Part shown: positions 1 through 64,000 of the stretch, piece after piece
Layout of the letters: the number at the start of each line of letters is the position of its first letter
How positions within the stretch are numbered: position 1 is the stretch's first letter
Virus record (IMG/VR): IMGVR_UViG_3300042691_055965
Span: 62,001 to 126,000 of that record
Direction: 5' to 3' (one strand)
DNA: 64,000 nucleotides
Position numbers and translations under genes: made by a program
The notes under the pieces: generated by a model
Databases searched by the model: none
What the model was told of the DNA's origin: nothing
Seen by the model: the letters and a program-made list of their open reading frames with translations, nothing else

Positions 1-32
1 GTAAATAAACGCATAATGTATTGCATTTAAAA

Positions 33-1580
33 ATGGGAATAAATGAAAATAAATCGGTAGTTGAAGAGGCTTTATTACAAATAAAGAACCTTGAAGACGC
101 TATCAATGAAAACGCAAAAGGAATACTTGCTTCAACTATGAAGGAAGAAATCAGTGAATTAGTAAAAGAATCATTAGGTGGTTACAAAAAAAATCTACGG
201 GAACAAGACGCTCCTGAAGAACCAGAAGGTGAAGAAGAAGTTGATGTTGACTTAGAAGACGAAACGGAAGTTGAACCTGAAGGTGAGGAAATTGACTTTT
301 CTGCGGTAGAAAAATTTAATGAACCGCAAGGTGATGAAGAAGTAGGCGATTTTTCCGACCTAGAAGAACCTATGATGGGTGATAATGAAACGGGTAATGA
401 AATGCCACCACTTGATATGACATCAGCTTCCCCTGAAGAAATTTTGAAAGTATTCAAAGCGATGGGTGATGAAGATGGAATCATTGTTAAAAAAGACGAT
501 GATTATATCCATTTGTCAGATAATCAAAAGGATGTTGAATATCTTATAAGTGTTGGTGATGAACCCGAAGAAACAGAAGAAACTCAAATGGCAGAAAATG
601 TGATATATGAGTTAGAAGTTGAAGAATCAGAAAACATGGACTTTAATTTGTTTATGGACGAAGAAGAAGAATTTGAAGGTATGTACATGGACGAAGAAGA
701 AGAATTTGAAGGTATGTACATGGACGAAGAAGAAGAATTTGAAGGTATGTACATGGACGAAGAAGAAGAACAAGAAGAAACAGTTTATGAAATCGATGAA
801 GAAGATTTGGAATCCGTAATGGAGGCATTCAAAGCTGTTGGACTTGGTTTTGGAAAACCGATGAAAACTTTTTCTAAAATGGAAGTAAACGACAAAGGAT
901 TCAAGGATGATAAAAAACAAGGTGAAAATCTGAAAAGAAAAGGTCCGAAGTTTAAATATCCAAAAATCAAACATGGTGTTACTGAAATGGAAGATAAAGA
1001 AATGGATGAAGAATGGAATGAAGAAGAATACAACGAAGGAATGGATTACCATGAAGAAGAAGCAGAAACAAAAGAAGCTGCTAGAACATATGGTAAAGGT
1101 TCTAAACGTGGTAGAGGCTTAAGAAAAGGGGTCACTCCAAACAGAAACTTAGTTTACGGTGAAAACGGTGTTCATTCTGAATCAGTACAAAATGAAATCA
1201 ATGTTTTAAGAGAAAAAAATGAAGAGTACAAAAAGGCTCTTGACTTCTTTAGAAACAAATTGAATGAAGTTGCTGTATTTAATTCCAATTTGGCGTATTC
1301 AACAAGATTGTTCACTGAACATTCAACTACTAAACAAGAAAAGATTAACATTCTTAGAAGATTTGACGAAGTCGATACTTTGAAAGAATCAAAATCTTTG
1401 TACAAAACAATTAAAACAGAATTAGATGGAAAAGGTTCATCTAATACAATAAAAGAATCTATCGAAAGACGAGTTGTTAAAACACCATCTAATGGTTCAT
1501 CAACAAATCTAATCGAAAGTAAAACGTATGAAAATCCACAATTCTTAAGAATGAAGGATTTGATGACAAAAATAAAATAA
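33..1580 (+). CDS. Prohead core/scaffold protein (T4 gp22-like)
   Basis: Very acidic, with a C-terminal coiled coil and many (I/L/V)-x-E motifs; lies directly upstream of the MCP. ATG at 33 preferred over the TTG at 21. Confidence 0.75.
   Translation: MGINENKSVVEEALLQIKNLEDAINENAKGILASTMKEEISELVKESLGGYKKNLREQDAPEEPEGEEEVDVDLEDETEVEPEGEEIDFSAVEKFNEPQGDEEVGDFSDLEEPMMGDNETGNEMPPLDMTSASPEEILKVFKAMGDEDGIIVKKDDDYIHLSDNQKDVEYLISVGDEPEETEETQMAENVIYELEVEESENMDFNLFMDEEEEFEGMYMDEEEEFEGMYMDEEEEFEGMYMDEEEEQEETVYEIDEEDLESVMEAFKAVGLGFGKPMKTFSKMEVNDKGFKDDKKQGENLKRKGPKFKYPKIKHGVTEMEDKEMDEEWNEEEYNEGMDYHEEEAETKEAARTYGKGSKRGRGLRKGVTPNRNLVYGENGVHSESVQNEINVLREKNEEYKKALDFFRNKLNEVAVFNSNLAYSTRLFTEHSTTKQEKINILRRFDEVDTLKESKSLYKTIKTELDGKGSSNTIKESIERRVVKTPSNGSSTNLIESKTYENPQFLRMKDLMTKIK
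654..770 (+). repeat. Perfect 33-bp tandem repeat, 3.5 copies (MDEEEEFEGMY)
   Basis: ATGGACGAAGAAGAAGAATTTGAAGGTATGTAC at 654, 687 and 720, partial copy at 753. Confidence 0.97.
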
Positions 1581-1613
1581 ACAAATAAATAAACTCAAAT
1601 TAAAAAAATAAAA

Positions 1614-3425
1614 ATGGGAGCATTATTAGAATCAGGTCTTGTTGGTAACATCGGTCTTAAGCACCTTAAAGTTATCAAAGAAGATACAATTAACAAATGG
1701 GATAAATTAGGATTCCTAGACGGTCTTAAAGGACACATCAAAGAGAACATGGCACAATTATATGAAAACCAAGCGTCTCACCTAATTAACGAAGCCGCGT
1801 CAACTGATAGTTCAGGTTCTTTCGAAACTGTAGTTTTCCCTATCGTTCGTCGTGTATTCTCTAAATTGTTGGCTAACGACATCGTTTCTGTACAAGCAAT
1901 GAACTTACCTATTGGTAAATTGTTCTACTTCGTACCTAAAATCCAAGGTTACACAACTGCAAATCCTACCACAAGTGCAATTCACAACCAACCAATTGGT
2001 GCACCAGGTTCAAACGCAACTACTAACACTGGATATAATGACGGTACACAGTACGCTAAAAATCTTTATGATTTATTTTACGAAGGGGCTGAAGCTGGAT
2101 TAGATCCTCCAGGACTTTTCGATTATTCTAAAGGAAGATGGACTGCTGTGACTTCTCCTACTACTACAGTTTCTTGGAGTAATGGTAATTTAGTACCTAA
2201 CGAAACTGATTATGAAACAACAGGAGTAAGAAAAGTAATTATCAAAATGTGTGGTTTCTATGACGCTGGTGTTGGTAAACTTATGGGTCCTGATGGTTCT
2301 GAAATCGATACTGAAGCATTCCTTTCTGATTTAACAATCACTAAAGGTGCTGGTTTAGGTGTAAGTGCTGACTCACCTTGTACAGTAGGAACAGGTTCTT
2401 TATTATTTAGAGTTGTTACTCAACAATATGGTAAAGGTATTGTTAGTCCTACTTATTCACAAGTATCTACTACATTCCCTAACGGAAATGGTGGTTCTTA
2501 CGATAACATTTGTGATCAAGATGGTTGTATTTTCCTTGAAGTGGATCTTTCTTGTCCTGTATGTGCTGACTGTAACGCTACTTCACTTGATGGTTACACA
2601 GGAGCAACCCTTTCTGCTGTGACTTCAGGAACTGCATTTTCTGCAACTTATAGAAGATATGCGGAACTTGAATTTGAAGATGCTATCGGTGAAGTTTCTT
2701 TCGACCTTGAGTCAGTTACTGTATCTGTAACAGAAAGAAAATTAAGAGCACAATGGTCTCCTGAATTGGCACAAGACGTTTCTGCATTCCACAACATTGA
2801 TGCTGAAGCTGAATTGACAGCTTTATTGTCTGAACAAGTTGCTGCAGAAATCGATCGTGAAATTTTACGTGACTTACGTAAAGGAGCGGCATGGAACCTT
2901 CGTTGGGATTACAACGGATGGAGAAGAATTGCTAACCAAACTTCTTACACTCAAAAAGACTGGAACCAAACTTTGATTACAGCAATCAACCAATTGTCAG
3001 CACAAATCCACAAATCTACTTTAAGAGGTGGTGCTAACTGGATCGTTGTATCTTCTGAAGTTTCAGCAATCTTTGATGATTTAGAATACTTCCACGTATC
3101 TAATGCATCTCCTGAGCAAGATCAGTATAACATGGGTATTGAAAGAGTTGGTACTCTTGCAGGACGTTATCAAGTATACCGTGATCCTTACTTCCCACCA
3201 AACCAAGTTTTGATTGGACACAAAGGAACATCGTTACTTGACACAGGTTATGTTTACGCACCGTATGTACCTCTACAATTAACACCTACAATGTACAATC
3301 CATTCAACTTCACACCTATCAAAGGTATTATGACAAGATACGCTAAGAAAATGGTTAATAACCGTTTCTACGGACGTATCACAGTTGATGGTGTACGTAC
3401 ATTCGATTTAAGAGAATTGAGATAA
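1614..3425 (+). CDS. Major capsid protein (T4 gp23 family) with a large Cys-containing insertion
   Basis: gp23 motifs: VRRVF..L.ANDIVSVQAM, RKLRAQWSPELAQD, H.IDAEAEL..LLSEQ...EIDREI, GYVYAPYVPL, F.P.KGIMTRYA. Confidence 0.95.
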   Translation: MGALLESGLVGNIGLKHLKVIKEDTINKWDKLGFLDGLKGHIKENMAQLYENQASHLINEAASTDSSGSFETVVFPIVRRVFSKLLANDIVSVQAMNLPIGKLFYFVPKIQGYTTANPTTSAIHNQPIGAPGSNATTNTGYNDGTQYAKNLYDLFYEGAEAGLDPPGLFDYSKGRWTAVTSPTTTVSWSNGNLVPNETDYETTGVRKVIIKMCGFYDAGVGKLMGPDGSEIDTEAFLSDLTITKGAGLGVSADSPCTVGTGSLLFRVVTQQYGKGIVSPTYSQVSTTFPNGNGGSYDNICDQDGCIFLEVDLSCPVCADCNATSLDGYTGATLSAVTSGTAFSATYRRYAELEFEDAIGEVSFDLESVTVSVTERKLRAQWSPELAQDVSAFHNIDAEAELTALLSEQVAAEIDREILRDLRKGAAWNLRWDYNGWRRIANQTSYTQKDWNQTLITAINQLSAQIHKSTLRGGANWIVVSSEVSAIFDDLEYFHVSNASPEQDQYNMGIERVGTLAGRYQVYRDPYFPPNQVLIGHKGTSLLDTGYVYAPYVPLQLTPTMYNPFNFTPIKGIMTRYAKKMVNNRFYGRITVDGVRTFDLRELR

Positions 3426-3451
3426 TCAAATCTAAAAATAGAATAAGAAAC

Positions 3452-3478
3452 AAGGGGAATGTAAATTCCCCTTTTTTT
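3452..3478 (+). terminator. Rho-independent terminator after MCP
   Basis: AAGGGGAAT-GTAA-ATTCCCCTT stem-loop followed by a T run. Confidence 0.9.
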
Positions 3479-3482
3479 GTTT

Positions 3483-3618
3483 GTATACGTATACTTTTCC
3501 TACTAACTACGTAGTTTTACTATATCGTTCTAAGTCCTATTTCTGAAATCAAAAATACCCATCCTTCAAAAAGGGGATTCTACTATAATATACTCCTATC
3601 TATTGTTAGAACCAAAAA
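3483..3618 (+). promoter_or_regulatory. Regulatory region of the secreted-protein cassette
   Basis: Perfect palindromes GTATACGTATAC (3483-3494) and AACTACGTAGTT (3505-3516), then a 76-nt element (3543-3618) repeated at 5708-5783. Confidence 0.6.
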
Positions 3619-3627
3619 TTTAACAAT

Positions 3628-5679
3628 ATGAAAAGAGTATTTTTAACAATCGCAACAACTTTAACAATGTTAACCACATTCGCTCAAAATAGAGTATGGG
3701 TTACAATTCCAAACATTGAGTCAGTAAGAACTGAACTACAAACACTAAACATTACTTCTGTTGAAAAGGCGTTTCCATCATCAAAAAGTCAAACACTTCA
3801 AAACGTATATGAATTACAATCAAATGTAAGTTCTACAGTTATTGTTGAATCACTTAAAAAAAGAAACGATTTGTTTGTGAACCCTGAAGTGGGTCCTGAC
3901 TATCAAACACTAGAAACTCCAAACGATTATAACACTGTCGTTCCAAATCAGTGGGCACTTGATATGATTGGTTCAAAAGAGGCATGGGATTACACAAAAG
4001 GTTCAACTGTGACTATTGCTATTACTGACGCTAACTTTTACGTTAATCACGAAGATTTAACAGGAAAATATGATTACATTACATTAAACAATACAAACAC
4101 GAACTACGGACATGGAACTGCAGTTGCTGTAATTGCAGGTGGAAATACTAATAACACTGTTGGAACTTCATCTATTGGTTATAATTCAAGATTACAACTA
4201 AGAACAATGTCTTATAATGAAATGCTTGATGCCACATATTCAGGAGCTAAAGTTATAAACGCAAGTTGGGCATCTTCTTGTTCTTTCAATTCATATGCTC
4301 AGATGGTAATTGATGAGGTTTATTCTAACGGAACTGTAATTGTTGCTTCAGCAGGAAATGGTTCTACTTGTGGTGGTTCTTTTAATCTTGTTTATCCTGC
4401 TTCATACAACCACGTAATATCTGTTTCATCTGTGGGGTTTGCAAATAACCACGAAAGATTCATGGGAGACCCAAACACAACTCACCAACACAATTCAATG
4501 GTTGATATTTGTGCACCAGGATATGACGTTCCATTAACTACTTCACCTGGGGTATACGTCACAGGAAATGGAACTTCATTTGCATCTCCTTTTGTTTCAG
4601 GAACTGTCGCTCTTATGTTATCTGTTAATCCTTGTTTAACTGTTGATAATATTGAGTATATCTTAAAAGAAACCGCAAACTCTGATATGTATTTAATTAA
4701 CCCAAATTATCAGGGATTACTTGGAGCAGGAACATTGAATTCTCATTTGGCTGTGAAAATGGCAAAAGAATTCAACACAATCAGTGGAACATTCAAAACT
4801 AATGTTGATTGTGTGTCAGGAGATAAGATTGTATCTGTATTGAACCTTGACGGAACAACACCTTATAACTATGAATGGATGAATGGTGATATTAACGAAA
4901 CAATTTCAGTATCAAACGACGGGTTTGTTTTAGTTCAAATTGTTGATTCGAATGGTTGTAGATTTACTGATTCAGTTTATGTTGAAAAATACGAAAAAAT
5001 TACAAGTGAATCTTTGGTTTCTGACGTAAAATGTTTTGGGATGTCAAATGGTGAAATTTCTGTAAACATTTCAGGTGGTGAATTTGTATCTGATGCTGTA
5101 TGGAATAACGGTGTTGTTGGTAACACTTTAACAAATTTAACTTCAGGTAATTATATTTTTACAGTTGTTGATGGATTTGATTGTGTTCACTCTGACACTT
5201 TAAGTGTAAGACAACCTGAACTACTTGTATCAAACATAACTTCTGTGAACCCTACAATCACTTCTGATGGTTCAATTAACATTACAGTTAATGGTGGAAC
5301 ATTACCATACACTTACGAATGGAACAATGGTGACACAACACAAAACTTAAATAATCTTTCTGAAGGATTCTATGAACTTCTTGTAACAGACGCAAATGGT
5401 TGTATGACTTCTGAGAATACAATGTTAAACACCCAAAATACCTCATCTGTGAGTGAATTAACTTCAAATGAACTACTTGTATACCCTAACCCTTCAAATG
5501 GTTCTGTAACGATTAAAACAGGTAAGGATGATGATTGTAACTTAACAATCACAAACATCAACGGACAAATTGTTGTAACTCAATCTACCTTTATCGGTGA
5601 GGTGTCTGTAAGTGATTTATGTGAAGGTGTTTACCTTGTGACAGTAAATAATGTAACTCAAAAGTTAGTTGTTAAGTAA
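3628..5679 (+). CDS. Secreted S8 (subtilisin-like) peptidase with SprB-like repeats and T9SS type A C-terminal domain
   Basis: Signal peptide; catalytic motifs AITD, GHGTAVA, GTSFASP; GGTxPYTYEWNNG repeats; C-terminal VYPNPSNG...GVYLV...KLVVK. Confidence 0.9.
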   Translation: MKRVFLTIATTLTMLTTFAQNRVWVTIPNIESVRTELQTLNITSVEKAFPSSKSQTLQNVYELQSNVSSTVIVESLKKRNDLFVNPEVGPDYQTLETPNDYNTVVPNQWALDMIGSKEAWDYTKGSTVTIAITDANFYVNHEDLTGKYDYITLNNTNTNYGHGTAVAVIAGGNTNNTVGTSSIGYNSRLQLRTMSYNEMLDATYSGAKVINASWASSCSFNSYAQMVIDEVYSNGTVIVASAGNGSTCGGSFNLVYPASYNHVISVSSVGFANNHERFMGDPNTTHQHNSMVDICAPGYDVPLTTSPGVYVTGNGTSFASPFVSGTVALMLSVNPCLTVDNIEYILKETANSDMYLINPNYQGLLGAGTLNSHLAVKMAKEFNTISGTFKTNVDCVSGDKIVSVLNLDGTTPYNYEWMNGDINETISVSNDGFVLVQIVDSNGCRFTDSVYVEKYEKITSESLVSDVKCFGMSNGEISVNISGGEFVSDAVWNNGVVGNTLTNLTSGNYIFTVVDGFDCVHSDTLSVRQPELLVSNITSVNPTITSDGSINITVNGGTLPYTYEWNNGDTTQNLNNLSEGFYELLVTDANGCMTSENTMLNTQNTSSVSELTSNELLVYPNPSNGSVTIKTGKDDDCNLTITNINGQIVVTQSTFIGEVSVSDLCEGVYLVTVNNVTQKLVVK

Positions 5680-5707
5680 TAACACTTAATCATTTTAATA
5701 ACAACTA

Positions 5708-5783
5708 CTGAACTTCAAAATACCTACCCTCCGAAAACAGGATTTAACAACATACATCACCTATATATTTGTAGAAACAAAAA
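5708..5783 (+). promoter_or_regulatory. Second copy of the 76-nt upstream element, including a Bacteroidota -7 box TATATTTG (5764-5771)
   Basis: Ungapped alignment to 3543-3618, about 53/76 identical by manual count. Confidence 0.65.
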
Positions 5784-5810
5784 ATAACTAACAATTAAAA
5801 AATAAAAAAA

Positions 5811-6638
5811 ATGAAAACAAAAATTTTAAACACAATTCTTTTTACACTTCTAACAGTTGTAACATTCGCACAAACTAAAGTACCTTTCAATCTTGGGGTT
5901 TCTCAAACTAACCCAACTTGTGTTAACTTTTCTGATGGTGAAATTACCGCACTTCCTTCAGGTGGTTTTCCTCCTTATACTTACCAATGGAGTAATGGTG
6001 ATACCACTCAAACGATATCAAATCTTTCGGCAGGAAATTATTCAGTAACTGTAACAGATTCTTACAACAGTACAATCGCAGCATTTCTTACAGTTGACAA
6101 TCCACTTCCTATCACAATTTCAGGAACACAATCAAATGTAACTTCTTTTGGTTTGTCTAACGGACAAATAGATATTGTAGATATTTCAAATACAACAGGT
6201 TCATTTACTTACCAATGGTTTACTGCGGGTGGTAGTTTTCAAAACCAAGGTAATTTAGACCAACAAGGATTAACTTCAGGTTATTATAAAATAATGGTTA
6301 CAGATTCTATTGGTTGTGTAGGAATCGGTTATTTTACAATTTCACAACCAAACCCATCATTACCAACTCTTAACAATCCTAACTTGATTAGTCCAAGTAT
6401 TTCTAACAACACATCAGCCATTTCAACTTATCCAAACCCATCAAATGGTAATTTCACAATAGAGACTAAAGAAAATGTAAGTGAAATTAGAATTGTGAAT
6501 ACAATCAATGGTGAAGAAGTTTATAACGACAAATCATCTTTATCAAAATTATATGTTGATAATCTTAAAACAGGTATCTATATGATTTATGTAACAACAG
6601 AAAAAGGAACAGAAACAAAAAGAATAACTATACTTTAA
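5811..6638 (+). CDS. Secreted SprB-repeat protein with T9SS type A CTD
   Basis: Signal peptide; GGFPPYTYQWSNG..TQTISNLSAGNYSVTVTD; TYPNPSNGNF...GIYMI...KRITIL. Confidence 0.88.
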   Translation: MKTKILNTILFTLLTVVTFAQTKVPFNLGVSQTNPTCVNFSDGEITALPSGGFPPYTYQWSNGDTTQTISNLSAGNYSVTVTDSYNSTIAAFLTVDNPLPITISGTQSNVTSFGLSNGQIDIVDISNTTGSFTYQWFTAGGSFQNQGNLDQQGLTSGYYKIMVTDSIGCVGIGYFTISQPNPSLPTLNNPNLISPSISNNTSAISTYPNPSNGNFTIETKENVSEIRIVNTINGEEVYNDKSSLSKLYVDNLKTGIYMIYVTTEKGTETKRITIL

Positions 6639-6660
6639 TAATTAAAATAAAAAAAAGAAC

Positions 6661-7257
6661 ATGAAAAATTTAATCATCACATTAGCATCATTATTTTTAA
6701 CGGTATCTGTATCATTTTCACAACAGATGTCATTACAAACAACCAAAATAGACCCATCATGTAACGGGTACAATAACGGAGAAATTATTATTGATATAAC
6801 AGGAGGTGTTGAACCTTACACAATAAATGGTTTACAGATAAATGGAACTCAGTTTATTGCAACTAATTTATCTGGTGGACAATATGTTTTTGATGTAACC
6901 GACTCTAATTTGAGTTCTTCAGTTGCTACTTTAACATTGACAGATCCACAACCGTTGGTAATACAAATATTAAAAACTGACGTTACGACATTTGGTGGAA
7001 ATAATGGTTCTGCGGATGTCACAATATTAAACGGTACTGCTACATATAATTGGACTGGCAATGGCTCAGGTATTATCCCAAATCAAGAAGATCAATTTTT
7101 GTTAACGGCAGGAATATACAATATTGAAATAACGGCGATTGATGGTTGTGTGTATAATAAGAGAATTATAATCGATCAACCATCCGCAAGTGGTTTTCCG
7201 TCTTCATATAACCCTAATACACAAGGTTTTCAACAAAATACAATTTCAAACAATTAA
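6661..7257 (+). CDS. Secreted SprB-repeat protein lacking a CTD (paralogue of 5811-6638)
   Basis: Signal peptide; two SprB-like repeats colinear with the upstream gene; ends at ISNN. Confidence 0.8.
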   Translation: MKNLIITLASLFLTVSVSFSQQMSLQTTKIDPSCNGYNNGEIIIDITGGVEPYTINGLQINGTQFIATNLSGGQYVFDVTDSNLSSSVATLTLTDPQPLVIQILKTDVTTFGGNNGSADVTILNGTATYNWTGNGSGIIPNQEDQFLLTAGIYNIEITAIDGCVYNKRIIIDQPSASGFPSSYNPNTQGFQQNTISNN

Positions 7258-7321
7258 AAATAACAAAGTCGAAAAAAGAATAATAATTCTTTGATTATTG
7301 TTGGTTCCACAAAAAAGAAAT

Positions 7322-7345
7322 CCCCCAAGAATTTGGGGGTTTTTT
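7322..7345 (+). terminator. Rho-independent terminator
   Basis: CCCCCAA-GAAT-TTGGGGG followed by a T run. Confidence 0.88.
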
Positions 7346-7404
7346 AATTTAAAATTAACATTGTTTTCTTATATTTTTGATACTTATAATTAAAAGGTCA
7401 TATA

Positions 7405-8361
7405 ATGAAAAATTTATTGTTAATGTTTGCGTTAATGGTTTCGCAAATTCTATCTTCCCAAACAACCATCTATTCTGAAAATTTTGGTACAGTAACTTCT
7501 AACACTTCTGTCAGTTCATTTAATGGTTGGCAAAATTCAAGCCCAATTACATACACAGGAAATGTAGATGTAAGGAGGACACAACCATCTTCACCAACAC
7601 CAAATGATGACAATGCTAATGTTTTTTTTACAAATTCCACACCAAGAAGTTTTACAATTTCAGGAATCAACACATCAACGTATTCTGAAGTATTTTTAAC
7701 ATTAAATCATTTCAAAAGTACAATAGCTGGTAATAATGAATTATTAATACAAGTTAGTTCGGATGGTATTAATTATACAACTTTATCTTATAGTCGTCCA
7801 ACTGGAGGTGGAACGGCAATATGGAGATTAATAAGTCCATCAGGAACAATTCCAATTACTAATAACTTAAGAATTAGATTTACTCAAACATCAACATCAA
7901 CTCAATTCAGAATTGATGATATAACATTAACAAGTCCTGTATCTTTGCCTGTTGAACTCACATATTTTGATGGTGTAAAACAAGATGGTTTTAACTTATT
8001 GAAGTGGCAAACGGCATCAGAATTTAATTCAAGTCACTTTATAATCGAAAAAACAACCACAGGTGATTTTAAAAATTCAACAATTGTTGGAAATATTTTG
8101 GGTTCAGGATATTCACAAAACATTATAGATTATGATTTACTTGACATGAAAGTAGAAAATGTAATTAATTACTATAGACTTATTCAATACGATTTTGACG
8201 GTAAAACAAAAGTATATCCAATAATAGCAATTGATAACAGACATCAAAAAGAAGTCGAAAAAATTGTTGATTTGTCAGGTAAAGAAGTTAACGAATATTA
8301 TAAAGGGATAGTTATCATTTATTATAAAAATGGTGAATTTGTTAAAACTTATCAATATTAA
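7405..8361 (+). CDS. Secreted beta-rich protein with an LPVEL Ig-like domain and short T9SS-like CTD
   Basis: Signal peptide; LPVELTYFDG...W.TASE.N...YYRL.Q.D.DG domain typical of Bacteroidota T9SS cargo; C-terminal KIVDLSGKEV...IIYY..G. Confidence 0.75.
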   Translation: MKNLLLMFALMVSQILSSQTTIYSENFGTVTSNTSVSSFNGWQNSSPITYTGNVDVRRTQPSSPTPNDDNANVFFTNSTPRSFTISGINTSTYSEVFLTLNHFKSTIAGNNELLIQVSSDGINYTTLSYSRPTGGGTAIWRLISPSGTIPITNNLRIRFTQTSTSTQFRIDDITLTSPVSLPVELTYFDGVKQDGFNLLKWQTASEFNSSHFIIEKTTTGDFKNSTIVGNILGSGYSQNIIDYDLLDMKVENVINYYRLIQYDFDGKTKVYPIIAIDNRHQKEVEKIVDLSGKEVNEYYKGIVIIYYKNGEFVKTYQY

Positions 8362-8387
8362 TTATTAACTGTTAAATATTAAACAAG

Positions 8388-8417
8388 AAGGGGTGTATGA
8401 TAATTCACCCCTTTTTT
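8388..8417 (+). terminator. Rho-independent terminator
   Basis: AAGGGGTG/CACCCCTT stem followed by a T run. Confidence 0.85.
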
Positions 8418-8461
8418 GGTATTTTCACTACGTATTTTTACGTATATCTTTCTATTTATAG

Positions 8462-8525
8462 TAAAGACACGACCGGCCCATGGTAGATGGGGGTTCCACC
8501 ACAAGGTTCTTCAAGTGTGACTTTA
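8462..8525 (+). ncRNA. Candidate structured 5' leader RNA
   Basis: GC-rich island right after TATTTATA (8453-8460); nested stems TAAAG-ACAC/GTGT-GA-CTTTA, GACC/GGTT, CCCAT/ATGGG. Confidence 0.35.
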
Positions 8526-8553
8526 GTTTTAAACCCACAAAATTAAAGGTCAT

Positions 8554-10545
8554 ATGAAAAAACTTGCATTACTCCTATTTACGTTATTAGTAAATTTTAA
8601 TCTACTTTCACAATTTTGTTCAACAACAGGTCTTGTGAATATGGGTGTTATTACACCAACAGGGACATTCCAAAATGTGTCAAACGCATCATCAGCAAAA
8701 AGGTATTGGAGATTCACGGCAACAGCTGGATGTACTTACGATTTTTCTACTTGTAATAGTGCGTTTACAAATGATACATATTTAAGACTATACTCAACCG
8801 CTACAGGTGGAACTGTATTGGCTCAGAATGACGACAACGGTCCGTTTTGTGGTGGAACAAAGGCATCACTTACTTGGGTTTGTCCTGCAAATGGAACGTA
8901 TTCAATACTTGTTACAAATTATAGTTGTGCAAATCTAAGTGCAACAACAATATTAAGTTACAGAGTCACTTGTGCTCCTGTATATAATCCTTGTTCTTCG
9001 ATTACAACAATTGCAAGTTGTGGAACTAATGTTTCTACAACAATGTCAGGTGGAGGGGCAGGGTGGAATGTCAGTACCTGTGGATTTTCAACACCAGGAC
9101 AAGAAAGAATATTCCAATTCACACCTACTCAGACAGGAACATATACTCTTAATGTGACATCAATCACAGGAGGATACGTTGATTTCTTTTGGAAACCTGC
9201 GTCAGGTGGGTGTGGTAGTACAGGGTGGAACTGTATTGATGACATTAGCTTTACAGGAAGTTTTAATGGAGTAACCCCAATGACATTTACTGCTGGTGTT
9301 ACATATTATATTCTTTTAGACCCTGAAACAACAGGTACATATAATGTAACATTTAATTTGGGTTGTCCAATTGTTGCACCTGCTAATGATTTAATATGTA
9401 ATGCGACTACAATTACTTGTGGTTCATTAGTCGGGGGAACTACTGTGGGTTCAACCCTAACAGGTGCAGGTGAAGGAGGTTCTTGTGGGACCACACAAAC
9501 GACGGGAGGTGTGTGGTATAAAGTTGTTGGCACCGGAGATGTAATGACCGCATCTCTGTGTGTCACAGCTTGGGACAGTAAGATGTCAGTGTTTCAAGGT
9601 TCTTGTACAACACCTGTTTGTGTAGGTGGTATAGATGATAACGGACCGTCGTGTACGGGGACTGCAGCATCGTATTCTTGGACTTCAACACCAGGTGTAA
9701 CATATTTTATACTTGTACACGGATATAGTACAACATCAACTTTTAGTTTAGCATTTACGTGTTCACCTCCACCACCACCAGGTCCTTGTTTGAATACAAC
9801 AGCTTGGAGTGTAGAAAACCTACCAACAACCACAACACCTGACGTAACCACATTGTGTTCAGCGGGTAATGGACAATACACAGATGAATATAGCCAATGG
9901 AATAATGGTGTTGCTGGAGTAACTTATACTGTATTATCAAGTATACCTACTGATTGGGTTACAGTTACAGTTTCAACACCTAACGGAACAGTCGTTTCTT
10001 ATGGTTCATCTCCTTTAGATTTTACGGCATCAATAAATGCAACTTACTATGTTCACATAAATGCAAATGGGTATTGTTTAGATGATGCTAATTGTAGAAA
10101 CGTAACAGTATCAAGAATAAGTGCGTTACCAATAGAATTAATAAGTTTTGATGGTGTTAATAATGGTAGTAGTAACTTATTATATTGGTTAACTGCTTCT
10201 GAACACAACAATAACTATTTTACCTTGGAAAGGTCTAATGATGGTGAAAATTGGGAAGAAGTGACAAAAATAGTTGCCGCAGGGCAATCAACACAAGAAC
10301 TTTCTTATTCATATTCAGATGAAACATTTTCAAGAAATATGATTAATTATTATAGACTTTCACAAACTGACTATGATGGAACTACTGAATTTTTTAACAT
10401 AGTGTCTTTAGATAATACACTTTCAAATAAAAAAGTGGTAAAGTATATTAATATTACAGGACAAGAAATTGATGTTATGTCTGCAACAGGTGTTTATTTC
10501 AAAGTTTATGATGACGGTTCAATGAAAAGAGTTTATAAACAATAA
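8554..10545 (+). CDS. Secreted Cys-rich multidomain protein (PPC-like domains, LPIEL domain, short T9SS-like CTD)
   Basis: Signal peptide; DTYLRLY..NDDNG and PANDLICNA modules; ALPIELISFDG domain; C-terminus similar to 7405-8361. Confidence 0.78.
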   Translation: MKKLALLLFTLLVNFNLLSQFCSTTGLVNMGVITPTGTFQNVSNASSAKRYWRFTATAGCTYDFSTCNSAFTNDTYLRLYSTATGGTVLAQNDDNGPFCGGTKASLTWVCPANGTYSILVTNYSCANLSATTILSYRVTCAPVYNPCSSITTIASCGTNVSTTMSGGGAGWNVSTCGFSTPGQERIFQFTPTQTGTYTLNVTSITGGYVDFFWKPASGGCGSTGWNCIDDISFTGSFNGVTPMTFTAGVTYYILLDPETTGTYNVTFNLGCPIVAPANDLICNATTITCGSLVGGTTVGSTLTGAGEGGSCGTTQTTGGVWYKVVGTGDVMTASLCVTAWDSKMSVFQGSCTTPVCVGGIDDNGPSCTGTAASYSWTSTPGVTYFILVHGYSTTSTFSLAFTCSPPPPPGPCLNTTAWSVENLPTTTTPDVTTLCSAGNGQYTDEYSQWNNGVAGVTYTVLSSIPTDWVTVTVSTPNGTVVSYGSSPLDFTASINATYYVHINANGYCLDDANCRNVTVSRISALPIELISFDGVNNGSSNLLYWLTASEHNNNYFTLERSNDGENWEEVTKIVAAGQSTQELSYSYSDETFSRNMINYYRLSQTDYDGTTEFFNIVSLDNTLSNKKVVKYINITGQEIDVMSATGVYFKVYDDGSMKRVYKQ

Positions 10546-10587
10546 ATTTATAAACTTTCAGATATTTATTTATAAATCCACATTTTA

Positions 10588-11307
10588 ATGGACTTAAATA
10601 ATATAATAAAAAAAGTAGTTAAAGAAGCAAATTCCGATAGGTATGCCGGTTCATATAACGGACCTTTGTCTATGGGTGAAATCGATTGGGGTAAACAAGA
10701 ACTTGGACCTTTCGATACTAAAGTATCTAATTTCTTCAATGCCGAATTAGAATATGATAGTTATGACGGTTCATTAGATATGAGTAAAAAAAAGGCTAAA
10801 AGTCTTGAAACTAAAGCCAAAAAAATATCTTTATATAACAAAAAACACAAAACACCTAACGACGAAGATGGTGGAATAATAAATCAAACACCAGGTAAAA
10901 ACTTGAAGTTTGTTCCATTAAAAGAATGGGTTGATTTGGATTCAATTGTTTTAAATGAAGATTTGGCAGTATGGTTTGGAACAAAAAAGAAAGGTAAAGG
11001 TACTAAACAACCACAAGGTCCTTGGGTTAACATTTGTAGGAAAAAGAAAGGTGGAGGACATCCACCGTGTGGTAGACCTGAAGGTGAATCGAAGGGTTAT
11101 CCTAAATGTAGAGCCGTAGGTGTTGCAAGAAACATGACAGATGTACAAAAAAGAGCAGCATGTCAACAAAAAAGAAAAGCGGAAAAACAAGATACACAAA
11201 CAGGAAAAGGACAAAAACCTGTAATGACATCATATAAACCAAAAAAGAAAAGAACTCAAAAGGAATCTGTTGATTTTCTTGTAAAGAGTATTTTATCTAT
11301 TCTTTAA
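10588..11307 (+). CDS. Hypothetical protein, probable internal head protein with a basic Cys-containing domain
   Basis: Late motif upstream; N-terminal IIKKVVKE; EDLAVWFG...WVNIC...PCGR...YPKCR domain. Confidence 0.6.
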   Translation: MDLNNIIKKVVKEANSDRYAGSYNGPLSMGEIDWGKQELGPFDTKVSNFFNAELEYDSYDGSLDMSKKKAKSLETKAKKISLYNKKHKTPNDEDGGIINQTPGKNLKFVPLKEWVDLDSIVLNEDLAVWFGTKKKGKGTKQPQGPWVNICRKKKGGGHPPCGRPEGESKGYPKCRAVGVARNMTDVQKRAACQQKRKAEKQDTQTGKGQKPVMTSYKPKKKRTQKESVDFLVKSILSIL

Positions 11308-11582
11308 TTTAACTTTTTTTCTAATAATTCATATCTGATTGTTATTGGATTTTCATCAATATCTATTGAATCGTAAGTAATCAAGGTATTTTGATATGTT
11401 CCATAACCACAGAATCCTTCGTCATGTCTGACATTAGTTCCTTTATTAATTTCAATTCTTTTTCTGACTTCATAATTAATTTTTTTATCAGAAGAAAAAA
11501 CTTCAATATCGTGAAAATGAAACCGATTATCAATTTTAGAAAGTCCTCCAGTTCTTAACACATATACTTTTCTGTTCTTCAT
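11304..11582 (-). CDS. Hypothetical protein with its own host-type promoter
   Basis: 92-aa ATG ORF; TATCTTTG -7 box on the minus strand at 11604-11611. Confidence 0.65.
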   Translation of the reverse strand: MKNRKVYVLRTGGLSKIDNRFHFHDIEVFSSDKKINYEVRKRIEINKGTNVRHDEGFCGYGTYQNTLITYDSIDIDENPITIRYELLEKKLN

Positions 11583-11621
11583 ATAAATTTATTTGTTGAA
11601 GAACAAAGATAATAAAATTTT

Positions 11622-12083
11622 CTAACAATACGTACCTGAACAACGTTTTTTTCCGTCAAGACCTTTGATTTTTCCTTTACACACCTGAACTGCGTAACCA
11701 TTTGCATATGCCGAAGGGTAAACATCAAATTTTGCTTTTGCTGCAGATTTACCTCTAGCACATAGTTTTGTTCCTGTTTTTTTTCTACCTTCCATCATTA
11801 CCTCATCATCTTCCATATCCATTTCAGATGACATATCACCACCTTTCATTTCGTTCATTAGAAAATCAAAAACTTGATCCATGTTGTTTTTTGCTTCTGC
11901 AATATGGTCTTGAGCCCAATCATGTCCGTGATCTAAAATTTGTTCAATTTCAGATTTGTCCATCTCCAATAATGTTTCACATTGTCTTTTCATTTGTTCA
12001 AGATTTGAAAAGAACATATATCTTTGTGATTCTTGACGGGTTTCCATCAATACTTTTTTGATGATGTTATTAATATTTTTCAT
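11622..12083 (-). CDS. Hypothetical protein, probable internal head protein
   Basis: N-terminal IIKKVLME; HDWAQDHI segment; C-terminal LC.RG..AAK.KFDVYPSAYANGYAVQVC domain. Confidence 0.65.
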   Translation of the reverse strand: MKNINNIIKKVLMETRQESQRYMFFSNLEQMKRQCETLLEMDKSEIEQILDHGHDWAQDHIAEAKNNMDQVFDFLMNEMKGGDMSSEMDMEDDEVMMEGRKKTGTKLCARGKSAAKAKFDVYPSAYANGYAVQVCKGKIKGLDGKKRCSGTYC

Positions 12084-12086
12084 AAG

Positions 12087-12713
12087 TTAAGAATTTAATC
12101 CTCTAGGTCCACCAAGAACTATCATATTTAGTTGTGTTACATCAGTACCAAAACCGTCAGTCCACACTGGGTTAGGTGGTGTAATTTGATTTATTGTACT
12201 ACCTGTCGCACCACAATCACAACAAATCACACATACGGTTGCTTCTGTATTTGCACTTCTTGGAATATCACTTTCACAATCAGAACAGCTCACAAATGGT
12301 CCGGCTTCAGGAAAATAATTGTTTTCATCAGGTAAATCTTCTTTTCCATCTATAAATGTAGCACAAAAGAATACTTCATTTTCAGAAAATTGGAATACCT
12401 CATCTTTTCTTGGGTTACTACCATAAACTTCACAAAAACCACTTATACTGTATAAAAAAGTTGTCCCGTCACAGTTTTGAAATTCCAAAGATTGTAAAGT
12501 ACCGCCCGTGAAACAATCACAACAATCAGTATAAGGGTGTGAATAAGAATATAACGGTATGGGTTCATCTTCAGTTACAGATATAACTGTACCACAAATT
12601 TCTGATTCTTCGCCAAAGTTAAAACCAATAACTTCAAGAGGTGATAGTGTTGTAGATGCCGATACAATATACTCTAAACCATCTAAACAACCTTCTACAA
12701 TATAATTTGCCAT
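12087..12713 (-). CDS. Cys-rich virion protein (CxxC repeat family)
   Basis: Two CxxC-ending modules plus a C-terminal domain shared with 12745-14760; late motif at 12727-12734. Confidence 0.6.
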   Translation of the reverse strand: MANYIVEGCLDGLEYIVSASTTLSPLEVIGFNFGEESEICGTVISVTEDEPIPLYSYSHPYTDCCDCFTGGTLQSLEFQNCDGTTFLYSISGFCEVYGSNPRKDEVFQFSENEVFFCATFIDGKEDLPDENNYFPEAGPFVSCSDCESDIPRSANTEATVCVICCDCGATGSTINQITPPNPVWTDGFGTDVTQLNMIVLGGPRGLNS

Positions 12714-12744
12714 TTTTTCTTTTTTATATAAATATCATTATGTT

Positions 12745-14760
12745 TTAATTATTCAATCCTCTCGGACCACCAAGTACCACCATATTCATTTGTGTCACAT
12801 CAATGCCATATTGATCGGTATATACTGGATGTGGTGGTGCCACTTGTGTTATTGTACTTCCTGAAGAACCACAATCACAACAAACGACACATATTAAAGT
12901 TTCTGTATTTGCACTTCTTGGAAATCTTGTGTTGTCAAAAGCACATTGGATACAATTATAATATGTCGATACGGGGGTTATAGTTGTGTAATTTGGTTCT
13001 AATGGACAATTATTTAATAAAATATAACATTGTCCATAATTTTGAGTCACAAACACTAATTGTCCGTCTGTATAAGCCATTATATTCCAAATATCAATTG
13101 GGATATTAACAAACTGTTGGTTTCCACCACCACATTTGACAATAGATGCACCAATTAATGTTCCAGTATTACACGTTGCACAATCATCAAAAGGAGTCAA
13201 CGTGTTTGAAATATAAGCAATACCACTTCCACCAACATACGTGTAGGGTGACAATAATTTTTGACACTGAAATTCCGAGGTTCCTCTTAATACCTTTACG
13301 TAATCACCTGTTGTAAATGAATTTGAAGTTAATACAACAATGTTATTGTAACCAGTTCCACACTCTTCAGTTAACCAAATATAATAATTATCGGCATTTG
13401 CTTGACATTCTGTGCAACTTTCAAAAACTTCGAAACTTGATACAGCATAATATGCATCATTAATTTCAATACCTGTGATTTCAACACAATCATTAAGTTG
13501 TGGGACATAAAATATTTTACCTATTGGGTTTTGAACGTATTTATACGAAAAAACAGTACCTGTAGTTGAAATACTTGTTACTTCTATAATAAATGGATTA
13601 ACACCACCAAAAGGAGGTGATGAAATCGATATAGTATCACCAACTTGATATCCAATACCACCAAAAAAACCTATATTCAAAATACTACCACTCTGAACGG
13701 TTACGTCAAAATAAGCACCTACACCATTACCATCTGTTGTGCCTGTCAGATTAAGATATTCTCCATCTAATAATCCTACACCCGTGTCATAAGTTATGTT
13801 TCCAATCGGACCTGTATTAGTACAACTCGAATAAGAATAATATAAACCATTACATTGAATACATTCTTGACAATCAGGTTGTGGATCGAAGTTTAAAAAA
13901 GTATTTATTGTTACTGCCGATTCTGTCAAATCGCCCACTTCAAAACACCCATCGATGGTAGAAAGATTTGATACTTCATTTCCTTCGTAAAACACAGAAC
14001 CCCATACAACTTCGTCTTGTCGGGTTAAACAATTTGTTATAATTCTTTTTTCGTTACTAATTGCTAAACAATCTTCACAAGTAACTTCAAATTTTGTACC
14101 TAAAACAGAAACTAACGTTCCGGATGTTTCGGTGCCTTCTTGAATAACATCAACAATCCCACATTGTATATCACCAAAACTATCAATAAAAGTCACTACA
14201 TAATTGGTATAATCAAAACCAAGAGGAAATGCAATCAAGTAAGTGGTAGTAGGTTCCAAACAAGTATTTACCGAATAAACTGAAAAATTATTGGTTAAAC
14301 ATTCAGTGCAACCCGTATACGAATCACTTATTGATGCCAAAGAATAAATAAAATCACCGTCTCTTGGTGTAACAAAACATTCAATAGTTGCGCACAACGT
14401 TTTAATACTATCTTCTAATGAAAATGACAAATAATATATATCATCAATTGTCGGAAGAGTTGTAAAAGTATTAATGTCAATAAAATAAGTTTCACCTCTT
14501 ACACAATCAACAACACTTACCGCTGTTGTAATGCCGCTCAAACATTCTTCACAAGATGTGTAAGAACCATCAAGTGTTGCATTTACTATTTGTTCAGTAT
14601 CTTTTATTATTAATACAGTATAACAATCCGTAGTATTTGGTTCAGTTAAAAGTGTAAATAAATAGGTATTTCCTGTTGTGATTGCACTAACTCGGTCGTC
14701 AACTATAATATTTATTACCGAATCGCCACAACATTTTTGAACTGTTAAATCTCTTGACAT
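12745..14760 (-). CDS. Cys-rich repeat virion protein (fibre or decoration)
   Basis: About seven ~60-aa modules ending in CxxC, an inserted Gly-rich beta domain (GVGAYFDVTV..GGIGYQVGDTI) and the shared PRSANTE...LGGPRGLN C-terminus. Confidence 0.6.
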   Translation of the reverse strand: MSRDLTVQKCCGDSVINIIVDDRVSAITTGNTYLFTLLTEPNTTDCYTVLIIKDTEQIVNATLDGSYTSCEECLSGITTAVSVVDCVRGETYFIDINTFTTLPTIDDIYYLSFSLEDSIKTLCATIECFVTPRDGDFIYSLASISDSYTGCTECLTNNFSVYSVNTCLEPTTTYLIAFPLGFDYTNYVVTFIDSFGDIQCGIVDVIQEGTETSGTLVSVLGTKFEVTCEDCLAISNEKRIITNCLTRQDEVVWGSVFYEGNEVSNLSTIDGCFEVGDLTESAVTINTFLNFDPQPDCQECIQCNGLYYSYSSCTNTGPIGNITYDTGVGLLDGEYLNLTGTTDGNGVGAYFDVTVQSGSILNIGFFGGIGYQVGDTISISSPPFGGVNPFIIEVTSISTTGTVFSYKYVQNPIGKIFYVPQLNDCVEITGIEINDAYYAVSSFEVFESCTECQANADNYYIWLTEECGTGYNNIVVLTSNSFTTGDYVKVLRGTSEFQCQKLLSPYTYVGGSGIAYISNTLTPFDDCATCNTGTLIGASIVKCGGGNQQFVNIPIDIWNIMAYTDGQLVFVTQNYGQCYILLNNCPLEPNYTTITPVSTYYNCIQCAFDNTRFPRSANTETLICVVCCDCGSSGSTITQVAPPHPVYTDQYGIDVTQMNMVVLGGPRGLNN

Positions 14761-14762
14761 AA

Positions 14763-16247
14763 TTATTTCTTATTTACTATTTCAAATTGTAATTCGCGTT
14801 TATAAGTGTCAATATTTCTATCAGTGTTAACTTTTATATCTATAAAATATTCATTTGGTATTTTATCAGTGGTGTCAAAAATGAAATAATAACCATCTAC
14901 AGTTTGATTAATTCTTGTCCAATCTTGAACTTGAACTTCAGTATTTGCACCTTCCCTAACGTAAACTCTGTAATATGCTTCGACATTAAATAATGGTTGA
15001 CTTGACGTATATGCTTGTTTTATAATCACATTTACTTTTCTAACATCAGTGTTCAATATTTTTTCATTTTGTTTAATTCCAAAAAAATCAAATCCATATA
15101 ATTTCGGAGTTTCAGTAGTTGCACCAATTTTAATGTTTCCATTTTTTTCAAGTAAAACAAACTCATTTTCTTGGTTGGATAAATTTGCTCCATTTAATTT
15201 AAGTCCTTTCCAAATATCATAATACAAACAAGGTGTTGTTGCACCTGTTAAATTACTTACAAGGACTTTATAAACCCCTTTTGTTACAAGACAAGTAGGT
15301 AAATTAATATATCCAGAAACAAAAGAACCGTTCATGTCCTGAATGTCAACCAATGGATTTTGATCTAAATTTACAGGATTTCCATTTTGATAAACAAACA
15401 AATACAAGTTGTTATTATTTCCTGCGTAAAACGTTGTTCTATTGTCGATAATTAAATCATTATAAGAAGTTTCCAAAAATGGTTCGTAAAACGTTTGTGT
15501 GTGTGGTGAAAAGAAACCTACCGAATAGTTTTCAGTAAGTCCCGATATATTTTCAACTTGTGGGTAGAAAGAAATGCCCCAACCTGTAACACCCATTATA
15601 CTCCCATCTAATATACCATTGATTTCATTTGTCATGTCGAATTCAATATCTTCATTTCCGAATTCAAAATGTTGAGTATCAATTATTGTAAGAGCACTAA
15701 AATTAACACCTGTTAGTGATAATTGTGAATTAGTGTTGTCATAAATTCCTGGCAAAGACCAATTAGATATTGTTGTTGTTTGAAACCAATTTACAGGTCT
15801 ATCAGAATAAGATTTGTCGTTATATGGATTTATTTTATAATCGTAATAATCGTACCCAACACCACTGTCCCAACTTTGTGGTGTCCCTGTTTCTCCTGAT
15901 GTTTGTGGAATTCGATAAAGTATTAAATCAAATGAAGTTGCCCTTCTTCTACCTTGTGATGTTTTGTCATTTAACAAATCACTATCAAAAAAAGAAGTGT
16001 TTGTCATTCTTAACGTATGTTTGATGTTATTAAAACCAGTACAATCCGTTGATATTACACCATCACTAAGAAGATTTGTTAGATTTGTCAAATCTAAATC
16101 AAAAATATAACGACTAAAACCAAATGGTATACCTACATTATCCAACCTACCATAAAACAATTCAACAATTGGGTTTCTTGAAGTGTTGGTATATGAATTA
16201 TAAAGTAACGTATCCGACTTATCAAAATAAGATTTATATATAGACAT
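14763..16247 (-). CDS. Putative structural (baseplate-region) protein
   Basis: Late motif at 16260-16267; beta-rich; next to the spike gene. Confidence 0.5.
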   Translation of the reverse strand: MSIYKSYFDKSDTLLYNSYTNTSRNPIVELFYGRLDNVGIPFGFSRYIFDLDLTNLTNLLSDGVISTDCTGFNNIKHTLRMTNTSFFDSDLLNDKTSQGRRRATSFDLILYRIPQTSGETGTPQSWDSGVGYDYYDYKINPYNDKSYSDRPVNWFQTTTISNWSLPGIYDNTNSQLSLTGVNFSALTIIDTQHFEFGNEDIEFDMTNEINGILDGSIMGVTGWGISFYPQVENISGLTENYSVGFFSPHTQTFYEPFLETSYNDLIIDNRTTFYAGNNNNLYLFVYQNGNPVNLDQNPLVDIQDMNGSFVSGYINLPTCLVTKGVYKVLVSNLTGATTPCLYYDIWKGLKLNGANLSNQENEFVLLEKNGNIKIGATTETPKLYGFDFFGIKQNEKILNTDVRKVNVIIKQAYTSSQPLFNVEAYYRVYVREGANTEVQVQDWTRINQTVDGYYFIFDTTDKIPNEYFIDIKVNTDRNIDTYKRELQFEIVNKK

Positions 16248-16268
16248 TTGTTTTTTATATATAAATAC

Positions 16269-17849
16269 TTAATTGATTCGAATATTTTTGTTCAATACTT
16301 TATCGTAGGCTTCTTGTAGTTTAGTTAATACTTGTTGTGTTGATATATTTGACGAAAGTGCAACTGGTGTTGGTGGTAACATCGGGTATGGGTGATCGTG
16401 GGTTAATAAAAATTCAACAATTAATTGTAATAAATCCATTAATTCATCACCCCTAACCATCGGTGATGTACTTGGTTCTAAATTATCAACAATTGCATCA
16501 TAATCGACACCATATATTGTATTTTTTAAATCAACACCAGGTGATTTTCCTTCAATATTTGTTTTATGTGATAAAAAGAAAAGTTGATTTGCACCAACAA
16601 TACCTACAGAATTATCAATTTTTTCTGTTATTTTTTCTGTCACTTTTTCATCAACGGCTTCTAATGGAATGTTTTGATCCAATTTTTTGTTTAAAACTGT
16701 ACCGTATCCTGCAATTTCTTGTGTGGTAGACAATCTAACGGCATCTTGTATTCTTGTTAAATTTCCTAACTTAACCAAATCAATATTTCCGGTAAGTTCT
16801 GTTAAAATCTTTCTGAAATTTAAATCAGGTCTGTAATAAAATGGAAATTGTTGTCCATTTGCTGTTGATGTAATAAGATTTGGAGTATCTTTGAAATTAA
16901 TTATTACGTCATTAATTTCTTTTGCAAATTCTGTTACACCACTTACAGAATTAATTTGTTTTTGATATATCAAATTAGTTTCCCCGGTGTAATTTGTACC
17001 ATAACCAAAAAACCCAACTTGCATTTCACTCGAAAATGGATTATCGGGTACTTCATATATTAAAACTCCACCTGTATAAACATCAAATTGTGTTTCAGGA
17101 TTCAAACAATAATACTCAATTAAATATTTAAATTTTAAATTTTGTTTTGTAAGTCTTCGATATTCTTTTGTTGCACCATTTACTGTTTGTTTATCGAAAT
17201 TAGTCAACTGTATGAATGCCCTGTTATCATTAGCAACAGGAATTTGTCCTCTTTCAAATGGTAAATGTTTTCCTGCACGTAATAAAAGTTCATTATTTTT
17301 AATAATAATATCTGCACTATCCCTACCATTTAATGAAATGTCTGAAGGTTCAACAAAAACCCCTTTATTTTGTGTTGGATTTTTAAATTCTCCATTACCA
17401 TTTTTAATTGGTGGAAAACTTATAGATGAATTTTGTCTACCAAAATCAAGTCTTGTTCTTGCCGATTGAAAATCTTCAAACTTAATTGTCATCGGTGATG
17501 AATAAGGTGCAATCATATAAAACTTGTTTCTACCTGATCTGTTTCGTGCATCAAAATAGAACAACATAACCATTTCGTTTTCTTGTGGGACTTGGTTTAT
17601 GAAGTAAGGTAAATAAGATAAAAATATAAAAGGATCTTTATCTGACCATGGGCCATTTTTTTCAAACGTACCAAACTGATCGAAACCAACTGCAGATTGT
17701 ATTCTTTGTTCGTAGTTATCCGTTGTTGATACTGCCCTAATTCGTCCAAGCATCAACGGATCATTTGCGTCCAAACATCTACCAAAAAAGAAATTTTGCG
17801 TTATATCGAATGGTAAATCCCTTGGGGTTTGTTTTATTTCTTCAGGCAT
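16269..17849 (-). CDS. Baseplate hub/central spike (gp5-like OB-fold N-terminus)
   Basis: FGRC...NDPLMLGRIRA and VPQENEMV N-terminus; beta-helix-like LNGRDSADIIIK; C-terminal HxH (THDHPY). Confidence 0.7.
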   Translation of the reverse strand: MPEEIKQTPRDLPFDITQNFFFGRCLDANDPLMLGRIRAVSTTDNYEQRIQSAVGFDQFGTFEKNGPWSDKDPFIFLSYLPYFINQVPQENEMVMLFYFDARNRSGRNKFYMIAPYSSPMTIKFEDFQSARTRLDFGRQNSSISFPPIKNGNGEFKNPTQNKGVFVEPSDISLNGRDSADIIIKNNELLLRAGKHLPFERGQIPVANDNRAFIQLTNFDKQTVNGATKEYRRLTKQNLKFKYLIEYYCLNPETQFDVYTGGVLIYEVPDNPFSSEMQVGFFGYGTNYTGETNLIYQKQINSVSGVTEFAKEINDVIINFKDTPNLITSTANGQQFPFYYRPDLNFRKILTELTGNIDLVKLGNLTRIQDAVRLSTTQEIAGYGTVLNKKLDQNIPLEAVDEKVTEKITEKIDNSVGIVGANQLFFLSHKTNIEGKSPGVDLKNTIYGVDYDAIVDNLEPSTSPMVRGDELMDLLQLIVEFLLTHDHPYPMLPPTPVALSSNISTQQVLTKLQEAYDKVLNKNIRIN

Positions 17850-18045
17850 TATCTATTCTTTTTTTGTATTCATCTAAAAGTTTATTGTAACTATTTTCAG
17901 TTGCGTCCAAATGGTGTGTAAGTTTCATTATTAAATCCTTTGTTTTGTTAAAATCTTCAATTAAAAAATCCATAACACCAATTATATCTTTATTTGATGC
18001 ATTTTTATAATCTTTCAATATTTCAAGTACGTCTTCTGATTTCAT
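17842..18045 (-). CDS. Small coiled-coil hypothetical protein
   Basis: Overlapping start/stop with its neighbours. Confidence 0.6.
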   Translation of the reverse strand: MKSEDVLEILKDYKNASNKDIIGVMDFLIEDFNKTKDLIMKLTHHLDATENSYNKLLDEYKKRIDNA

Positions 18046-18047
18046 TA

Positions 18048-20000
18048 TTAATAAGATTTACCGACACCTTTAGTTGGTTTAGTTAATATTGGATAAGGAC
18101 CTGCAGTTCCAATTATATTTGGTATGTATACTTCAGTTTTTCCATTTTGTGCCTGTTCTTTATTCTGTCCTTTAATCATTCCAAACATAGCTTGATTCAT
18201 TCTATTTGGTGAACCATCACCATTATCTCCTGTTGGTAAACCTGCCCTTTGTAAATTTTCTATAACATTTGCAAAGGCTCTTGTATCTGAAACTCCACCA
18301 AGTAAATCGGCAGCAGCAAGTACAAACAGTGGTAAACCTAAATTAAGTTGACTAAGTCCTAAATTCAATAGTTTTAATATTTCATCAATAACACTTTTAC
18401 AACTTCTAAAATCTATAAATGCCTGAACAAGTTGTTGTAAAATATAAATAATTGTCGAATACATCTGAATTCTTTTATCTTTTGCTTCTTTTACGATATC
18501 AAGAATAAGACTTTCTACTAACAACTTAATCTCTCTTTTTATTATATTGAATATTTCTTCAATGAATATTGCAAAAATTCTTCTAGAAAAATTAACTATA
18601 AATTTTTTGAATACTTTTAAAAATTCTTCAAGATTAGAATAATTTAATTCAATGTTTGCCACTATAGATTTTAACATGACAATAAAACCCAACATTACTT
18701 TTGGTGAAAGAATTATTTTAACAAGTAACATTGGTAAACTTTTAATTAAATTCAATAATAAATTAGCGTTGATATCTACTGTTGGTGCGATAAGATTTTG
18801 CCAATTAGGATCATTTGCGGTATCATTTAATCCCTTAAATAGTTTTTTGATTTTGTTAGGTATTGTAACCTCTGTTATTATTTCTTCTAAAATATTGACA
18901 GTTGCTTGAGGGTTAACTGGTAATTGAACGTTACCACAATCCTCAAACTCAACCAAACCATTAACTGTAAGTTCAACATTATATTCAATTTGTCTTAATT
19001 CTTGATTTGTAACTTCAAAAAAATCATCATCTATAATGTCAAATTCAGGTAATTTTGCGGTTCCTGCAACATCTATTTTTTTTGTTGGATCGAAACAAAG
19101 TCCCATAATACGCATTATGATTTTAAAGAATTTTTCTAATTCTGTTAAATCTGCTTTTGATGTTTCAAGTCCAAAACTTAATGAACCTAAAAAATAATTT
19201 AATAAATTTGTTGCAATGTCTTCTATGTTAAATAACTGAATACTTTCAAAATAATCAAAAAGAAAATTAGTAATAGATATGTTTCCATTTGGTTGTGATG
19301 ATACTGTGACTTCATAAAAATCACCATATTGAACTACGTTATTTGCATCTGTGTATTGATCGACATATCTAATGTTAAACAATCCAGCACCAGATGAGCC
19401 AATATACCTACTACCATATTCTTGTACAAAGGATTGTGGTGATTGTAACCTTTTATATAGTTCTCTATTCATTGAATAAGGTAAAGTACCATTAGGTGTG
19501 TCTGCCTTTTCATAATAAAATTTGGCAAATTCACCATCAGGACCGTCTTTTAATATTTTGAATAAATCTATTTGACTTACTTTGATGTAAATAGGAATAT
19601 CTGCTTGAAAATTTTGTTCTTCTGAACACCCAATAGTAGATATTATTTCCTCTACAAGTATTTCTTGCATTCTATTTTTGGTGTTTTCACATGCTTCTAA
19701 AAATAAAACACTTAATGTTGAAAGCCCATTACCTGTTCCACCACCACTTGGAAGTATTTGTTTGTATATATCTAACAGTTCTTCTAACTGATTTTTTACT
19801 TGTGATTTAATTTCTTTGACTTTATTTTTTGCATCTTTTTTAAAGTCATTAATCTGTTTTACTGCATCTTGTTTTCGTTGATCTAAATTTTCTTTTGATG
19901 CTTGCCTTCTTTCTTGGGCTTCTTTTCTTTTCTGATCTCTTACAGTTTTATAAGAATCCACTTTGCTTTTGGCGTCATCATATTTTTTTCTTGTAGACAT
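18048..20000 (-). CDS. Large helical hypothetical protein, probably virion-associated
   Basis: N-terminal coiled coil and amphipathic helices; in a late operon with the spike gene. Confidence 0.5.
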   Translation of the reverse strand: MSTRKKYDDAKSKVDSYKTVRDQKRKEAQERRQASKENLDQRKQDAVKQINDFKKDAKNKVKEIKSQVKNQLEELLDIYKQILPSGGGTGNGLSTLSVLFLEACENTKNRMQEILVEEIISTIGCSEEQNFQADIPIYIKVSQIDLFKILKDGPDGEFAKFYYEKADTPNGTLPYSMNRELYKRLQSPQSFVQEYGSRYIGSSGAGLFNIRYVDQYTDANNVVQYGDFYEVTVSSQPNGNISITNFLFDYFESIQLFNIEDIATNLLNYFLGSLSFGLETSKADLTELEKFFKIIMRIMGLCFDPTKKIDVAGTAKLPEFDIIDDDFFEVTNQELRQIEYNVELTVNGLVEFEDCGNVQLPVNPQATVNILEEIITEVTIPNKIKKLFKGLNDTANDPNWQNLIAPTVDINANLLLNLIKSLPMLLVKIILSPKVMLGFIVMLKSIVANIELNYSNLEEFLKVFKKFIVNFSRRIFAIFIEEIFNIIKREIKLLVESLILDIVKEAKDKRIQMYSTIIYILQQLVQAFIDFRSCKSVIDEILKLLNLGLSQLNLGLPLFVLAAADLLGGVSDTRAFANVIENLQRAGLPTGDNGDGSPNRMNQAMFGMIKGQNKEQAQNGKTEVYIPNIIGTAGPYPILTKPTKGVGKSY

Positions 20001-20002
20001 AA

Positions 20003-20374
20003 TTAATCTAAAGTATATTTTTGATCACTACTTTTATCGACATCTCTTTTGATTAAATTTTGAATTATGTCGTCATCAACATCATTTAAAGTGAAAGATT
20101 CATCTTTACTACTATTACTCTTTTCCCATATTGTGGATTGAAGTTTAGAAAGACTTAATTTTTTTTCTATTGTGTCGTTTATGATTTTTTGTTGTTCTTT
20201 GATAATTGGACCGATAACAGTCATATCTTCGGCATCTTTCAAAAGTGAAAGCATTTTGTTTTGAATTCTTAAAGCGGTTGCTCTTTGTTCAACTAGTTCA
20301 TTATAAATTTCTTGCATCAAACTTAACACAGAATCTTTGTTAAGTGTAATTTCTTTTTTTCTTGTCCTGTTCAT
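20003..20374 (-). CDS. Coiled-coil hypothetical protein
   Basis: Late motif TATTTATT at 20378-20385 (minus strand). Confidence 0.6.
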   Translation of the reverse strand: MNRTRKKEITLNKDSVLSLMQEIYNELVEQRATALRIQNKMLSLLKDAEDMTVIGPIIKEQQKIINDTIEKKLSLSKLQSTIWEKSNSSKDESFTLNDVDDDIIQNLIKRDVDKSSDQKYTLD

Positions 20375-20398
20375 AATAATAAATATTTATTTTATCAT

Positions 20399-21145
20399 TT
20401 ATGAATTGTGAATTCTTTTGAGTGTGTCTAAATATAAAGTTTTGTATTTTTTTAAGTAAATTCTAATTTCTTTAGTGTTTAGATTAGTCATTTCTCTTAA
20501 CGATAACAATACAATGTTTTTGTTGAATTTATTATTATCATTACCAATGAAAATATTTCCATAATTGTCAAATAATTCAATAAGTGCGTGACCTAGTTTT
20601 AATTCATTTTCATTTTCTATTTTATTGTGAACGTAAAGTCTTAAGTCACTCAAAAATGTATCTATAACTTTTTCGGCATCAATTTTTTCAAATTCCAAAT
20701 AATAAATCATATCAGGACGATTTTCTAATGTTGATGAAATATCTTCATAAGAAATTTTTCTATTTGTGTCTTTCTGATCTTTTTGGATTTGCCCCATAAG
20801 ATAGTTTTTACAAATAGTACCAAAATAAGAATACGCCTTCTTATTTTTTGCCGGTTTAAATTTATCAATTTTTGTCATTAGAAAAGAATGTGTGTCTGAA
20901 TGATTATCTTCAAAATTCATATCTCTTCTATATAATTTGTATCTTCGGATAATTGACTCTATCATTTTGTTCAATGGTTCCCGAAGACACGTATTATAGA
21001 TAAATTCTTTTTCTTCACGAGAGTTAGATAAAAGGTAATCTTTAACTGCCTGCTCTTCACGAACGTCAAAGTAATTATTTTTTTTTACTTTATTCGTCTT
21101 TTTAAATTCTATACTGGTTGTTTCATTTTCACCTGAAATAAACAT
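20399..21145 (-). CDS. Phage late-transcription sigma factor (gp55-like)
   Basis: KNNYF N-terminus; region 2-like KFKP...KAYSYFGTICKNY, comparable to gp55 F.P..S.NPFAYFTQI. Confidence 0.7.
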   Translation of the reverse strand: MFISGENETTSIEFKKTNKVKKNNYFDVREEQAVKDYLLSNSREEKEFIYNTCLREPLNKMIESIIRRYKLYRRDMNFEDNHSDTHSFLMTKIDKFKPAKNKKAYSYFGTICKNYLMGQIQKDQKDTNRKISYEDISSTLENRPDMIYYLEFEKIDAEKVIDTFLSDLRLYVHNKIENENELKLGHALIELFDNYGNIFIGNDNNKFNKNIVLLSLREMTNLNTKEIRIYLKKYKTLYLDTLKRIHNS

Positions 21146-21954
21146 TAAACTTCTTGTGGTTCGAATTTTATGTTTCTATCGGTAGTGAAAAAGTATTCTT
21201 TTTTTGCCGTTTCTAACCAAAAACTAACTTCAGTGTCTGAAATTCTTTCGTCGCTAAATTTGTAATTCCAAAAAATAGAACCTTCCCTCATGTTCGTATG
21301 TTTATAACCGATTCTTGGAATTGTCATAATTTTTACCGAATTATATGTAAGTCTTAAAAGGAATTCATATACAAATGTAAGTTTAATAGATGGTTTAAAT
21401 CCCCCATTGTCTTCAAACACTGATTTTTTAATTACCATACCACTGGTTTGAAAATTTTGATAATTTAAAAGTAAATCATTTGTAAGATATCCCATTTCTG
21501 TATTAATACTCACTGCAAAAGTTGCTTCGTTTGTAAATCCAGCAAACACACCTTTATCATCAGTATCAACAACTAACGGTAAAAAAGTATCAACTTCAGG
21601 ATATGATTCTTCAAACCGTTTCACATTTTTAAACCAAATTGCAGAGTATTCATCATCAAATTCCAAAACAGACACCCACTTACTTGTAGCATTTTTTACA
21701 CCCAAATTAACTTGTGATGAAAAGTCAGTATCACCAGTATTTTCAATCTTGACAACATTTATGTTTTCAAAGTCAATAGAATCCAACTTATTTTTAAGTG
21801 TTTCGTCTTGTGAATGTACAATGATTAATTCATTAATTTTGACTGTTTGATTTTTAATTGATTGTATACTTCTTTCAAATAGACTATCAAAATCCCTTAC
21901 ATTTGAAGAACTAACTGGTAAAATTACTGATACATTAAATTTATTCATTTCCAT
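21145..21954 (-). CDS. Glycosyltransferase, GT2/GT-A fold
   Basis: VSVILPV, SIKNQT, NLGV....SKWV.VLEFDD. Confidence 0.8.
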   Translation of the reverse strand: MEMNKFNVSVILPVSSSNVRDFDSLFERSIQSIKNQTVKINELIIVHSQDETLKNKLDSIDFENINVVKIENTGDTDFSSQVNLGVKNATSKWVSVLEFDDEYSAIWFKNVKRFEESYPEVDTFLPLVVDTDDKGVFAGFTNEATFAVSINTEMGYLTNDLLLNYQNFQTSGMVIKKSVFEDNGGFKPSIKLTFVYEFLLRLTYNSVKIMTIPRIGYKHTNMREGSIFWNYKFSDERISDTEVSFWLETAKKEYFFTTDRNIKFEPQEV

Positions 21955-21963
21955 AATATTTTT

Positions 21964-23022
21964 TTATTGTTCTACTTTTATTTTTTCTAATTGTTCAGAA
22001 AACGACTCTAATCTTTTTGTAAAATATGAATCAAACAAAGTCACAATATTTGATTCATAAGATTCTCTATTTTGAAATTCTTTTGCTGTGTTAGACATTT
22101 CTTCATATAAATTTTCAGAAATATTATCTTCGAGCCAATTTTGTGTAAAAGTTGAAAGAATGTCTACAATTTCATTAAACTGATAAGTCCATACTCCGTT
22201 ATTTTCTGTCATCCAATCAGGTTTCAATGATGGTATTTTACCAATTACTGGTGTACCTGAAAGCATTGATTCTAAAGGAAAAGTCCCAAAGGCTGATTCA
22301 TTGTCTACCCATACAGATACGAATGAATCTTTTAAAAAGTTTGCAAAATCTTTTTGTGTAATACCTCGCATGTCTCTAAATGTTATCCATCTAAATTGAG
22401 GATACTTTAAATAAAAGGTTTTAATAATTTTTGCTGTATCTCTTGGTTCTCTTGTATGAATTGCAATAATTGGTTTTGATGGTTTTTCTTTTTTAGTGAA
22501 TACTTCAGGAATATTAATAGATAATACATCAATACTTACATTTCTCATAATTTGATTGATATAATTTTTTTGGTATTCTGAAGTGGTAATACATTTCATA
22601 AAACCGTATTGACTCCAATTCACACCAGGTGGTAATGTTTCCAACATATAATCATACGATTGACATAGGACAATTTTTGCACATGGTAAATTTTTAATTT
22701 GTTCCATAACGTGCCCATAGATTTCAGGTATTATTACAAAATCTTCAGGTGCTATTGGTAAGTTTTGTCCTTCAATTACTTGGTGTGGTATTTCCATATA
22801 TTCTTCACCTAACCATTCAGAAACACCTTTATATTCACTTGTTTCGTGCATGATAATTGAGTTGTAACCATTTTTTCTTAACACAAGTGCCATGTCATAA
22901 ATGTGTCTGATACCCGCTCTTGGGTTACCTTTGGTATCTTGAACCAAAAAATAAATTCTTGATTGTTTGTTTTCAAGGTTTGATACCGATTGTTCAATTT
23001 TTTGAATTTTTTCTAATTCCAT
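21964..23022 (-). CDS. Glycosyltransferase, GT-B (GT4-like)
   Basis: AGIRHIY; IIPE; SAFGTFPLESM.SG.PVIG. Confidence 0.75.
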   Translation of the reverse strand: MELEKIQKIEQSVSNLENKQSRIYFLVQDTKGNPRAGIRHIYDMALVLRKNGYNSIIMHETSEYKGVSEWLGEEYMEIPHQVIEGQNLPIAPEDFVIIPEIYGHVMEQIKNLPCAKIVLCQSYDYMLETLPPGVNWSQYGFMKCITTSEYQKNYINQIMRNVSIDVLSINIPEVFTKKEKPSKPIIAIHTREPRDTAKIIKTFYLKYPQFRWITFRDMRGITQKDFANFLKDSFVSVWVDNESAFGTFPLESMLSGTPVIGKIPSLKPDWMTENNGVWTYQFNEIVDILSTFTQNWLEDNISENLYEEMSNTAKEFQNRESYESNIVTLFDSYFTKRLESFSEQLEKIKVEQ

Positions 23023-23027
23023 TTTAT

Positions 23028-23312
23028 TTATAAATTTTTAATTATACGGTTTATTAATAGTGTATTAAATGCAAATTTGAATGGTATGGATAAGTCTTTA
23101 CCAGCATGTGCTCCAAGTCCTTCGTCAATGTCTTCCCTTTCTGTTAGAATAACATCAACCATACCTTTTAAAATTTCATACTTGGTAACACTTATTTGTT
23201 GTTCGGGTGTACCACTGAAATTTTCTTCTTTGTTTTGTGTTCCTTCAAAACTTACACGTTTTTCGATTTCGTCGATGTCTAAATAATAATTTTCTCCTAA
23301 AAATTTTAACAT
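23028..23312 (-). CDS. Hypothetical protein
   Basis: Overlaps the upstream stop within the operon. Confidence 0.6.
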   Translation of the reverse strand: MLKFLGENYYLDIDEIEKRVSFEGTQNKEENFSGTPEQQISVTKYEILKGMVDVILTEREDIDEGLGAHAGKDLSIPFKFAFNTLLINRIIKNL

Positions 23313-23959
23313 ACTGTCATTTTTTGTATTATTTCATCGAACCCTTTTAGAACATCTATTTCGTATTTAGTTTCGATATTTTTATTGTATTCTGTTTTGT
23401 ATTTTACTATTGTTTTACCTTCAGGTGTATTTGTAATATAATCAGGATTTGCCGTAAGTAAAATGTCTACCTCATCCCACATTGTTTGAATTGTTGATTT
23501 TGAATAAAATTTTATCTTTTCAATTAAACAACCAAACTTTGATAAGAAAAATAATGTTGCAGGTTTGGATTTACCAACCTCATCTGAAACAATCAAAATT
23601 TCATATTCATCCCTATATTTCAAATAAAATTCATTCAAGTCGTTAAAAGTAAAAGTTTCTGTAGAACCGGCATGTCCAAAAATTTGCATTGCAAAATCTT
23701 CATACATAAAACTATATAGTTCTTCTTCATTTTTAAATCTAAAATGATTTGTTAAATCTAATGATGTAACATCACTAATGATTTCATAGTTGAATACTTC
23801 TTGTTGTAATACCTGACTAGTGTTTCCTGATTCGTCAATTTCATATGATACAATGTCATCGTCAGTTTTTTCATCAATCATATGTTTTTCATATAATTGT
23901 TTAAATTTACCAATAGTATCACGTAAAACACCATTAACTTCAATTCCTATTTTCTTCAT
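23306..23959 (-). CDS. NT5C/HAD-like protein with degenerate catalytic motifs
   Basis: KIGIEVNGVLRD (HAD motif I position), DILLTANP (motif IV position), C-terminal YN. Start revised to 23959. Confidence 0.55.
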   Translation of the reverse strand: MKKIGIEVNGVLRDTIGKFKQLYEKHMIDEKTDDDIVSYEIDESGNTSQVLQQEVFNYEIISDVTSLDLTNHFRFKNEEELYSFMYEDFAMQIFGHAGSTETFTFNDLNEFYLKYRDEYEILIVSDEVGKSKPATLFFLSKFGCLIEKIKFYSKSTIQTMWDEVDILLTANPDYITNTPEGKTIVKYKTEYNKNIETKYEIDVLKGFDEIIQKMTVC

Positions 23960-24677
23960 CGTATTTTTCAAGAATTTTTCCAATCAAAGGATTTCTAACG
24001 TTTTTAGCGTTTCTAAAATCATACACACCAATATCGTTTATATTATTAAATCTTTGAAGTGCGTCGTACAATCCCGATTGTTTTTTATCTTTATATCTAT
24101 CGGTTTGTTCCAAGTCACCAGATATAAAGAATTTACTATTATAACCGATTCTTGTCAATAGTAATTTCATTTGATTTGGTGTTGCGTTTTGTGCTTCTTC
24201 AAAAATCAAAATAGAATTGTCTATGTTCATACCACGCATGTATGCTAATGCAAAAACTTCTATAACTTCAGCATCTTTTAATTTTTCACGGGCATCTTTC
24301 CCAATAATTTTATTTAAAAGGTAGTAGGATGGAAAAATATATGGATCTAACTTTTCTTCTAAATTACCGGGTAATGAGCCTAATTTTTCTTCGGCTTCAA
24401 CCGCTGGACGTACAATAATAATTTTTTCATAACTATTCGAGGAATCCATAAGTAAATCAACCGCAGCTTTCATTGCTATGTAACTTTTACCTACACCTGC
24501 AGGTCCTGAACAAATTGTGATTTGATTTTCTTTGAGGATATTGTAGTAATCTTCTTGATTTGGTGATAAAAACTTATTTTTTTGTTTTTTCTTAATAACA
24601 GAATTTATGAAGTCTTTTCTTGAAAACGGTTTACCTTCAGGTTCTTCACTTTGAGTTTGTGGTTTTTTTCTTGTCAT
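23940..24677 (-). CDS. phoH: PhoH-like ATPase
   Basis: GPAGVGKS, RPAVEA.EKLGSLPG, LAYMRG, EEAQN, LTRIG, GD.EQ.D. Confidence 0.95.
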   Translation of the reverse strand: MTRKKPQTQSEEPEGKPFSRKDFINSVIKKKQKNKFLSPNQEDYYNILKENQITICSGPAGVGKSYIAMKAAVDLLMDSSNSYEKIIIVRPAVEAEEKLGSLPGNLEEKLDPYIFPSYYLLNKIIGKDAREKLKDAEVIEVFALAYMRGMNIDNSILIFEEAQNATPNQMKLLLTRIGYNSKFFISGDLEQTDRYKDKKQSGLYDALQRFNNINDIGVYDFRNAKNVRNPLIGKILEKYDEENRN

Positions 24678-24690
24678 TATGAAATTTTTC

Positions 24691-25509
24691 TTATTTATAC
24701 AACTTTTGTGAAAAATTTTTCATTTCTTCAATTTGTTGTTTTAGATTTGGTACGTCTACAAATTTATCATAAATAGACGTAATACTTCTGTCACAAAAAT
24801 TTGTAGCTTCCACAGGAACCACCTTTAAGTTTAATCCGTATATTTCACTGATTAATTCTACCAAATCTTTTTTATTAACTGTGTTAGAATGAATATGTTT
24901 AATCCCATTCCAAAAAAGATTTTCGTCAATAATTTTTTTACAAATTTTTGCAAATTGTAAACACGTCATACCGTTCCAAAAATGATTAGTAAATCCGTTT
25001 ACCGTGTTGTTTTTTTCGGATTTAATCCACTCGACTAAAGATCTACCTTGATTTATTTCTTCACCAATAATTGATGTTCTTATTACGGTGCAATTATCGG
25101 GCTCACCCAGTGCTTTTGACATACCATACACATCGCTAACATCGTATTTATCGTTTTCGTTATATTTTCCTTTATTACCCGTATAAACACAATCCGTAGT
25201 AGGATGAATCATTTTAACACCCAACAATTTACAAACATTGGACAACATTCTTGGGAAAACAGAATTGACTAAAATTGCATTCAAATCTCCTAATTCGTCT
25301 ACCCTTGGTTTGATAGTTCCTGCACAATTAATTAAAATGTCATTTTCTTTTATGTCAATATTAATTAATTGACTTTTTAATTTATTTTCGTCAATTTTTG
25401 ATGCGTCAATTTCTTTCCTTCCAACATTAACTATTTCATAAAATTCAGATAAATATGTTGATACATAGTTACCTAACATTCCTGTATTTCCTATAATGTA
25501 AACTTTCAT
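24691..25509 (-). CDS. rmlD: dTDP-4-dehydrorhamnose reductase-like SDR
   Basis: GNTGMLG, TDCVY.G..G.Y.E.D, YGMSK..GE, RTSIIG. Confidence 0.85.
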   Translation of the reverse strand: MKVYIIGNTGMLGNYVSTYLSEFYEIVNVGRKEIDASKIDENKLKSQLINIDIKENDILINCAGTIKPRVDELGDLNAILVNSVFPRMLSNVCKLLGVKMIHPTTDCVYTGNKGKYNENDKYDVSDVYGMSKALGEPDNCTVIRTSIIGEEINQGRSLVEWIKSEKNNTVNGFTNHFWNGMTCLQFAKICKKIIDENLFWNGIKHIHSNTVNKKDLVELISEIYGLNLKVVPVEATNFCDRSITSIYDKFVDVPNLKQQIEEMKNFSQKLYK

Positions 25510-25521
25510 AATTTTTATTTT

Positions 25522-25941
25522 TTATCTATAATTTTCTTCCCAGATATTCCATTTATTGTGTTCTTCTCTTATATCATCGTCTAAACTTTCAGACAATGTT
25601 GTCGTTGAAAAAAATAACAATTTAGTGTTTTCTTCTAATGATTTGAATCCGTTAAAATTACCTGGTGGGATAAAAAGTACTTTAGGTGATTTATCTGATA
25701 AAATGTATTTTGAAATTTCATTGGTTTCCATATTTACAACACCAATTAGTGCCGAACCCGATGCGACATAAACATATTTACCTTCTTTTTTATGTCCGTG
25801 CCAAGCCCTTATAAACCCTTTACTGTGGTTTTCTACGTGATAAAATCTTTTTACATTTTGGAAATTGAAGTCGTTAACAAAACGCACAGTACCTCTATCA
25901 TCAACAGAAATACCACCATTTATTAATTTTGTACCATTCAT
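25522..25941 (-). CDS. rmlC: NDP-4-keto-6-deoxyhexose 3,5-epimerase-like cupin
   Basis: DDRG, RAWHGH, LFIPPG..NGF. Confidence 0.75.
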   Translation of the reverse strand: MNGTKLINGGISVDDRGTVRFVNDFNFQNVKRFYHVENHSKGFIRAWHGHKKEGKYVYVASGSALIGVVNMETNEISKYILSDKSPKVLFIPPGNFNGFKSLEENTKLLFFSTTTLSESLDDDIREEHNKWNIWEENYR

Positions 25942-26897
25942 ACTAATTCATTTTTTTCTTTTTTATTTTTTAGATATGCCCCATTATGATATACTTTATC
26001 TTCTGGATTTGATACTCTATTTTCATTAAACATTTTTACCATTCTGATAACTTCGTCTTCTACGGTTACCTGTGGTTTATATTTAAAAACTTTTAATGAC
26101 TTTGAATTATCAACTTTATAATTTCTTGCATCTTGAAAACTAATTTCAGTGTAGTTTATTTTAGTTCCTGGAATCAATTTAGCTACCCTTTCACCTAGTT
26201 CTTTAATTATAACATTTTCTTTTGCTAAAACAAATATTCCTGAATATTTTTCTTTACAAGCTTCAGTAACATATTCGGCGATGTCTTTCACCGCTATTAT
26301 TGGTCTCCATTGTTCACCACCATTTATTGTTATTTCTTTTTCTTTAACTGCTTTCATTGTCAAAACATTTACAACTAAATCCATCCTTAAACGACTATAG
26401 GTGTCACCTAAACCAAATACGGTGCCCAATCTAAAAACAGTACCACCTTTTTGTAAAATGTATTTTTCTGCGGCTAATTTTGTCGAGGCATATGACGATA
26501 ATGGGTTTGTTTCACTTTCTTCATTTAACCATCCATTTTGTGCACCATAAACGGAACAAGTAGACATAAAAACTAAATGTTTGTTAGGTAAAACCACATC
26601 ACAAAAGTCTTTAATTGATTTGTAATTTATTTCTTCAGTAAGGTGTTGATCGACACTACATGCTGGATCACCAACAAGTGCAGACATTAAAACTATTATA
26701 TCAAAATTTTTGGATACGTTATATAGTTTTTCAGTATCCCTAATATCCCCATAAATAAAATTTATGTCTTTTAAGAACCTATTTTCGTACAATAAATTAT
26801 CAAAAACAGTTACTTCAAATCCGTCTCTAATTAGATAGTCACAAGTCAACCCACCAATATAACCTGCTCCTCCACATAACAATACTTTTTTTTTCAT
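25938..26897 (-). CDS. NAD-dependent epimerase/dehydratase
   Basis: GGAGYIG, STCSVYG, YASTK, RLGTVFG. Confidence 0.88.
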   Translation of the reverse strand: MKKKVLLCGGAGYIGGLTCDYLIRDGFEVTVFDNLLYENRFLKDINFIYGDIRDTEKLYNVSKNFDIIVLMSALVGDPACSVDQHLTEEINYKSIKDFCDVVLPNKHLVFMSTCSVYGAQNGWLNEESETNPLSSYASTKLAAEKYILQKGGTVFRLGTVFGLGDTYSRLRMDLVVNVLTMKAVKEKEITINGGEQWRPIIAVKDIAEYVTEACKEKYSGIFVLAKENVIIKELGERVAKLIPGTKINYTEISFQDARNYKVDNSKSLKVFKYKPQVTVEDEVIRMVKMFNENRVSNPEDKVYHNGAYLKNKKEKNELV

Positions 26898-26909
26898 TTT
26901 TTTAAAATT

Positions 26910-27491
26910 TTATTCTATTATTTTACTATCTAAAGTTAAAACATATAGATAGTTAATGTTATTATTAACCTGCCGGAATTCATGGGTTTCCTGATGAACT
27001 ACATAAAAATATTTACTAATGATAGGTTCCCAATAATTCATATCTTCTATAATTGTATGTAATTCAACACCATTCTGTATATCATGATGATTTGCTATTG
27101 TTAAAATAACATTTTTAGATATTTGTGCAAAATTGTTTAAAACATTTTCAATAAATGACTTATCTAAGTGCTCTAAAACATCTAAACAAGTTAATAGTTC
27201 GTAACTATTCTTTTTAATTTTTTCAAAGTCTTTATCATTTGATAAATCCAAACTTATAAATTCGTAATCCAAATTATTAAATTTATTCAAATCTGTACAA
27301 GTTATTTGTATATCCGAAACTTCACTTGAAAGTAATTTTAAAAAAGTTCCAGTACCCGTGCTTATATCAATTATGGATTTTATGTTGTTTTTTTTAATAA
27401 AGTCAATCGAATATTTACCACTCACAGGGCTTCCCCCATACTCGTTATATTTTTGACTAAAAAGTTTACTATAGGTTTCTAAATAATCCAT
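26910..27491 (-). CDS. Class I SAM-dependent methyltransferase
   Basis: IIDISTGTG, CLDVLEHL. Confidence 0.8.
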   Translation of the reverse strand: MDYLETYSKLFSQKYNEYGGSPVSGKYSIDFIKKNNIKSIIDISTGTGTFLKLLSSEVSDIQITCTDLNKFNNLDYEFISLDLSNDKDFEKIKKNSYELLTCLDVLEHLDKSFIENVLNNFAQISKNVILTIANHHDIQNGVELHTIIEDMNYWEPIISKYFYVVHQETHEFRQVNNNINYLYVLTLDSKIIE

Positions 27492-27531
27492 GTTGTAAAC
27501 ATGATTGTTTTTAATTTTTTGTAAACATTAT

Positions 27532-28449
27532 TTATAATGAATTTATTAAATTCAACCATGTTTCCTTACAAAAATCGGTAGTTAATCCCATTTCAATAAA
27601 GTCTTTTCTAGGGTCGAATTCAGTTTTATTATTTATAACGTAATTAATTTCACGTATAAAATCTTTGTAATCAAATGATTTTGTGTTTCTACCCCATTTC
27701 CCATTTGGTTTATTATAATATATACCTACATTTGACGTGACTAATGGTAAACCGCATGCGGCAGCTTCTACTCCCGCTAAATGTAAAGTTTCTACTCTTG
27801 AAGTACAAACCAAAAGTTGACAAGAATTCATGATTTTTACCAGCAAATCATGATCGATGCGGTTAAAAACTTTGACTCTTTCATTTTTAATCGAAAAATC
27901 ATCTTTCATTACTAAACAAAAATTATAATTAGTATTTTCAATGATATTAATCATAATGTCAAAACCTTTTGGTGTAATATTGTCCGCCCCAATAAAAAGG
28001 ATTGAATTTGGTAATAATCCTAAATTATCAGTGAAATTATAATTCAAAGGTTTAAATTTGTTGAAATCGACACCTAGAGGTATCATGACAGTTTTACTTG
28101 TTATTAAATTTTCATAATGTGATTGAGTATATGGTGAATTAAAAACTACAATATCGGAATTATTACAAACTTTAATTTGTTCATAATTATTAGGTGTCAA
28201 ATCTTGTAACAAACTAATAGTTTTAGTCGGTATATTCATTTGTCTGAAATATGTTGCATTCCTTATTATATAGTCAGGTACACCATTATTTAAGGCATCA
28301 AATTCAATATTATTAGGTAAGACATGAAAAGGTGTGTAACCGTTACATTTGTCTTCTAAATTAGGTATCCATTCTAACAAATCATGCCAGAATGTTTTTG
28401 TATTTGGTATACAAGTTAATGTGTCGTTAACTAACCATCCTTTTTTCAT
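27532..28449 (-). CDS. Glycosyltransferase family 4-like
   Basis: IPLGVD...F, KGFD, ETLHLAGVEAAACGLP.V.S.VG. Confidence 0.85.
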   Translation of the reverse strand: MKKGWLVNDTLTCIPNTKTFWHDLLEWIPNLEDKCNGYTPFHVLPNNIEFDALNNGVPDYIIRNATYFRQMNIPTKTISLLQDLTPNNYEQIKVCNNSDIVVFNSPYTQSHYENLITSKTVMIPLGVDFNKFKPLNYNFTDNLGLLPNSILFIGADNITPKGFDIMINIIENTNYNFCLVMKDDFSIKNERVKVFNRIDHDLLVKIMNSCQLLVCTSRVETLHLAGVEAAACGLPLVTSNVGIYYNKPNGKWGRNTKSFDYKDFIREINYVINNKTEFDPRKDFIEMGLTTDFCKETWLNLINSL

Positions 28450-29075
28450 AAAAAATTATTATTTATCCAAACAGAATCATGTTGTTGTTGTCCGTTTATA
28501 GTGACACTTGTCATATCAACCATACTAAATCCTTTTTTTGTCAAAAAATTCACAACATCTTTGTGTAATTTTTGGTTTTCAAAAAAAGGGTATGATTCAG
28601 TTTCAATATGCATTATTTTAATATTATTAATTATGTCTGACATACTAAATAATATTTCATAAGTTGCCCCTTCAACATCTATCTTTACCAAGTCTATATT
28701 AGGAATATTATAATCGTCACATATTGTTTTTATTGTTTTACATTTCAATAATAATATTTCACTACCATATTCATTACCTCGATTACGTATACCATGTAAA
28801 CCATTTATGTTTTTTTTATAATATTCAATTTTACCATCATAATCAGCAACGACAATATTTATAGGTATTATTTCTGATAAGTTTTTCAAATATTTTTCAT
28901 AATTATCAGGTAACCCTTCAATACAATAAACGTTCGAGTTTGGAAAACAAGTTTTGAAAAATAAAGAATCTTTGCCATGTAATGAACCAATTTCCATTAT
29001 GTTTTTTATTTCATCATCTTTGAAATATTTTTTTGTAATATCTACAAATTGTTGCATATTAATTTCTAATCTCAT
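28446..29075 (-). CDS. FkbM-family methyltransferase
   Basis: EIGS..G.DS, IDLVKIDVEGA.YEIL. Confidence 0.85.
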   Translation of the reverse strand: MRLEINMQQFVDITKKYFKDDEIKNIMEIGSLHGKDSLFFKTCFPNSNVYCIEGLPDNYEKYLKNLSEIIPINIVVADYDGKIEYYKKNINGLHGIRNRGNEYGSEILLLKCKTIKTICDDYNIPNIDLVKIDVEGATYEILFSMSDIINNIKIMHIETESYPFFENQKLHKDVVNFLTKKGFSMVDMTSVTINGQQQHDSVWINNNFL

Positions 29076-30112
29076 AATAAATTTTTATATAGTTTAAGAT
29101 ACTTTTTTGATACATTAATGTAATCGTAAAGATCATCAGATCTAGTTTTCAAATAATCCGATACCATTTTATAGTAACTGGAATCATTTTTCAATTTTAA
29201 CATTAAATTTGAATAGTTTTCAACTATATTATCCGACACAAACAACTCCGTGAAATCACCCACCAACTCTCTATGTGCTTGTGGCCAAGATTCCATACCG
29301 ACATGGGTTATTACGGGTTTTTTATTAATCATTGCTTCTGCGATAGTATTCCCAAAAGTTTCACCTAAAGAATTACTATGACATAAAACATCAATGGTAT
29401 TGTAAAATTTAGAAACATCCAATTCGTTTGATGAAGGTTTTAAAAAAATAATATTATTTATTTCTAATTTTTTGGCATCCTCAATCGCTTTCTGATTTGG
29501 TGCCATATAAAGAAAACACGTATCGTTAGACTCAATTTTTTTATATGCTCTTAAATTTATATCACTATATATATTACTGTCAGGTCTACCAATTCTTCCG
29601 TAAATAAATTTATGTTTTAAATTTAATTCATCACGTAAATTTTGATTTGTTATGGTTGTATTAATTGGGTTAGGGATTACAACATACGGTATATTTGTTT
29701 TTTGCAGATGATTTGTTAATGTTATTGAAGGATAAATTCTAAAATCTGATTTAGTTTGATTATAACCATGAAAGTTTGTCTCAACAACTTTAAATTTAAA
29801 TTCTGTTGTTTCGAAATCAGGTAAAAACCAAGTATCATTCCCTGATCTATGTGTTTGTAAAATATCTATGTCGTAATTATTTAATTCTGATACATGATTA
29901 AACTCTATCATTTTTATTGGTAAGGTTTTGTATTCATCGAAACGACTAGGGTTGGTTTCAGACTCATCAATTCTTGGGTGTGAATACTTATTGTAAAATA
30001 CTGTTATATCAGTTTCTAAATTTAATAATCCTTTTATCAAGTTTAAGGCACATTTGTCAGCCCCACCAACACCAAAAGAAACAATTTGCCCAATTTTCAA
30101 TTTATTCCCCAT
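29072..30112 (-). CDS. Glycosyltransferase family 4-like
   Basis: GGADK, GRIGR, GETFGNTIAEAM...KPVI. Confidence 0.85.
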   Translation of the reverse strand: MGNKLKIGQIVSFGVGGADKCALNLIKGLLNLETDITVFYNKYSHPRIDESETNPSRFDEYKTLPIKMIEFNHVSELNNYDIDILQTHRSGNDTWFLPDFETTEFKFKVVETNFHGYNQTKSDFRIYPSITLTNHLQKTNIPYVVIPNPINTTITNQNLRDELNLKHKFIYGRIGRPDSNIYSDINLRAYKKIESNDTCFLYMAPNQKAIEDAKKLEINNIIFLKPSSNELDVSKFYNTIDVLCHSNSLGETFGNTIAEAMINKKPVITHVGMESWPQAHRELVGDFTELFVSDNIVENYSNLMLKLKNDSSYYKMVSDYLKTRSDDLYDYINVSKKYLKLYKNLL

Positions 30113-30906
30113 GAATTATTTTTTAAATATTTATTTTTTTTTGTTTGAATAAAAAGATTATAATTTGTGGTAGGAGGTAAATTATTAACAATTTCATGGT
30201 TAACATGGATTGCACATATATTATCATAATAGATAAAATCTAAATTATTTTCAAGTAACCTTTCTTTAAATTCGTCATCATCATACCCAGTACCAAATCT
30301 AAATCTTTCGTCAAACCCGGATAATTCAAAATAAGTATTTCTTGATATTGCCGATAAAAAATTTAATCCAGATGGTTTATGGATAGAATGTAAATACCAT
30401 GAACCAAGTTTGTTATTAAACGAATAACCCAATTCACCCAAATTTTTTTCAAAAAATTCCTTATTCAGATTAAAATTTTCTATATTATCTTCGAAATTAA
30501 CCAATAAATCTTTAATCAAAGTTAAATCAGTTAAACAAAACACAGACATCAATATATAAGTTGAATCGTTTAAATTTTCAAAATTATTAGTTAGTTCAAA
30601 CATATTTGTAGTATGAAAAGTTTCTGGGGAACTTAATATTATAATATCCCCTACTGAATTTCTAACACCAACATTATACGGATAACAAGGATTAATACCA
30701 TTTTTTGTTTTTAATCTTATTAATTTTATATTTAAATTGAAATTCAAAACGTTATCTAATCTTTCGTTTTCAGAAGAAAAATCGTCGACTATAATTATTT
30801 CTAAATTATCATAGTTTGAATAAAAAAATTCAAAACTTTTTAAAGTATTTAAAATTAATTCTTTTCTGTTGTAGTAAGGTAAAATTATGGAAACTTTTTT
30901 TTTCAT
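30097..30906 (-). CDS. Glycosyltransferase family 2 (GT7C-like C-terminus)
   Basis: SIILPYYNR, IVDDFS, GFDERF..G.GYDDDEF. Confidence 0.88.
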   Translation of the reverse strand: MKKKVSIILPYYNRKELILNTLKSFEFFYSNYDNLEIIIVDDFSSENERLDNVLNFNLNIKLIRLKTKNGINPCYPYNVGVRNSVGDIIILSSPETFHTTNMFELTNNFENLNDSTYILMSVFCLTDLTLIKDLLVNFEDNIENFNLNKEFFEKNLGELGYSFNNKLGSWYLHSIHKPSGLNFLSAISRNTYFELSGFDERFRFGTGYDDDEFKERLLENNLDFIYYDNICAIHVNHEIVNNLPPTTNYNLFIQTKKNKYLKNNSWGIN

Positions 30907-32420
30907 GAATCTTTTTCTCCTTCTTGTATGTGGTACACTAAAGAATCAAAAACAGTTATATGTTTCATTCCATAATCTTTTTCTAATTTTTTAAAAAACC
31001 AATCATCTCCTGATTGTACAAAACCATTTAAAGTACCAATACCATCCCTGTATATATTACCTTCAGGATACATACCAGACTCTATAAATTTTTTAGTTTC
31101 AAAAACACACGGCATAAATAACCCTCCGTTTTGAATTGACTCGTTTGTGAGTTTATCTACAACATCGTGCCACTTTTTATAATCAATTTCATTAGGTGTT
31201 TTACCACAATTATAACTAATTGCGTGTTGTCCACTTAATAATTTACCACTTTCCACTAATCTAGAGCAAGGTATATTTTTACCATCATGGTGTTTCAACA
31301 AGTTAGAAAGCCACCCATCACTAAAAACCATGTCCGAATTTACAAAACATATGTTATCGTATTGACTTGTTTTTCCTGCAAAATTCCAACATCTATAAAC
31401 CCTATTTAAATAATAATCATTGGGATTTGGATCGTTGTAAATTGAGTATGGGATATCTAAAGATTTTAATTTTTCTATGATTTCTTCAGTAGCGTCATTT
31501 GCAACAATTCTAAATTTTACATCCCAACCAAAAACTTTTGATTTTTTGCTTTTCATTTCATTATGTATCAAATTTAAATAATCTTCTGATTTAAAAATAA
31601 GACTAATTACTTCTATTTCTTTTTTTTCATTAGTTATTAATCCATTATTTTCATTATAAATTTCTCTAATAAGTTTTTTATTTTTTGGATTTATATCATC
31701 TGTAATTATAAACCAATCGGGTAATAAATTTTTATCTAATTCTTCTACTTTCAAAGTCATTTCATTTAATAACCTTTCAAGTTTCCATCCATTTTGTCCG
31801 TTAGACTTGTAAACATTATATTTTGTTATTATCTGATAGTCAGTGGCAAATCCTCGATGTACAACCGAAAAATCGGTTTTACTTACTTTTTGAATACCAT
31901 TAGGATATTGCGGTAAATGTAAACCGGACAATGGTTGAAAATTAAGTTTACCATTATTTCTCCATAATGGGCACCAACCGCCATTTAAAGAATGATATGA
32001 ATCATCTATTCTATAATGTATATCACTTCTCCAAAGATTGTAGTGATTGAAAAAAAATCCATCAATTCCATAATTTGTCCCTAATTGACACATATTTTTT
32101 AATTCTTCCCCATTGTTCTTTAATAATCTACCATCCAATAATAAATCGCCATCTAACCAAAGAATCCAATCAGTGTCAGGGTGTTCAGATAATAATTTTT
32201 CCAGCAATTCCTTTTTACAAATTAATTCTTCATTAAATCTATTTGTCGGAGACTCAATAACCACACAATTTTTAAATTGTTTATAGTATTCTAAACTACC
32301 ATCGTCAGAATTTTGATCGAATACATAGATATAATCACAAACTGACATTTGTTTAAACCAATTTTCTAAATTTCCTTTAGAAAGTTCATTTCTTAATTGT
32401 GTAAAACCAACTATTTTCAT
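30903..32420 (-). CDS. Two-domain GT-A glycosyltransferase
   Basis: N-domain RNE..., DQNSDDGS, WLDGD; C-domain FVNSDM, YHIQEGE. Confidence 0.78.
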   Translation of the reverse strand: MKIVGFTQLRNELSKGNLENWFKQMSVCDYIYVFDQNSDDGSLEYYKQFKNCVVIESPTNRFNEELICKKELLEKLLSEHPDTDWILWLDGDLLLDGRLLKNNGEELKNMCQLGTNYGIDGFFFNHYNLWRSDIHYRIDDSYHSLNGGWCPLWRNNGKLNFQPLSGLHLPQYPNGIQKVSKTDFSVVHRGFATDYQIITKYNVYKSNGQNGWKLERLLNEMTLKVEELDKNLLPDWFIITDDINPKNKKLIREIYNENNGLITNEKKEIEVISLIFKSEDYLNLIHNEMKSKKSKVFGWDVKFRIVANDATEEIIEKLKSLDIPYSIYNDPNPNDYYLNRVYRCWNFAGKTSQYDNICFVNSDMVFSDGWLSNLLKHHDGKNIPCSRLVESGKLLSGQHAISYNCGKTPNEIDYKKWHDVVDKLTNESIQNGGLFMPCVFETKKFIESGMYPEGNIYRDGIGTLNGFVQSGDDWFFKKLEKDYGMKHITVFDSLVYHIQEGEKDS

Positions 32421-33223
32421 ATAAATTTATTTATTAATTCTGTTATTGTGTTATTAATATTTTTTGTTTTGTAATTGTAAAAATTATTAAATTTTTTACT
32501 TATATTAGATCCATTATACCAATGGATACCAATGGTGTCGTCCGACAAATTTCCCAAATTTATACCTGAAAATATTTTTTCTATTTCAGTATCACTAAAT
32601 GGGTAAAAACAGGTCGGATTAATAATTTTCATTTTATTAGGTAAATTTTTATCAAACCCTTTTGGGTAAAGTTGATTAAGTAAAGTAGAACCAATAGATT
32701 GGTACTTTGTCCTATCAAAATTTACGTCAATTAAATTTACTATTTTTTTAAAATAAATGTTATTTGGGATAGATAAAAAGAACCCAATTATGTGAATATC
32801 TTTTCTTAAACAAATTACAGTATCTGAATCCCCGACATTTAAAAAATCCAAGGGCTTTAGATATAAAATATCCATATCTGACCAACCACCACCGTCAGTA
32901 CTTAACAAGTACCATCTCAAAAAATCTGATTTATAAATTTCAGGTATTTCATTAGTAAAACCAATTTTTTCAAAATCCACTTCATTGAAATTAATGTATT
33001 TTAAATTCTTTAAATCGTAGTACCAATTATACCCATCATATTTTAATTCTTGCTCTCCGGTTTTCCAAGTAATATCCCCATAAAATGGTTTCTTAGGTTC
33101 ATGTAAAATAATTTGCCAATCAGGGTTAAATTTATTGAAACTTACTATTGTCATGTATTGAAGATAAGACAATTTAGATTTGTCCCAATAAAAATGCATA
33201 ATTTTAGGAATTTTAGTTAACAT
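32417..33223 (-). CDS. DXD glycosyltransferase (GT32/Gly_transf_sug-like)
   Basis: IPKIMHFYW, SDFLRW.LL...GGGWSDMD, IHWY. Confidence 0.85.
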   Translation of the reverse strand: MLTKIPKIMHFYWDKSKLSYLQYMTIVSFNKFNPDWQIILHEPKKPFYGDITWKTGEQELKYDGYNWYYDLKNLKYINFNEVDFEKIGFTNEIPEIYKSDFLRWYLLSTDGGGWSDMDILYLKPLDFLNVGDSDTVICLRKDIHIIGFFLSIPNNIYFKKIVNLIDVNFDRTKYQSIGSTLLNQLYPKGFDKNLPNKMKIINPTCFYPFSDTEIEKIFSGINLGNLSDDTIGIHWYNGSNISKKFNNFYNYKTKNINNTITELINKFI

Positions 33224-34019
33224 GAGGATTAATTAAATTTTTTGTAATATTTTCAAAAAGGTTTTGATTTTTTCTGATTGATTCCATTATATTATGTGAT
33301 TTAGCAAAAAAATTATTTTCACTATAATGCCATTGATGAATTGCAAATGGAGTGTCTTGTATTTTTAATTCTAAACCTAATAGTTTAATTCTATGTAGTA
33401 ACTCATCATCATCAAACCCAATTCCATTAGAAAATCTTTCATCGAACCCCCCTAATTTATCCATATTTTTTTTTGTAATTGCGGACAAAAAATGATAATG
33501 AGCGGGTCTATAAATTGAATGGTTATACCAACAAGACTCACCCTCTCTAACATAATTAATATTATTAAATGGTAGTGATACATTTATAATTTTATCAAAA
33601 ATATCATCATAACTGAAGTCTAAATTTTGTAGTTGTTCTGTTTTGGTTTTGTTTAATGAATAGACCGCATACGTTAAATAGTTTTCATCATTTATATTAT
33701 TTACAATATCATCTAATATGTCCCCAACATGCAAACATTCTGGATTTTGTAAAATTATAATATCTCCGGTTGCTTCATTTATTGATTTATTAAAAGGAAC
33801 GCAAGGATTTGTGTACCATCTTTCTGTTGGTAATACTTTAAGTACTTTTACGAATGGAAAAATTTCGGGGATATCTGTAATATCATGTTCTAATGAAGAG
33901 CAATCGTCTGTAATAATAAACTCTACATTGTCTACGTGTTTTGACTTTTGTATTGTATTTAAAGTATTTATTAATTGTTTTTTTCTATTGTAATATGATG
34001 TTACTATTGAAATTTTCAT
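33213..34019 (-). CDS. Glycosyltransferase family 2 (paralogue of 30097-30906)
   Basis: SIVTSYYNR, TDDCS, NPC..FN, GGFDERF..GIGFDDDE. Confidence 0.88.
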   Translation of the reverse strand: MKISIVTSYYNRKKQLINTLNTIQKSKHVDNVEFIITDDCSSLEHDITDIPEIFPFVKVLKVLPTERWYTNPCVPFNKSINEATGDIIILQNPECLHVGDILDDIVNNINDENYLTYAVYSLNKTKTEQLQNLDFSYDDIFDKIINVSLPFNNINYVREGESCWYNHSIYRPAHYHFLSAITKKNMDKLGGFDERFSNGIGFDDDELLHRIKLLGLELKIQDTPFAIHQWHYSENNFFAKSHNIMESIRKNQNLFENITKNLINPHVN

Positions 34020-35083
34020 TATTCTAAATTTTTTAATATTTTTACAATTATATCGGAAGTTTTCCCATTACCTAACCATTCTGTATTTTTTTTATTACTA
34101 TATTCAGTCAACCATTTTTTACTATTATACCAAGATTTATCGTTGTTTTTATTAACGTCAATCATAAAAGAACAATAATTATCGATAGATTCTGGTCTTT
34201 CAGTAAAATCCCTAGGCACTATAACGGGAGTGTCTAAAAGTGCAGGCTCCTCTTGTGCTGTACCAGAATCTGAAATTATGAATTTAGAATCGTATACATA
34301 ATCAATATACTTTTTAAATGGAAGTAAGTCAATAACTTGCATATCCCCTAAATCAATTTTAAATTCTTTAATGTAGTCTATTGTTCTTTTAAACCCTAAC
34401 ATATACAAAGGTAAATTATGTTCTAATGACATGAGTTTTGAGTATTCTATTATATTTTCTAATCTTTCTTTATGTTTGAAATTTTCTGGTCTATGTATGT
34501 CTAAAATTATTTTGTCATTAAGTTTTTTTCTTAACGGTTTAAATTTATTCACCACTTCAACAATGGTATTACCTACAACATAAATTGAGTCACTATCAAT
34601 GTTTTCTTTAATTGCTTTATTTTTGTAATTATCATGATAAACAAATAAAAAATCACTGCAATGATCACATACGATTCTATTTATTTCTTCTAACATCCTT
34701 TTGTCGTATGATCTCATTCCAGCTTCAATGTGACCGATTTTGTAACCTTCTTTTTTTAAAGAAACTGAAGAAACCACAGAATTTGAATCTCCCAAAAATA
34801 TTATAATATCTGGATTTAAATTTTCATTTCTAATTAATTCAATTAATTTAATGGAAAGTTCCGATGTTTGATGGAAGTGTTCTTTACCTACACCCCCAAT
34901 ATTTAAATTATAATCGGGTTCCCTGATTTGTAACTCTTCAAAAAAAACGTCAGACAAAAGTCTATCGAAATGTTGTCCTGTGTGAATTAATACGTGATTA
35001 AACTCTTTGTCTAATTTTTTAAAGATTTCAGACATTCTTATAAAATCTGGACGAATACCCGTAACTGTAATTATGTTTTTCAT
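34019..35083 (-). CDS. wecB: UDP-N-acetylglucosamine 2-epimerase (non-hydrolysing)
   Basis: GIRPD.I, HTGQH, GDSN, HIEAG.RS, EE.NR, HRPEN, SDSG..QEE, TERPE. Confidence 0.92.
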   Translation of the reverse strand: MKNIITVTGIRPDFIRMSEIFKKLDKEFNHVLIHTGQHFDRLLSDVFFEELQIREPDYNLNIGGVGKEHFHQTSELSIKLIELIRNENLNPDIIIFLGDSNSVVSSVSLKKEGYKIGHIEAGMRSYDKRMLEEINRIVCDHCSDFLFVYHDNYKNKAIKENIDSDSIYVVGNTIVEVVNKFKPLRKKLNDKIILDIHRPENFKHKERLENIIEYSKLMSLEHNLPLYMLGFKRTIDYIKEFKIDLGDMQVIDLLPFKKYIDYVYDSKFIISDSGTAQEEPALLDTPVIVPRDFTERPESIDNYCSFMIDVNKNNDKSWYNSKKWLTEYSNKKNTEWLGNGKTSDIIVKILKNLE

Positions 35084-36720
35084 TAATTTAATATTTTTAT
35101 GTATTCAGTTTTAATTTTTTTTGCAACTTCTATGTAATTGAATTTATCAGTATCATTAGGAACTGAATATCTTTTCTTTTCCAAGATAGTACCATTGTTA
35201 TCTACATTATAAATCCAACCGTATTTCCCACACATCCACCCTTCAATTGTTGTTCTACCTAAAAGTATTCCTGCAGTTTCAGAACAATTTTTCACATACT
35301 TTTCAATTTTTTGTGTCGGTTCAAAATGTTTGACATGATTATAAATTAATAAATCATTTAAATAATTCGATTTATTTTCCCCAACAATCCAAAATTCTTT
35401 TCCTATTGATTTTGTGTAAAATAACAAATCTTTTATTGCGTTTTCTCTTAAATAATCAATTGTACCAACAAATAATACATAATCATTATCTTTTATATTT
35501 TTGGTATTAAACCTATCAGAGTCAATTGGATTATATATGACTTCAGTGGATTCAGTAGGAATATTAAAATTTTGAACAATATGTTTTTGAATTTCAGGTC
35601 TGATACAAATATATTTTTTTATTTTTTCATTTATAACTGGATTTTCTAATTCAATTACTTCTGAATGTATTGTACTAATTTTATCGATATTAGGATATAA
35701 TTCACAAATTTTATTTGTAACTGGTAAATGTTGTGTGTGAATTATATCAAAATCAACATCACCTGTTTTGTACATTAAGTTTGGTTGTGATACTTGATTT
35801 CCTTGTGGTGTTTTAAATCCCCATTTTCCATCACCTAATTTATAACCAGGTGGTTCATTAAATGGTAATGTTTTTATTCCTTGTTGTTGTGCTATTTTAG
35901 ATAAAGGTCCGTTGATATCCGACAATACCGTCACGTCACAATTTAATTTTTTAAGTCCTCTTGCTAATTCATAAACATACATTTCTGAACCAGTATATGT
36001 TTTGAAAAACAAACACGATAACAAAACTTTGATGGGGGATTCTAAATTTAAATTTCTTTTAATTTTTATAGGTAAAACTTCTTTGTAGTTTTCTGCAAAC
36101 AATTCTCTATTTTTTTCCCATTGTTCATTTGTTTGTCCAATCGACTTGTGTGTGACTCTAACATCGTACATTACACCAATTTTCACATCAGACATAAAAT
36201 TTCTAAATGAAAAATCAACATCGTAGAAATGAAACCCTTTTATTTCTTCATTAAAATTGTGTTGGATATTTTTTTTATTAACTACAATAAACAAACCATC
36301 AACTAAAACAACATCATCTAACTGATTTCCCTTACTGTTTGAATACTTTGATTCCCATTTTTTTCCTTCATGTTCATGGTTTACTATTCCTTTCATTTTG
36401 GAAAAGTCTTCCCACCACTTTGCACTTTTAGGTAACAAAGTAGAACCTGCTAAACCTAAAACACCATAATTAGAATTTCTTTTGAAATGATTTAATATCT
36501 TTTGTCCCCAATTCTTTGAATCGAAATATATATCATCGTGACATAACACAACAACGTCATTTTTAGAATTTTCGAGTATTTTGTTGTATACTTCAGTCAA
36601 AGAATATTCACCATTATTTTCCACAGGAACTATTTCCAAATTAGATACCCCTGATGTTTTTTTCAACATTGATACAAAATCAGAATCTATTTTTCTTGTT
36701 GAAAATCCTATTGTAATCAT
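35083..36720 (-). CDS. Bifunctional glycosyltransferase (GT-A plus GT-B)
   Basis: N-domain CHDD, VDGLF, FHFYD; C-domain TGSE.Y.YELA, YNPID, GRTTIEGW. Confidence 0.82.
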   Translation of the reverse strand: MITIGFSTRKIDSDFVSMLKKTSGVSNLEIVPVENNGEYSLTEVYNKILENSKNDVVVLCHDDIYFDSKNWGQKILNHFKRNSNYGVLGLAGSTLLPKSAKWWEDFSKMKGIVNHEHEGKKWESKYSNSKGNQLDDVVLVDGLFIVVNKKNIQHNFNEEIKGFHFYDVDFSFRNFMSDVKIGVMYDVRVTHKSIGQTNEQWEKNRELFAENYKEVLPIKIKRNLNLESPIKVLLSCLFFKTYTGSEMYVYELARGLKKLNCDVTVLSDINGPLSKIAQQQGIKTLPFNEPPGYKLGDGKWGFKTPQGNQVSQPNLMYKTGDVDFDIIHTQHLPVTNKICELYPNIDKISTIHSEVIELENPVINEKIKKYICIRPEIQKHIVQNFNIPTESTEVIYNPIDSDRFNTKNIKDNDYVLFVGTIDYLRENAIKDLLFYTKSIGKEFWIVGENKSNYLNDLLIYNHVKHFEPTQKIEKYVKNCSETAGILLGRTTIEGWMCGKYGWIYNVDNNGTILEKKRYSVPNDTDKFNYIEVAKKIKTEYIKILN

Positions 36721-37319
36721 AACCCAGTACTTCCAAATCCGTTATCGTTTCTGTCTTTTGTTCCCACTTCAGAAAGTTCTACAAAATTAATCCATTTTCC
36801 CGAAATTACAGGACAAAGTACTGCTTGTGCAATTTTTTGTCCTTTGGAAATTTTAATTCTTTCTGATGTGGTATTGAATAAAATTACTTTGATTTCCCCC
36901 AAGTAACCACTATCTACAGTTCCTGGTGAATTTAAAACCATAAGTCCTTGATTAAGGGCTAATCCACTTTTTGAACGAATTTGAATTTCATGTCCATCAG
37001 GAATATCTAACACAAGTCCTGTCGGTATAAGTTTTCTATCATTAGCTTGAATCCAAACTTCTTCCGACGCTCTCAAATCAAAACCTGAATCAGACAAATG
37101 TTCATATTTTGGATTATCAGAATCTGATTTGTTAATGAATCCTAAATCTATTTTATGATTATCCATAGATTGTAAGAACATATTTGAAAGTTCTTCTTCA
37201 GTTATTCCTAATGATTCTAATATTGATTCAGGGTTATCCATATCAAAATCATTCATATTTTCTTGTAAATCCTTAAGTAGTTTAAGGTTTTGTGTTATTT
37301 CATTTAAATCTTCTTGCAT
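36717..37319 (-). CDS. dut: Trimeric dUTPase with an acidic N-terminal extension
   Basis: SGFDL, RSKSGLA, GTVDSGY.GE, KIAQ, R...GFGSTG. Confidence 0.92.
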   Translation of the reverse strand: MQEDLNEITQNLKLLKDLQENMNDFDMDNPESILESLGITEEELSNMFLQSMDNHKIDLGFINKSDSDNPKYEHLSDSGFDLRASEEVWIQANDRKLIPTGLVLDIPDGHEIQIRSKSGLALNQGLMVLNSPGTVDSGYLGEIKVILFNTTSERIKISKGQKIAQAVLCPVISGKWINFVELSEVGTKDRNDNGFGSTGL

Positions 37320-37320
37320 A

Positions 37321-38043
37321 TTATTCTAAACTTTTTAATTTTTTTATTGTTTCAATTAAAACTTCAACATCTTTTTCACAGTAATCTGCAATTTCTTGTA
37401 ATCTATTATTACCCCAATATGCTTGATGTACCATTCCTCCATTCACTTCACCATCTTTTGGTGTTGGTATATCCAAACATGCACAAAGTAAATCTAATGA
37501 ACCAATAGAAGAGTATGAACCATATTGCCAAATTTCTTTTGTGTCAATAGCTTTTACTTCCCATGGTTTTGTGTCATATGATGGAAGAATTTTTGATGGC
37601 ATAATTCCATTGATAATCATTCTTTTTGCTAACATCGGAATATCAAAATTCTTAAGGTTGTGTCCACAAAGATAAAAATCCAATTTATGACATCTATCCA
37701 ATAGATTTCTTACTTGTAGTAATAATTCTTTTTCACTATCACCTGAAAAAGTTTGTTTTTTGGTTTCTCCATTTTCTAAAACAAACGCCAAAGAAACACA
37801 AACAATTTTTGCAAATTCGGGAACAAGTGCTGCTCTTGACTGAAAAACATGATTCATATGTTCTTCTTCACTCCACCCATTATTTTCTGATTCTTCTGGA
37901 AACCTTTTCAAAAACCAATCAAAATATTTCTTATATTGATTGGCTAATTCAGGATTAAATCTAATACAAGATTCATAATCAGGACACCCACCAACTGTTT
38001 CAATGTCCATAAACAAAATTTTGGTAATTGGTATATTAATCAT
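37321..38043 (-). CDS. Stand-alone PolB-type 3'-5' exonuclease (DnaQ-like)
   Basis: DIET, GHN...FD.P, YCEKD. Confidence 0.85.
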   Translation of the reverse strand: MINIPITKILFMDIETVGGCPDYESCIRFNPELANQYKKYFDWFLKRFPEESENNGWSEEEHMNHVFQSRAALVPEFAKIVCVSLAFVLENGETKKQTFSGDSEKELLLQVRNLLDRCHKLDFYLCGHNLKNFDIPMLAKRMIINGIMPSKILPSYDTKPWEVKAIDTKEIWQYGSYSSIGSLDLLCACLDIPTPKDGEVNGGMVHQAYWGNNRLQEIADYCEKDVEVLIETIKKLKSLE

Positions 38044-39254
38044 TTTACAAGTTGTTTATAAAGTTCTGCTCTATCGGATGTTACTTTATTTAAATCATAA
38101 GTGTCTTTAACGGTTTCATACAATCTTTCACCTAAATCAAACGCCCAATTTGGATTTTCAATTAATTTTTTCATGTATTTCGCCCAATCTGAATGGTTTT
38201 TAACTTCGTCTACTAAAAGTGCGTTACCATCTGTAAAGTTTCCTTGATTAAGTGCGTGTTTTAAATCAATAGTGTAAGGACCGATATTCGATGCAATTAT
38301 TGCTTTTTTATAAAACCCCGCTTCAATAACTTTAAGTTGTGATTTAACTCTATTAAATATATGATTTTTAATTGGTGCAAGTGACACGTCAAACCATCTG
38401 TAGTTTGATGCATATGTTGTTACAGGTTTTGTCCAAACACGGTTGTAAAAATATTCATCCTTTGAAATCAAATCACTTTGTTCAAATTTCATAAGTAAAT
38501 TTTTATGTTCAGGACTTACCAATTTATAGTTGTTTGTAAAAATTTCTTCATATCTTGCCCATACCGTTTCTTCAGGTTTAATTTCTCGCTGTTTTTGTTC
38601 TCCTGTATCTTTATTGATTTCAGTCACAGTACCTCTTGTGTCAAAACCACAAAGATATACACTAAACTTGTCTTTTAATGTGGATAACTTGCTAAACGTA
38701 CCATCCAAAAGTTTCAAGTCATGCAAATGTGAAGAACCACCAAGCCAACCGAATCTTAACTTATCTGATTTTTCCGTTTCTTGTGAAAATTGTGGTTCTT
38801 TTGGATTGATTGCGTTTGGTAATACAAACACATTTTTATTCAACTTAGAAATTTCGGTTGCAAAAACGCTAGTTGTTGTTGTCACATATCTTGCAACTTT
38901 TAAATTTGCAATAATTTTTTCATGTAATTTATGTTGAATAACCAACTGATGAATAGGGTGTTCCTTTGTAGGTAACCAATAGTCATCTAAATCCATTATT
39001 GTGACAATACCCATATTGTTTAAATTTTGAATAATTGACACTGATTGATTGTAATCATTTCCAATTGAACGGTGAAAATGTACAATATCATAATTTTTCC
39101 AATAATTTATATCATTAATTTTTGGTTCATAATCAATGTCAACATGAAAATCATCAGAATGACTATTTTGTAACATGATATGTGGATCTACTGAACGGAA
39201 TTTTCCAACACCTGTACGGTCTGAAGGAAGAACTAAAACTTTTATTTTACTCAT
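38040..39254 (-). CDS. Glycosyltransferase, GT-B fold
   Basis: G.G.FR...P, DLDDYW, LPNAI, GW.GG.SH..DL, FN..KS.LK.IEAG. Confidence 0.82.
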   Translation of the reverse strand: MSKIKVLVLPSDRTGVGKFRSVDPHIMLQNSHSDDFHVDIDYEPKINDINYWKNYDIVHFHRSIGNDYNQSVSIIQNLNNMGIVTIMDLDDYWLPTKEHPIHQLVIQHKLHEKIIANLKVARYVTTTTSVFATEISKLNKNVFVLPNAINPKEPQFSQETEKSDKLRFGWLGGSSHLHDLKLLDGTFSKLSTLKDKFSVYLCGFDTRGTVTEINKDTGEQKQREIKPEETVWARYEEIFTNNYKLVSPEHKNLLMKFEQSDLISKDEYFYNRVWTKPVTTYASNYRWFDVSLAPIKNHIFNRVKSQLKVIEAGFYKKAIIASNIGPYTIDLKHALNQGNFTDGNALLVDEVKNHSDWAKYMKKLIENPNWAFDLGERLYETVKDTYDLNKVTSDRAELYKQLVK

Positions 39255-39289
39255 TTGAAATTTGTTTTAAGTAAAATATAAGTTTAATA

Positions 39290-39318
39290 AAATAAAAAAT
39301 CCACCTATTTGGTGGATT
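39290..39318 (-). terminator. Rho-independent terminator (minus strand)
   Basis: AATCCACC-TATTT-GGTGGATT with an A run on its left, which reads as a U run on the minus strand. Confidence 0.8.
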
Positions 39319-39324
39319 CTATTT

Positions 39325-39963
39325 TTACTTTTGTAACTTTTTTACTTTGGTAACTTTTCCTATGAATAAATGTTGCCCCACTTTAAATTGAATAACTTCA
39401 TTTAAATTTTCTGTGGATTCAACAATCATTCCTGCATCTTTTAGTTCTTCTCTTACAACATCCCTAACAGTGTCTCTTACAACATCCCTTATCATACTTT
39501 TGATTTCTGAAACATTTATATTTGAACTATAACTTTCTGAAACTGGCATTTTTGTTGGTTGTTGTGTTTTTACGTTTTCGGGGTAATCTGTAATTTTATT
39601 ATTACCCATTTTCATTAATCTTTGAGCACCTTCGATGATATCATCTGAAATTACAGTTGTTCCTACACTAGACGGTTGAACAATTGGTTGTTCAATCATT
39701 AATCTTTTTATTTCGTCTGGTAATTTGGAATTGATAATCTTTGTTTCTTCTATTGGTTTTGTTGGGTCGAATTGTCTTTGTGGTTTTTGTTCACTTAAAA
39801 ATTCTTGTGGTAAATTATAATTTGCTGCCACCGGCTCAAAATTGTCTACCATTGGAGTATTGATTCTTCTATTATCAATAGAACCTGGTTTAATTTGTTC
39901 TTGTCGTTCCATTATTTTTTTTGAAACTGCAAGTCTTTGCATTAACTCTTCTGCTGATCCCAT
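39325..39963 (-). CDS. Hypothetical protein (possible head protein)
   Basis: IINSKLP..IK motif; IRDVVRDTVRDVVREEL helix repeat. Confidence 0.6.
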   Translation of the reverse strand: MGSAEELMQRLAVSKKIMERQEQIKPGSIDNRRINTPMVDNFEPVAANYNLPQEFLSEQKPQRQFDPTKPIEETKIINSKLPDEIKRLMIEQPIVQPSSVGTTVISDDIIEGAQRLMKMGNNKITDYPENVKTQQPTKMPVSESYSSNINVSEIKSMIRDVVRDTVRDVVREELKDAGMIVESTENLNEVIQFKVGQHLFIGKVTKVKKLQK

Positions 39964-39969
39964 GTTATG

Positions 39970-40371
39970 TTATGTTATATTTTCTTCATTATTAAATTTT
40001 GCGTTCACTAAAACCCTTGTCATTGATTTGTCACCATTAGGGTTGTAGTTCGGTCTCATTTCATAAAAATTATCCATTGTTGGTGATAATGTAAATATTT
40101 TATCTAATCTGAATAACCTCCATCCTGGTAATATGTTGTTTTCATTTTTTTCGCTATAGGATGCACCCTCACGTTCCCATGCTCTTAAAACTAAATTACC
40201 TTTTTTACTGTAACCCAAGCATACCGGTTCAATGGTTCTTAAACCTTTACCCCCATTATCTTTTCCATCATAATAAATTATTACAAGTTTTTTCTTTTTG
40301 ATACTATCTTGTAAATCATTTATTGATGCAATTTCGTTAATTATATGTTTTAAGTTACCTAAAAGTTTCAC
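39970..40371 (-). CDS. Stand-alone WYL-domain protein
   Basis: IYY...R.IEP..LG......LRAW...GWRLFRLDKI. Confidence 0.8.
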   Translation of the reverse strand: MKLLGNLKHIINEIASINDLQDSIKKKKLVIIYYDGKDNGGKGLRTIEPVCLGYSKKGNLVLRAWEREGASYSEKNENNILPGWRLFRLDKIFTLSPTMDNFYEMRPNYNPNGDKSMTRVLVNAKFNNEENIT

Positions 40372-40661
40372 GTTACTGTATAATATGGATTATTACTTGT
40401 GTACTTGTTAACTTTGATGTCTTCAATTCTTTCTTGCTTATCAACACTTGTTCCTGCATTTTGGTTGTAAATATCTAAATCACCACCTGTTCCTCTACCA
40501 ATTTTATCACCGTTTGCCAATGCGTCGGGATGTACAGATGAATAAGGATCGGTTGGTTTGAAATCATTTCTTGGGAACAATTTTTTTCTTTGTTCTTCGG
40601 CGATTCTTGACATTTCATTTTCAGGTTGTGAAAAATCTAACTTATCTGATTGTACTGCCAT
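40368..40661 (-). CDS. Hypothetical protein
   Basis: Coupled ORF in a late operon. Confidence 0.6.
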   Translation of the reverse strand: MAVQSDKLDFSQPENEMSRIAEEQRKKLFPRNDFKPTDPYSSVHPDALANGDKIGRGTGGDLDIYNQNAGTSVDKQERIEDIKVNKYTSNNPYYTVT

Positions 40662-40662
40662 T

Positions 40663-41109
40663 TTATATTATTTTTTTTATCAGTTTATTTATTTTAATTA
40701 CTTCTTCTTTTAAATCATCCACAGTTGTCCCATGTTTATCATTTAAATTAAAACTGTTTTTTTCATGTGAAGAAAGGTGTGTATTTTGCATTCCAGCATC
40801 TTGTTTAGTGTCTTTACTATTTGAATCATTATCCCTCCAAACTCTTAAAACTTCATCACACCAATTTTTCATTCTGTATTTTCCATTCAAAACAAATGGA
40901 GCGTCTTCTTCGTTACCACTATATTCATCAAACCAATTTTTAATTCTTTTAATTTGTTGATAAGTAACGTAACCATTGTCCACCAAATCTTGGTTTCTAT
41001 TGTAACCTTCAGTGTTTGAATCGGCTTCAACAGAATTAAAACAATCCTTTAAATGTTTTATTAAAGAATCAGGTAATTTTGCTTTTCTATCGTAAAGATT
41101 TTTATTCAT
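40663..41109 (-). CDS. Hypothetical protein
   Basis: C-terminal LKEEVIKINKLIK. Confidence 0.6.
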   Translation of the reverse strand: MNKNLYDRKAKLPDSLIKHLKDCFNSVEADSNTEGYNRNQDLVDNGYVTYQQIKRIKNWFDEYSGNEEDAPFVLNGKYRMKNWCDEVLRVWRDNDSNSKDTKQDAGMQNTHLSSHEKNSFNLNDKHGTTVDDLKEEVIKINKLIKKII

Positions 41110-41818
41110 CTTTTAAAAGACTTATTAAGTCATCAATACTAATTCCTTGTTTATCTGCCATATTTTTTAATGCCCTTACATTCTTTTTTAAAATATTACT
41201 ATATTCTTTTTTATGTAATAACTTGTCTTCGGAAATGTCATTAACATCTTTTTCTTTTATTATACCTCTAGTTACAAAATCTTTTTTATTTTTAATTTTT
41301 TTCGAAGCATTTTTTTCAAATTTTAAATCTTTTCCTAATTCTTTTGCTCTATCTTTTGCCTTTTGTTCGTCACCTAATTTTTTTTTATAAAATTTAATTG
41401 TTTCTTTAGCGTCTAAATCTTTTGTCTTTTTATATCCGAATGCTTTTGACATATCTTCCTCTTTTACGTGACCTTCACCGTAATATCCGTACCATCCACG
41501 AAGTAGTGGATCTCTTGGGTTTCTTGACATTGCAACAGTTTTTTCTGTGCTTGTAAAACCTTGAACCGTAGATGCTGGATCTTGAAGTCCAATACTTGAA
41601 GTTAACCATGTACCATCATAATCTACAAGCTCTGTAACTTCACCATCTTCTTCTTTTTTATTATTTTCTTTTTTTGTTTTGGATAAAAATATTTTATGAC
41701 TTTTACAAGGCATAAATTTTTTTCTACCATCGACTTCATGTGAATGATATCCATCACAACCCAAAGTCCTTGCTACTCTTAATGCTCTATCCTTTGTAGA
41801 ATATTTATATGATTTCAT
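41102..41818 (-). CDS. Hypothetical protein with an N-terminal DUF3721-like Cys/His module
   Basis: YST...A...A..LGC.G.H.H......FMPC..H. Confidence 0.55.
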   Translation of the reverse strand: MKSYKYSTKDRALRVARTLGCDGYHSHEVDGRKKFMPCKSHKIFLSKTKKENNKKEEDGEVTELVDYDGTWLTSSIGLQDPASTVQGFTSTEKTVAMSRNPRDPLLRGWYGYYGEGHVKEEDMSKAFGYKKTKDLDAKETIKFYKKKLGDEQKAKDRAKELGKDLKFEKNASKKIKNKKDFVTRGIIKEKDVNDISEDKLLHKKEYSNILKKNVRALKNMADKQGISIDDLISLLKDE

Positions 41819-41831
41819 ATAGGCTTTTACC

Positions 41832-41859
41832 TATAAATACTTCAACTAAACTATTTATC
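41832..41859. promoter_or_regulatory. Back-to-back late promoter motifs
   Basis: TATTTATA on the minus strand (41832-41839) and TATTTATC on the plus strand (41852-41859), each facing a divergent gene. Confidence 0.7.
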
Positions 41860-41870
41860 ATTAAAAAAGA

Positions 41871-43820
41871 ATGCCAACACAAAATCTGAATTCGTATTAT
41901 TACAAAAAATATAAGGTGTTACTTAATAGTTCAAACTATTTTGATTTGACACTTGCTTCAGATGAAAGGGATTATGATGAAGAAGTGGTGTTTTCAAATG
42001 ATTTGATAGCGTCAAATAACGGAACAATATTACCAATTAAAATTGATTTATCTTCTTCAAATAATAATCCACAAAATGTAATACAATTTGGTGAATATAA
42101 TCAATCAAACACATTAGTATCAAGTAATTTTTACAATCCAAATAATGTAGATTTGAATTGTTATTCAGCATTTACAGGATTATGTGACGTTGGACTTGTT
42201 GGAACCGATAATGGTTTATACACTGGTTTAACGGGACAAACATTATACTATTCTATGGGTATTCGTGATGATTATAAATTCAATCCACATTACCGTGATA
42301 GAAGATTCAAAATGGTTCCCGTAACCGGATACACAAGACAACCAAACGTTGTTTTTTCAGGTAGACCTAAAAATACTATATATAATATTGAGTCAAAGTC
42401 TGCAAGTACCGTAGGATATTATCAAGAACTTTATGGTGGGTTTTATCAAGGATTTTACAAATTGAAAGGTTATGATTATGAAGTTTTTCCCGAAAGAGTC
42501 AACAAAGGTTGGACAATGGAAGCCGTCATCAAACCAAGACAATTTGACGACTATGAAATTGATACTGATACCGAAGAATATTTGAATGATGTTTATCCTG
42601 AAAATGCTGGAACATTTTTTTATTTTGGCGCAAGAGCTGAAAATAAATTTTATCATTATGCAACGGGAACATCAGAAAGTTTTTCAGGTTATAGTAGAAT
42701 AACAAGTGGACTTACTTGTATTGAAACTTGTGCATGTGCAAATTCAGCGGTGACAAATTCAAACTGTTTTGGTGTGTATCCTCAATCAACAACATCTAAA
42801 ACTCATTCAAAAAATTGTGATTGTGGATGTTTAAGTGAAACAATAGACATTACATCAAAACCTTACGATCCTAAAATAGATGTACTATCTAATGCACTAT
42901 CAATTAGATTAAGTGGTTGTGCAGTGAATCCCGTATTGGTTGTAAAATCAATTGTGACAACGGGATCTTGTATCACAACAGGTTCTTGCTCAACTACAGG
43001 ATTAACATATAGTACAGGATACACATTTGATGAATATGTATCATCACCAATCTATGGTACTTGTAATTACAATTGTGATGATAACACTGAAGAAAGATGG
43101 GTTTATGTCAGTGCGGTATTTGAAAGGTATGAATACTTGGAAGATTGCGACTTATTAAATAAAGGTGGAATTAATGATATAAGAAAAGAAACATATCAAT
43201 CTTCTTTGGATGGTATGTCATATAAATTAATAAGTCCTCCTCAAACACATACAGGTGGAACAAAAGAACAAAAAATACATATTATTAATTTTAACAGAAA
43301 ATGGTATGATGAGGTAAGATATAGACTTGGTGATTTAAAAATATTTGTTAACGGTTATCTTTTTATGATAATTCGAAACTTTGAAGAAATAATTCCAAGA
43401 GAATTAAATACCGAAAAAGAAAAACAAATCGGCGTACCATATAATATATCTTTCGGTGGTGGAACACAAGGGTTACATGAAAACTTAATTTTTTCTTCTT
43501 GTACGACACCTTATGGACCTTATATACAAGATCCTGAATTGTTTCCTAACAATATACTTTCAGCAACGACTTTAAGTGGATTAACAACTGATATTTTACT
43601 TGAACAAAATTTTGGTGGAACCTTTATGGGTGGAATTTCACAATTTAGAATGTATACAGAACCATTAGATTTTACACAAATTCAACATAACTACAGAATA
43701 ATTAAGGATAAATATGATTTGATTGACTACTGGTGTTTGGATTGTCTTCCATTAATTTATCTATATACTGATTATCTTTATATTGAACCACAATATTATG
43801 ATCCACAATTTAATCAATAA
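41871..43820 (+). CDS. Virion structural protein (split LamG-like domain, Cys-rich insert)
   Basis: GWTMEAVIKP...LKIFVNG...FMGGISQFRMY..PL; central Cys cluster. Confidence 0.55.
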   Translation: MPTQNLNSYYYKKYKVLLNSSNYFDLTLASDERDYDEEVVFSNDLIASNNGTILPIKIDLSSSNNNPQNVIQFGEYNQSNTLVSSNFYNPNNVDLNCYSAFTGLCDVGLVGTDNGLYTGLTGQTLYYSMGIRDDYKFNPHYRDRRFKMVPVTGYTRQPNVVFSGRPKNTIYNIESKSASTVGYYQELYGGFYQGFYKLKGYDYEVFPERVNKGWTMEAVIKPRQFDDYEIDTDTEEYLNDVYPENAGTFFYFGARAENKFYHYATGTSESFSGYSRITSGLTCIETCACANSAVTNSNCFGVYPQSTTSKTHSKNCDCGCLSETIDITSKPYDPKIDVLSNALSIRLSGCAVNPVLVVKSIVTTGSCITTGSCSTTGLTYSTGYTFDEYVSSPIYGTCNYNCDDNTEERWVYVSAVFERYEYLEDCDLLNKGGINDIRKETYQSSLDGMSYKLISPPQTHTGGTKEQKIHIINFNRKWYDEVRYRLGDLKIFVNGYLFMIIRNFEEIIPRELNTEKEKQIGVPYNISFGGGTQGLHENLIFSSCTTPYGPYIQDPELFPNNILSATTLSGLTTDILLEQNFGGTFMGGISQFRMYTEPLDFTQIQHNYRIIKDKYDLIDYWCLDCLPLIYLYTDYLYIEPQYYDPQFNQ

Positions 43821-43849
43821 ACTTTATATTTATATAATAAAATTAAAAA

Positions 43850-46800
43850 ATGGCGTTAATAACTAGATCGATAGGACCTGATGCACAAGGATCAAAGTTG
43901 AGTTTTGCACAAATGGATAATAACTTATACTTCTTACAGAGTATCGGTTATACAGGTGGAACTTATGAAAATAATACATTGATTTTGACTAACCCTACGG
44001 GTGGTACTATTGAAACTGTAATCGAATCTTTTACAAGAAACTTCATTCCATCAGGGACATCTATAACAATATATGAAGATTATCAAAATTTAATTTTTGG
44101 TGATTTAGTAGTTCAAGGTGAATTAAATATTGAAAATGGTGCCGAACTAGTTGTGTTGAATGGTGCAATAATAGTAAGTGGAGGAACAATAAATAATTCA
44201 GGATTAACTTATTCAATCACATTACCTGAATATAACACTTTCTTAACTAACGCAACACTCGATTCAAATACAAAAAAATTATCATTTACAGGTAATTTTG
44301 GATTCGTACCGTTTGAAACAGATTTATCATCACTGTCTTTTACAGGTGGTAATGTAAATAACTTATCAACAAACTCATTATCGGCAACTTCAATTACTGC
44401 AAATACAATTGATTTATGTGCAACCAATGGAACCCTTTTTACTGATTCAATATCTGGTTGTTCTCCAATTAATATTTTAAGTTTTTCAAATTTTCATGAA
44501 GGATTAAGTGGGTCGACTATTAGTGGTGAAACTTTTTATTTAAACGGAACAAATATTCAAAATTTATTAGGGGGTGAGTTTTTACCTTTGAGTGGTGGCA
44601 CAGTTACAGGTAACACTATTTTCACTCAAGGAGTTACCGCAAATACTGTTAATAGTTTAAAATTAGGTATTGGTGCTGGAAACATCAATTCAAATATTTC
44701 TATTGGAATTTCTTCACTTCAAAGCAACTCAACTGGTTGTAAAAATATCGCAATTGGAGGTATTTCATTGTATAATAATAATAGTGGTAATTTCAACGTT
44801 GCGATAGGTGATGAATCTATGGTTCAAAACACAACGGGTGGTAGAAATGTTGCTCTTGGTAGAAACACTTTAAGAAATAATGGTTGTGGATACGATAACG
44901 TCGCTATAGGATATAGGGCGTTATATTCGAACACCGATGGAAATACAAATGTGGCGATAGGAAAAAATAATTTATGTTCAAACACAACAGGAAACAACAA
45001 CGTATCATTGGGACAATGTTCTTTATTATCCAATACATCAGGTTATAACAACATTTCATTGGGTAACCAATCTCTTCAATCTAACACTTCCGGTAATAAT
45101 AACATATCACTTGGTACTCAATCACTTGTGAACAATACAACAGGTAGTCGTAATGTGTCTTTAGGATTTTTAGCACTCCAAAACAACACAGGAGGAACGG
45201 GTAATATTGGAATTGGTGAAAGAAGTTTATTAAATAATACACAAGGAAATTATAATGTTGCTGTTGGTAGATTCGCTTTATGTTCAAACACAACAGGAAT
45301 AAATAATTTGGCACTTGGAACTGGTTCTTTATCTAAAAACACAACAGGACAAAACAACGTTGGTTTGGGTACATTATCATTGTATAATAACACAACAGGA
45401 TGTCAAAACGTGTCATTGGGAATATTTTCATTGTATAAAAATACAACCGGTAATAACAACGTGTCGTTGGGTGGAAACTCTATACGATTCAACACTACTG
45501 GTAGTAATAATGTATCATTAGGGTATCAAACACTATTTTGTAACACATCAGGAAGTAACAATGTATCGTTGGGTGCAAATTCACTTTATTCAAATACAAC
45601 AGGAGGTAATAACATATCATTAGGTCAAAGTTCACTCCAATCTAACACAACAGGAGGTAATAACGTATCGTTGGGTACAAGTTCACTTCGATGTAACACC
45701 ACGGGATTTCAAAACGTTGCGTTGGGTAGATTTTCTTTACAATATAACACAACAGGAAATAACAACATAGGTATTGGTTATGCATCATTATGTTGTAATT
45801 TATCAAATGGTAATGTTGGTATTGGTTGGAATACTTTATCTAGAAATACAACGGGAAGTAAGAATTTAGCGGTTGGGTATCAAGCATTGTTTGGTAATAC
45901 TACTGGTGGTTATAATATCGCATTTGGTGATCAAACATTAAGAAATAACACAACGGGAACCCAAAATTTTGGAGTTGGACAGGGTGCTTTACGTAGTAAC
46001 ACAACAGGATTTAGTAACCTTGCAATGGGAAGAACTTCTTTATGTACAAATTCTACAGGATGTTACAATATTGCTATAGGTGATGCTGCCATGTTAGGTA
46101 ATACAACGGGTAGTAATAATGTATCTTTAGGAAAATCATCACTTCGATCAAACACAACCGGTCCGGGTAATGTTGTCATCGGGGCGAATACTTTACAATC
46201 TAACACAACGGGAGGAAGTAATGTTGCTGTTGGATTTTACGCTTTAAGGTGTAATACAACTGCAAGTTTTAATATAGGAATCGGATCACAGGCTTTGTAT
46301 CGTAATACTACGGGTACACCTAATATTGCGATAGGGACAAACGCCCTTCGATGTAACACTACTGGTGGTAATCATATTGCTATAGGTTGTAATGCTCTTT
46401 TGAATAATACAACTTCATATAATAACGTGTCGTTAGGTGTATGTTCATTATTAGCAAACACAACTGGGTCCGGTAATTTTGCGGTAGGGAACACATCCAT
46501 GCGTTGTAATACAATTGGATGTTATAACATTGCATTGGGTACATCTAGTTTATTTAATAACTCAATTGGGAATTTTAATGTTGGTATTGGTAGATTACCT
46601 CTCTTTTCCAACACTACCGGTTCTAACAATGTGGCATTAGGATATAATCCTCTACGGTTCAACACAACCGGATCTAACAACGTATCGTTGGGTACAAGTT
46701 CACTCCAATCTAACACAACGGGCGGTAACAACATATCATTAGGATATAGATCGTTATTGTTGAATACAACCGGAGTTAACAACGTATCTTTGGGTGGAAG

Positions 46801-48220
46801 TTCACTTTGTTCAAACACAACAGGAATTTACAACATATCGTTGGGTTGTAATTCACTACGATTTAATACAACGGGATGTCACAATGTATCTTTAGGTTAT
46901 GCTTCTTTATGTTGTAATACAACAGGAAATAACAACGTGTCGTTGGGTAGGTGTTCTTTAGGAAGGAACACGACAGGATGTAATAATGTTGCTATAGGAT
47001 GTAGCACTTTAGGATCGAATACATATGGATTGAACAACGTCTCAATAGGTTCATATTCACTCGGATTAAACACTACGGGATGTCATAATATTGGTATTGG
47101 GTATCGTTCTTTATACTGCAACACTATTGGATGTGATAACGTTTCGTTGGGTCAAAGTTCACTTCGTTCAAACACGACAGGTAATAACAACGTATCTTTA
47201 GGATTAAATTCTCTTCGTGATAACACTACTGGAAATCAAAATGTAGCAATCGGTAGAAGTTCTTTGTTCAAAAATGTTTCAGGTTGTGACAATGTTGCAT
47301 TAGGTTATAAATCACTTTATTCTAACACTGGAGGAATCTATAATACAGCAATAGGTAGATTAACATTGAACTCAAATGTTACGGGTAATAATAATGTTGC
47401 TATTGGAATCGCATCTCTATTTTCAAACACAACAGGAAGTAACAACGTATCAATAGGACCGGCAGCTTTGAGTACAAACACAATTGGTAATCATAACCTT
47501 GCCTTCGGTTACAATTCGTTACTTCAAAATTTAACAGGTTGTAATAATATATCCTTGGGTAAAAATTCTTTGAAGTATAATTCAAGTGCAGATAATAATA
47601 TTGCAATTGGTGAAAAATCACTCTATGGTGTTAATGGATATAGTGTTGGTGGTAGCAATATTGCTTTAGGAAAACAATCACTACAATCAAATACATTAGG
47701 TGTCAATAACATTGCTTTGGGTACAAATTCACTTCAATGTAACGCTAGCGGTTCTTACAATTTATCTTTGGGTACTCTTTCACTACAAAATAATCTCCAA
47801 GGTTCACACAATATTTCTATAGGTGTATCTTCTCTTCAATATAATACCTATGGTAATAGTAATTTATCCATAGGTTATCAGTCACTTACACAAAATACTA
47901 CAGGATGTTACAATATATCGTTAAGTCAAGGTTCTCTACTTAACAACACAACAGGATGTAATAACATTGCAATTGGTTTGAGTAGTTCTTGTAGTAATGT
48001 CACAGGTTCAACAAATGTTGCCATAGGTTGTCTAACACAAACCGGTAATTTTTCTAACTCTGTAATTTTAGGTGCTGGCGCAACCGCAAGTGCAAATAAT
48101 GAATTTGTTGTTGGTAGTGTAGGGACACCATTAGGGACAATTACAACCGAAGCGTGTACATCAAGTAAAACTTGGCAAATTAGGGTAAATGGTAATTTGT
48201 ATAAATTACTATTGGCTTAA
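43850..48220 (+). CDS. Long tail fibre/adhesin with 17-aa beta-solenoid repeats
   Basis: N-terminal LITR...GSKLSF.QMDNNL anchor; YadA-head-like NTTGxNNVxLGxxSLxx repeats; late motif at 43827-43834. Confidence 0.8.
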   Translation: MALITRSIGPDAQGSKLSFAQMDNNLYFLQSIGYTGGTYENNTLILTNPTGGTIETVIESFTRNFIPSGTSITIYEDYQNLIFGDLVVQGELNIENGAELVVLNGAIIVSGGTINNSGLTYSITLPEYNTFLTNATLDSNTKKLSFTGNFGFVPFETDLSSLSFTGGNVNNLSTNSLSATSITANTIDLCATNGTLFTDSISGCSPINILSFSNFHEGLSGSTISGETFYLNGTNIQNLLGGEFLPLSGGTVTGNTIFTQGVTANTVNSLKLGIGAGNINSNISIGISSLQSNSTGCKNIAIGGISLYNNNSGNFNVAIGDESMVQNTTGGRNVALGRNTLRNNGCGYDNVAIGYRALYSNTDGNTNVAIGKNNLCSNTTGNNNVSLGQCSLLSNTSGYNNISLGNQSLQSNTSGNNNISLGTQSLVNNTTGSRNVSLGFLALQNNTGGTGNIGIGERSLLNNTQGNYNVAVGRFALCSNTTGINNLALGTGSLSKNTTGQNNVGLGTLSLYNNTTGCQNVSLGIFSLYKNTTGNNNVSLGGNSIRFNTTGSNNVSLGYQTLFCNTSGSNNVSLGANSLYSNTTGGNNISLGQSSLQSNTTGGNNVSLGTSSLRCNTTGFQNVALGRFSLQYNTTGNNNIGIGYASLCCNLSNGNVGIGWNTLSRNTTGSKNLAVGYQALFGNTTGGYNIAFGDQTLRNNTTGTQNFGVGQGALRSNTTGFSNLAMGRTSLCTNSTGCYNIAIGDAAMLGNTTGSNNVSLGKSSLRSNTTGPGNVVIGANTLQSNTTGGSNVAVGFYALRCNTTASFNIGIGSQALYRNTTGTPNIAIGTNALRCNTTGGNHIAIGCNALLNNTTSYNNVSLGVCSLLANTTGSGNFAVGNTSMRCNTIGCYNIALGTSSLFNNSIGNFNVGIGRLPLFSNTTGSNNVALGYNPLRFNTTGSNNVSLGTSSLQSNTTGGNNISLGYRSLLLNTTGVNNVSLGGSSLCSNTTGIYNISLGCNSLRFNTTGCHNVSLGYASLCCNTTGNNNVSLGRCSLGRNTTGCNNVAIGCSTLGSNTYGLNNVSIGSYSLGLNTTGCHNIGIGYRSLYCNTIGCDNVSLGQSSLRSNTTGNNNVSLGLNSLRDNTTGNQNVAIGRSSLFKNVSGCDNVALGYKSLYSNTGGIYNTAIGRLTLNSNVTGNNNVAIGIASLFSNTTGSNNVSIGPAALSTNTIGNHNLAFGYNSLLQNLTGCNNISLGKNSLKYNSSADNNIAIGEKSLYGVNGYSVGGSNIALGKQSLQSNTLGVNNIALGTNSLQCNASGSYNLSLGTLSLQNNLQGSHNISIGVSSLQYNTYGNSNLSIGYQSLTQNTTGCYNISLSQGSLLNNTTGCNNIAIGLSSSCSNVTGSTNVAIGCLTQTGNFSNSVILGAGATASANNEFVVGSVGTPLGTITTEACTSSKTWQIRVNGNLYKLLLA
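44690..48080 (+). repeat. About 65 degenerate 51-bp (17-aa) tandem repeats
   Basis: Consensus NTTGxNN(V/I)(S/A)(L/I)GxxSLxx; boundaries approximate. Confidence 0.9.
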
Positions 48221-48258
48221 TTTTCTTTACACTTATTTTCTTTTATAAACTTAATTCA

Positions 48259-49080
48259 ATGGTACAAAAGATTTTTTTTAATACTTCACTCCCAAGAGCG
48301 GGTTCAACATTAATACAAAATATATTAATGCAAAATCCTGATATATATTCAACTCCTACATCAGGAATAATAGAATTATTATCAACCGCCAGAACAATTT
48401 ACACAAATAACGACGCTTTCAAGGCTCAAGATCCCGAAACCATGAAATTAGGATTCAAAAACTTTTGTTTAAAAGGTTTATATGGTTTTTATAATGGAGT
48501 AACTGACAGACCTTATGTAATAGAAAAAAGTAGAGGATGGCTCGGGTATCAAGATTTTGTAGAATTTTTTATGGGAGAAAAACCAAAAATGATTTGTATG
48601 GTTCGTGATTTAAGAGGAATATTTGCATCTATGGAAAAAAACTTCAGAAAAAATCCTGACAAAGATGCTAATATTATTAACACTATTGAGTTAAAAAACA
48701 TGACAACTACGTCTAGAATCGATCATTTTTCGGTTGCACCTCCAATCGGGCCTTCATTAGAATGGTTATCAGAAACTTTTCAAAGAGGACAAAACAATGA
48801 TATTTTATTTATACGTTTTGAAGATTTGACAACTGACCCCGAAACTGAAGTCAAAAAAATTTATAATTATTTAAAACTCCCACACTTCAATCACGATTTC
48901 AACAATGTTCAACAATTGACACATGAAAATGATGTTATTCACGGTATTTTTGGAGATCACAAAATTAAACCTAAAGTAGAACCAATTAAAAATGATTATG
49001 TCGAAATTTTAGGACAAGAAAATTGTGATAGATTGAAACAACATTATGATTGGTATTTTAGAATATTTAACTATATATAA
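48259..49080 (+). CDS. PAPS-dependent sulfotransferase
   Basis: 5'-PSB loop SLPRAGSTL; EKSR.W; 3'-PB VRD....AS; IRFEDL..DP. Confidence 0.88.
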   Translation: MVQKIFFNTSLPRAGSTLIQNILMQNPDIYSTPTSGIIELLSTARTIYTNNDAFKAQDPETMKLGFKNFCLKGLYGFYNGVTDRPYVIEKSRGWLGYQDFVEFFMGEKPKMICMVRDLRGIFASMEKNFRKNPDKDANIINTIELKNMTTTSRIDHFSVAPPIGPSLEWLSETFQRGQNNDILFIRFEDLTTDPETEVKKIYNYLKLPHFNHDFNNVQQLTHENDVIHGIFGDHKIKPKVEPIKNDYVEILGQENCDRLKQHYDWYFRIFNYI

Positions 49081-49107
49081 TAAAATAAAACATAAAAAAA
49101 TAAAAAA

Positions 49108-49350
49108 ATGAAAGAAGAATTAACACAAGAACAAATCCAAAGTAGTATTTTAGCAGCATTTGATTCTGTTAACTTAATAAACAATTTGTTGACAACAGAA
49201 AAAAATGAGGAAAATAAAAACACAGTAAAACGTAATTTTGAACATTTAGAAGTTATGATGAGTAAAGATTGGTTTTCTGAAGCATTATCTACAGAACAAA
49301 AAAACGATATTGATTTATCAATAGAAAACGGTAAATTATTTATTTCATAA
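49108..49350 (+). CDS. Small helical protein, possible fibre chaperone or accessory
   Basis: AAFDSVNLIN...RN.EHLE.M..KDW; located next to the fibre gene. Confidence 0.5.
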   Translation: MKEELTQEQIQSSILAAFDSVNLINNLLTTEKNEENKNTVKRNFEHLEVMMSKDWFSEALSTEQKNDIDLSIENGKLFIS

Positions 49351-49372
49351 TTTAACTTCTTACATTTTTCTT

Positions 49373-50251
49373 ATGGAAGAAAAATATTTAGTTTGGCATA
49401 TAGAAGGTGGTTTAGGAAAAAATATAGCAGCAACAGCATTATTAAAATCACTTAAAGAAAAATACAACGACAGAAAAATAGTTGTTGTCGCGTCATACCC
49501 TGAAATATTTTTAAATTTACCTTCTGTTTACAGAGTTTATAAGTTAGGTTCTACACAGTATTTTTATGACGATTATATCAAAGATAAAGATACCTTAGTG
49601 TTCAAACACGAACCGTATTACGAAACTCAACATATTTTGAAACAAAAACATTTGATTTCAAATTGGTGTAAAATAATGGGAATTGATTATAATTTTCAAT
49701 TACCAATTTTGAATTTTAATTTCATACAACAAAGAAATGTTTTAAATTGGGAAAGAAACAAACCTATACTTGTTATACAAACTAATGGTGGATTTTTACA
49801 AAGTAATCAACCATATTCATGGACAAGAGATTTACCATATAGTATTGCTTTACAAATAGTTGAAAAATACAAAGATTCACACCATATTGTGCAAGTTTGT
49901 AAACCAAGATCAATGAAGTTGCCTGACTGTGAAATAGTCGAACATCAAATTTCTTCTATGGAACTTTTCGGATTACTAATAGCGAGTGATAAAAGAATAC
50001 TTATTGATTCTTGTTTACAACATGCTGCTGCGGCTTTAAATCTACCTTCTACCGTTTTTTGGATTGGAACATCACCTGAAAACTTTGGTTATTCTTTACA
50101 TAACAATATTGTGGCAAAAAAACCATCAGGTACTACTAAATTAATTGATGCTTACTTATTTGATTATTCATTTGAAGGTATAAGCCACGAATGTCCATAC
50201 TATAGTTTGGATGAAATGTTTGATATCGAAAATGTTTTAGAATCCATATAA
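49373..50251 (+). CDS. GT9-like (heptosyltransferase-fold) glycosyltransferase
   Basis: GGLGKNI..T; IDSCLQHAAAAL..PSTV.W....P..FGY. Confidence 0.8.
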   Translation: MEEKYLVWHIEGGLGKNIAATALLKSLKEKYNDRKIVVVASYPEIFLNLPSVYRVYKLGSTQYFYDDYIKDKDTLVFKHEPYYETQHILKQKHLISNWCKIMGIDYNFQLPILNFNFIQQRNVLNWERNKPILVIQTNGGFLQSNQPYSWTRDLPYSIALQIVEKYKDSHHIVQVCKPRSMKLPDCEIVEHQISSMELFGLLIASDKRILIDSCLQHAAAALNLPSTVFWIGTSPENFGYSLHNNIVAKKPSGTTKLIDAYLFDYSFEGISHECPYYSLDEMFDIENVLESI

Positions 50252-50353
50252 AATATTTTTCTTTTTTTATTTACTTTTTTAACTGATTTTAAATTAATTT
50301 TCTTTCCCATCAACAATTACGTATAAAATAGATATTTATAGTAAAAAGAAAAA

Positions 50354-53300
50354 ATGGGAAAATTAATTTTAAGAAATAACGGTTTTGAAACTCAATTTAT
50401 AAATGGACTATCTTTTTCGGGGTTGTCCGCTCAAACTAACACCTATTTTTTAGGATTCGATCCGTTCACTAATAATTTAGAAGGATTAGATCCGAGTGGT
50501 AATACAATAAATTTTGAAGGCGGTGGTACAACATTTACAGGAGGTACAGTAAGTGGTGAAACATTCTTTCCTTCAGGTTTAACTGCATCAACTATTTCCG
50601 CAACAACATATCAAAATTTACCTTGTAATTCTGAATCTGTAACCTATTCTGAATTAGTTGATAATATAACGGGTGGGACTCTTTGTGAAGGAAAATATTA
50701 TTTAATAACAGATTACCAAACTTGTTACGATCAACCTGATTTTGATTATAATGGTAGCCCTATAACAACAGGTAATTACAAACAAGGTCCTGTTGAACCT
50801 ATTTTAGTTTTAGCAACAAGTGCAAACACAATCAGTGAGATTGCTTATCAACCATCTTACCCTAAAGATAGAATATTATATGACTGGACTTGGAATACAA
50901 CTGAGGTTACTGGTGGAGTTGCTTTTGGTAGAATCACTGAAAGAATTGATGAGTTTAATAACAGAACTGATTATGACCACAGAAATGTTTTATTTAAAAG
51001 ATATAAATTATATACTATTAGACCTGGACAACAATTAAATGGTTCAATAGAACTACAATCCGATGGTACTGTACTTGGTACAAATACATACTTTACGGGT
51101 TTAACTGTTGGTGATATAATTTATATGGATGGAAATTCTTTGTTCTACGAAATTACAGGAATTACCGATAATACTACTATGAATGTTTCGGGTGATACTA
51201 TATCATCGTTTGGATGTTGTTCATCTTTCTATAAGGCAATAGAAGAAACAAACGGAACGGGATACTTCAGTTTCAAACAAACAAATGTATATAGTGATGA
51301 TTTTGCTGAATACACAACTTTTGGTGATGCACTTTCAAACAGTTATGCAAAAAATAATTACATAGGAAATTATGCAAACAACTATCAAAATGCAGGTTCA
51401 GGAACTTTCTTATTATCTAACAATGTATTTTTAGAAGGTCAATACGAAAGTAATAAATTTGGTGATTATTGTTATAATAATACTTTTGGTACTGATAACC
51501 AAAACAACGTTTGGGGGGACTATTGTTATGAAAACGTATCAACAAATGATATTGATGATAATTTCATCGGTCATTATTTTTATAGAAATTTATTAAATGT
51601 CAATCTAATAAACAATCAGATTGGTAACTATTTTTATAATAATCAATTATTAGCGGAAAATAATGATTCTTTTGATAGTAACATTATTGGTAATAATTTC
51701 AATAACAATACCATTTACTCTTGGTTTTATAAAAATGAAATATTAGACGAATTTAATAATAATACTATCGGAGACTTTGGTAACTTGACTGACTTCGAAT
51801 TTTATAGGAATTATATCAGAAATAACTTCAATAATAATACTATACGACAAACATTCCAAAATAATCAAATAGGTACAAACTATCAAAATAACACAATTAA
51901 TGGAGAATTTGTTGGTAATACAATATTAAATGGATTTAATAATAACACAGTAGGTGCATATTTCAATCTTAACGAAATTGGAAACGGATTTAATCAAAAC
52001 GTAGTAAACGACAGTTTTTATCAAAATTCAACAAAATATTATTTTCGTAGTAATCGAGTGAGTAACTCCTTTTTTTCTAACAATATTGGTGAGTACTTCG
52101 AAAGTAATAAACCGTCCAATTTCACTCTTTCAAGTTGGTTTGATTTGAGTACTGTAACATCAAGAACTTTTGACGTTTTCAATCAAGTTGTAGGTGGAGG
52201 ACAAATAGGACGTAAAGTATTAGGCAAAGAACTTGTTATGCAAGTTGTACCAACTTCACAATATTTTAAAATTAAAATTACCCAATGGACACAAAACGGT
52301 AATGGTGGTGGGTTTCAGTGGGAAAGAACTGAAATAGATTCATCAGGAAATAATATCGGTCCAACAATTTATTTTACTAAAACAAATAATGGTTCTGAAG
52401 TGGATGTGATAGTCCCTGGGGTTGTTGAAATCACTAGAAGTAATCAAAATGGTATCTATAACACTGTTACAGAAGTATCTTGGAATGGAGGTATATCACC
52501 AAGTGGGACAACATGGAATTCAATATATACACAACCAAATAACGGTGAAAGATTTGCATATAACAAAATTGGTAACAATTTTTACAACAACATAATTGGA
52601 AACGATTTTGGTTTTGGTGGTGGTACACCTTATGGTAATGTAATTTTAGATCGTTTTGAGTTCAACGAAGTTGGGGCGTTTATGTACAATAATAACATAG
52701 GTAATTATTATACAAATAATTTAGTTGGTGATTATTTTGAAAACAACACAATTAAAAATTATTTTATAGGAAACACAATTGGTGATGGATTTGAAAGTAA
52801 TACAATTGGTGACTATTTTGGACAAAATGGAGGTAACATTCAAAACACAATTATTAATGATTTCAAATTTAACAAGATAGGAAATTATTTTGGTAACGAT
52901 GGAACAAATACTGACGGAGGAAATGTAATCAATAACGGTTTTCAAAACAATACAATCGGGGATAATTTTTACTTCAACGCATGTGATGAAAATTTTTCTA
53001 ACAACGTAATAGGTAATTCATTTATTTTTAATACTATCCTGACTGGATTTTCAGACAACCAAATCGGCAACGTTTATGTTACAAACGATTTAGGTAATAA
53101 TTTTTCAAGTAACAAAATCGGAAATTATTTTGCATTTTCAACTATTGGAAATAGTTTTCAAAAAAATGTGGTAGGTGATTTTTTTGGAAATGCAAATGGC
53201 GATAACCAAATTGGTGATGATTTTACAAACAATCAAATTGGAAATAATTTTGGTAATGATGGTACAAACAATTTCGGAGGAAATACCGTTGGTAGTGGAT

Positions 53301-53473
53301 TTACTAAAAATATAATTACATCGACACAAGTATATGGTTATGACTTTACTATGTCTACTTATGTATATGATAGTAACATGAACAAAAACATTTTCGATAG
53401 ACAAGACGGAACACCAAGATTATCATATTATGATAATTCAGATGTATTAAATATAACAAATATAGATAATTAA
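50354..53473 (+). CDS. Tail spike/fibre with an Asn-rich beta-helix
   Basis: GKYYLITDYQT, G.I..R.D..NN..DYD.RN..F.R, ~10-aa FxNNxIGxx repeats; late motif at 50333-50340. Confidence 0.72.
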   Translation: MGKLILRNNGFETQFINGLSFSGLSAQTNTYFLGFDPFTNNLEGLDPSGNTINFEGGGTTFTGGTVSGETFFPSGLTASTISATTYQNLPCNSESVTYSELVDNITGGTLCEGKYYLITDYQTCYDQPDFDYNGSPITTGNYKQGPVEPILVLATSANTISEIAYQPSYPKDRILYDWTWNTTEVTGGVAFGRITERIDEFNNRTDYDHRNVLFKRYKLYTIRPGQQLNGSIELQSDGTVLGTNTYFTGLTVGDIIYMDGNSLFYEITGITDNTTMNVSGDTISSFGCCSSFYKAIEETNGTGYFSFKQTNVYSDDFAEYTTFGDALSNSYAKNNYIGNYANNYQNAGSGTFLLSNNVFLEGQYESNKFGDYCYNNTFGTDNQNNVWGDYCYENVSTNDIDDNFIGHYFYRNLLNVNLINNQIGNYFYNNQLLAENNDSFDSNIIGNNFNNNTIYSWFYKNEILDEFNNNTIGDFGNLTDFEFYRNYIRNNFNNNTIRQTFQNNQIGTNYQNNTINGEFVGNTILNGFNNNTVGAYFNLNEIGNGFNQNVVNDSFYQNSTKYYFRSNRVSNSFFSNNIGEYFESNKPSNFTLSSWFDLSTVTSRTFDVFNQVVGGGQIGRKVLGKELVMQVVPTSQYFKIKITQWTQNGNGGGFQWERTEIDSSGNNIGPTIYFTKTNNGSEVDVIVPGVVEITRSNQNGIYNTVTEVSWNGGISPSGTTWNSIYTQPNNGERFAYNKIGNNFYNNIIGNDFGFGGGTPYGNVILDRFEFNEVGAFMYNNNIGNYYTNNLVGDYFENNTIKNYFIGNTIGDGFESNTIGDYFGQNGGNIQNTIINDFKFNKIGNYFGNDGTNTDGGNVINNGFQNNTIGDNFYFNACDENFSNNVIGNSFIFNTILTGFSDNQIGNVYVTNDLGNNFSSNKIGNYFAFSTIGNSFQKNVVGDFFGNANGDNQIGDDFTNNQIGNNFGNDGTNNFGGNTVGSGFTKNIITSTQVYGYDFTMSTYVYDSNMNKNIFDRQDGTPRLSYYDNSDVLNITNIDN

Positions 53474-53475
53474 TT

Positions 53476-54042
53476 ATGGCAAATTTTATAGTACAAAATT
53501 GTATAAATCCTAGTGAAACTTATGTTGTTGCGGAACAAAAAGAAACTTTTAACATTGGAGGGGTTATTTTAGTTGCCGGAAATGGTTTTGACTTGGGGTG
53601 TTTTTCTATTATTGAACAAACAGACTTACAACCAACCGCTTTCGAAGGAAGTCAAGTATTTCCCGATTGCATAGAATGTTTTGGTGTTTTCAACCCTTCA
53701 TTTTCTTTTACAGAATGTGAATTTCCAGAAAACATTTACAAAATAAATTCTACTAATTTTTTAACTTTACCTACAATTAATAAAGTTTATCAAATGTTAA
53801 TTGATGAAGATGTTGAACCAAAATGTTACGAATTTACAGAACAAAATTTTAATAATCCTGGAAGTTCTACTTTTTCAGGTATACCTGAAGAATTCAATAC
53901 TTGTGAAGAATGTAGTCCTTCACCTTTTGATTTGGCTTTAGAAGAAAGAAATAACAATGCGGGGTTTCAACAAAAACAACAACTTCTTAGAGATAACTAT
54001 AATGAATATATAAACAATAGAACTATAAATGTTCCTAAATAA
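53476..54042 (+). CDS. Cys-rich CxxC-module protein (paralogue of 12087-12713)
   Basis: MANFIVQNC versus MANYIVEGC; DCIEC and TCEEC modules. Confidence 0.6.
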   Translation: MANFIVQNCINPSETYVVAEQKETFNIGGVILVAGNGFDLGCFSIIEQTDLQPTAFEGSQVFPDCIECFGVFNPSFSFTECEFPENIYKINSTNFLTLPTINKVYQMLIDEDVEPKCYEFTEQNFNNPGSSTFSGIPEEFNTCEECSPSPFDLALEERNNNAGFQQKQQLLRDNYNEYINNRTINVPK

Positions 54043-54053
54043 AATTAAAAAAA

Positions 54054-55013
54054 ATGGCAACAAAATATATAGTAGATAACGTATCGGGACAAACAATAAC
54101 AGGTGATATTACCATAAATGGTAATTTGAGTGTGACTGGTAGTACAACAAGTGGTGTAGCAACTTACAAGGCACTTTTAACTCAAACTGCTCCAATATCA
54201 GGTTTTAATTTAAACACATTTAACCTTTCGTTAATTGTTGGTGAAACTTACACAATAAATACATACAATAACGGTGACGATTTTTCAAATGTTGCTGATG
54301 TCCAAAGTGGAACAATAAATCAAGCTGGTTGTGTTTTTATTGCAACGGGGTGTTGTCCAAACGATTGGTCTAGTAATTCTGAATTAATATCTTCAGGGAA
54401 TTTAGTAGTCGACGTTATAGAAAATAGTTTAGGTTATGATCTCGAATGGAGTATGTTTTTTATACCAGGATTTTATATAGCATATCCTCAAAATATTGGA
54501 CCGAAATATAACGGTTTTCCAAGGAGAAAGGTTTCAGTTGCAACTCAACAAACATTAATTGGGTTGGCGTTAGATTTGGATTATGTAAAATATTATTCCC
54601 AACCAACTTCATTTAACTCTTTAGATGATATTATTATTTTTCAGGCTTGGAACTCAGACACCCAACTTTCTGTTGATGATACTTTATTTTACACTCCCAT
54701 TGAAATAAATATTAAACAAGATTTGGATACAACCCCTTTAACAATTAATGGTTCTGTCACAGTTCCTTATTCATTTAGTTATCCAAGTATACAATTGAAT
54801 TGTAACGGAAATTATGTTGATGTTTTTGTTGGTGATAATATCACAGTCAATGATTTACCAGAATTGGTAAATGTTTTAAATAGTAATATTCAAACAAGTT
54901 TCTTGGGGACATATTCTGAAGACGGTACTGACATTTATTTGACAATACCAACAAATCTTAAAAATAGATTCTGTTCAAGTGGAACATTAACTTTTGAGGT
55001 ATACAGCGATTAA
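54054..55013 (+). CDS. Putative tail-associated structural protein
   Basis: ITGDITINGNLSVTG; YKALLTQT; G.TYTI....DDFSN module. Confidence 0.55.
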   Translation: MATKYIVDNVSGQTITGDITINGNLSVTGSTTSGVATYKALLTQTAPISGFNLNTFNLSLIVGETYTINTYNNGDDFSNVADVQSGTINQAGCVFIATGCCPNDWSSNSELISSGNLVVDVIENSLGYDLEWSMFFIPGFYIAYPQNIGPKYNGFPRRKVSVATQQTLIGLALDLDYVKYYSQPTSFNSLDDIIIFQAWNSDTQLSVDDTLFYTPIEINIKQDLDTTPLTINGSVTVPYSFSYPSIQLNCNGNYVDVFVGDNITVNDLPELVNVLNSNIQTSFLGTYSEDGTDIYLTIPTNLKNRFCSSGTLTFEVYSD

Positions 55014-55024
55014 AAATAAGAAAT

Positions 55025-55267
55025 ATGGTAAAAATAATTAAAAGAACAACAGACAATAAATTTTTACAATCATTAGAATTGGATACTTGGGTGGATAACT
55101 CTAACGATGCATTAATTATGACATTTAAAGAATGTGAAACAATAAAAGAAAATCTTTTAAATACATATTCCCAAGAACAGATAAAAGAAATGATAGATTA
55201 CTCAAAAAGTAAACCTGTTTCAAAAGAAGAAAGAAAAGAACTTTTAAATTTATTGAAAAACAAATAA
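55025..55267 (+). CDS. Hypothetical protein
   Basis: ORF within the operon. Confidence 0.55.
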   Translation: MVKIIKRTTDNKFLQSLELDTWVDNSNDALIMTFKECETIKENLLNTYSQEQIKEMIDYSKSKPVSKEERKELLNLLKNK

Positions 55268-55277
55268 CAAAAAATAA

Positions 55278-55631
55278 ATGGAATTTTTTATTCAACAAGG
55301 AGCTTCTTTGCCAATTTTAAAAATGGATGTAGTAAAAGATGGTAGAACAGACGCTGCAAATAATTTCTATTCTGTCTTATATAATTCAAACATAAGATTT
55401 TCAATGAAGAATATTGACAATGGTATTCAGAAAATCTTCATGAATCCAGCCTATGTTGTACAAAAGTTTAATATCCAACCAAACGCACCAAAAGAATACT
55501 ATATTTACTACAAATGGAATGCAAATGATACTAAAATAAAAGGAAGATACGTTGGTGAATTTTGTATACTGTTACCTAACGGAGAACTAATATCACCAAT
55601 TAGAGAAAATCTTTATATCAATATTGTTTGA
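55278..55631 (+). CDS. BppU-like baseplate/fibre-anchoring Ig domain protein
   Basis: FFIQQG.SLP.L...YY.W...DT...G.Y.GEF. Confidence 0.55.
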   Translation: MEFFIQQGASLPILKMDVVKDGRTDAANNFYSVLYNSNIRFSMKNIDNGIQKIFMNPAYVVQKFNIQPNAPKEYYIYYKWNANDTKIKGRYVGEFCILLPNGELISPIRENLYINIV

Positions 55632-55658
55632 CAAGAGTAAGAATTAATCTTATATTTA
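55627..55658 (+). promoter_or_regulatory. Bacteroidota sigma70-type promoter for the DNA polymerase gene
   Basis: TTTG (55627-55630), 20-nt spacer, TATATTTA (55651-55658); consensus is TTTG-N19-21-TAnnTTTG. Confidence 0.7.
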
Positions 55659-55717
55659 AGACGAAGGTAAATGTTACCCATGTGTAACAGCTAATAGACC
55701 AAACTTAAAATATATTT

Positions 55718-58618
55718 ATGGTAGCACAAGAAGAAATCGAACGCTTTTTATTAGGTGAAGACGAAGAAAAATATATCGTATCTATCGAATACGATTACAA
55801 AACATCCAAAATTTTTAAAGTAATACAGGACCCTGTAAAAGGTAAACTTTTACGAATGGATACTTTTATTCCGTTTGCTTGGGTTGGTGATTTAAGAGGT
55901 AAAAATTTTTATAAAAATAATAAAGATGCACAAAAACGTGCAATGTCTGAAAATGGTATCATCATTGAAAAACTTCAAGATCACGGTGATGAAAGACTTA
56001 AAACGGGTTTAACATTTATTGTTAAAACCACAAAAACATATTCTAACCTTATAAACTTTTTCAAAGGTGGTGGGCTTGATCCTTGGGGGAGGGACAATTC
56101 AGATTGTATTACTGTTTTATCTCCAGTGGAACAATACTTAATTCAAAAAAACAAAAGACTTTTTAAAGGGTTTGAAGAATACGATGAAATCCATAGATTC
56201 GTATTCGATATTGAAACAACGGGACTTGATCCGAAATCAAGTAGTATATTCCTTATTGGAATGAAAGACAATCGTGGTTTTTTGAAATTATTATCTGCAC
56301 AAAATCCTGATGAAGAAAGAAAGATGATTGTCGAATTTTTCAAAACAATCGACGAATTAAAACCTTCACTTATTGGTGGTTACAACTCAGCATTCTTTGA
56401 CTTTCCTTTTATTCTAAAAAGAGCAGAAATATTAAATCTAAACATTAAAAAAATAACGAAAACATTAAACCCCGATTATACTTTAAAACAAAAAGAAGGA
56501 ATATTGAAATTGGCAAATGAAATGGAACCCTATACACAAACACAAATGTGGGGTTACAACATTATAGATATAGCACACGCAGTAAGAAGGGCACAAGCAA
56601 TCAATTCAGATATTAAAAGTTGGTCTCTGAAGTATATTACCAAATTTATTGAAGCCGAAAAACAAAATCGTGTTTATGTTGAAGGAGATAAGATTGGTAA
56701 AATTTATTTTGACAATGAGGATTATTGGATGAATAAAGAAAACGGAGCCTACAAAAAAGTTGGTTTGGATGAAAATATAGATGAAGTTTGTGGTAGAAGA
56801 ACTGATGTCTATGATAAAACAACAGGTTCCAAAATAATTGAACAATACTTGGACGATGACTTGTATGAAACAATGATTGTTGACGAGCAATTTAATCAAG
56901 CAAATTTCTTGTTGTCAAAACTTGTACCAACAACATACGAACGTCTTTCTACTATGGGTACGGCAACTCTTTGGAAAATGATTATGTGTGCTTGGTCATA
57001 CAAAAACAATTTGGCATTACCTAAAAAGAAAGAAAAACGTAAATTTACGGGAGGACTTTCTAGGTTGGTTCAGGTTGGGTATTCAAGAAACGTATTAAAA
57101 CTTGACTACTCTTCACTATACCCTTCCATTCAGTTGGTACATGATGTGTTTCCTGCTTGTGATGTTACAGGTGCAATGAAAAGTATGTTAAAGTATTTCC
57201 GTGATACTCGTATTAAATATAAAAACTTGGCGGGGGAATACAAATCAATAGATTTAAAAGCATCAATTTCATACGATAGAAAACAATTACCAATTAAAAT
57301 CTTTATCAACGCATTCTTTGGTTCGTTATCTGCTCCTCACGTATTTCCTTGGGGTGATATTGATATGGGTGAACAGATTACTTGTACAGGTAGACAGTAT
57401 CTTCGTCAGATGATTATGTACTTTATGAAACGTGGATATGTTCCATTGGTGATGGACACGGATGGTGTAAACTTCGAAACCCCTGAAGATAGAGAAAACT
57501 ATAAGTACATCGGTAAAGGACTTAATGGTTTAGTTAAAGAAGGTAAAGAATATGTGGGTGCTGAAGCGGATGTTGCAGAATACAATGACTTATTTATGCG
57601 AAATGAAATGGGTCTTGATATTGATGGTGTATGGCCGGCAACAATCAACGTGGCACGTAAAAACTATGCACTTCTTACAGATAAAGGTAAAGTTAAACTT
57701 ACTGGTAACTCTATTAAGTCTAAAAAACTTCAAACATATGTTGCAGAGTTTTTGGATAAAGGATTAAGAATGTTACTTGATGGTAAAGGTGGTGAGTTTT
57801 TAGATTTTTATTATGAGTATGTAAGTAAAATTTATAATAAAAAAATTCCGTTAGCAAAAATAGCAAACAAATCCCGTGTTAAACAATCAATAGATGATTA
57901 TAAAGTACATATTACAAAAACAACAAAGGCGGGAAGTTTAATGTCTAGACAGGCACATATGGAACTTTTAATGAATGCAGGAAAAAAACCAGGTTTAGGA
58001 GATACTATCTATTATGTTAATAATGGAGAAAAGAAATCACACGGTGATGTTCAGAAAAAAACCACAAAAATGACAAAAAAACAAATAGAAGATTATATGA
58101 ATATTCATGGAGAGGTTCCTCCTGAAATGTTATCTAAAAGTGAAGTGATTCTAAATTGTTATTTGATTGATGAAAAAGAAATTGAAAACAATCCTGATTT
58201 ATTAGGTGAGTATAATGTTCCAAGATACTTGGCGGCATTTAACAAAAGAATTGAGCCGTTACTTGTTGTTTATAGTCCTGATATTAGAAAAGATATTTTA
58301 ATTGAAGATCCTAAAGATCAACCAATTTTTACAAAGTCACAAACTGTATTGGGTAGAGGATTTCCGATGAAAGAAAAGGATCAAGACAATTTAGATGAGG
58401 TGTTAACGCTATCTGATATGGAAATTAAATTTTGGCAGTCAGTTGGAATCGATCCGTACTATATGTACATAGATGATACCATTAATTTAGTTGATGAAAG
58501 TAGAGTTAAAAATAATAAAGAGTTGATGGAAAAAGAAATAAAAGTGTCAAAGGTTGATGAAGATGAATTTTTTGAGTTTGATACTGAAGCGGATTTAACT
58601 TCTTTAATTTTTGATTAA
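55718..58618 (+). CDS. Family B DNA polymerase
   Basis: ExoI FDIET, ExoII YN...FD.PFI, motif A DYSSLYPS, motif B K...NAFFG, motif C DTDG, KNYA. Confidence 0.93.
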   Translation: MVAQEEIERFLLGEDEEKYIVSIEYDYKTSKIFKVIQDPVKGKLLRMDTFIPFAWVGDLRGKNFYKNNKDAQKRAMSENGIIIEKLQDHGDERLKTGLTFIVKTTKTYSNLINFFKGGGLDPWGRDNSDCITVLSPVEQYLIQKNKRLFKGFEEYDEIHRFVFDIETTGLDPKSSSIFLIGMKDNRGFLKLLSAQNPDEERKMIVEFFKTIDELKPSLIGGYNSAFFDFPFILKRAEILNLNIKKITKTLNPDYTLKQKEGILKLANEMEPYTQTQMWGYNIIDIAHAVRRAQAINSDIKSWSLKYITKFIEAEKQNRVYVEGDKIGKIYFDNEDYWMNKENGAYKKVGLDENIDEVCGRRTDVYDKTTGSKIIEQYLDDDLYETMIVDEQFNQANFLLSKLVPTTYERLSTMGTATLWKMIMCAWSYKNNLALPKKKEKRKFTGGLSRLVQVGYSRNVLKLDYSSLYPSIQLVHDVFPACDVTGAMKSMLKYFRDTRIKYKNLAGEYKSIDLKASISYDRKQLPIKIFINAFFGSLSAPHVFPWGDIDMGEQITCTGRQYLRQMIMYFMKRGYVPLVMDTDGVNFETPEDRENYKYIGKGLNGLVKEGKEYVGAEADVAEYNDLFMRNEMGLDIDGVWPATINVARKNYALLTDKGKVKLTGNSIKSKKLQTYVAEFLDKGLRMLLDGKGGEFLDFYYEYVSKIYNKKIPLAKIANKSRVKQSIDDYKVHITKTTKAGSLMSRQAHMELLMNAGKKPGLGDTIYYVNNGEKKSHGDVQKKTTKMTKKQIEDYMNIHGEVPPEMLSKSEVILNCYLIDEKEIENNPDLLGEYNVPRYLAAFNKRIEPLLVVYSPDIRKDILIEDPKDQPIFTKSQTVLGRGFPMKEKDQDNLDEVLTLSDMEIKFWQSVGIDPYYMYIDDTINLVDESRVKNNKELMEKEIKVSKVDEDEFFEFDTEADLTSLIFD

Positions 58619-58947
58619 TCCATTTTCAAACCATCACTACTTAGTATGTACCAAAAATCACCAATTAGTTTGAATTCTACACATGCTCCTTTATTAAGTT
58701 CTATGATGTCAAACTCTTCATCTATTTTTTTGTCACTTGTGATGTTAATTACCGTAAGTGCTTTTACGATAACGTGGTCAGATGTTTTAGAATCCAAATA
58801 AAGGTTACATTCTGAAATACCTTTTACTACTATGAATTTTTCACCATTAGTATCATATTGACTATTACTTACAATTACAGATTCAGAAGATAAAGTTTCT
58901 TTTCCGTTTACAGTTCTTGTAATAGGTGTTGATTTGAATATTGCCAT
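58615..58947 (-). CDS. Small beta-rich protein downstream of the neck gene
   Basis: Start revised to MAIFKS (58947); C-terminal WYILSSDG. Confidence 0.55.
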   Translation of the reverse strand: MAIFKSTPITRTVNGKETLSSESVIVSNSQYDTNGEKFIVVKGISECNLYLDSKTSDHVIVKALTVINITSDKKIDEEFDIIELNKGACVEFKLIGDFWYILSSDGLKMD

Positions 58948-58954
58948 AAAGTTT

Positions 58955-60073
58955 TTAAATAACATTATAAGGACTTGTAAACGCTCTGAACTTTAAAGCC
59001 TTGTTCATATTTTCCGCTTGTAACCCTTTAATTTCCCATTGTTTTTCAGGTCTTAATCTTTCAAGTCTTAATTTTAGTTCTTCCCACAATATTGTTTTTT
59101 CATCTTTTGCTTCCGTTTGAAGTGAAGTGTATTCTAAGGTAAGTTCTGAATCCGGAGTCTTTAAGTTACCGCTATACTTACCTCTTACTCTTGCCAATGT
59201 TTCTTTACAATATGCGGTAAACCATCGTCTTACCCATGTCTTAGCAGGTGAATTTAATTCGTCCCAAGATATTTCATCTATTGGAACATCTGATGGTAAT
59301 CTTACGATGTCGGGATTTTTCTTCAAACAATCCTCCCTATCGAAAGTATCGTAATACCAATACCATACACGATATTGATTTCTTTGAATGTTTCCAAAAT
59401 CAAACTTTCCTCCAGGTACATTCATTAAGTGTATTGCTTTTTTTCCTTCAGGAAGTGCTGTTACCCTATATGTTAAATCACCTGTTATGATTCTTCTTTT
59501 CATTTGAATGTCTGCCATTCTTAAAAGAATGTCAAATGCTGGTGTGATAAAATAATTACCAGTAGTTCCCATTTGTGAAAAACCGGCACCACCACCAAGT
59601 CCAATACCACCAAAACCACCAAAACCACCCATAAACGGATCAAAATATGCTGCGTCAAGTTCAGGTCTTGCGAACCATAATAGTTCATTAAGTTCCCTTC
59701 CTGCAGGTATTTCATATATTTGTTGACCTGGTATTAAATCAATATAATCTTTTTCTAATACAGAATCACCACCAGCTTGAAGTCCAACTATCTTTGAATA
59801 TGCGTAAGTGTATTGGGTTTCCCAATCCATACTTCTTGTAGTAAAAGCCCTTGTTACAGATTGTTCATCCAAATTTAAACCATATAATGATGACCATTGA
59901 CTTTCAATAAGCCAATCATTAACGTGTTGTGCATAATCTTGTATGGAAAGTTCAAGAAGTGAATCCATCATTTCGTCTTCAAGTTCTACTGAACGTAATG
60001 GTGCACCCAAAAGATTTTTAATTCTTTTGTAAAGTTTACTTCTTTCTGGTTCTGTAATTATGGTAGTTGTCAT
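58955..60073 (-). CDS. Neck/head-completion protein (T4 gp13-like)
   Basis: LGAP...VEL, WVRR..TA.CKE.L..VRGKY, L..EA..E...L.EEL; late motif at 60085-60092. Confidence 0.8.
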   Translation of the reverse strand: MTTTIITEPERSKLYKRIKNLLGAPLRSVELEDEMMDSLLELSIQDYAQHVNDWLIESQWSSLYGLNLDEQSVTRAFTTRSMDWETQYTYAYSKIVGLQAGGDSVLEKDYIDLIPGQQIYEIPAGRELNELLWFARPELDAAYFDPFMGGFGGFGGIGLGGGAGFSQMGTTGNYFITPAFDILLRMADIQMKRRIITGDLTYRVTALPEGKKAIHLMNVPGGKFDFGNIQRNQYRVWYWYYDTFDREDCLKKNPDIVRLPSDVPIDEISWDELNSPAKTWVRRWFTAYCKETLARVRGKYSGNLKTPDSELTLEYTSLQTEAKDEKTILWEELKLRLERLRPEKQWEIKGLQAENMNKALKFRAFTSPYNVI

Positions 60074-60111
60074 AGACTTTTTTGTATAAATATTTTGCTA
60101 AATCAAAATAT

Positions 60112-60825
60112 TCAATACTTGTTTCTTTTAATTTGGGTGGTATACAAATCATTGATAAATCCCCAATTTACAACTTTCCAAAAATTGGAAGTGTATTTAT
60201 CCCTTTGATTTTTGTATTTTAAATAATATGCGTGTTCCCAAACATCTAAGCCTAATATTGGATAACCTCTTTCTTTTTCCGTATTCATTAGTGGGTTGTC
60301 TTGATTTGCAGTTGTTACTATTTTTAATCTACCATTATCTTTCAAAATTAACCATACCCAACCTGAACCAAACCTATTTTTTGCTGATTCTTCAAATTCT
60401 TCTTTAAAATTGTCAAATGAACCAAAAGTTTTTTCAATTTTTTCTTTAATCGGTCCTTCAAATTTTTGTTTTTTTGGTGATAACATTTTCCAAAATAAAG
60501 CATGATTAAATGCTCCACCTCCATTGTTTTTTACTTTGTCATTAAATTTGGATATACTTTTAATGATTTGTTCTAAATCTAAATCTTTACCTTTAACTTT
60601 TTCAAGTTCAACATTCAACTTATCAACATAACCTTTATAGTGTTTACTATAATGTGTTTTCATTGTTTCTGCATCAATAAAACTTTCAAGTGAATCGTAT
60701 TCGTATGGAAGTTTGTCTATACTTATTTTTTTGATTTCAGAAATGATATCTTGTTTTTTTGGTGAAACAACGTCAAGTTTAGATTCAATGATATCTATTT
60801 TTTTATGTAAACTTTTTAATAGCAT
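60112..60825 (-). CDS. sodA: Mn/Fe superoxide dismutase (Mn-type signature) with an N-terminal extension
   Basis: LPYEY..LE, H..KH..GY, NNGGG..NH, FGSGWVWL, NQD, DVWEHAYY. Start revised to 60825. Confidence 0.92.
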   Translation of the reverse strand: MLLKSLHKKIDIIESKLDVVSPKKQDIISEIKKISIDKLPYEYDSLESFIDAETMKTHYSKHYKGYVDKLNVELEKVKGKDLDLEQIIKSISKFNDKVKNNGGGAFNHALFWKMLSPKKQKFEGPIKEKIEKTFGSFDNFKEEFEESAKNRFGSGWVWLILKDNGRLKIVTTANQDNPLMNTEKERGYPILGLDVWEHAYYLKYKNQRDKYTSNFWKVVNWGFINDLYTTQIKRNKY

Positions 60826-60836
60826 ATAAATAAATA

Positions 60837-62600
60837 TCACCTACTATACGAAATCATATTTAACATTTCTTCTATTGTTGACGCATCATCTAACATATCA
60901 TCACCCATTACGGTTGAAATGATTTTTTTCTTTCTATTAAGTATATCATATATTACACCTTCTATAGTGTTTTCAAATAGGGGATAATAAACCGAAGTTG
61001 ACTTTTTTTGTCCGATTCTATGTGATCTATCTTCAGCTTGTGCGTGTTCAGCAGGAACAAATGATAAATCATTCATGATTACTGCTTCAGCGGAAGTCAA
61101 TGTGATACCAACTCCCGCAGCTTTCAAGTTACCAACAAATACTTTTATTTTATCGTTTTCTTGAAAGTCGTCAACTGCCTTTTGTCTATGTGGTTTTGAA
61201 CATGAACCATCTAAATAAACAGCTTCTTTTCCGAAGTGTTCATATATAGTTCGTAACGTATCTGTAAAATTCGTAAATATAATTACTTTTTTTCCTTGTT
61301 CAATAATGTTTTCTGCAAGTTCTATGGTGTTTTTAATTTTTTCTTCAGCCAACACTTTTCTTACTTTCATTAATTTACCAAACTGAATTGTAAGTGACGA
61401 AGATTCTTCGGAGTTACCATCATACCAATTATAATATTCGCCCATCAATTCTTCATATTCTTTTGATTTTAATCTTAAATAAACGGGTGTAATAATTTTA
61501 TCGGGTAAATCTAAAACATCTTCTTTTAGTCTTCTTAAGATATGTGTTTGTGTTCGTTCCCTTAATTCATCAAGATTAGATGCTCCCGTTACGTTCCAAA
61601 CTTTTCTATTACCCACACTAAATTGATATCCGTTACAATACCTTTTAGCATATGCCATCCAATTTGCAGCAACAGGACTTTCAACAAGTTTTAATAAATT
61701 ATAATAGTTCATCGGTCTTGATGTCATTGGTGTTCCTGTTAAAAGCCAAACCCTATCTAGTTTGTCACACAAGTCATTGACTATTTTTGTTCTTTGAGCT
61801 TGTGGATTCGAAATCATGTGAGCTTCATCCATTATTACCAAATCAAACTTAGTATTTAAAATCACTGATTCATCTTTCTTTTTCGGATCGTGAAAGTTTT
61901 TTAAAATGTCGTAGTTAATAATCACAAAATCAGATTCAGTTGAAAATTTTTTTCCTTCTGAAATATATACACTTCTATCTGAATAATTTTCTATTTCTCT
62001 TTGCCAATTTATTTTAAGTGATGCGGGACAAATAATTAAAATTTTCTTTGCTCCTGATTCAAGAGCAGATATAATTGTTGATGTTGTTTTACCAAGTCCC
62101 ATGTCATCTGCCAAAATAAACTTTTTGTTACCTACCAATTTTTGAATGGCTTCTTTTTGGTGTTCCATTGGAAGTCTATGGTTATACTTTCCGTAATCGA
62201 CAACAACGTTTTTAACTTCATTGTCTTTTATTAATGCCGACTTTGGTAACCAAAAATCATGAATAGTTTCACCACTCCAAATTTTTCCCCAAATATGATA
62301 TGATTTGTCTTTTTCTACCAACAATTTTTCAACATATATTTCTGTTGGTTCTTTTGTATACATTTTATCTTCTTTAAGTTTTTTTCCAAAATAAGAATCT
62401 AACTTAACCCATTTTTTTGCAACTTTCGGGGTTGTATTTTGATAGTTGATAATATACTCAGCTTGACTTCTTGTGGGAGTAAAAGACTTACTATTTAGTT
62501 TTTTGTTCTTAAGATTCAATATAAAATTATTAGACCCATTATAGTCTTCTAATATTTCTAATGATTTTTTTTCTGGTGTAGATGATACTAATTCTTCCAT
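60837..62600 (-). CDS. SNF2-family (SMARCAL1/HARP-like) helicase
   Basis: LADDMGLGKT, DEAH, LTGTP, LRRLK, GVGITLT, QAEDR.HRIGQ. Start revised to MEELV (62600). Confidence 0.92.
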   Translation of the reverse strand: MEELVSSTPEKKSLEILEDYNGSNNFILNLKNKKLNSKSFTPTRSQAEYIINYQNTTPKVAKKWVKLDSYFGKKLKEDKMYTKEPTEIYVEKLLVEKDKSYHIWGKIWSGETIHDFWLPKSALIKDNEVKNVVVDYGKYNHRLPMEHQKEAIQKLVGNKKFILADDMGLGKTTSTIISALESGAKKILIICPASLKINWQREIENYSDRSVYISEGKKFSTESDFVIINYDILKNFHDPKKKDESVILNTKFDLVIMDEAHMISNPQAQRTKIVNDLCDKLDRVWLLTGTPMTSRPMNYYNLLKLVESPVAANWMAYAKRYCNGYQFSVGNRKVWNVTGASNLDELRERTQTHILRRLKEDVLDLPDKIITPVYLRLKSKEYEELMGEYYNWYDGNSEESSSLTIQFGKLMKVRKVLAEEKIKNTIELAENIIEQGKKVIIFTNFTDTLRTIYEHFGKEAVYLDGSCSKPHRQKAVDDFQENDKIKVFVGNLKAAGVGITLTSAEAVIMNDLSFVPAEHAQAEDRSHRIGQKKSTSVYYPLFENTIEGVIYDILNRKKKIISTVMGDDMLDDASTIEEMLNMISYSR

Positions 62601-62658
62601 TGCACTATAAATAAAAATAGTAAATTCTAATAAATAATCAATTAAAGTATTTATAGAT

Positions 62659-63174
62659 ATGGCACAAAATAAAGTTCCAATTACAAGATTAAATAAATTT
62701 TTTTCAGAAGAAGATTTCAATTTGGATATTGAAATGGGTTCTGAATGGTTGCATGGTGATATGAATTTTACACTTGTGTTGTATAGGGTTGATAGACAAA
62801 AAACAGATAAAGATGATGTTTATGGTGAAACAACGGAAGACGGTATACAATTTTTACCACCTGTCGAATTTAAAGGATTAGTAAAAATAGAAGCACCAAC
62901 TAATGTCGACTTGGGTACTTCTAAACTTGCTCAATCAGAACCAGGTAATTTGACAGTCAGTGTTTACCAAAGTTATTTAGATGACATGAACATAGAAATA
63001 TCATTTGGTGATTATATTGGTTATTACGAAACGGAAGATTTTGTAAGATTTTATTCTGTTGTAAATGACGGAAGGGTGTTTGGTGATAATAAGCACACAT
63101 ATGGTGGATACAAAAGATTTTATAGAACAATCACGGCATCACCTGTTAACACAAATGAATTCAAAGGATTATAA
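62659..63174 (+). CDS. Head-tail joining/neck protein (gp14-like)
   Basis: DDVYGE......F.PPVE, GD.I.Y; late motif at 62648-62655. Confidence 0.6.
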   Translation: MAQNKVPITRLNKFFSEEDFNLDIEMGSEWLHGDMNFTLVLYRVDRQKTDKDDVYGETTEDGIQFLPPVEFKGLVKIEAPTNVDLGTSKLAQSEPGNLTVSVYQSYLDDMNIEISFGDYIGYYETEDFVRFYSVVNDGRVFGDNKHTYGGYKRFYRTITASPVNTNEFKGL

Positions 63175-63176
63175 TA

Positions 63177-64000
63177 ATGGCTTTACCAAAAAAAATAAAA
63201 AAAACTTTACCTTTGATTCCTACCAAAACTGGTAAGGAACGTAGGGAAGAATTACTTCAAGACATAACAAAAGATGGGACTTATCTTCCAAAAGGGGTTT
63301 TACATGCCGACTTGGATAAAGGAATGTTAGATTTTGTTAAAGATAAACTTGAGCTTGTGGTTGACAAAAAAAAAGTCCCAACAATAGATAGAATCATTAC
63401 CAACCAAAGTTGGGCACAATTTACACAAACTTGGGATTTTCAAGATTTAGATAAAAACATAACGTTACCTTTTATCACAACATTAAGGGCTCCCGAAGTA
63501 AAGTACGGTACAAATAATGCGGGTAGAGCAAACATACCTGAAAGACGACAATTTTTTTATTATACAGTACCCACTTGGGACGGACAAAGAAAAGGTGCTG
63601 ATGTTTATAAAATACCACAACCAATCCCTGTGGACTTAACCTTTACGGTTAAATTATTTTGTAATAGAATGCGTGAAGTCAATGAGTTCAACAAAATTTT
63701 GATGAGGACTTTCACATCTAAACAAGCTTACACACAAATAAAAGGACATTATATTCCATTAACGTTAGAAGATGTTAGTGATGAATCTGCTAAAGAATTA
63801 GAAAAAAGGAAATATTATATTGCAAGTTATAAGATTTTGATGATGGGACTTTTAATTGATGAAGAAGAATTTGAAGTTACACCAGCAATTTCAAGGCAAC
63901 TAACGTTGTTTGAATTTACAACAAACAATAGAAAAAAACGTGCAGTAATTGAACCGTCAAATCCAACAAACTTCGATTTAGATTTTACATTCGTAACAGG
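63177..64000 (+). CDS. Tail terminator/completion protein (gp15-like), truncated by the window end
   Basis: Open frame from ATG 63177 (MALPKKIK...) with IPQPIPVDLTFTV...MREVNEFN; absent from the ORF track because it has no stop inside the window. Confidence 0.55.
   Translation, partial: MALPKKIKKTLPLIPTKTGKERREELLQDITKDGTYLPKGVLHADLDKGMLDFVKDKLELVVDKKKVPTIDRIITNQSWAQFTQTWDFQDLDKNITLPFITTLRAPEVKYGTNNAGRANIPERRQFFYYTVPTWDGQRKGADVYKIPQPIPVDLTFTVKLFCNRMREVNEFNKILMRTFTSKQAYTQIKGHYIPLTLEDVSDESAKELEKRKYYIASYKILMMGLLIDEEEFEVTPAISRQLTLFEFTTNNRKKRAVIEPSNPTNFDLDFTFVT

What the first reader, a model, noticed from the sequence alone, without database searches (positions are those of the whole stretch)
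10588..60825. Shared amphipathic IIK..(L/V)xE leader suggests a head-packaging signal on diverse cargo
Unrelated small late proteins share a short helix ending in a T4 gp21-type (I/L/V)-x-E site: MDLNNIIKKVVKE (10588), MKNINNIIKKVLME (12083), MKLLGNLKHIINE (WYL, 40371), IRDVVRDTVRDVVREE (39325-39963), LKEEVIKINKLIK (40663-41109), and EEISELVKES in the scaffold. By analogy with the T4 capsid-targeting sequence of internal proteins, these would be packaged, processed by the prohead protease and injected.
Basis: inference. Interest (0 to 1): 0.6.

Follow-up and report, generated by a model that had tools for sequence, protein, structure and literature searches.

The report
Shared N-terminal leader on phage proteins
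Two small proteins in this window carry the short form of a nearly invariant 22-residue N-terminal tag that this uncultured freshwater jumbo phage and its relatives put on dozens of unrelated small proteins; it most likely addresses them to the assembling phage head, as the T4 capsid-targeting sequence does, but this is untested.

Summary
The six strings exist. Only two, at window 10588(+) and 12083(-), are N-terminal and related.

The leader M-K-(K/R)-I-I-R-L-T-E-S-D-L-x-R-I-V-(K/R)-R-V-I-x-E heads at least 15 ORFs of this 229-kb genome and 9-24 ORFs in each of four relatives. It gave 635 metagenome hits and 148 distinct copies in 0.95 Mb of IMG/VR DNA.
- It is always N-terminal.
- It is conserved as protein, because the codons vary freely.
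- It stops at an invariant Glu, after which the cargos are unrelated.
- It is absent from 50,697 GenBank phages, Pfam, PHROGs and PDB, and nearly absent from 185,579 cellular genomes.

The phages have a T4-type head module: an S77/gp21 protease, a scaffold and a gp23-like capsid protein. The leader's end (V-I-N-E) matches the predicted capsid-protein maturation site (L-I-N-E|A).

Best reading, about 55%: a new capsid-targeting propeptide, unrelated in sequence to T4's, that the prohead protease removes. No proteomics exist, and most cargos lie in accessory-gene regions. The WYL protein, the 212-aa ORF, the 148-aa ORF and the scaffold string are not family members.

The parts
10588..10626 (+). 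Short-form leader (13 aa, MDLNNIIKKVVKE) of protein A
   Evidence: Leader HMM E 1.9e-6 and 1.2e-6. Only 4 in-frame codons lie between the upstream stop and the ATG, so a longer leader is impossible.
10588..11307 (+). Protein A, 239 aa. It consists of the leader and a basic (pI 9.7) cargo with 4 Cys. In relatives G001 and G005 the A ortholog is the first same-strand ORF after the capsid gene.
   Evidence: (phrog_23735, phrog_727, both of unknown function). A TATTTAT[AT] motif sits 25 nt upstream.
12042..12083 (-). Short-form leader (14 aa, MKNINNIIKKVLME) of protein B
   Evidence: Leader HMM E 5.6e-7. The G004 ortholog of B carries the full leader MKKIVRLNESMIQDLVRKVLQE. AF2 predicts helix 2-13, then a break (low confidence).
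11622..12083 (-). Protein B, 153 aa. Its parts are the leader, a conserved helical domain, an acidic linker and a basic Cys-rich C-terminal domain. It is the last gene of the minus-strand operon that I take to be tail/baseplate genes.
   Evidence: (phrog_27331). Further conserved hydrophobic-x-E sites: LMNE at 11850-11861 and M-x-E|G at 11787-11798.
1614..3425 (+). gp23-type major capsid protein. The predicted maturation site L-I-N-E|A is at 1782-1793, with cleavage after Glu60.
   Evidence: PF07068 at 4e-74. MAFFT places T4 gp23 FLTE|A opposite HLINE|A, which is identical in six genomes. BLASTP puts it just N-terminal of the first conserved core block.
33..1580 (+). Scaffold-like acidic protein in the gp22 position. 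It has a conserved (A/V)-I-N-E|N at 99-110 and three tandem MDEEEEFEGMY repeats.
   Evidence: It lies between the protease and the capsid gene in all six genomes. It has no family hit.
39970..40371 (-). WYL-domain ORF. It is not a leader-family member, but all six orthologs keep a 13-aa N-terminus ending in hydrophobic-x-E.
   Evidence: PF13280 at 1.4e-5. The leader HMM gives no hit at E<10 in G000 and only E 1-3 in relatives.
39325..39963 (-). 212-aa ORF. The quoted motif is internal (residue 158 onward), so this is not a leader.
   Evidence: Orthologs give only weak internal HMM matches (domain i-E 0.03-0.07).
40663..41109 (-). 148-aa ORF. The quoted motif is C-terminal. Orthologs end in a leader-like helix, (I/V)TESLxRINxIMKKII.
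   Evidence: It has a weak hit to phrog_7857, annotated internal virion protein (E 0.0011). The HMM does not reach significance.

Best explanation
The two N-terminal peptides are the short form of a virus-specific leader of about 22 residues. The leader is a short beta-strand-like K-R-I-I-R-L followed by an amphipathic helix, T-E-S-D-L-x-R-I-V-K-R-V-I-x-E. A clade of freshwater T4-like jumbo phages with genomes of about 290 kb, probably infecting Bacteroidota, places it on many unrelated, mostly small proteins.

I propose that it works like the T4 capsid-targeting sequence:
1. The leader docks each cargo onto the scaffolding core of the assembling prohead.
2. The gp21-family (Peptidase_S77) prohead protease cuts after the invariant Glu at the leader's end. 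It may also cut after the L-T-E inside the leader.
3. The freed cargo stays in the head and enters the host with the DNA.

Shown by tools:
- the leader family exists;
- it is strictly N-terminal;
- it is under protein-level selection;
- its cargos are diverse;
- it co-occurs with a T4-type head module;
- its end resembles the predicted capsid-protein cleavage site.

Inferred only: binding to the core, cleavage, packaging and injection.
For: (1) Family and significance. At least 15 ORFs in this genome carry the leader. Relatives G001, G002, G003 and G005 carry 24, 9, 18 and 13. Shared N-terminal k-mers far exceed shuffles.

(2) Spread. A search with residues 1-40 gave 635 metagenome proteins at E<=0.1 within one length band, with a near-invariant leader followed by divergent sequence.

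(3) Position. Every copy follows Met directly.

(4) Protein-level selection. Among 148 distinct copies the residues are invariant, while Leu, Thr, Ser and Arg codons vary freely.

(5) Cargo diversity. The cargos are unrelated by BLASTP except for one tandem pair. Their pI runs from 4.1 to 9.7, and the median ORF is about 132 aa.

(6) T4-type head module. An S77 protease lies just upstream of the window. It is followed by a scaffold-position ORF and a gp23 capsid protein. The protease N-terminus keeps L-(I/V)-E, like T4 gp21 LIE-9 (PMC9026906).

(7) Cleavage logic. T4 gp21 cuts after L/I-x-E, and T4 targeting sequences are 10-19-residue N-terminal propeptides on otherwise diverse internal proteins (PMC9026906, PMC3012670). 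Here conservation ends at (V/I)-(I/L)-x-E. The capsid protein has an invariant L-I-N-E|A where MAFFT places T4's L-T-E|A. The scaffold has (A/V)-I-N-E.

(8) Gene context.
- One leader ORF (98 aa, acidic) sits between the protease and the scaffold.
- A's ortholog is the first same-strand ORF after the capsid gene in G001 and G005.
- B ends the operon I take to be tail/baseplate genes.
- A sense-strand TATTTATA motif precedes 7 of 15 leader genes against 35 of 215 others (p=0.009). The looser TATTTAT[AT] scan finds it before the protease, a 242-aa ORF upstream of the protease, the scaffold-like ORF, the sheath, a tail-fibre gene and a Hoc-like gene.

(9) Virus specificity. Only one hit appeared in 185,579 cellular species genomes, on a 3.3-kb contig of a Bacteroidetes MAG.

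(10) Helix character. The helix is amphipathic, with a hydrophobic moment of 0.70; only 2% of shuffles reach it.
Against: - There is no virion proteome, no cultured relative and no cleavage data.
- All leader-bearing contigs belong to one clade: CheckV completeness scales them all to about 290 kb. Co-occurrence with the S77 protease is therefore one phylogenetic observation, not many.
- Most leader genes lie in arrays of small ORFs among methyltransferases, a GlnA-like gene and a UvrC-like nuclease, not among structural genes. This resembles early or accessory regions.
- The TATTTAT[AT] motif also precedes a DnaB-like helicase gene, so it is not a clean late marker.
- Many cargos are acidic, whereas T4 internal proteins are basic. 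One ITESQY-type carrier is a 748-aa protein with DHH and SET domains.
- Hydrophobic-x-E is common in this I/K/N/E-rich proteome.
- The capsid-site alignment to T4 is approximate. BLASTP anchors only the following block.
- The AF2 model of B has low confidence (pLDDT 45).
- Complex prediction could not be run.
Confidence: 0.55

Rival explanations
1. The leader is a protein-protein address tag for a target other than the prohead. It would dock a repertoire of small phage effectors onto one conserved partner. The partner could be a host machine, a phage replication or assembly factory, or a phage chaperone or unfoldase such as the ClpB-like AAA+ protein encoded near leader genes in one relative. 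It need not be cleaved.
For: - Near-invariant sequence implies one conserved binding partner.
- Most leader genes sit in accessory-gene arrays with methyltransferases and nucleases, not in structural modules.
- Cargos are small ORFans, as early host-takeover proteins are.
- A ClpB-like AAA+ gene lies within 7 kb of leader genes in L011.
Against: - This reading does not explain why conservation stops exactly at a Glu preceded by hydrophobic-I-x, the same pattern as the predicted capsid maturation site.
- It does not explain the leader ORF between the protease and the scaffold, or why A and B flank the head and tail operons.
- No precedent for such a tag is known to me in tailed phages, whereas the capsid-targeting precedent lies in the same head lineage (PMC9026906).
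Confidence: 0.27
2. The leader is a membrane-targeting amphipathic helix, with a basic face and an Ile/Val/Leu face. It would place diverse phage proteins on the host inner membrane, for example for lysis, superinfection exclusion or envelope remodelling.
For: - The helix has a high hydrophobic moment and a basic polar face.
- Some metagenome carriers have peptidoglycan-binding cargo (PF01471).
- Short structural look-alikes in the ESM Atlas include SLT and PG_binding clusters. This is a lead only.
Against: - Membrane-targeting helices are conserved in physical character, not residue by residue. Here R-L-T-E-S-D-L and the terminal Glu are essentially invariant across 148 copies.
- Mean hydrophobicity is negative, at -0.29.
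- The strand-like KRIIRL segment has no role in this model.
Confidence: 0.1
3. The leader is an oligomerisation or DNA-binding element, the first half of a ribbon-helix-helix (beta strand plus helix A). It would make the carriers small regulators or dimers.
For: By eye, K-R-I-I-R-L-T-E-S-D-L-x-R-I resembles the strand and helix-A pattern of CopG/Arc-type proteins. This rests on my own knowledge and was not tested with any tool.
Against: - No second helix follows. Sequence after the Glu is unconserved and often a low-complexity E/T/Q linker.
- There is no Pfam, PHROG or PDB match to any RHH family.
- The short form lacks the strand altogether, yet is kept in B orthologs.
Confidence: 0.05
4. The similarity is an artefact. 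It could be compositional chance in an AT-rich genome, recent gene duplication, or a conserved nucleic-acid element (a promoter, translation signal or recombination site) that happens to be translated.
For: The genome is 31% G+C, and I, K, N and E are abundant. The loose reader motif is indeed explained by composition.
Against: - k-mer sharing far exceeds shuffles.
- Cargos are unrelated.
- Synonymous sites vary freely while the residues stay fixed.
- The motif is only ever found at N-termini, never internally or in other frames, at E<1e-3.
Confidence: 0.03

Closest known systems
T4 capsid-targeting sequence (CTS) of internal proteins IPI, IPII, IPIII and Alt, removed by the gp21 prohead protease
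   Same: - It is an N-terminal propeptide placed directly after Met.
- Length is similar: 13-23 aa here, 10-19 aa in T4.
- It is shared by otherwise unrelated, mostly small proteins of one genome.
- It ends in hydrophobic-x-Glu, the gp21 specificity.
- The genome has a gp21-family protease, a scaffold and a gp23-type capsid protein (PMC9026906, PMC3012670).
   Different: - It shows no sequence similarity to the T4 CTS.
- It is about twice as long, with a strand-like part as well as a helix.
- It is used on 9-24 genes per genome rather than about 4.
- Cargos are often acidic.
- Most carrier genes sit in accessory arrays.
- Function is untested.
Long N-terminal propeptides of ejection and inner-body proteins in phiKZ, 201phi2-1 and SPN3US giant phages
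   Same: - These are jumbo phages that package many proteins.
- A gp21-related protease cuts after Glu.
- Paralogs can share identical N-termini, and propeptides often hold several cleavage sites (PMC5694885, PMC9026906). Here L-T-E and V-I-x-E both lie in the leader.
   Different: - Those propeptides are mostly longer than 100 residues.
- Their cleavage motif is S/A-x-E.
- They are shared only among paralogs, not across unrelated cargos.
- The present phages have a T4-type scaffold, which the phiKZ group lacks.
Conserved N-terminal anchor domains of phage tailspikes and tail fibres
   Same: A conserved N-terminal module docks variable C-terminal parts onto one virion site.
   Different: Anchors are folded domains of 100 residues or more on large trimeric fibres. 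Here the module is 22 residues, the cargos are small ORFans, and no fibre-like features were found.

Membership tests
T4-type capsid-targeting propeptide (functional class) | Located at the extreme N-terminus, 10-20 residues long | tested here: met
   All HMM hits start within a few residues of the first Met. Lengths are 13-14 aa (short form) and 20-25 aa (full form).
T4-type capsid-targeting propeptide (functional class) | Shared by otherwise unrelated proteins of the same phage | tested here: met
   The 15 cargos show no BLASTP similarity except for one tandem pair.
T4-type capsid-targeting propeptide (functional class) | Ends at a prohead-protease site (L/I-x-E in T4) | tested here: met
   Glu is invariant, and the P3 position is I or L in 147 of 148 copies (one V). 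This matches the predicted capsid site L-I-N-E|A. The match is by sequence only.
T4-type capsid-targeting propeptide (functional class) | Genome encodes a gp21-family protease and a scaffolding core | tested here: met
   PF03420 at 84 bits, at genome 60719-61135. A scaffold-position ORF and a gp23 capsid protein are present. S77 was found in 7 of 8 near-complete relatives.
T4-type capsid-targeting propeptide (functional class) | Carrier proteins are present in virions and are trimmed after the leader | not testable with these tools
   There is no cultured relative and the leader was not found in GenBank phages. This needs proteomics.
T4-type capsid-targeting propeptide (functional class) | The leader alone suffices to package a foreign protein | not testable with these tools
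   This is an experiment.
T4 CTS (sequence family MKTYQEFIAE) | Sequence homology to the T-even CTS | not tested
   No alignment to the T-even CTS was run. By eye the two peptides share no similarity. The leader gave no tblastn match in 50,697 phage records, which include the T-evens, but that short-query search returned nothing at all, so it is weak evidence.
Ribbon-helix-helix (CopG/Arc/MetJ) | Strand, helix A and helix B forming a dimeric domain of about 45 aa | tested here: not met
   Sequence after the Glu is unconserved. There is no Pfam or PDB hit.
Sec, Tat or lipoprotein signal peptides and double-glycine leaders | A hydrophobic core of 10 or more residues, a twin-Arg motif with an h-region, a lipobox Cys, or a GG cleavage site | tested here: not met
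   The leader sequence shows this directly. It is charged, its mean hydrophobicity is -0.29, and it has neither GG nor a lipobox.

The most novel reading that the evidence does not exclude
The leader is not a head-packaging signal. It would be a new kind of universal address label by which a jumbo-phage clade routes a large, fast-evolving repertoire of small effector proteins to one conserved cellular or viral destination. That would be a phage-specific sorting system with no described counterpart.
Probability: 0.25. Interest if true: 0.85.

Novelty: new variant of a known kind. Interest (0 to 1): 0.64.

Why it matters
If the leader is a capsid-targeting propeptide, this phage clade would package and deliver a repertoire of 9-24 diverse small proteins per genome, with hundreds of variants in lakes. 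The three T4 internal proteins are the classic example of injected anti-defence proteins, and this would be many times larger.

It would show that the targeting principle is general in the T4 head lineage, yet re-invented with an unrelated peptide. It would also mark out a catalogue of candidate injected effectors against Bacteroidota defences. And it would supply a ready-made 22-residue tag for loading foreign proteins into a jumbo capsid.

If it is not a capsid signal, a near-invariant virus-only tag on hundreds of ORFans points to an undescribed sorting route. Either way it gives a handle on a large block of viral dark matter that Pfam and PHROGs do not cover.

Tried and rejected
- **tblastn against GenBank phages.** The 27-aa leader and the 98-aa leader ORF gave no leader match among 50,697 records. 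The short query returned nothing at all, so it is weak evidence. The 98-aa query gave only unrelated weak hits.
- **Literature.** No paper holds the string LTESDL, and no paper on such a leader was found.
- **Complex prediction.** I requested leader with scaffold and protease.
- **AF2 of protein B.** With five orthologs the mean pLDDT was 45. I use it only for secondary structure, which gives helix 2-13.
- **Whole-record search of two JGI contigs.** These records are not held.
- **Co-occurrence with S77 as independent evidence.** Rejected, because all carriers belong to one clade.
- **TATAAATA, the T4 late promoter, as a marker.** Only 15 genes have it upstream. The oriented motif is its complement, TATTTATA. 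It also precedes a helicase gene, so timing remains open.
- **Cargo function.** Pfam and PHROG scans of 30 or more carriers found almost nothing. The exceptions were DUF6576, DHH with SET, and PG_binding_1.
- **A second word search with a 452-aa carrier.** It found 25 proteins, most of them about the query's length and likely its orthologs.
- **ESM Atlas search of residues 1-30.** Scores were below 0.9, so the results are leads only.
- **Read laying.** Not used, because it would not bear on the question.


Full report
**Setting**

The window is bases 62001-126000 of a 229,188-bp IMG/VR virus record (31% G+C, CheckV completeness 76%). It is a distant T4-like myophage. The ORF at 1614-3425 is a gp23-type major capsid protein (PF07068, 4e-74; phrog_138).

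Its nearest cultured relatives are only 41-43% identical:
- Microcystis phage Mel-JY01;
- Flavobacterium phage immuto.

A Peptidase_S77 (gp21-type) prohead protease lies about 0.9 kb upstream of the window, at genome 60719-61135 (84 bits). In six related genomes the gene order is portal, small ORFs, protease, a 71-aa ORF, an acidic scaffold-position ORF, then the capsid protein.

The host is probably a freshwater Bacteroidota. The phage carries genes with T9SS sorting domains. The window's DNA is found in lake and freshwater metagenomes from many studies. The only cellular-genome hit is a Bacteroidetes MAG.

**Checking the observation**

All six strings exist. Only MDLNNIIKKVVKE (10588, +) and MKNINNIIKKVLME (12083, -) are both N-terminal and similar to each other.
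- The WYL string is N-terminal but does not match the family model.
- The IRDVV string starts at residue 158 of 212.
- The LKEEV string is at the C-terminus.
- The scaffold string starts at residue 42 and lies outside the stated coordinates.

On its own it means nothing in this I/K/N/E-rich proteome.

**What is really there**

A scan of the whole genome showed that the two true cases are the truncated form of a much larger family. The full leader reads M-K-(K/R)-I-I-R-L-T-E-S-D-L-x-R-I-V-(K/R)-R-V-I-x-E.

It heads at least 15 ORFs. Their genome starts are 1433, 3697, 4283, 50164, 50713, 61583, 72588 (window 10588), 74083(-) (window 12083), 211804, 216449, 220442, 222877, 224204, 225823 and 227134.

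A subgroup begins M-K-I-I-I-T-E-S-Q-Y.

Shared N-terminal 5-, 6- and 7-mers occur in 5, 4 and 3 ORFs. In 300 shuffles, and in random internal windows, the maxima were 3, 2-3 and 2. A profile of the leaders hits only N-termini, in no other frame or position, at E<1e-3.

The short form derives from the long one. Orthologs of protein B carry the short form in four genomes and the full form, MKKIVRLNESMIQDLVRKVLQE, in a fifth.

**Spread**

- Residues 1-40 of one carrier retrieved 635 metagenome proteins at E<=0.1 within the 99-315 aa band alone. The leader was almost invariant and the rest unrelated.
Many were on contigs of 240-297 kb.
- The same pattern found a single 3.3-kb contig among 185,579 cellular species genomes.
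- Relatives G001, G002, G003 and G005 carry 24, 9, 18 and 13 leader ORFs. One 20-kb stretch holds six.
- CheckV completeness values scale all carrier contigs to genomes of about 290 kb, so this is one clade. S77 was found in 7 of 8 near-complete members.
- The leader was not found in 50,697 GenBank phages, Pfam or PHROGs, the PDB, or the searchable literature.

**Nature of the constraint**

In 148 distinct copies the residues L, T, E, S, D, L, R, I, V, R, V, I and the final E are fixed or nearly so. Their codons vary freely. Leu uses TTA, CTA, CTT and TTG. Arg uses AGA, CGT, CGA and AGG. Selection therefore acts on the peptide, not on a nucleic-acid signal.

The helix is amphipathic, with a hydrophobic moment of 0.70; only 2% of shuffles reach it. 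Conservation ends abruptly at the Glu. The next residue is most often Q, N, S, E or G, and after that there is no conservation.

The 15 cargos in this genome are unrelated to one another except for one tandem pair. They range from pI 4.1 to 9.7 and are mostly 75-230 residues. Across IMG/VR the median ORF is about 132 aa. Almost none has a known domain. The exceptions are PG_binding_1, DUF6576 and a DHH-plus-SET protein.

**Mechanism**

The closest precedent is the T4 capsid-targeting sequence. It is a 10-19-residue N-terminal propeptide shared by otherwise diverse internal proteins. It gives them affinity for the scaffolding core, and gp21 removes it by cutting after L/I-x-E (PMC9026906, PMC3012670).

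The parallels here are these.
- The same head lineage and protease family are present.
- The position and length are the same.
- Conservation ends at hydrophobic-(I/L)-x-E.
- A second L-T-E lies inside the leader, and giant-phage propeptides often hold several cleavage sites (PMC5694885).
- The protease N-terminus keeps G-I-L-(I/V)-E, like T4 gp21 LIE-9 (PMC9026906).
- The capsid protein has an invariant H-L-I-N-E|A (Glu60), followed by a variable Ser/Thr-rich stretch. MAFFT places T4 gp23's F-L-T-E|A opposite it.
- The leader's commonest ending, V-I-N-E, is nearly the same tetrapeptide as that capsid site.
- The scaffold N-terminus has (A/V)-I-N-E.

The capsid alignment is approximate. BLASTP anchors only the next conserved block, 14 residues further along in T4.

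Gene context also helps.
- One acidic 98-aa leader ORF sits between the protease and the scaffold in this genome.
- A's ortholog is the first same-strand ORF after the capsid gene in G001 and G005.
- B closes the minus-strand operon that I take to be tail/baseplate genes.

A sense-oriented TATTTATA motif 11-26 nt before the start codon precedes 7 of 15 leader genes against 35 of 215 others (p=0.009). The looser TATTTAT[AT] scan finds the motif before the protease, a 242-aa ORF upstream of the protease, the scaffold-like ORF, the sheath, a tail-fibre gene and a Hoc-like gene. It also precedes a DnaB-like helicase gene, so it is only suggestive of late expression.

Protein B has two more conserved hydrophobic-x-E sites at its domain boundaries: F-L-M-N-E, and M-x-E|G before the basic Cys-rich tail. 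B might therefore be cut into pieces as T4 core proteins are. This is speculation.

**Against the capsid reading**

- Nothing shows that these proteins are in virions or are cut.
- Co-occurrence with the protease is a single-clade observation.
- Most leader genes lie among methyltransferases, a GlnA-like gene and a UvrC-like nuclease. That looks like an accessory or early region, although the T4 ip genes also lie outside the head operon.
- Many cargos are acidic.

I put the capsid-targeting reading at about 0.55. The alternatives are:
- a non-capsid docking tag, about 0.27;
- a membrane-targeting helix, about 0.10;
- a half ribbon-helix-helix or oligomerisation element, about 0.05;
- an artefact or nucleic-acid signal, about 0.03.

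**The other cited proteins**

The WYL ORF is not in the family by profile. Even so, all six of its orthologs keep a 13-residue N-terminus of the form M-K-L-x(5)-K-x-hydrophobic-I-x-E.

More generally, N-terminal hydrophobic-hydrophobic-x-E sites in non-family ORFs are followed by Gln in 7 of 38 cases, against 8 of 222 internal sites (p=0.002). This echoes the Gln preference after the leader. It is simply unsupported.

The 148-aa ORF's orthologs end in a C-terminal helix, (I/V)-T-E-S-L-x-R-I-N-x-I-M-K-K-I-I, that resembles the leader. The ORF also has a weak hit to a PHROG annotated as internal virion protein (E 0.0011). This is unexplained.

**Novelty**

As a functional class this is a known kind, a capsid-targeting propeptide. 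It would be a new variant for these reasons:
- it is unrelated in sequence to the T4 signal;
- it is about twice as long;
- it is used on many times more genes;
- it is undescribed in Pfam, PHROGs and the searched literature;
- it is confined to uncultured freshwater jumbo phages.

Noticed in passing
window 3628-10545 (+): Five ORFs with Bacteroidota-type signal peptides sit between the capsid gene and protein A in this genome only. The first is a subtilase (Peptidase_S8) with SprB repeats and a T9SS C-terminal sorting domain. The second also has an SprB repeat and the sorting domain, and the third has an SprB repeat. Relatives lack the insert. These may be phage-borne T9SS substrates or a host-derived insertion. 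IMG/VR labels the record 'provirus'.
   Followed up: partly
window 40663-41109 (-) and orthologs in L147-L151: The orthologs of this 148-aa ORF end in a conserved C-terminal helix, (I/V)TESLxRINxIMKKII. It resembles the N-terminal leader but sits at the opposite end of the protein. The ORF has a weak phrog_7857 hit, annotated internal virion protein. Its role is unknown.
   Followed up: partly
genome 216449-218695 (L006:11450-13696): A 748-aa protein has an ITESQY-type leader, a DHH phosphoesterase N-domain and a SET methyltransferase domain. A 526-aa G001 protein with the same kind of leader also has the DHH N-domain.
   Followed up: partly
whole genome; for example upstream of window 10588, 12713(-), 16247(-), 43850, 50354: A sense-strand TATTTATA motif, the complement of the T4 late-promoter TATAAATA, lies before 42 of 230 genes. 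In the looser TATTTAT[AT] scan many copies sit 11-13 or 19-26 nt before the start codon. The motif precedes many structural genes. It is probably a promoter element of this phage.
   Followed up: partly
window 33-1580 (+): The scaffold-position protein is extremely acidic. It holds three tandem copies of MDEEEEFEGMY at residues 208, 219 and 230. Its N-terminal 50 residues are conserved across the clade.
   Followed up: no
window 11622-12083 (-); L004:1231-1698: The helical middle domain of protein B (RYMFFSNLEQ...HGHDWAQDHI) recurs in a 642-kb uncultured huge phage (LR756502), fused to a different N-terminal part. B's and A's C-terminal basic Cys-rich domains match small ORFs that lie next to each other in Pelagibacter podophages, and also match ORFs in cyanophages.
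   Followed up: partly
window 21000-39300 (-) and 60112-60840 (-): A large island carries sugar-nucleotide and glycosyltransferase genes: two NAD-dependent epimerase/dehydratase-family ORFs (RmlD-like), a UDP-GlcNAc 2-epimerase and a GT2 glycosyltransferase. There is also an Fe/Mn superoxide dismutase gene. A family-B DNA polymerase is at 55718-58618.
   Followed up: partly
genome 3697-4245 (L005) and L141/L142 ORFs next to B: Several ITESQY-type or leader-like ORFs continue into a DUF6576-type motif (IDxILDKIxxxG...L(T/S)xxEK).
   Followed up: no
L011:16849-18888 (-): A related 280-kb contig encodes a 679-aa ClpB-like double AAA+ protein within 7 kb of leader genes. I did not check whether this genome has one.
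   Followed up: no

What the first reader, a model, noticed from the sequence alone, without database searches (positions are those of the whole stretch)
12087..55013. Candidate virion-wide glycosylation sequon [S/T]-[G/A]-x-[T/S] paired with a phage glycosylation toolkit
By manual count the motif occurs about 13 times in 41871-43820 (TGLT, TGQT, TGYT, SGLT, SATT...), about 13 times in the first 270 aa of 43850-48220, about 14 times in 50354-53473, about 9 times in 12745-14760, 4 times each in 12087-12713 and 14763-16247, and also in the spike, the 54054 protein and the MCP insertion. It occurs only about twice in the 966-aa polymerase and about twice in the helicase. These proteins are mostly non-homologous, so convergent accumulation of one short motif points to a modification site. 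The window encodes about 11 glycosyltransferase genes, sugar-synthesis enzymes, two methyltransferases and a sulfotransferase. Inference: a cytoplasmic, sequon-directed O-glycosylation system coats the whole virion, analogous to giant-virus fibril glycosylation and distinct from the host periplasmic D(S/T)x system.
Basis: partly seen in the sequence, partly recalled or inferred. Interest (0 to 1): 0.88.

Follow-up and report, generated by a model that had tools for sequence, protein, structure and literature searches.

The report
Candidate glycosylation motif on phage tails
A four-residue motif (Ser/Thr-Gly/Ala-x-Thr) is strongly over-represented in the tail, baseplate and fibre proteins of a 229-kb aquatic jumbo phage and hundreds of relatives; it vanishes from the same proteins in a related phage that lacks one conserved sugar-transferase gene at its usual position, so it is a good but unproven candidate for the first defined attachment motif for phage-made protein glycosylation.

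Summary
The motif is really phi-[S/T]-[G/A]-x-T-phi. Seven proteins hold 55 copies against 8.7 +/- 2.9 in 20-residue local shuffles. The reversed motif is flat. SA.T, SG.T and TG.T are the top three of 8000 gapped patterns.

The sugar toolkit is confirmed: nine soluble GT genes, sugar-nucleotide enzymes, two methyltransferases and a sulfotransferase, with no membrane export machinery.

New evidence comes from relatives. The excess holds across the 41871 family down to 29% identity. It is a genome-level trait: unrelated neighbouring structural proteins gain or lose it together. A motif-free sister clade with the same GC and gene order lacks GT 38040, GT 35083 and the sugar island at the syntenic slot. 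Its orthologues keep the turn glycine but replace both hydroxyl positions. No locus pairs this GT with a motif-poor protein.

Only one independent contrast is informative, only about 33 kb of the motif-free genome was read, and no chemistry exists. Verdict: sequon-directed cytoplasmic O-glycosylation of the tail apparatus is the best explanation (about 0.5), not proven.

The parts
41871..43820 (+). 649-aa LamG/ConA-like jelly-roll protein, probably a peripheral baseplate or fibre-anchor protein. It is the most motif-rich protein, with 14 [ST][GA]x[TS] and 12 [ST][GA]xT.
   Evidence: z 9.6. The family has >1365 homologues and 713 representatives at the 50% level; all 50 aligned members show the excess. 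AF2 model pLDDT 84.7, with 11 of 14 motifs in coil next to strands. Only weak jelly-roll fold matches.
43850..44689 (+). N-terminal 280 aa of the 1456-aa repeat fibre or spike protein (full ORF 43850-48220). Motif-dense segment.
   Evidence: 13 against 2.5, z 7.1; the rest of the protein is depleted. PHROG tail spike / virion structural protein, E down to 7e-229.
50354..53473 (+). 1039-aa fibre-like protein with N-terminal motif runs and a long NNxIGNxF beta-helix-like repeat.
   Evidence: 16 against 3.5, z 7; survives local shuffles. Partial similarity to annotated tail fibre proteins.
12745..14760 (-). 671-aa Cys-rich protein in the block between the capsid gene and the tape-measure-like gene; motif-rich.
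   Evidence: 9 against 2.9; [ST][GA]xT 8 against 1.8. The positional analogue in the motif-free phage has 0.
12087..12713 (-). 208-aa paralogue of the C-terminal domain of 12745; motif-rich.
   Evidence: 4 against 0.74; 40% identity over 150 aa to 12745.
14763..16247 (-). 494-aa protein, probably tail or baseplate; moderately motif-rich.
   Evidence: 4 against 1.1; all four have T at position 4. The orthologue in the motif-free phage (E 2e-66) has 0.
16269..17849 (-). 526-aa protein next to the tape-measure-like gene; weakly motif-rich.
   Evidence: 3 against 0.72. The orthologue in the motif-free phage has 0.
38040..39254 (-). 404-aa GT4-type GT-B glycosyltransferase. It is a core, syntenic gene of the lineage and the best candidate for the motif-linked transferase.
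   Evidence: PHROG 7162 glycosyltransferase, 7e-47. Syntenic in nearly all loci whose flank reaches the slot. Absent from the slot in the motif-free clade. AF2 pLDDT 88.3; the top fold hits are GT4 enzymes GlgM, MshA, BshA and PglA.
35083..36720 (-). 545-aa two-domain glycosyltransferase (GT2_5 plus GT4), near-core. Likely elongating or a second transferase.
   Evidence: Pfam 9.5e-30 and 1e-11. Present in most motif-rich loci. Absent from motif-rich L147 and from the motif-free clade.
24691..35083 (-). Variable sugar island: RmlD-like (24691), 3,5-epimerase-like (25522), SDR epimerase/dehydratase (25938), methyltransferase (26910), GT4 (27532), FkbM methyltransferase (28446), GT4 (29072), GT2 (30097), double GT2 (30903), GT32-like (32417), GT2 (33213), UDP-GlcNAc 2-epimerase (34019).
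   Evidence: Pfam. No membrane proteins. Content varies between related loci. The whole island is missing at this position in the motif-free phage.
21145..21954 (-). 269-aa GT2-like protein. With 21964-23022 (no family hit) it is retained in the motif-free phage, so it is not sufficient for the motif.
   Evidence: Pfam GT2 6e-07. Orthologues in L258, E 7e-39 and 4e-74.
48259..49080 (+). 273-aa sulfotransferase embedded between the two fibre genes; a possible glycan-decorating enzyme.
   Evidence: Pfam Sulfotransfer_3 4.6e-14. Homologues recur in the fibre modules of related loci.

Best explanation
The window is part of a 229-kb T4-like jumbo phage of a Bacteroidota (probably Flavobacteriia) host. 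In seven of its tail, baseplate and fibre proteins, the tetrapeptide [S/T]-[G/A]-x-T is maintained by selection at about six times the chance frequency. It usually has a hydrophobic residue on each side and sits at a loop-to-strand junction.

The most likely reason is that the motif is the acceptor site (sequon) of a phage-encoded, cytoplasmic protein O-glycosylation pathway. In this model a soluble GT4-type transferase (38040) puts the first sugar on a motif hydroxyl of folded or folding tail proteins. The near-core two-domain GT 35083 and a variable island of soluble GTs extend the glycan. Those GTs are fed by phage sugar-nucleotide enzymes, and the glycan is decorated by methyl- and sulfotransferases. 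The glycans would coat the host-facing parts of the virion.

Shown: the enrichment, its direction, its conservation and turnover across a huge family, its genome-level co-occurrence in unrelated proteins, its concerted absence in a clade that lacks 38040, 35083 and the island at the syntenic slot, and the soluble nature of the GTs.

Inferred: that sugar is attached at all, that 38040 is the initiating enzyme, which hydroxyl is the acceptor, and what the glycan does.
For: (1) Enrichment is robust and directional, and it emerges from an unbiased scan.

(2) It spans at least five unrelated protein families in one genome. Enzymes show 6 against 4.9 expected.

(3) All 50 aligned members of the 41871 family, down to 29% identity, have z 3.4-15. 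Some sites are conserved with class-preserving swaps (TGQT/SGET, SAVT/TGVT), and many others turn over. So density as well as position is selected.

(4) It is a genome-level trait. Unrelated neighbours of motif-rich homologues are at 2.70x (3682/1366). Neighbours of motif-poor homologues are at 1.17x (37/31.7), including the independent lineage L159.

(5) The motif-free clade (L150-153, L160, L258, L259) has the same GC (29.5%) and gene order. Its orthologues of 41871, 14763 and 16269, the capsid protein and the Cys-rich analogue of 12745 all carry 0 motifs. The slot lacks 38040, 35083 and the island, and about 33 kb there have no GT Pfam hit.

(6) At the best-conserved site, V[S/T]GxT becomes V[D/N/R/Q]GN[N/Q]. 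The Gly is kept and both hydroxyls are replaced by other polar residues, so the hydroxyls are exposed and not needed for the fold.

(7) Among 235 loci, none has the GT together with a motif-poor homologue.

(8) Motif-rich L147 has 38040 nearby but not 35083, the dUTPase or the exonuclease.

(9) Negative controls show no directional excess: the tail module of coliphage ESCO13 and the structural proteins of Flavobacterium phage immuto.

(10) No transmembrane or export proteins are encoded in the sugar cluster.

(11) Related large Flavobacteriia phages are reported to have four core GT families of unknown target (PMC12619734).
Against: - There is no chemical evidence that any of these proteins is glycosylated.
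- The motif-GT link rests on one phylogenetically independent contrast; the independent-pairs test has no power.
- Only about 33 kb of the 246-349 kb motif-free genome was read, so a GT elsewhere is not excluded.
- 35 motif-rich loci show no 38040-type GT within 10 kb. One of them has it 15 kb away; the rest are unknown.
- The GT4 fold of 38040 says nothing about its acceptor, and the gene lies next to nucleotide-metabolism genes.
- phi92-like coliphages have 26-28% identical GTs without any motif excess.
- Enzymes of the window show no avoidance of the motif.
- That the seven proteins are virion components is inferred from position and weak similarity, except for 43850.
Confidence: 0.5

Rival explanations
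1. The motif marks a different trans-acting system: another Ser/Thr modification, an assembly chaperone or fibre-attachment recognition site, or a host enzyme. On this view the GT cluster works on something else, such as phage DNA, a host surface polysaccharide or a small molecule. The absence of 38040 from the motif-free clade would then be a coincidence of one lineage.
For: - The genome-level behaviour requires a trans factor but does not identify it.
- Only one independent contrast links the motif to 38040.
- 38040 sits between a dUTPase and a 3'-5' exonuclease.
- Its GT4 fold is acceptor-neutral.
- Distant 38040 relatives in phi92-like phages occur without the motif.
- The literature lists DNA glycosylation and serotype conversion as common roles of phage GTs.
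Against: - No kinase or other Ser/Thr-modifying enzyme, and no DNA hydroxymethylation enzyme, was found in the window.
- 36717 is an ordinary dUTPase scoring above the curated cut-off.
- No phage DNA glucosyltransferase appears among the top 50 fold matches.
- There is no membrane machinery for exporting a polysaccharide.
- No locus has the GT together with a motif-poor homologue.
- A motif defined by two hydroxyl residues fits an O-linked modification.
Confidence: 0.22
2. The motif is a purely structural element, a favoured tight turn or strand-start unit of these beta-rich tail proteins akin to known short fibre repeats. Nothing is attached to it.
For: - There are hydrophobic residues at -1 (62%) and +4 (56%), against a 33% background.
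- Gly dominates position 2, and a beta-branched Thr is preferred at position 4.
- 11 of 14 sites lie at coil-strand junctions of a confident model.
- Runs such as LSGGTVTGNT in fibre N-termini look like a repeat.
- The Gly is kept even in the motif-free clade.
Against: - Orthologues with the same fold do without both hydroxyls and use D, N, Q or R instead.
- The motif appears in at least five unrelated folds of one genome and disappears from all of them together.
- Many sites turn over between homologues while density is kept.
- Tail, baseplate and fibre proteins of ESCO13 and immuto show no directional excess.
- No Pfam fibre-repeat family matched.
Confidence: 0.18
3. The pattern is phylogenetic inertia plus amino-acid composition. 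On this view a Ser/Thr/Gly-rich ancestor left the motif in descendants, and a composition shift erased it in one clade. No selection on the motif itself is involved.
For: - Motif-poor homologues have an amino-acid make-up unlike the rest of the alignment, and lower expected counts (0.2-0.4 against 1-2).
- Counts across orthologues are not independent.
Against: - Expected values already account for composition, and 20-residue local shuffles keep z at 6-7.
- The reversed motif, with identical composition, is flat in all 50 family members.
- GC is the same in both clades.
- New sites arise at non-homologous positions in distant members.
- The motif-free clade should still show about 12 motifs at the family's enrichment but shows 1.
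Confidence: 0.05

Closest known systems
Mycobacteriophage virion O-glycosylation (Freeman et al. 2023, cited in PMC12619734)
   Same: Phage-encoded glycosyltransferases act in the cytoplasm on the phage's own structural proteins, and the glycans end up on the virion surface.
   Different: In that system the glycans sit on C-terminal extensions of the capsid and tail-tube subunits, and no short consensus motif is described. Here the capsid protein is not enriched. The candidate sites are a defined tetrapeptide scattered through tail, baseplate and fibre proteins. The host phylum and the GT set also differ. Nothing has been shown chemically here.
General O-glycosylation of Bacteroidota, sequon D(S/T)(A/I/L/V/M/T) (from established knowledge)
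   Same: Same host phylum, and a short Ser/Thr-containing sequon that marks many unrelated proteins.
   Different: That system transfers a lipid-linked glycan in the periplasm to exported proteins. The motif here has no Asp requirement, the proteins have no signal peptides, the GTs are soluble with no flippase, and the phage's own secreted proteins show no excess of either motif.
Cytoplasmic heptosylation of autotransporter adhesins by BAHT enzymes (AAH, TibC) (from established knowledge)
   Same: A soluble cytoplasmic transferase modifies many Ser residues in beta-rich, repeat-containing surface proteins. Recognition is described as a strand / short loop / strand unit, which matches the phi-[S/T]-G-x-T-phi context.
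   Different: A different enzyme family: none of the window's GTs matched a heptosyltransferase family. The substrates are bacterial adhesins rather than virion proteins, and no fixed tetrapeptide is involved.
Giant-virus glycosylation (Mimivirus fibrils; chlorovirus capsid protein with atypical N-sequons) (PMC9614988, which I listed but did not read in detail)
   Same: A virus-encoded cluster of GTs and sugar-nucleotide enzymes builds glycans on virion surface proteins independently of host machinery. Chloroviruses use non-canonical short sequons.
   Different: Those are eukaryotic viruses with different enzymes and N-linked or undefined sites. Here the virus is a tailed phage, the candidate sites are O-linked, and they lie on the tail rather than the capsid or fibrils.
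'Moraphages', large aquatic phages of Flavobacteriia (PMC12619734)
   Same: Large genomes, predicted Flavobacteriia hosts, and glycosyltransferases in the core genome. DnaJ genes appear next to the 41871 homologue in some related loci.
   Different: That paper leaves the GT targets open and reports no acceptor motif. Whether this window's phage belongs to that lineage was not tested.

Membership tests
Sequon-directed protein O-glycosylation (generic definition) | A short motif containing a hydroxyl residue is over-represented in the substrate proteins relative to composition. | tested here: met
   55 against 8.7 in seven proteins; directional; top three of 8000 patterns.
Sequon-directed protein O-glycosylation (generic definition) | A dedicated transferase co-occurs with the motif across genomes. 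| tested here: inconclusive
   186 loci are motif-rich with the GT, 8 are motif-poor without it, and 0 are motif-poor with it. The GT is absent from the syntenic slot in the motif-free clade. But there is only one independent contrast, and only about 33 kb of that genome was read.
Sequon-directed protein O-glycosylation (generic definition) | Motif hydroxyls are solvent-exposed on the folded substrate. | tested here: inconclusive
   11 of 14 sites are in coil, and they are replaced by D, N, Q or R in the motif-free clade. No coordinates were available to compute accessibility.
Sequon-directed protein O-glycosylation (generic definition) | A glycan is covalently attached to the motif Ser/Thr. 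| not testable with these tools
   This needs mass spectrometry of virions or of a co-expressed substrate.
Bacteroidota general (periplasmic) O-glycosylation | Sequon D(S/T)(A/I/L/V/M/T) on exported proteins, with lipid-linked glycan and flippase. | tested here: not met
   The residue before the motif is hydrophobic in 62% of instances. There are no N-terminal hydrophobic segments in the motif-rich proteins and no multi-pass membrane proteins in the cluster. There is no D[ST][AILVMT] excess.
Mycobacteriophage-type virion glycosylation | Glycans on C-terminal extensions of the major capsid and tail-tube subunits. | tested here: not met
   The capsid protein has 3 [ST][GA]xT against 1.3 expected and no C-terminal cluster. 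The motifs are spread through tail and fibre proteins.
Phage tail fibre repeat families in Pfam (e.g. Phage_fiber_2) | A match to the family profile. | tested here: not met
   No Pfam family at E <= 0.01 for any of the seven motif-rich proteins. The resemblance to the 'SGGTMTG' repeat is from my memory only.
Phage DNA glycosylation (T4-type alpha/beta-glucosyltransferases and hypermodification pathways) | A DNA glucosyltransferase fold or family, together with a base hydroxymethylation pathway. | tested here: inconclusive
   No such Pfam family among the window's GTs, and none in the top 50 fold matches of 38040. 36717 is a plain dUTPase. The other 165 kb of the genome was not examined.
GT4 retaining GT-B glycosyltransferases (for 38040) | Two Rossmann-like domains with structural similarity to GT4 enzymes. 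| tested here: met
   AF2 pLDDT 88.3. Foldseek E 1e-13 to 1e-10 to GlgM, MshA, BshA, PglA and PimA. Weak Pfam Glyco_trans_1_4. PHROG glycosyltransferase 7e-47.

The most novel reading that the evidence does not exclude
A large, globally distributed lineage of aquatic Bacteroidota jumbo phages runs its own cytoplasmic, sequon-directed protein O-glycosylation system. A conserved GT4 enzyme recognises [S/T]-G-x-T at exposed loop-strand junctions and seeds glycans on the tail, baseplate and fibres, and a fast-evolving island of GTs then diversifies them. This would be the first defined sequon for a virus-encoded O-glycosyltransferase in prokaryotic viruses. It would give these phages a variable glycan coat on the host-recognition apparatus.
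Probability: 0.45. Interest if true: 0.88.

Novelty: new variant of a known kind. Interest (0 to 1): 0.74.

Why it matters
Phage-encoded glycosyltransferase clusters are common in large environmental phages, but their targets are almost never known. The only demonstrated case of phage virion glycosylation (mycobacteriophages) has no defined acceptor motif.

A simple sequence rule that predicts which proteins and which residues are modified would make the question testable from sequence alone across thousands of metagenomic phages. It would name a specific enzyme-substrate pair (38040 with a motif-bearing fragment of 41871) for expression in laboratory E. coli.

It would also suggest that the host-recognition machinery of these phages carries a variable glycan layer. 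That bears on adsorption, on resistance to host or environmental proteases, and on phage-host arms races in aquatic Bacteroidota. A soluble, short-sequon O-glycosyltransferase would be a useful glyco-engineering tool.

Tried and rejected
- Megablast of 19 kb and tblastn of 41871 against cultured phages gave no match, so no annotated close relative exists.
- Pfam and PHROGs gave nothing for six of the seven motif-rich proteins.
- Sequence searches of the fibre N-termini against PDB gave only noise.
- The fold search of the 41871 model gave only weak generic lectin-like jelly-roll matches, so its virion role stays inferred.
- I looked for avoidance of the motif in enzymes. Pooled orthologue counts suggested depletion, but within the window enzymes show 6 against 4.9. 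I rejected the apparent depletion as an artefact of phylogenetic non-independence.
- The independent-pairs test on the tree found one informative pair, so it has no power.
- I tried to read the GT state of the two other motif-free lineages (L159/P0241 and L161/P0148) by context look-ups, viral-contig scans, a second homologue search and exact look-up of a flanking protein. All ended on short contigs.
It did show that one 'GT-negative' motif-rich locus has the GT 15 kb away.
- phi92-type coliphages, the only cultured phages with 38040-like GTs, show no motif excess. The 26%-identical GTs are therefore not informative.
- The DNA-repeat explanation was rejected on codon diversity.
- The GC-content explanation was rejected: 29.5% against about 30%.

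Full report
WHAT THE WINDOW IS. The 64-kb window is part of a 229-kb viral contig (IMGVR_UViG_3300042691_055965). GC is about 30%. The major capsid protein is T4-like, matching Pfam Gp23 at 4e-74. The host signature is Bacteroidota: three phage proteins carry SprB repeats, and two of them also have type IX secretion sorting domains. No cultured phage is close. The nearest by capsid protein are Flavobacterium phage immuto, Microcystis phage Mel-JY01 and huge uncultured phages, at 41-46% identity.

CHECKING THE OBSERVATION.
- It survives whole-protein shuffles and shuffles within 40- and 20-residue blocks. 41871 has 14 against 1.7-2.8 (z 7-10), and 50354 has 16 against 3.6-4.1 (z 6.4-6.7).
- It is directional. 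The reversed motif and four other arrangements of the same residue classes are flat.
- The signal sits in [ST][GA]xT. Ser at position 4 adds nothing.
- Hydrophobic residues flank it, at -1 in 62% and at +4 in 56% of instances, against a 33% background.
- Pooled over the seven proteins, 55 copies stand against 8.7 +/- 2.9 in local shuffles, and the maximum of 2000 shuffles is 22.
- In an unbiased scan of all 8000 'ab.c' patterns, SA.T, SG.T and TG.T rank first, second and third. The motif was therefore not cherry-picked.
- It is encoded by 27 different hexanucleotides, so it is a peptide-level signal.
- Only 12087 and 12745 share a domain.

What fails is the breadth of the claim. The capsid protein, the 54054 protein and ORF 8554 are not enriched. 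The other structural-region proteins together give 9 against 11.2, and the 34 enzymes give 6 against 4.9. The excess belongs to seven proteins of the tail, baseplate and fibre modules, not to the whole virion.

THE SUGAR TOOLKIT. Pfam and PHROGs confirm nine GT genes, two of them two-domain. They also confirm RmlD-like, 3,5-epimerase-like and SDR enzymes, a UDP-GlcNAc 2-epimerase, two methyltransferases and a sulfotransferase. None of these proteins, nor any neighbour, is a multi-pass membrane protein. There is no flippase, polymerase or initiating phosphoglycosyl transferase. That argues for a cytoplasmic acceptor.

THE 41871 FAMILY. The most motif-rich protein belongs to a very large family with no annotation. 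It has more than 1365 homologues and 713 representatives at the 50% level. Many members carry variable C-terminal extensions.
- Every one of 50 aligned members, down to 29% identity, shows the excess (z 3.4-15), while the reversed motif stays flat.
- Some sites are conserved with class-preserving swaps (TGQT/SGET/SGQT, SAVT/TGVT/TAIT).
- Distant members hold many sites at other positions, so density as well as position is maintained.
- At the eight best-conserved sites the consensus is [T/S]-G-[Y/L/V]-T. Position 1 swaps T and S freely (178:136), and position 4 strongly prefers T (270:38).
- A confident AlphaFold model (pLDDT 84.7) puts 11 of the 14 sites in coil next to strands.
- Fold searches give only weak lectin-like jelly-roll matches.

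LINK TO A GLYCOSYLTRANSFERASE. In 80 close loci and 76 loci of a distant subfamily, a homologue of 38040 sits a few kb upstream of the 41871 homologue wherever the flank reaches that far. A homologue of 35083 usually does too. 38040 matches a PHROG glycosyltransferase at 7e-47. It models as a GT-B fold whose nearest structures are GT4 enzymes.

One clade differs (L150-L153, L160). Its 41871 homologues have 0-1 motifs, and a sensitive family HMM finds no 38040 relative there. An exact-sequence look-up placed this clade on 246-kb and 349-kb scaffolds.
- GC is 29.5%, the same as the window.
- Gene order is conserved: 20399, 21145, 21964, 23306, dUTPase, 39970, 40663 and 41871 homologues.
- 38040, the exonuclease 37321, 35083 and the whole 13-kb sugar island are missing from the slot.
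- No GT Pfam hit is recorded in the roughly 33 kb read.
- The orthologues of 41871, 14763 (E 2e-66) and 16269, the capsid protein (E 1e-189) and the Cys-rich positional analogue of 12745 all carry zero motifs.
- Conversely, motif-rich L147 has 38040 nearby without 35083, the dUTPase or the exonuclease.

A GENOME-LEVEL TRAIT. Across all loci, unrelated large neighbours of motif-rich homologues are at 2.70 times expectation (3682/1366). Neighbours of motif-poor homologues are at 1.17 (37/31.7), and enzyme-like neighbours are at 0.73. The motif-poor set includes the independent lineage L159. Unrelated proteins gaining and losing the same tetrapeptide together is what a trans-acting factor predicts, and it is hard to explain by fold.

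At the best-conserved site, V-[S/T]-G-x-T in all motif-rich members becomes VDGNN, VNGNN, VRGNQ or VQGNQ in the motif-free clade. The glycine stays, and both hydroxyls are replaced by other polar residues. The hydroxyls therefore seem exposed and dispensable for folding. No locus among 235 combines the GT with a motif-poor homologue.

CONTROLS.
- The complete tail, baseplate and fibre module of coliphage ESCO13 shows no excess.
- The structural proteins of Flavobacterium phage immuto show forward and reversed counts of equal size, i.e. only composition.
- So the motif is not a general property of phage tail proteins, nor of phages of this host phylum.
- ESCO13 and phi92 do carry 26-28% identical relatives of 38040 and a dTDP-rhamnose pathway. 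A distant GT relative therefore does not predict the motif.

LIMITS. The tree of 135 homologues shows three motif-poor lineages, but the GT state is known for only one, so the independent-pairs test has no power. The other two lineages sit on contigs too short to reach the slot, despite several attempts. Thirty-five motif-rich loci show no GT within 10 kb. In one of them it lies 15 kb away, and the rest are unknown. The GT4 fold does not reveal the acceptor. 38040 lies next to an ordinary dUTPase and an exonuclease, so a role on DNA or another substrate is not excluded. No chemistry exists.

COMPARISON WITH WHAT IS KNOWN. The literature search found no phage sequon. The only documented phage virion glycosylation is in mycobacteriophages, on C-terminal extensions of the capsid and tail-tube subunits (cited in PMC12619734). 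That same paper reports four core GT families of unknown target in large aquatic Flavobacteriia phages. The host's own D(S/T)x periplasmic system does not fit. In mechanism, the closest analogy is the cytoplasmic modification of beta-rich bacterial adhesins at strand-loop-strand units, but the enzyme family differs.

VERDICT. The 'virion-wide' claim is not supported. The sequon interpretation is the best available explanation at about 0.5, ahead of 'another trans factor' (0.22), 'purely structural' (0.18) and 'inertia' (0.05). If true, it would be a new variant of a known kind, phage-encoded virion glycosylation, with a defined motif and a named candidate enzyme, and it can be tested directly in laboratory E. 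coli.

Noticed in passing
window 3628-10545 (+): Five consecutive ORFs (3628, 5811, 6661, 7405, 8554) begin with signal-peptide-like N-termini. 3628 is a subtilase (Peptidase_S8) with a SprB repeat and a type IX secretion sorting domain, 5811 has SprB repeats plus the sorting domain, and 6661 has SprB repeats. So the phage appears to encode cargo for the host's type IX secretion system, directly after its capsid gene.
   Followed up: partly
window 12087-12713 and 12745-14760 (-); L259 5925-7937: 12087 and the C-terminus of 12745 share a Cys-rich domain containing CCDCG (40% identity over 150 aa). A 670-aa protein with 22 cysteines occupies the same position in the motif-free phage. This could be a metal-binding or disulfide-rich tail component.
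   Followed up: partly
window 44690-48220 (+) (residues 281-1456 of the 43850 protein): A long array of repeats of about 15 residues of the NTTGxxN.A.G type. The forward motif is depleted here (4 against 12.8) and the reversed motif is enriched (15 against 5.8), the opposite of the N-terminal 280 residues of the same protein.
   Followed up: partly
L242 (phi92 24524-27785) and phi92/ESCO13 GT genes: phi92-like coliphages carry two full-length relatives of 38040 (26-28% identity) and a complete dTDP-rhamnose pathway, yet their tail proteins show no motif excess. What these GTs modify appears to be unknown.
   Followed up: partly
L149 8857-9915 and L157 8788-9891: A full DnaJ chaperone gene lies directly upstream of the 41871 homologue in two deep-branching relatives. 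Phage-encoded DnaK/DnaJ is the hallmark reported for 'moraphages' (PMC12619734).
   Followed up: no
window 48259-49080 (+); L020, L060, L065, L078, L107, L122, L148: A sulfotransferase gene sits between the two fibre genes, and homologues recur within the fibre modules of related phages. This suggests sulfation of the fibres or of their glycans.
   Followed up: no
window 18048-20000 (-): A 650-aa protein with hydrophobic segments at residues 412-445 and 552-571 lies between the tail and baseplate genes and the sugar cluster. Its position and its orthologue in L258 (688 aa) suggest a tape-measure-like protein.
   Followed up: no
window 1614-3425 (+): The T4-like capsid protein is 603 aa, and its match to the 376-position Gp23 profile falls in two stretches.
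   Followed up: partly
L153 11821-13899, L160 7395-9206, L258 1-246: The first fibre gene downstream of the motif-free 41871 homologues carries a Fib_succ_major (PF09603) domain, and its N-terminus is unlike the window's motif-dense fibre N-termini.
   Followed up: no
window 39970-40371 (-) and 23940-24677 (-): A WYL-domain protein (a possible regulator) lies between 38040 and 41871 and is syntenic across the lineage. A PhoH-like ATPase sits at the edge of the sugar island and overlaps the TTG-start ORF 23306-23983.
   Followed up: no

What the first reader, a model, noticed from the sequence alone, without database searches (positions are those of the whole stretch)
21145..39254. 18-kb glycan biosynthesis locus with an O-antigen-like variable core
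The tightly coupled block 24691-35083 (RmlD-like, RmlC-like, epimerase/dehydratase, two methyltransferases, six GTs, WecB; many overlapping ATGA junctions and visibly more AT-rich) is nested among four other GT genes, PhoH, dUTPase and an exonuclease. There is no flippase, Wzy polymerase or polyprenyl-phosphate transferase, and no obviously membrane-spanning protein. This argues for a soluble acceptor (virion protein or DNA) rather than LPS. The predicted glycan contains a 6-deoxyhexose, ManNAc-derived and O-methylated sugars: a swappable phage 'serotype' cassette.
Basis: partly seen in the sequence, partly recalled or inferred. Interest (0 to 1): 0.7.

Follow-up and report, generated by a model that had tools for sequence, protein, structure and literature searches.

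The report
Swappable glycan gene cassette in jumbo phages
A freshwater jumbo phage carries a sugar-chain factory at a fixed genome site, and its central 10 kb is replaced by unrelated sugar-gene sets in close relatives, much like bacterial O-antigen serotype loci; what the sugar chain is attached to is still unknown.

Summary
Window 21145-39254 is a co-directional, about 100% coding block on the minus strand. It holds ten glycosyltransferase (GT) genes (12 GT domains), WecB, an SDR/cupin/RmlD-like trio, two methyltransferases, PhoH, dUTPase and an exonuclease. None is a membrane protein.

The genome is a 229-kb far-T4-like jumbo phage from lake metagenomes. In a relative with 78-84% identical flanks, DNA homology stops at window 24680 and 35077, and a different 13-kb cassette (fucose, galactofuranose, O-methyl genes) lies between. 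Across 25 genomes the site between the 545-aa GT and PhoH holds 3-19 kb cassettes of 20 types (172 protein clusters). Backbones with 93% identical anchors can share no cassette gene.

No flippase, polymerase or polyprenyl-phosphate transferase was found in this genome or in four relatives (three at least 96% complete). No route to a hydroxymethyl-pyrimidine DNA acceptor was seen either.

Cytoplasmic assembly on a non-lipid acceptor, probably a virion protein, is my best inference but is unproven. Remodelling of the host envelope remains a serious rival. The 6-deoxyhexose prediction is weak. I file it as a new variant of known GT-rich hypervariable islands in aquatic phages.

The parts
39289..39318 (-). 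Intrinsic-terminator-like hairpin (ATCCACC-AAATA-GGTGGAT followed by a T run) in the 70-nt gap upstream of the first GT gene. It marks the start of the locus transcription unit.
   Evidence: Read directly from the sequence. A 92%-related phage has a NUMOD3 homing-endonuclease gene inserted in this gap.
38040..39254 (-). Conserved frame GT (404 aa, GT-B, RfaG/GT4-like).
   Evidence: phrog_7162 glycosyltransferase, E 7e-47. Atlas neighbours are virus-only RfaG-like clusters. Present at 53-83% identity in nearly all related loci.
37321..38043 (-). PolB-exonuclease-like 3'-5' exonuclease (conserved frame gene).
   Evidence: PF10108, E 5e-12. Conserved in relatives.
36717..37319 (-). dUTPase (conserved frame gene).
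   Evidence: PF00692, E 1.4e-22. Conserved in relatives.
35083..36720 (-). Right anchor: a bifunctional 545-aa GT, with an N-terminal GT-A (Glyco_tranf_2_5) and a C-terminal GT-B (GT4).
   Evidence: Pfam. AF2 model pLDDT 96.7. Foldseek matches the C-domain to GT4 enzymes (ManT, HepE, MshA, BshA) and the N-domain to majastridin 2QGI. At least 3313 90%-identity clusters exist in metagenomes. DNA homology with relatives ends at its stop codon.
34019..35083 (-). Cassette gene 1: non-hydrolysing UDP-GlcNAc 2-epimerase (WecB), giving UDP-ManNAc.
   Evidence: PF02350 E 1e-62; TIGR00236 E 1e-57 at 195.7 bits, just under its 210 cut-off. The top 120 homologues are 71-97% identical and all lie on contigs of 277 kb or less.
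33213..34019 (-). Cassette GT2 (268 aa).
   Evidence: PF10111/PF00535. Shared with L135/L137 at 52-55%.
32417..33223 (-). Cassette GT32-like DXD glycosyltransferase (268 aa).
   Evidence: PF04488 and PF04572. Found only in the window type among the 25 loci.
30903..32420 (-). Cassette double-GT2 protein (505 aa), a fusion of two genes.
   Evidence: Pfam hits in both halves. Residues 1-257 and 265-505 match two separate adjacent genes in L135/L137 at 62-75%.
30097..30906 (-). Cassette GT2 (269 aa).
   Evidence: PF00535/PF10111.
29072..30112 (-). Cassette GT4 (346 aa).
   Evidence: PF00534, E 1.8e-10.
28446..29075 (-). Cassette FkbM-family methyltransferase.
   Evidence: PF05050 E 1e-14; TIGR01444 above its cut-off. 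FkbM is the commonest family in relatives' cassettes, with 13 clusters.
27532..28449 (-). Cassette GT4 (305 aa).
   Evidence: PF00534/PF13692. Shared with L135/L137.
26910..27491 (-). Cassette class-I SAM methyltransferase.
   Evidence: PF13489.
25938..26897 (-). Cassette SDR nucleotide-sugar oxidoreductase or epimerase. It is not a canonical 4,6-dehydratase.
   Evidence: PF01370 E 2e-28. Best solved relative is 6VO6, E 5e-43. The STCSVYG motif lacks the dehydratase acid/base pair.
25522..25941 (-). Cassette cupin, RmlC/FdtA-like (3,5-epimerase or ketoisomerase).
   Evidence: PF00908 E 1e-9, PF05523. PDB RmlC hits have E about 6e-5.
24691..25509 (-). Cassette RmlD-like 4-ketoreductase. This is the last cassette gene.
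   Evidence: PF04321 E 4e-17. PDB 2GGS, E 5e-14. DNA homology with the relative G001 resumes 11 bases downstream, at 24680.
23940..24677 (-). Left anchor: PhoH-like ATPase.
   Evidence: PF02562 E 4e-63. 65-99% identical across relatives.
23306..23983 (-). Conserved frame gene, possibly an NT5C-type 5'-nucleotidase (a lead only).
   Evidence: No Pfam hit. Atlas feature neighbours include NT5C clusters. Conserved in relatives.
23028..23312 (-). Conserved 94-aa protein of unknown function.
   Evidence: No Pfam or PHROG hit. Conserved in relatives.
21964..23022 (-). Conserved frame GT (352 aa, GT-B/GT4-like).
   Evidence: No Pfam hit. Atlas neighbours are virus-only clusters grading into Glycos_transf_1 families. 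47-91% identity in 19 viral contigs.
21145..21954 (-). Conserved frame GT2 (269 aa).
   Evidence: PF00535 E 6e-7. Conserved in relatives.
48259..49080 (+). Strain-specific sulfotransferase outside the locus. It could be a further glycan-tailoring enzyme, but its membership of the system is uncertain.
   Evidence: PF13469/PF00685. Absent from 14 relatives.

Best explanation
The locus is a fixed-site, anchor-flanked glycan-biosynthesis island of an abundant lineage of freshwater far-T4-like jumbo phages.

A conserved frame is present in every relative examined. It holds four GT genes (404 aa, the 545-aa two-domain GT, 352 aa, 269 aa) interleaved with dUTPase, an exonuclease, PhoH and a nucleotidase-like gene.

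Between the stop codon of the 545-aa GT and the start of PhoH sits a cassette. It encodes nucleotide-sugar tailoring enzymes, methyltransferases and further GTs, and it is exchanged as a block or in sub-modules by homologous recombination in the conserved anchors. This much is shown.

In this phage the cassette should do three things:
- make UDP-ManNAc (WecB);
- make a sugar remodelled through a 4-keto intermediate (SDR, cupin, RmlD-like reductase);
- build a methylated hetero-oligosaccharide with seven cassette GT domains plus five frame GT domains, from host nucleotide-sugar pools (no pyrophosphorylase is encoded).

Inferred: the lineage encodes no lipid-carrier, flippase or polymerase step, so the glycan is assembled in the cytoplasm on a non-lipid acceptor. 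The most likely acceptor is one or more phage virion proteins. The frame GTs would lay down a conserved inner part and the cassette a strain-specific outer part, giving virion 'glycotypes' kept diverse by frequency-dependent selection.
For: Shown:
- Gene content.
- The genome is a phage: T4-superfamily major capsid protein and prohead-protease-like gene; nearest cultured phages are Microcystis Mel-JY01 and Flavobacterium immuto. A relative has direct terminal repeats.
- Exact replacement breakpoints lie at window 24680 and 35077 against G001, and at the same gene borders in a pair with 93% and 92% identical anchors and no similarity between them.
- Across 25 anchor-to-anchor regions, cassettes are 3-19 kb, all co-directional and about 100% coding. 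They give 172 protein clusters (119 singletons) and 20 types at Jaccard 0.5.
- Cassette content is nearly uncoupled from backbone similarity (Spearman 0.24).
- Relatives' cassettes are made of FkbM methyltransferases, DegT aminotransferases, SDRs, GT2/GT10/GT11, Gmd/Fcl, Glf and acetyltransferases.
- The same cassette is inherited vertically in a relative whose anchor GT is 92% identical (identities), and recurs nearly unchanged in lake metagenomes from 2018-2025.
- WecB homologues form a large clade on phage-sized contigs.

For cytoplasmic assembly:
- None of the 344 cassette proteins has two or more hydrophobic segments.
- No Bac_transf, WecA/MraY-type, Wzx or Wzy_C match in this genome or four relatives, three of them at least 96% complete, with positive controls.
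- The anchor GT's nearest folds are soluble GT4 enzymes, including the cytoplasmic methylmannose-polysaccharide mannosyltransferase.

Against a DNA acceptor.

Precedent for virus-encoded virion glycans:
- Mycobacteriophage capsid and tail-tube glycans (Freeman 2023, as cited in PMC12619734).
- Clade-specific glycosylation clusters of Megavirinae (PMC10117803).
- Chlorovirus capsid glycans (PMC9614988).
Against: - No glycan, acceptor or expression data exist. No RNA run was listed.
- The locus sits among nucleotide-metabolism genes, not next to structural genes.
- The locus lacks the TATTTATA promoter-like motif that precedes 40 genes, including the capsid operon and most very large ORFs. It is therefore probably not a late unit. 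This is compatible with virion glycosylation: chlorovirus GTs are early genes (my own knowledge). But it gives no support.
- GTs that act on undecaprenyl-linked intermediates are also soluble or peripheral, so host WecA-type, export and ligase functions could complete a surface glycan.
- Authors of comparable islands in pelagimyophages and cyanomyophages favour host cell-surface modification (PMC7029224, PMC12801897).
- The window's record is only 76% complete.
Confidence: 0.5

Rival explanations
1. Host envelope remodelling. The phage GTs build a new O-antigen-, capsule- or protein-glycan-like chain on the host's own undecaprenyl-linked primer at the inner face of the membrane. Host export machinery (for example an ABC-transporter pathway) and ligase then display it. 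This would block superinfection by competing phages or alter grazing.
For: - The gene repertoire is that of bacterial surface-polysaccharide loci.
- Serotype-like diversity is what receptor-driven selection would produce.
- Methyltransferases could act as chain terminators, as in ABC-dependent O-antigens (my own knowledge).
- The locus lacks the putative late-promoter motif and lies with early-type genes.
- This is the published reading for pelagimyophage and cyanomyophage islands (PMC7029224, PMC12801897).
Against: - None of 344 cassette proteins and none of five genomes carries any initiating transferase, Wzx, Wzy or multi-pass membrane protein of these families. Bacterial loci of this kind almost always do.
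- Host Wzx/Wzy are usually specific for their own repeat unit (my own knowledge).
- Four lineage-conserved, virus-only GTs argue for a conserved, phage-determined acceptor.
- WecB circulates in a phage gene pool and does not look freshly captured.
Confidence: 0.25
2. A cytoplasmic or released non-protein product. Candidates are an intracellular methylated polysaccharide, a glycolipid or a glycosylated small molecule. Glycosylation of host proteins as part of takeover or counter-defence belongs here too.
For: - The best structural match of the anchor GT's C-domain is the mycobacterial methylmannose-polysaccharide mannosyltransferase. That pathway is soluble, lipid-independent and rich in methyltransferases. 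Other top matches act on small soluble acceptors (MshA, BshA, AviGT4).
- TylF/FkbM-type methyltransferases are typical of natural-product sugars.
Against: - Such products give no obvious reason for 20 or more alternative cassettes among close relatives.
- The fold matches are generic GT4 matches with TM 0.4-0.6.
Confidence: 0.15
3. DNA hypermodification. The GTs decorate a modified base in phage DNA to evade restriction.
For: - GT genes are interleaved with dUTPase, a nucleotidase-like gene, PhoH and an exonuclease.
- Phage GT clusters that glycosylate 5hmC are widespread (bioRxiv 10.1101/2023.12.21.572611).
Against: - No cytosine-5 methylase or Tet/JBP match in five genomes (the Tet control rang nowhere, so that negative is weak).
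- The thymidylate-synthase-family gene of relatives best matches canonical ThyA, E 6e-75.
- Known DNA glycans are mono- to trisaccharides, whereas this locus has 12 GT domains plus sugar-tailoring enzymes.
Confidence: 0.05
4. Artefact or passenger. The core is host DNA mis-joined in assembly, or a decaying bacterial insert. IMG/VR labels the record 'provirus'.
For: The 'provirus' label, bacterial-type gene content and slightly lower GC.
Against: - The same arrangement is found in independent assemblies and studies.
- The core is about 100% coding with overlapping start/stop junctions.
- Every relative has an intact cassette at the same site.
- GC is not sharply bounded at the core.
Confidence: 0.02

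Closest known systems
Bacterial O-antigen and capsule serotype loci (E. coli rfb between galF and gnd; pneumococcal cps between dexB and aliA). The comparison is from my own knowledge.
   Same: - A fixed chromosomal site.
- Conserved flanking genes that serve as recombination anchors.
- A central block of nucleotide-sugar, GT and tailoring genes replaced wholesale or in modules.
- Many alternative types among close relatives, with slightly lower GC.
   Different: - No initiating polyprenyl-phosphate transferase, flippase, polymerase, chain-length regulator or ABC transporter.
- The carrier is a lytic-type jumbo phage genome.
- The anchors are themselves a GT and PhoH.
Clade-specific glycosylation gene clusters of Megavirinae, and chlorovirus capsid glycosylation (PMC10117803, PMC9614988).
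   Same: - Virus-encoded nucleotide-sugar synthesis, soluble GTs and methyltransferases.
- No lipid-carrier steps.
- Cluster content differs between related viruses.
- Bacterial-type and methylated sugars. Gmd and fucose-synthase-like genes appear in relatives' cassettes.
   Different: - Those are viruses of eukaryotes, and no homology of the loci has been established.
- Their glycans are shown chemically on fibrils or capsids; here nothing is shown.
- Here variation occurs at a single anchored site and at much finer phylogenetic scale.
Mycobacteriophage virion glycosylation (Freeman et al. 2023, Cell Host Microbe; known to me through the citation in PMC12619734).
   Same: Phage-encoded soluble GTs (with methyltransferases in some phages) that modify the phage's own capsid and tail-tube proteins in the cytoplasm.
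   Different: - Those systems have 2-4 GT genes inside the structural operon.
- Here there are 21 genes, about 12 GT domains, sugar-nucleotide enzymes and a swappable core, and the locus is not adjacent to structural genes.
GT-rich hypervariable islands of T4-like pelagimyophages and cyanomyophages (PMC7029224, PMC12801897), and the four core GT orthogroups of 'moraphages' (PMC12619734).
   Same: - Large aquatic myoviruses with many GTs (GT2, GT10, GT11, epimerases) in non-syntenic regions.
- Function unresolved.
- Host-surface, DNA and virion targets have all been proposed.
   Different: - The pelagimyophage island lies in the structural region with tail-fibre genes. This one lies between dUTPase plus GT and PhoH.
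- The precise anchor-to-anchor replacement, the conserved four-GT frame and the lineage-wide absence of membrane steps are not described in the papers I read.
- No HSP70 gene, the feature used to predict moraphage hosts, was found here.
Cytoplasmic surface-glycan systems of bacteria: flagellin glycosylation islands, and Bacillus spore-surface glycans (sps, BclA). From my own knowledge.
   Same: - The glycan is built by soluble enzymes directly on a protein or particle that is assembled inside the cytoplasm, so no flippase is needed.
- The islands are strain-variable and rich in methylated and rare sugars.
   Different: These are cellular systems. No sequence relationship was tested beyond shared Pfam families.
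Phage gene clusters that glycosylate 5hmC in DNA (bioRxiv 10.1101/2023.12.21.572611).
   Same: Phage GTs related to LPS and teichoic-acid enzymes, drawing on host sugar-nucleotide pools.
   Different: Those need a cytosine methylase plus TET, or a hydroxymethylase, and add one to three sugars. Neither prerequisite was found here.

Membership tests
Wzx/Wzy-dependent O-antigen or capsule locus | Initiating polyprenyl-phosphate sugar transferase (WbaP/Bac_transf or WecA/Glycos_transf_4). | tested here: not met
   PF02397 and PF00953: no match in G000 or in four relatives (three at least 96% complete); controls were positive.
Wzx/Wzy-dependent O-antigen or capsule locus | Wzx flippase and Wzy polymerase (multi-pass membrane proteins). 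| tested here: not met
   PF01943 and PF04932: no match in five genomes. No protein with two or more hydrophobic segments in the locus or in 344 cassette proteins.
Wzx/Wzy-dependent O-antigen or capsule locus | Nucleotide-sugar genes plus several GTs in one co-directional block, variable between strains and flanked by conserved genes. | tested here: met
ABC-transporter-dependent O-polysaccharide locus | Wzm permease and Wzt ATPase encoded in the locus. | tested here: not met
   No multi-pass membrane protein in any cassette. The two multi-TM ORFs elsewhere in G000 have no Pfam family. The ABC families themselves were not searched by HMM.
Phage virion-protein glycosylation system (mycobacteriophage type) | Phage-encoded soluble GTs with no lipid-carrier steps. 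| tested here: met
Phage virion-protein glycosylation system (mycobacteriophage type) | GT genes lie within or next to the structural (late) operon. | tested here: not met
   The locus is flanked by PhoH, dUTPase, an exonuclease and ORFans. The major capsid gene is 18 kb away on the other strand. No TATTTATA motif lies in the locus.
Phage virion-protein glycosylation system (mycobacteriophage type) | Glycan demonstrated on capsid or tail proteins. | not testable with these tools
   Needs virions and mass spectrometry. The phage is uncultured.
Giant-virus-type autonomous glycosylation cluster | Virus-encoded nucleotide-sugar tailoring enzymes, GTs and methyltransferases, with cluster content differing between related viruses. 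| tested here: met
   This is an analogy of organisation only; common descent was not tested.
DNA-glycosylating phage gene cluster | An enzyme that creates the acceptor base (dCMP/dUMP hydroxymethylase, or C5-methylase plus TET/JBP dioxygenase). | tested here: not met
   PF00145: none in five genomes. PF12851: none, but the control was silent. The thymidylate-synthase-family gene in relatives best matches canonical ThyA. G000 itself is 76% complete.
dTDP-L-rhamnose (RmlABCD) pathway | RmlA nucleotidyltransferase, and RmlB 4,6-dehydratase with the TDE catalytic motif. | tested here: not met
   No NTP_transferase in G000. The SDR scores far below the RmlB and GalE cut-offs and has TCS in place of TDE. 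The RmlC-like and RmlD-like proteins score far below their equivalog cut-offs.
Pelagimyophage/cyanomyophage 'host recognition cluster' island | The island lies inside the structural module and contains tail-fibre genes. | tested here: inconclusive
   Here the site is between GT545 and PhoH. Cassette proteins are at most 548 aa and mostly enzymes. About 87% of PHROGs and many singletons have no annotation, so fibre-like proteins cannot be excluded.

The most novel reading that the evidence does not exclude
Abundant freshwater jumbo phages have true glycan 'serotypes'. Their virions would be coated with phage-encoded, methylated hetero-oligosaccharides whose outer part is set by a cassette exchanged at one anchored locus. 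Dozens to hundreds of types would be kept in lakes by frequency-dependent selection. This would be a viral counterpart of the bacterial O-antigen locus, previously unrecognised in bacteriophages.
Probability: 0.35. Interest if true: 0.85.

Novelty: new variant of a known kind. Interest (0 to 1): 0.66.

Why it matters
Phage-encoded glycosyltransferase clusters are common in large aquatic phages, yet their target is an open question. Host surface, DNA and virion have each been proposed.

This lineage offers an unusually clean system to settle it:
- one fixed site with two sharp anchors;
- thousands of natural variants in public lake metagenomes;
- cassettes whose predicted sugars differ, for example ManNAc and methyl-sugars here against fucose and galactofuranose in a close relative.

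This makes culture-free tests possible. For example, lectin capture of lake virus particles should enrich specific cassette types only if the glycan is on the virion.

If virions carry strain-specific glycans, that would change how phage-host recognition, phage-phage competition, grazing and immune or defence sensing of phage particles are modelled. It would also add a large reservoir of soluble GTs and methyltransferases for glyco-engineering.

If the target is instead the host envelope, this would be a case of a lytic-type phage rewriting a host surface polysaccharide without bringing any membrane step.

Tried and rejected
- Megablast of the locus against 50,697 phage records found nothing. 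tblastn of the 545-aa GT, the 352-aa GT and the 650- and 671-aa neighbours against the same records found nothing. No cultured relative carries the frame.
- PHROGs gave nothing for 16 of the 20 flank and neighbour proteins scanned. The hits were the capsid protein, a protease-like gene and the 404-aa GT.
- Single-sequence AlphaFold of the anchor GT failed (pLDDT 34). The alignment-based model was excellent, but its fold matches are generic GT-A/GT-B and do not reveal the acceptor.
- The T4 late-promoter word TATAAATA is not enriched in the window (20 found, 14 expected). Three copies sit upstream of locus genes, which is suggestive only.
- Low GC as a mark of foreign origin: rejected, because cassette GC equals anchor-GT GC across relatives.
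- Sequencing runs: no RNA run was listed. Laid contigs from four lake runs were short, low-depth and nearly identical to the window. They showed persistence of this cassette type but no recombinants.
- Membership in the 'moraphage' lineage could not be established. No HSP70 was found in this 76%-complete record.
- The identity of PDB 6VO6 (I recall C. jejuni Cj1427, a GDP-heptose C4-dehydrogenase) could not be verified in the held literature.
- Complex prediction was not used, because I have no specific acceptor candidate to claim.
- The sulfotransferase was tested as a conserved partner. It is strain-specific.

Full report
WHAT THE GENOME IS. The window is bases 62001-126000 of a 229-kb IMG/VR virus record, estimated 76% complete. 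GC is 31.0% and 96% of the record is coding. It encodes a T4-superfamily major head protein (phrog_138, E 2e-67) and a prohead-protease-like gene at the start of the window. The nearest cultured capsid relatives are Microcystis phage Mel-JY01, Flavobacterium phage immuto and Rhodothermus phage RM378, at 37-43% identity. Relatives reach 281-345 kb, and one has direct terminal repeats. The locus sequence occurs in many lake and freshwater metagenomes from 2018-2025. It is therefore an uncultured freshwater jumbo myovirus of the far-T4 kind. The 'provirus' label is not backed by any host-like flank that I could see.

CHECK OF THE OBSERVATION. All 21 genes from 39254 down to 21145 lie on the minus strand. 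Seven junctions are ATGA overlaps and three are TAATG overlaps.
- The core holds six GT genes. One is a 505-aa double GT2, which is a fusion of two genes that are separate in relatives.
- The core also holds an FkbM and a class-I methyltransferase, WecB, and an SDR/cupin/RmlD-like trio.
- The four outer GTs are a GT2 (269 aa), a GT-B (352 aa; no Pfam hit, recognised through language-model neighbours), the 545-aa two-domain GT, and a 404-aa GT-B (phrog_7162).
- A hydrophobicity scan finds no protein with two or more membrane-like segments.
- The core is the most AT-rich stretch of the genome: 27.0% GC, in the lowest 1.4% of windows. The dip also covers the anchor GT, and it is not a general property of cassettes in relatives.
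- A hairpin followed by a T run sits in the 70-nt gap just upstream of 39254. No terminator-like site lies on the minus strand between 36999 and 17000.

- A relative (G001) has flanking proteins 76-94% identical to the window's. Its DNA aligns to the window at 84% up to position 24680 and at 78% from 35077 on, with nothing in between.
- The 13.1 kb found there instead encodes GT2, GT11, GT10-like, DUF3431, UDP-galactopyranose mutase, three methyltransferases including TylF-type, GDP-mannose 4,6-dehydratase, a fucose-synthase-like SDR and a cytidylyltransferase. That is a different sugar chemistry.
- The 545-aa GT and PhoH turned out to be universal anchors. Eighty viral contigs carry the GT at 45-81% identity, with the whole right flank conserved. 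The left flank is conserved wherever the contig reaches it. The window's core genes are absent from nearly all of them.
- I fetched 23 further anchor-to-anchor regions. All 25 regions are co-directional and about 100% coding.
- Cassette length runs from 3.2 to about 19 kb.
- The 391 proteins fall into 172 clusters, of which 119 are singletons. That gives 20 cassette types at Jaccard 0.5.
- Modules recur in mosaic fashion. Gmd occurs in 16 loci, and GT2/GT11/GT10 are often next to the anchor.
- The window shares its two ends with only two of the 24 other loci compared, and differs from them in the middle.
- Backbone similarity hardly predicts content (Spearman 0.24). One pair has anchors 95-96% identical in protein and 92-93% in DNA, shares no cassette gene, and loses DNA similarity exactly at the anchor borders.
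- Shared cassette genes are usually more diverged than the anchors, so the types are old alleles and not fresh captures.
- A phage whose anchor GT is 92% identical has the window's cassette in the same gene order. WecB is 97% identical. Types are therefore also inherited vertically.
- Contigs from four lake runs match the window almost letter for letter.
- WecB's 120 best homologues (71-97%) all lie on contigs of 277 kb or less. The anchor GT has at least 3313 90%-identity clusters. This is a large, abundant phage gene pool.

WHAT THE CASSETTE PROBABLY MAKES.
- WecB scores just under its equivalog cut-off and should give UDP-ManNAc.
The RmlC-like and RmlD-like proteins score far below their equivalog cut-offs.
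- The SDR's best solved relative is 6VO6 (E 5e-43). I believe this is the C. jejuni GDP-heptose C4-dehydrogenase Cj1427, but I could not verify it.
- The SDR's active-site stretch reads STCSVYG, where 4,6-dehydratases have TDE or TSE (the motif is from my own knowledge).
- The safest reading is C4 oxidation, then C3/C5 epimerisation, then C4 reduction of a nucleotide sugar. Whether the product is 6-deoxy is open.
- No sugar-1-phosphate nucleotidyltransferase is present in the record, so host pools must feed the pathway.
- Two methyltransferases and seven cassette GT domains, plus five frame GT domains, imply a methylated hetero-oligosaccharide.
- A strain-specific sulfotransferase 9 kb away may add to it.

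WHERE THE GLYCAN GOES. This part is inference.
- The lipid-carrier route is not encoded. Bac_transf, WecA/MraY-type, Wzx and Wzy_C profiles find nothing in this genome or in four relatives, three of which are 96-100% complete. The same searches ring in 9-13 of 14 control genomes.
- None of 344 cassette proteins is a multi-pass membrane protein. If these cassettes were simply lifted from bacterial surface-polysaccharide loci, some would have brought such genes along.
- The four frame GTs belong to virus-only clusters and are conserved across the lineage. This fits a conserved, phage-determined acceptor with a variable outer glycan.
- DNA is unlikely. No cytosine-5 methylase or TET-like gene was found. 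The thymidylate-synthase-family gene of relatives is a canonical ThyA by best match. Known DNA glycans have at most three sugars (bioRxiv 10.1101/2023.12.21.572611).
- The AlphaFold model of the anchor GT (pLDDT 96.7) shows a GT-A fused to a GT-B. Its matches are soluble GT4 enzymes and majastridin. That is consistent with cytoplasmic action but does not name an acceptor.
- Against the virion reading: the locus sits with nucleotide-metabolism genes. It also lacks the TATTTATA motif found 11-23 nt upstream of 40 of 228 genes, including the capsid operon and most giant ORFs.
- Soluble GTs could also extend a host lipid-linked primer that host machinery then exports. Published work on comparable islands prefers host-surface modification (PMC7029224, PMC12801897).
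- My probabilities: virion protein about 0.45-0.5; host envelope about 0.25; another soluble product or host protein about 0.15; DNA about 0.05.

COMPARISON WITH WHAT IS KNOWN.
- In organisation the locus works like a bacterial O-antigen or capsule serotype locus, but it fails that family's defining membrane steps.
- In logic it is closest to the autonomous, clade-specific glycosylation clusters of giant viruses (PMC10117803, PMC9614988) and to mycobacteriophage virion glycosylation. It is far larger than the latter and is not in the structural operon.
- GT-rich hypervariable regions are already described in T4-like pelagimyophages and cyanomyophages, and four core GT families are described in 'moraphages' (PMC12619734).
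- I did not find three things described in the papers I read: the single anchored site with exact replacement breakpoints, the conserved four-GT frame, and the lineage-wide lack of membrane steps.
- I therefore rate it a new variant of a known kind.

VERDICT. The 'swappable cassette' interpretation is strongly supported. The acceptor is undetermined, with a virion protein as the leading hypothesis. Interest is moderate to high, because the system makes the long-standing question of what phage GT islands glycosylate directly testable.

Noticed in passing
Whole genome G000. In the window: upstream of 10588, 12713(-), 16247(-), 41818(-), 43850, 50354, 60073(-) and 62659.: The word TATTTATA (sense strand) lies 11-23 nt before the start codon of 40 of 228 genes, against 1.6 expected. 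It precedes the capsid operon and most very large ORFs. It looks like a lineage-specific (late?) promoter, and is the reverse complement of the T4 late-promoter word. None lies inside the glycan locus.
   Followed up: partly
window 48259-49080 (+): A sulfotransferase gene follows a 1456-aa ORF. It is absent from 14 related genomes, so it is strain-specific. It could sulfate the glycan or a virion protein.
   Followed up: partly
window 30903-32420 (-): The 505-aa double-GT2 gene corresponds to two separate adjacent genes (about 260 and 242 aa, 62-75% identical) in relatives L135 and L137. This is a gene fusion or split inside the cassette.
   Followed up: yes
L141 5459-6367 and L142 5042-5950, equivalent to the window gap 39255-39324: A phage whose anchor GT is 92% identical carries a NUMOD3 homing-endonuclease-like gene exactly in the terminator-bearing gap upstream of the first GT gene.
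   Followed up: no
window 35083-36720 (-) and its homologues: The N-terminal GT-A domain (residues 1-225) of the anchor GT is fused to many different C-terminal partners in proteins of 220-1954 aa. In several relatives only this domain is conserved and the C-terminal half is replaced.
   Followed up: partly
window 20399-21145 (-): A 248-aa protein just downstream of the locus has a weak sigma-70 region-2 match (E 0.007, below the cut-off). It may be a gp55-like late sigma factor.
   Followed up: no
window 18048-20000 (-): A 650-aa lineage-specific ORFan, next in the same strand block, has hydrophobic segments at residues 412-445 and 552-571. It has no match in Pfam, PHROGs or cultured phages.
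   Followed up: partly
window 39970-40371 and 41102-41818 (-): A WYL-domain protein and a DUF3721 protein lie in the short TATTTATA-driven unit that ends at the terminator upstream of the glycan locus.
   Followed up: no
G000 177221-177511 (+), outside the window: A further GT2-family gene (401-aa ORF) lies far from the locus.
   Followed up: no
G000 45280-45697 (complement), outside the window: ARAGORN calls a tmRNA with the tag EKKQTVSFRVLP. This is unverified and may be a false positive.
   Followed up: no
window 38040-39254 (-): The 404-aa GT has homologues in a 735-kb uncultured huge phage (36% identity) and, at 26%, in Phapecoctavirus coliphages and Campylobacter phages. In those phages two copies per genome are annotated as glycosyltransferase or hypothetical protein.
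   Followed up: no
Relatives G007, G020, G026 and G029 (for example L140 117-1154): The thymidylate-synthase genes of relatives are long (345-431 aa) and match ThyA in two or three stretches, which suggests insertions. The gene lies in the part missing from the window's own record.
   Followed up: partly
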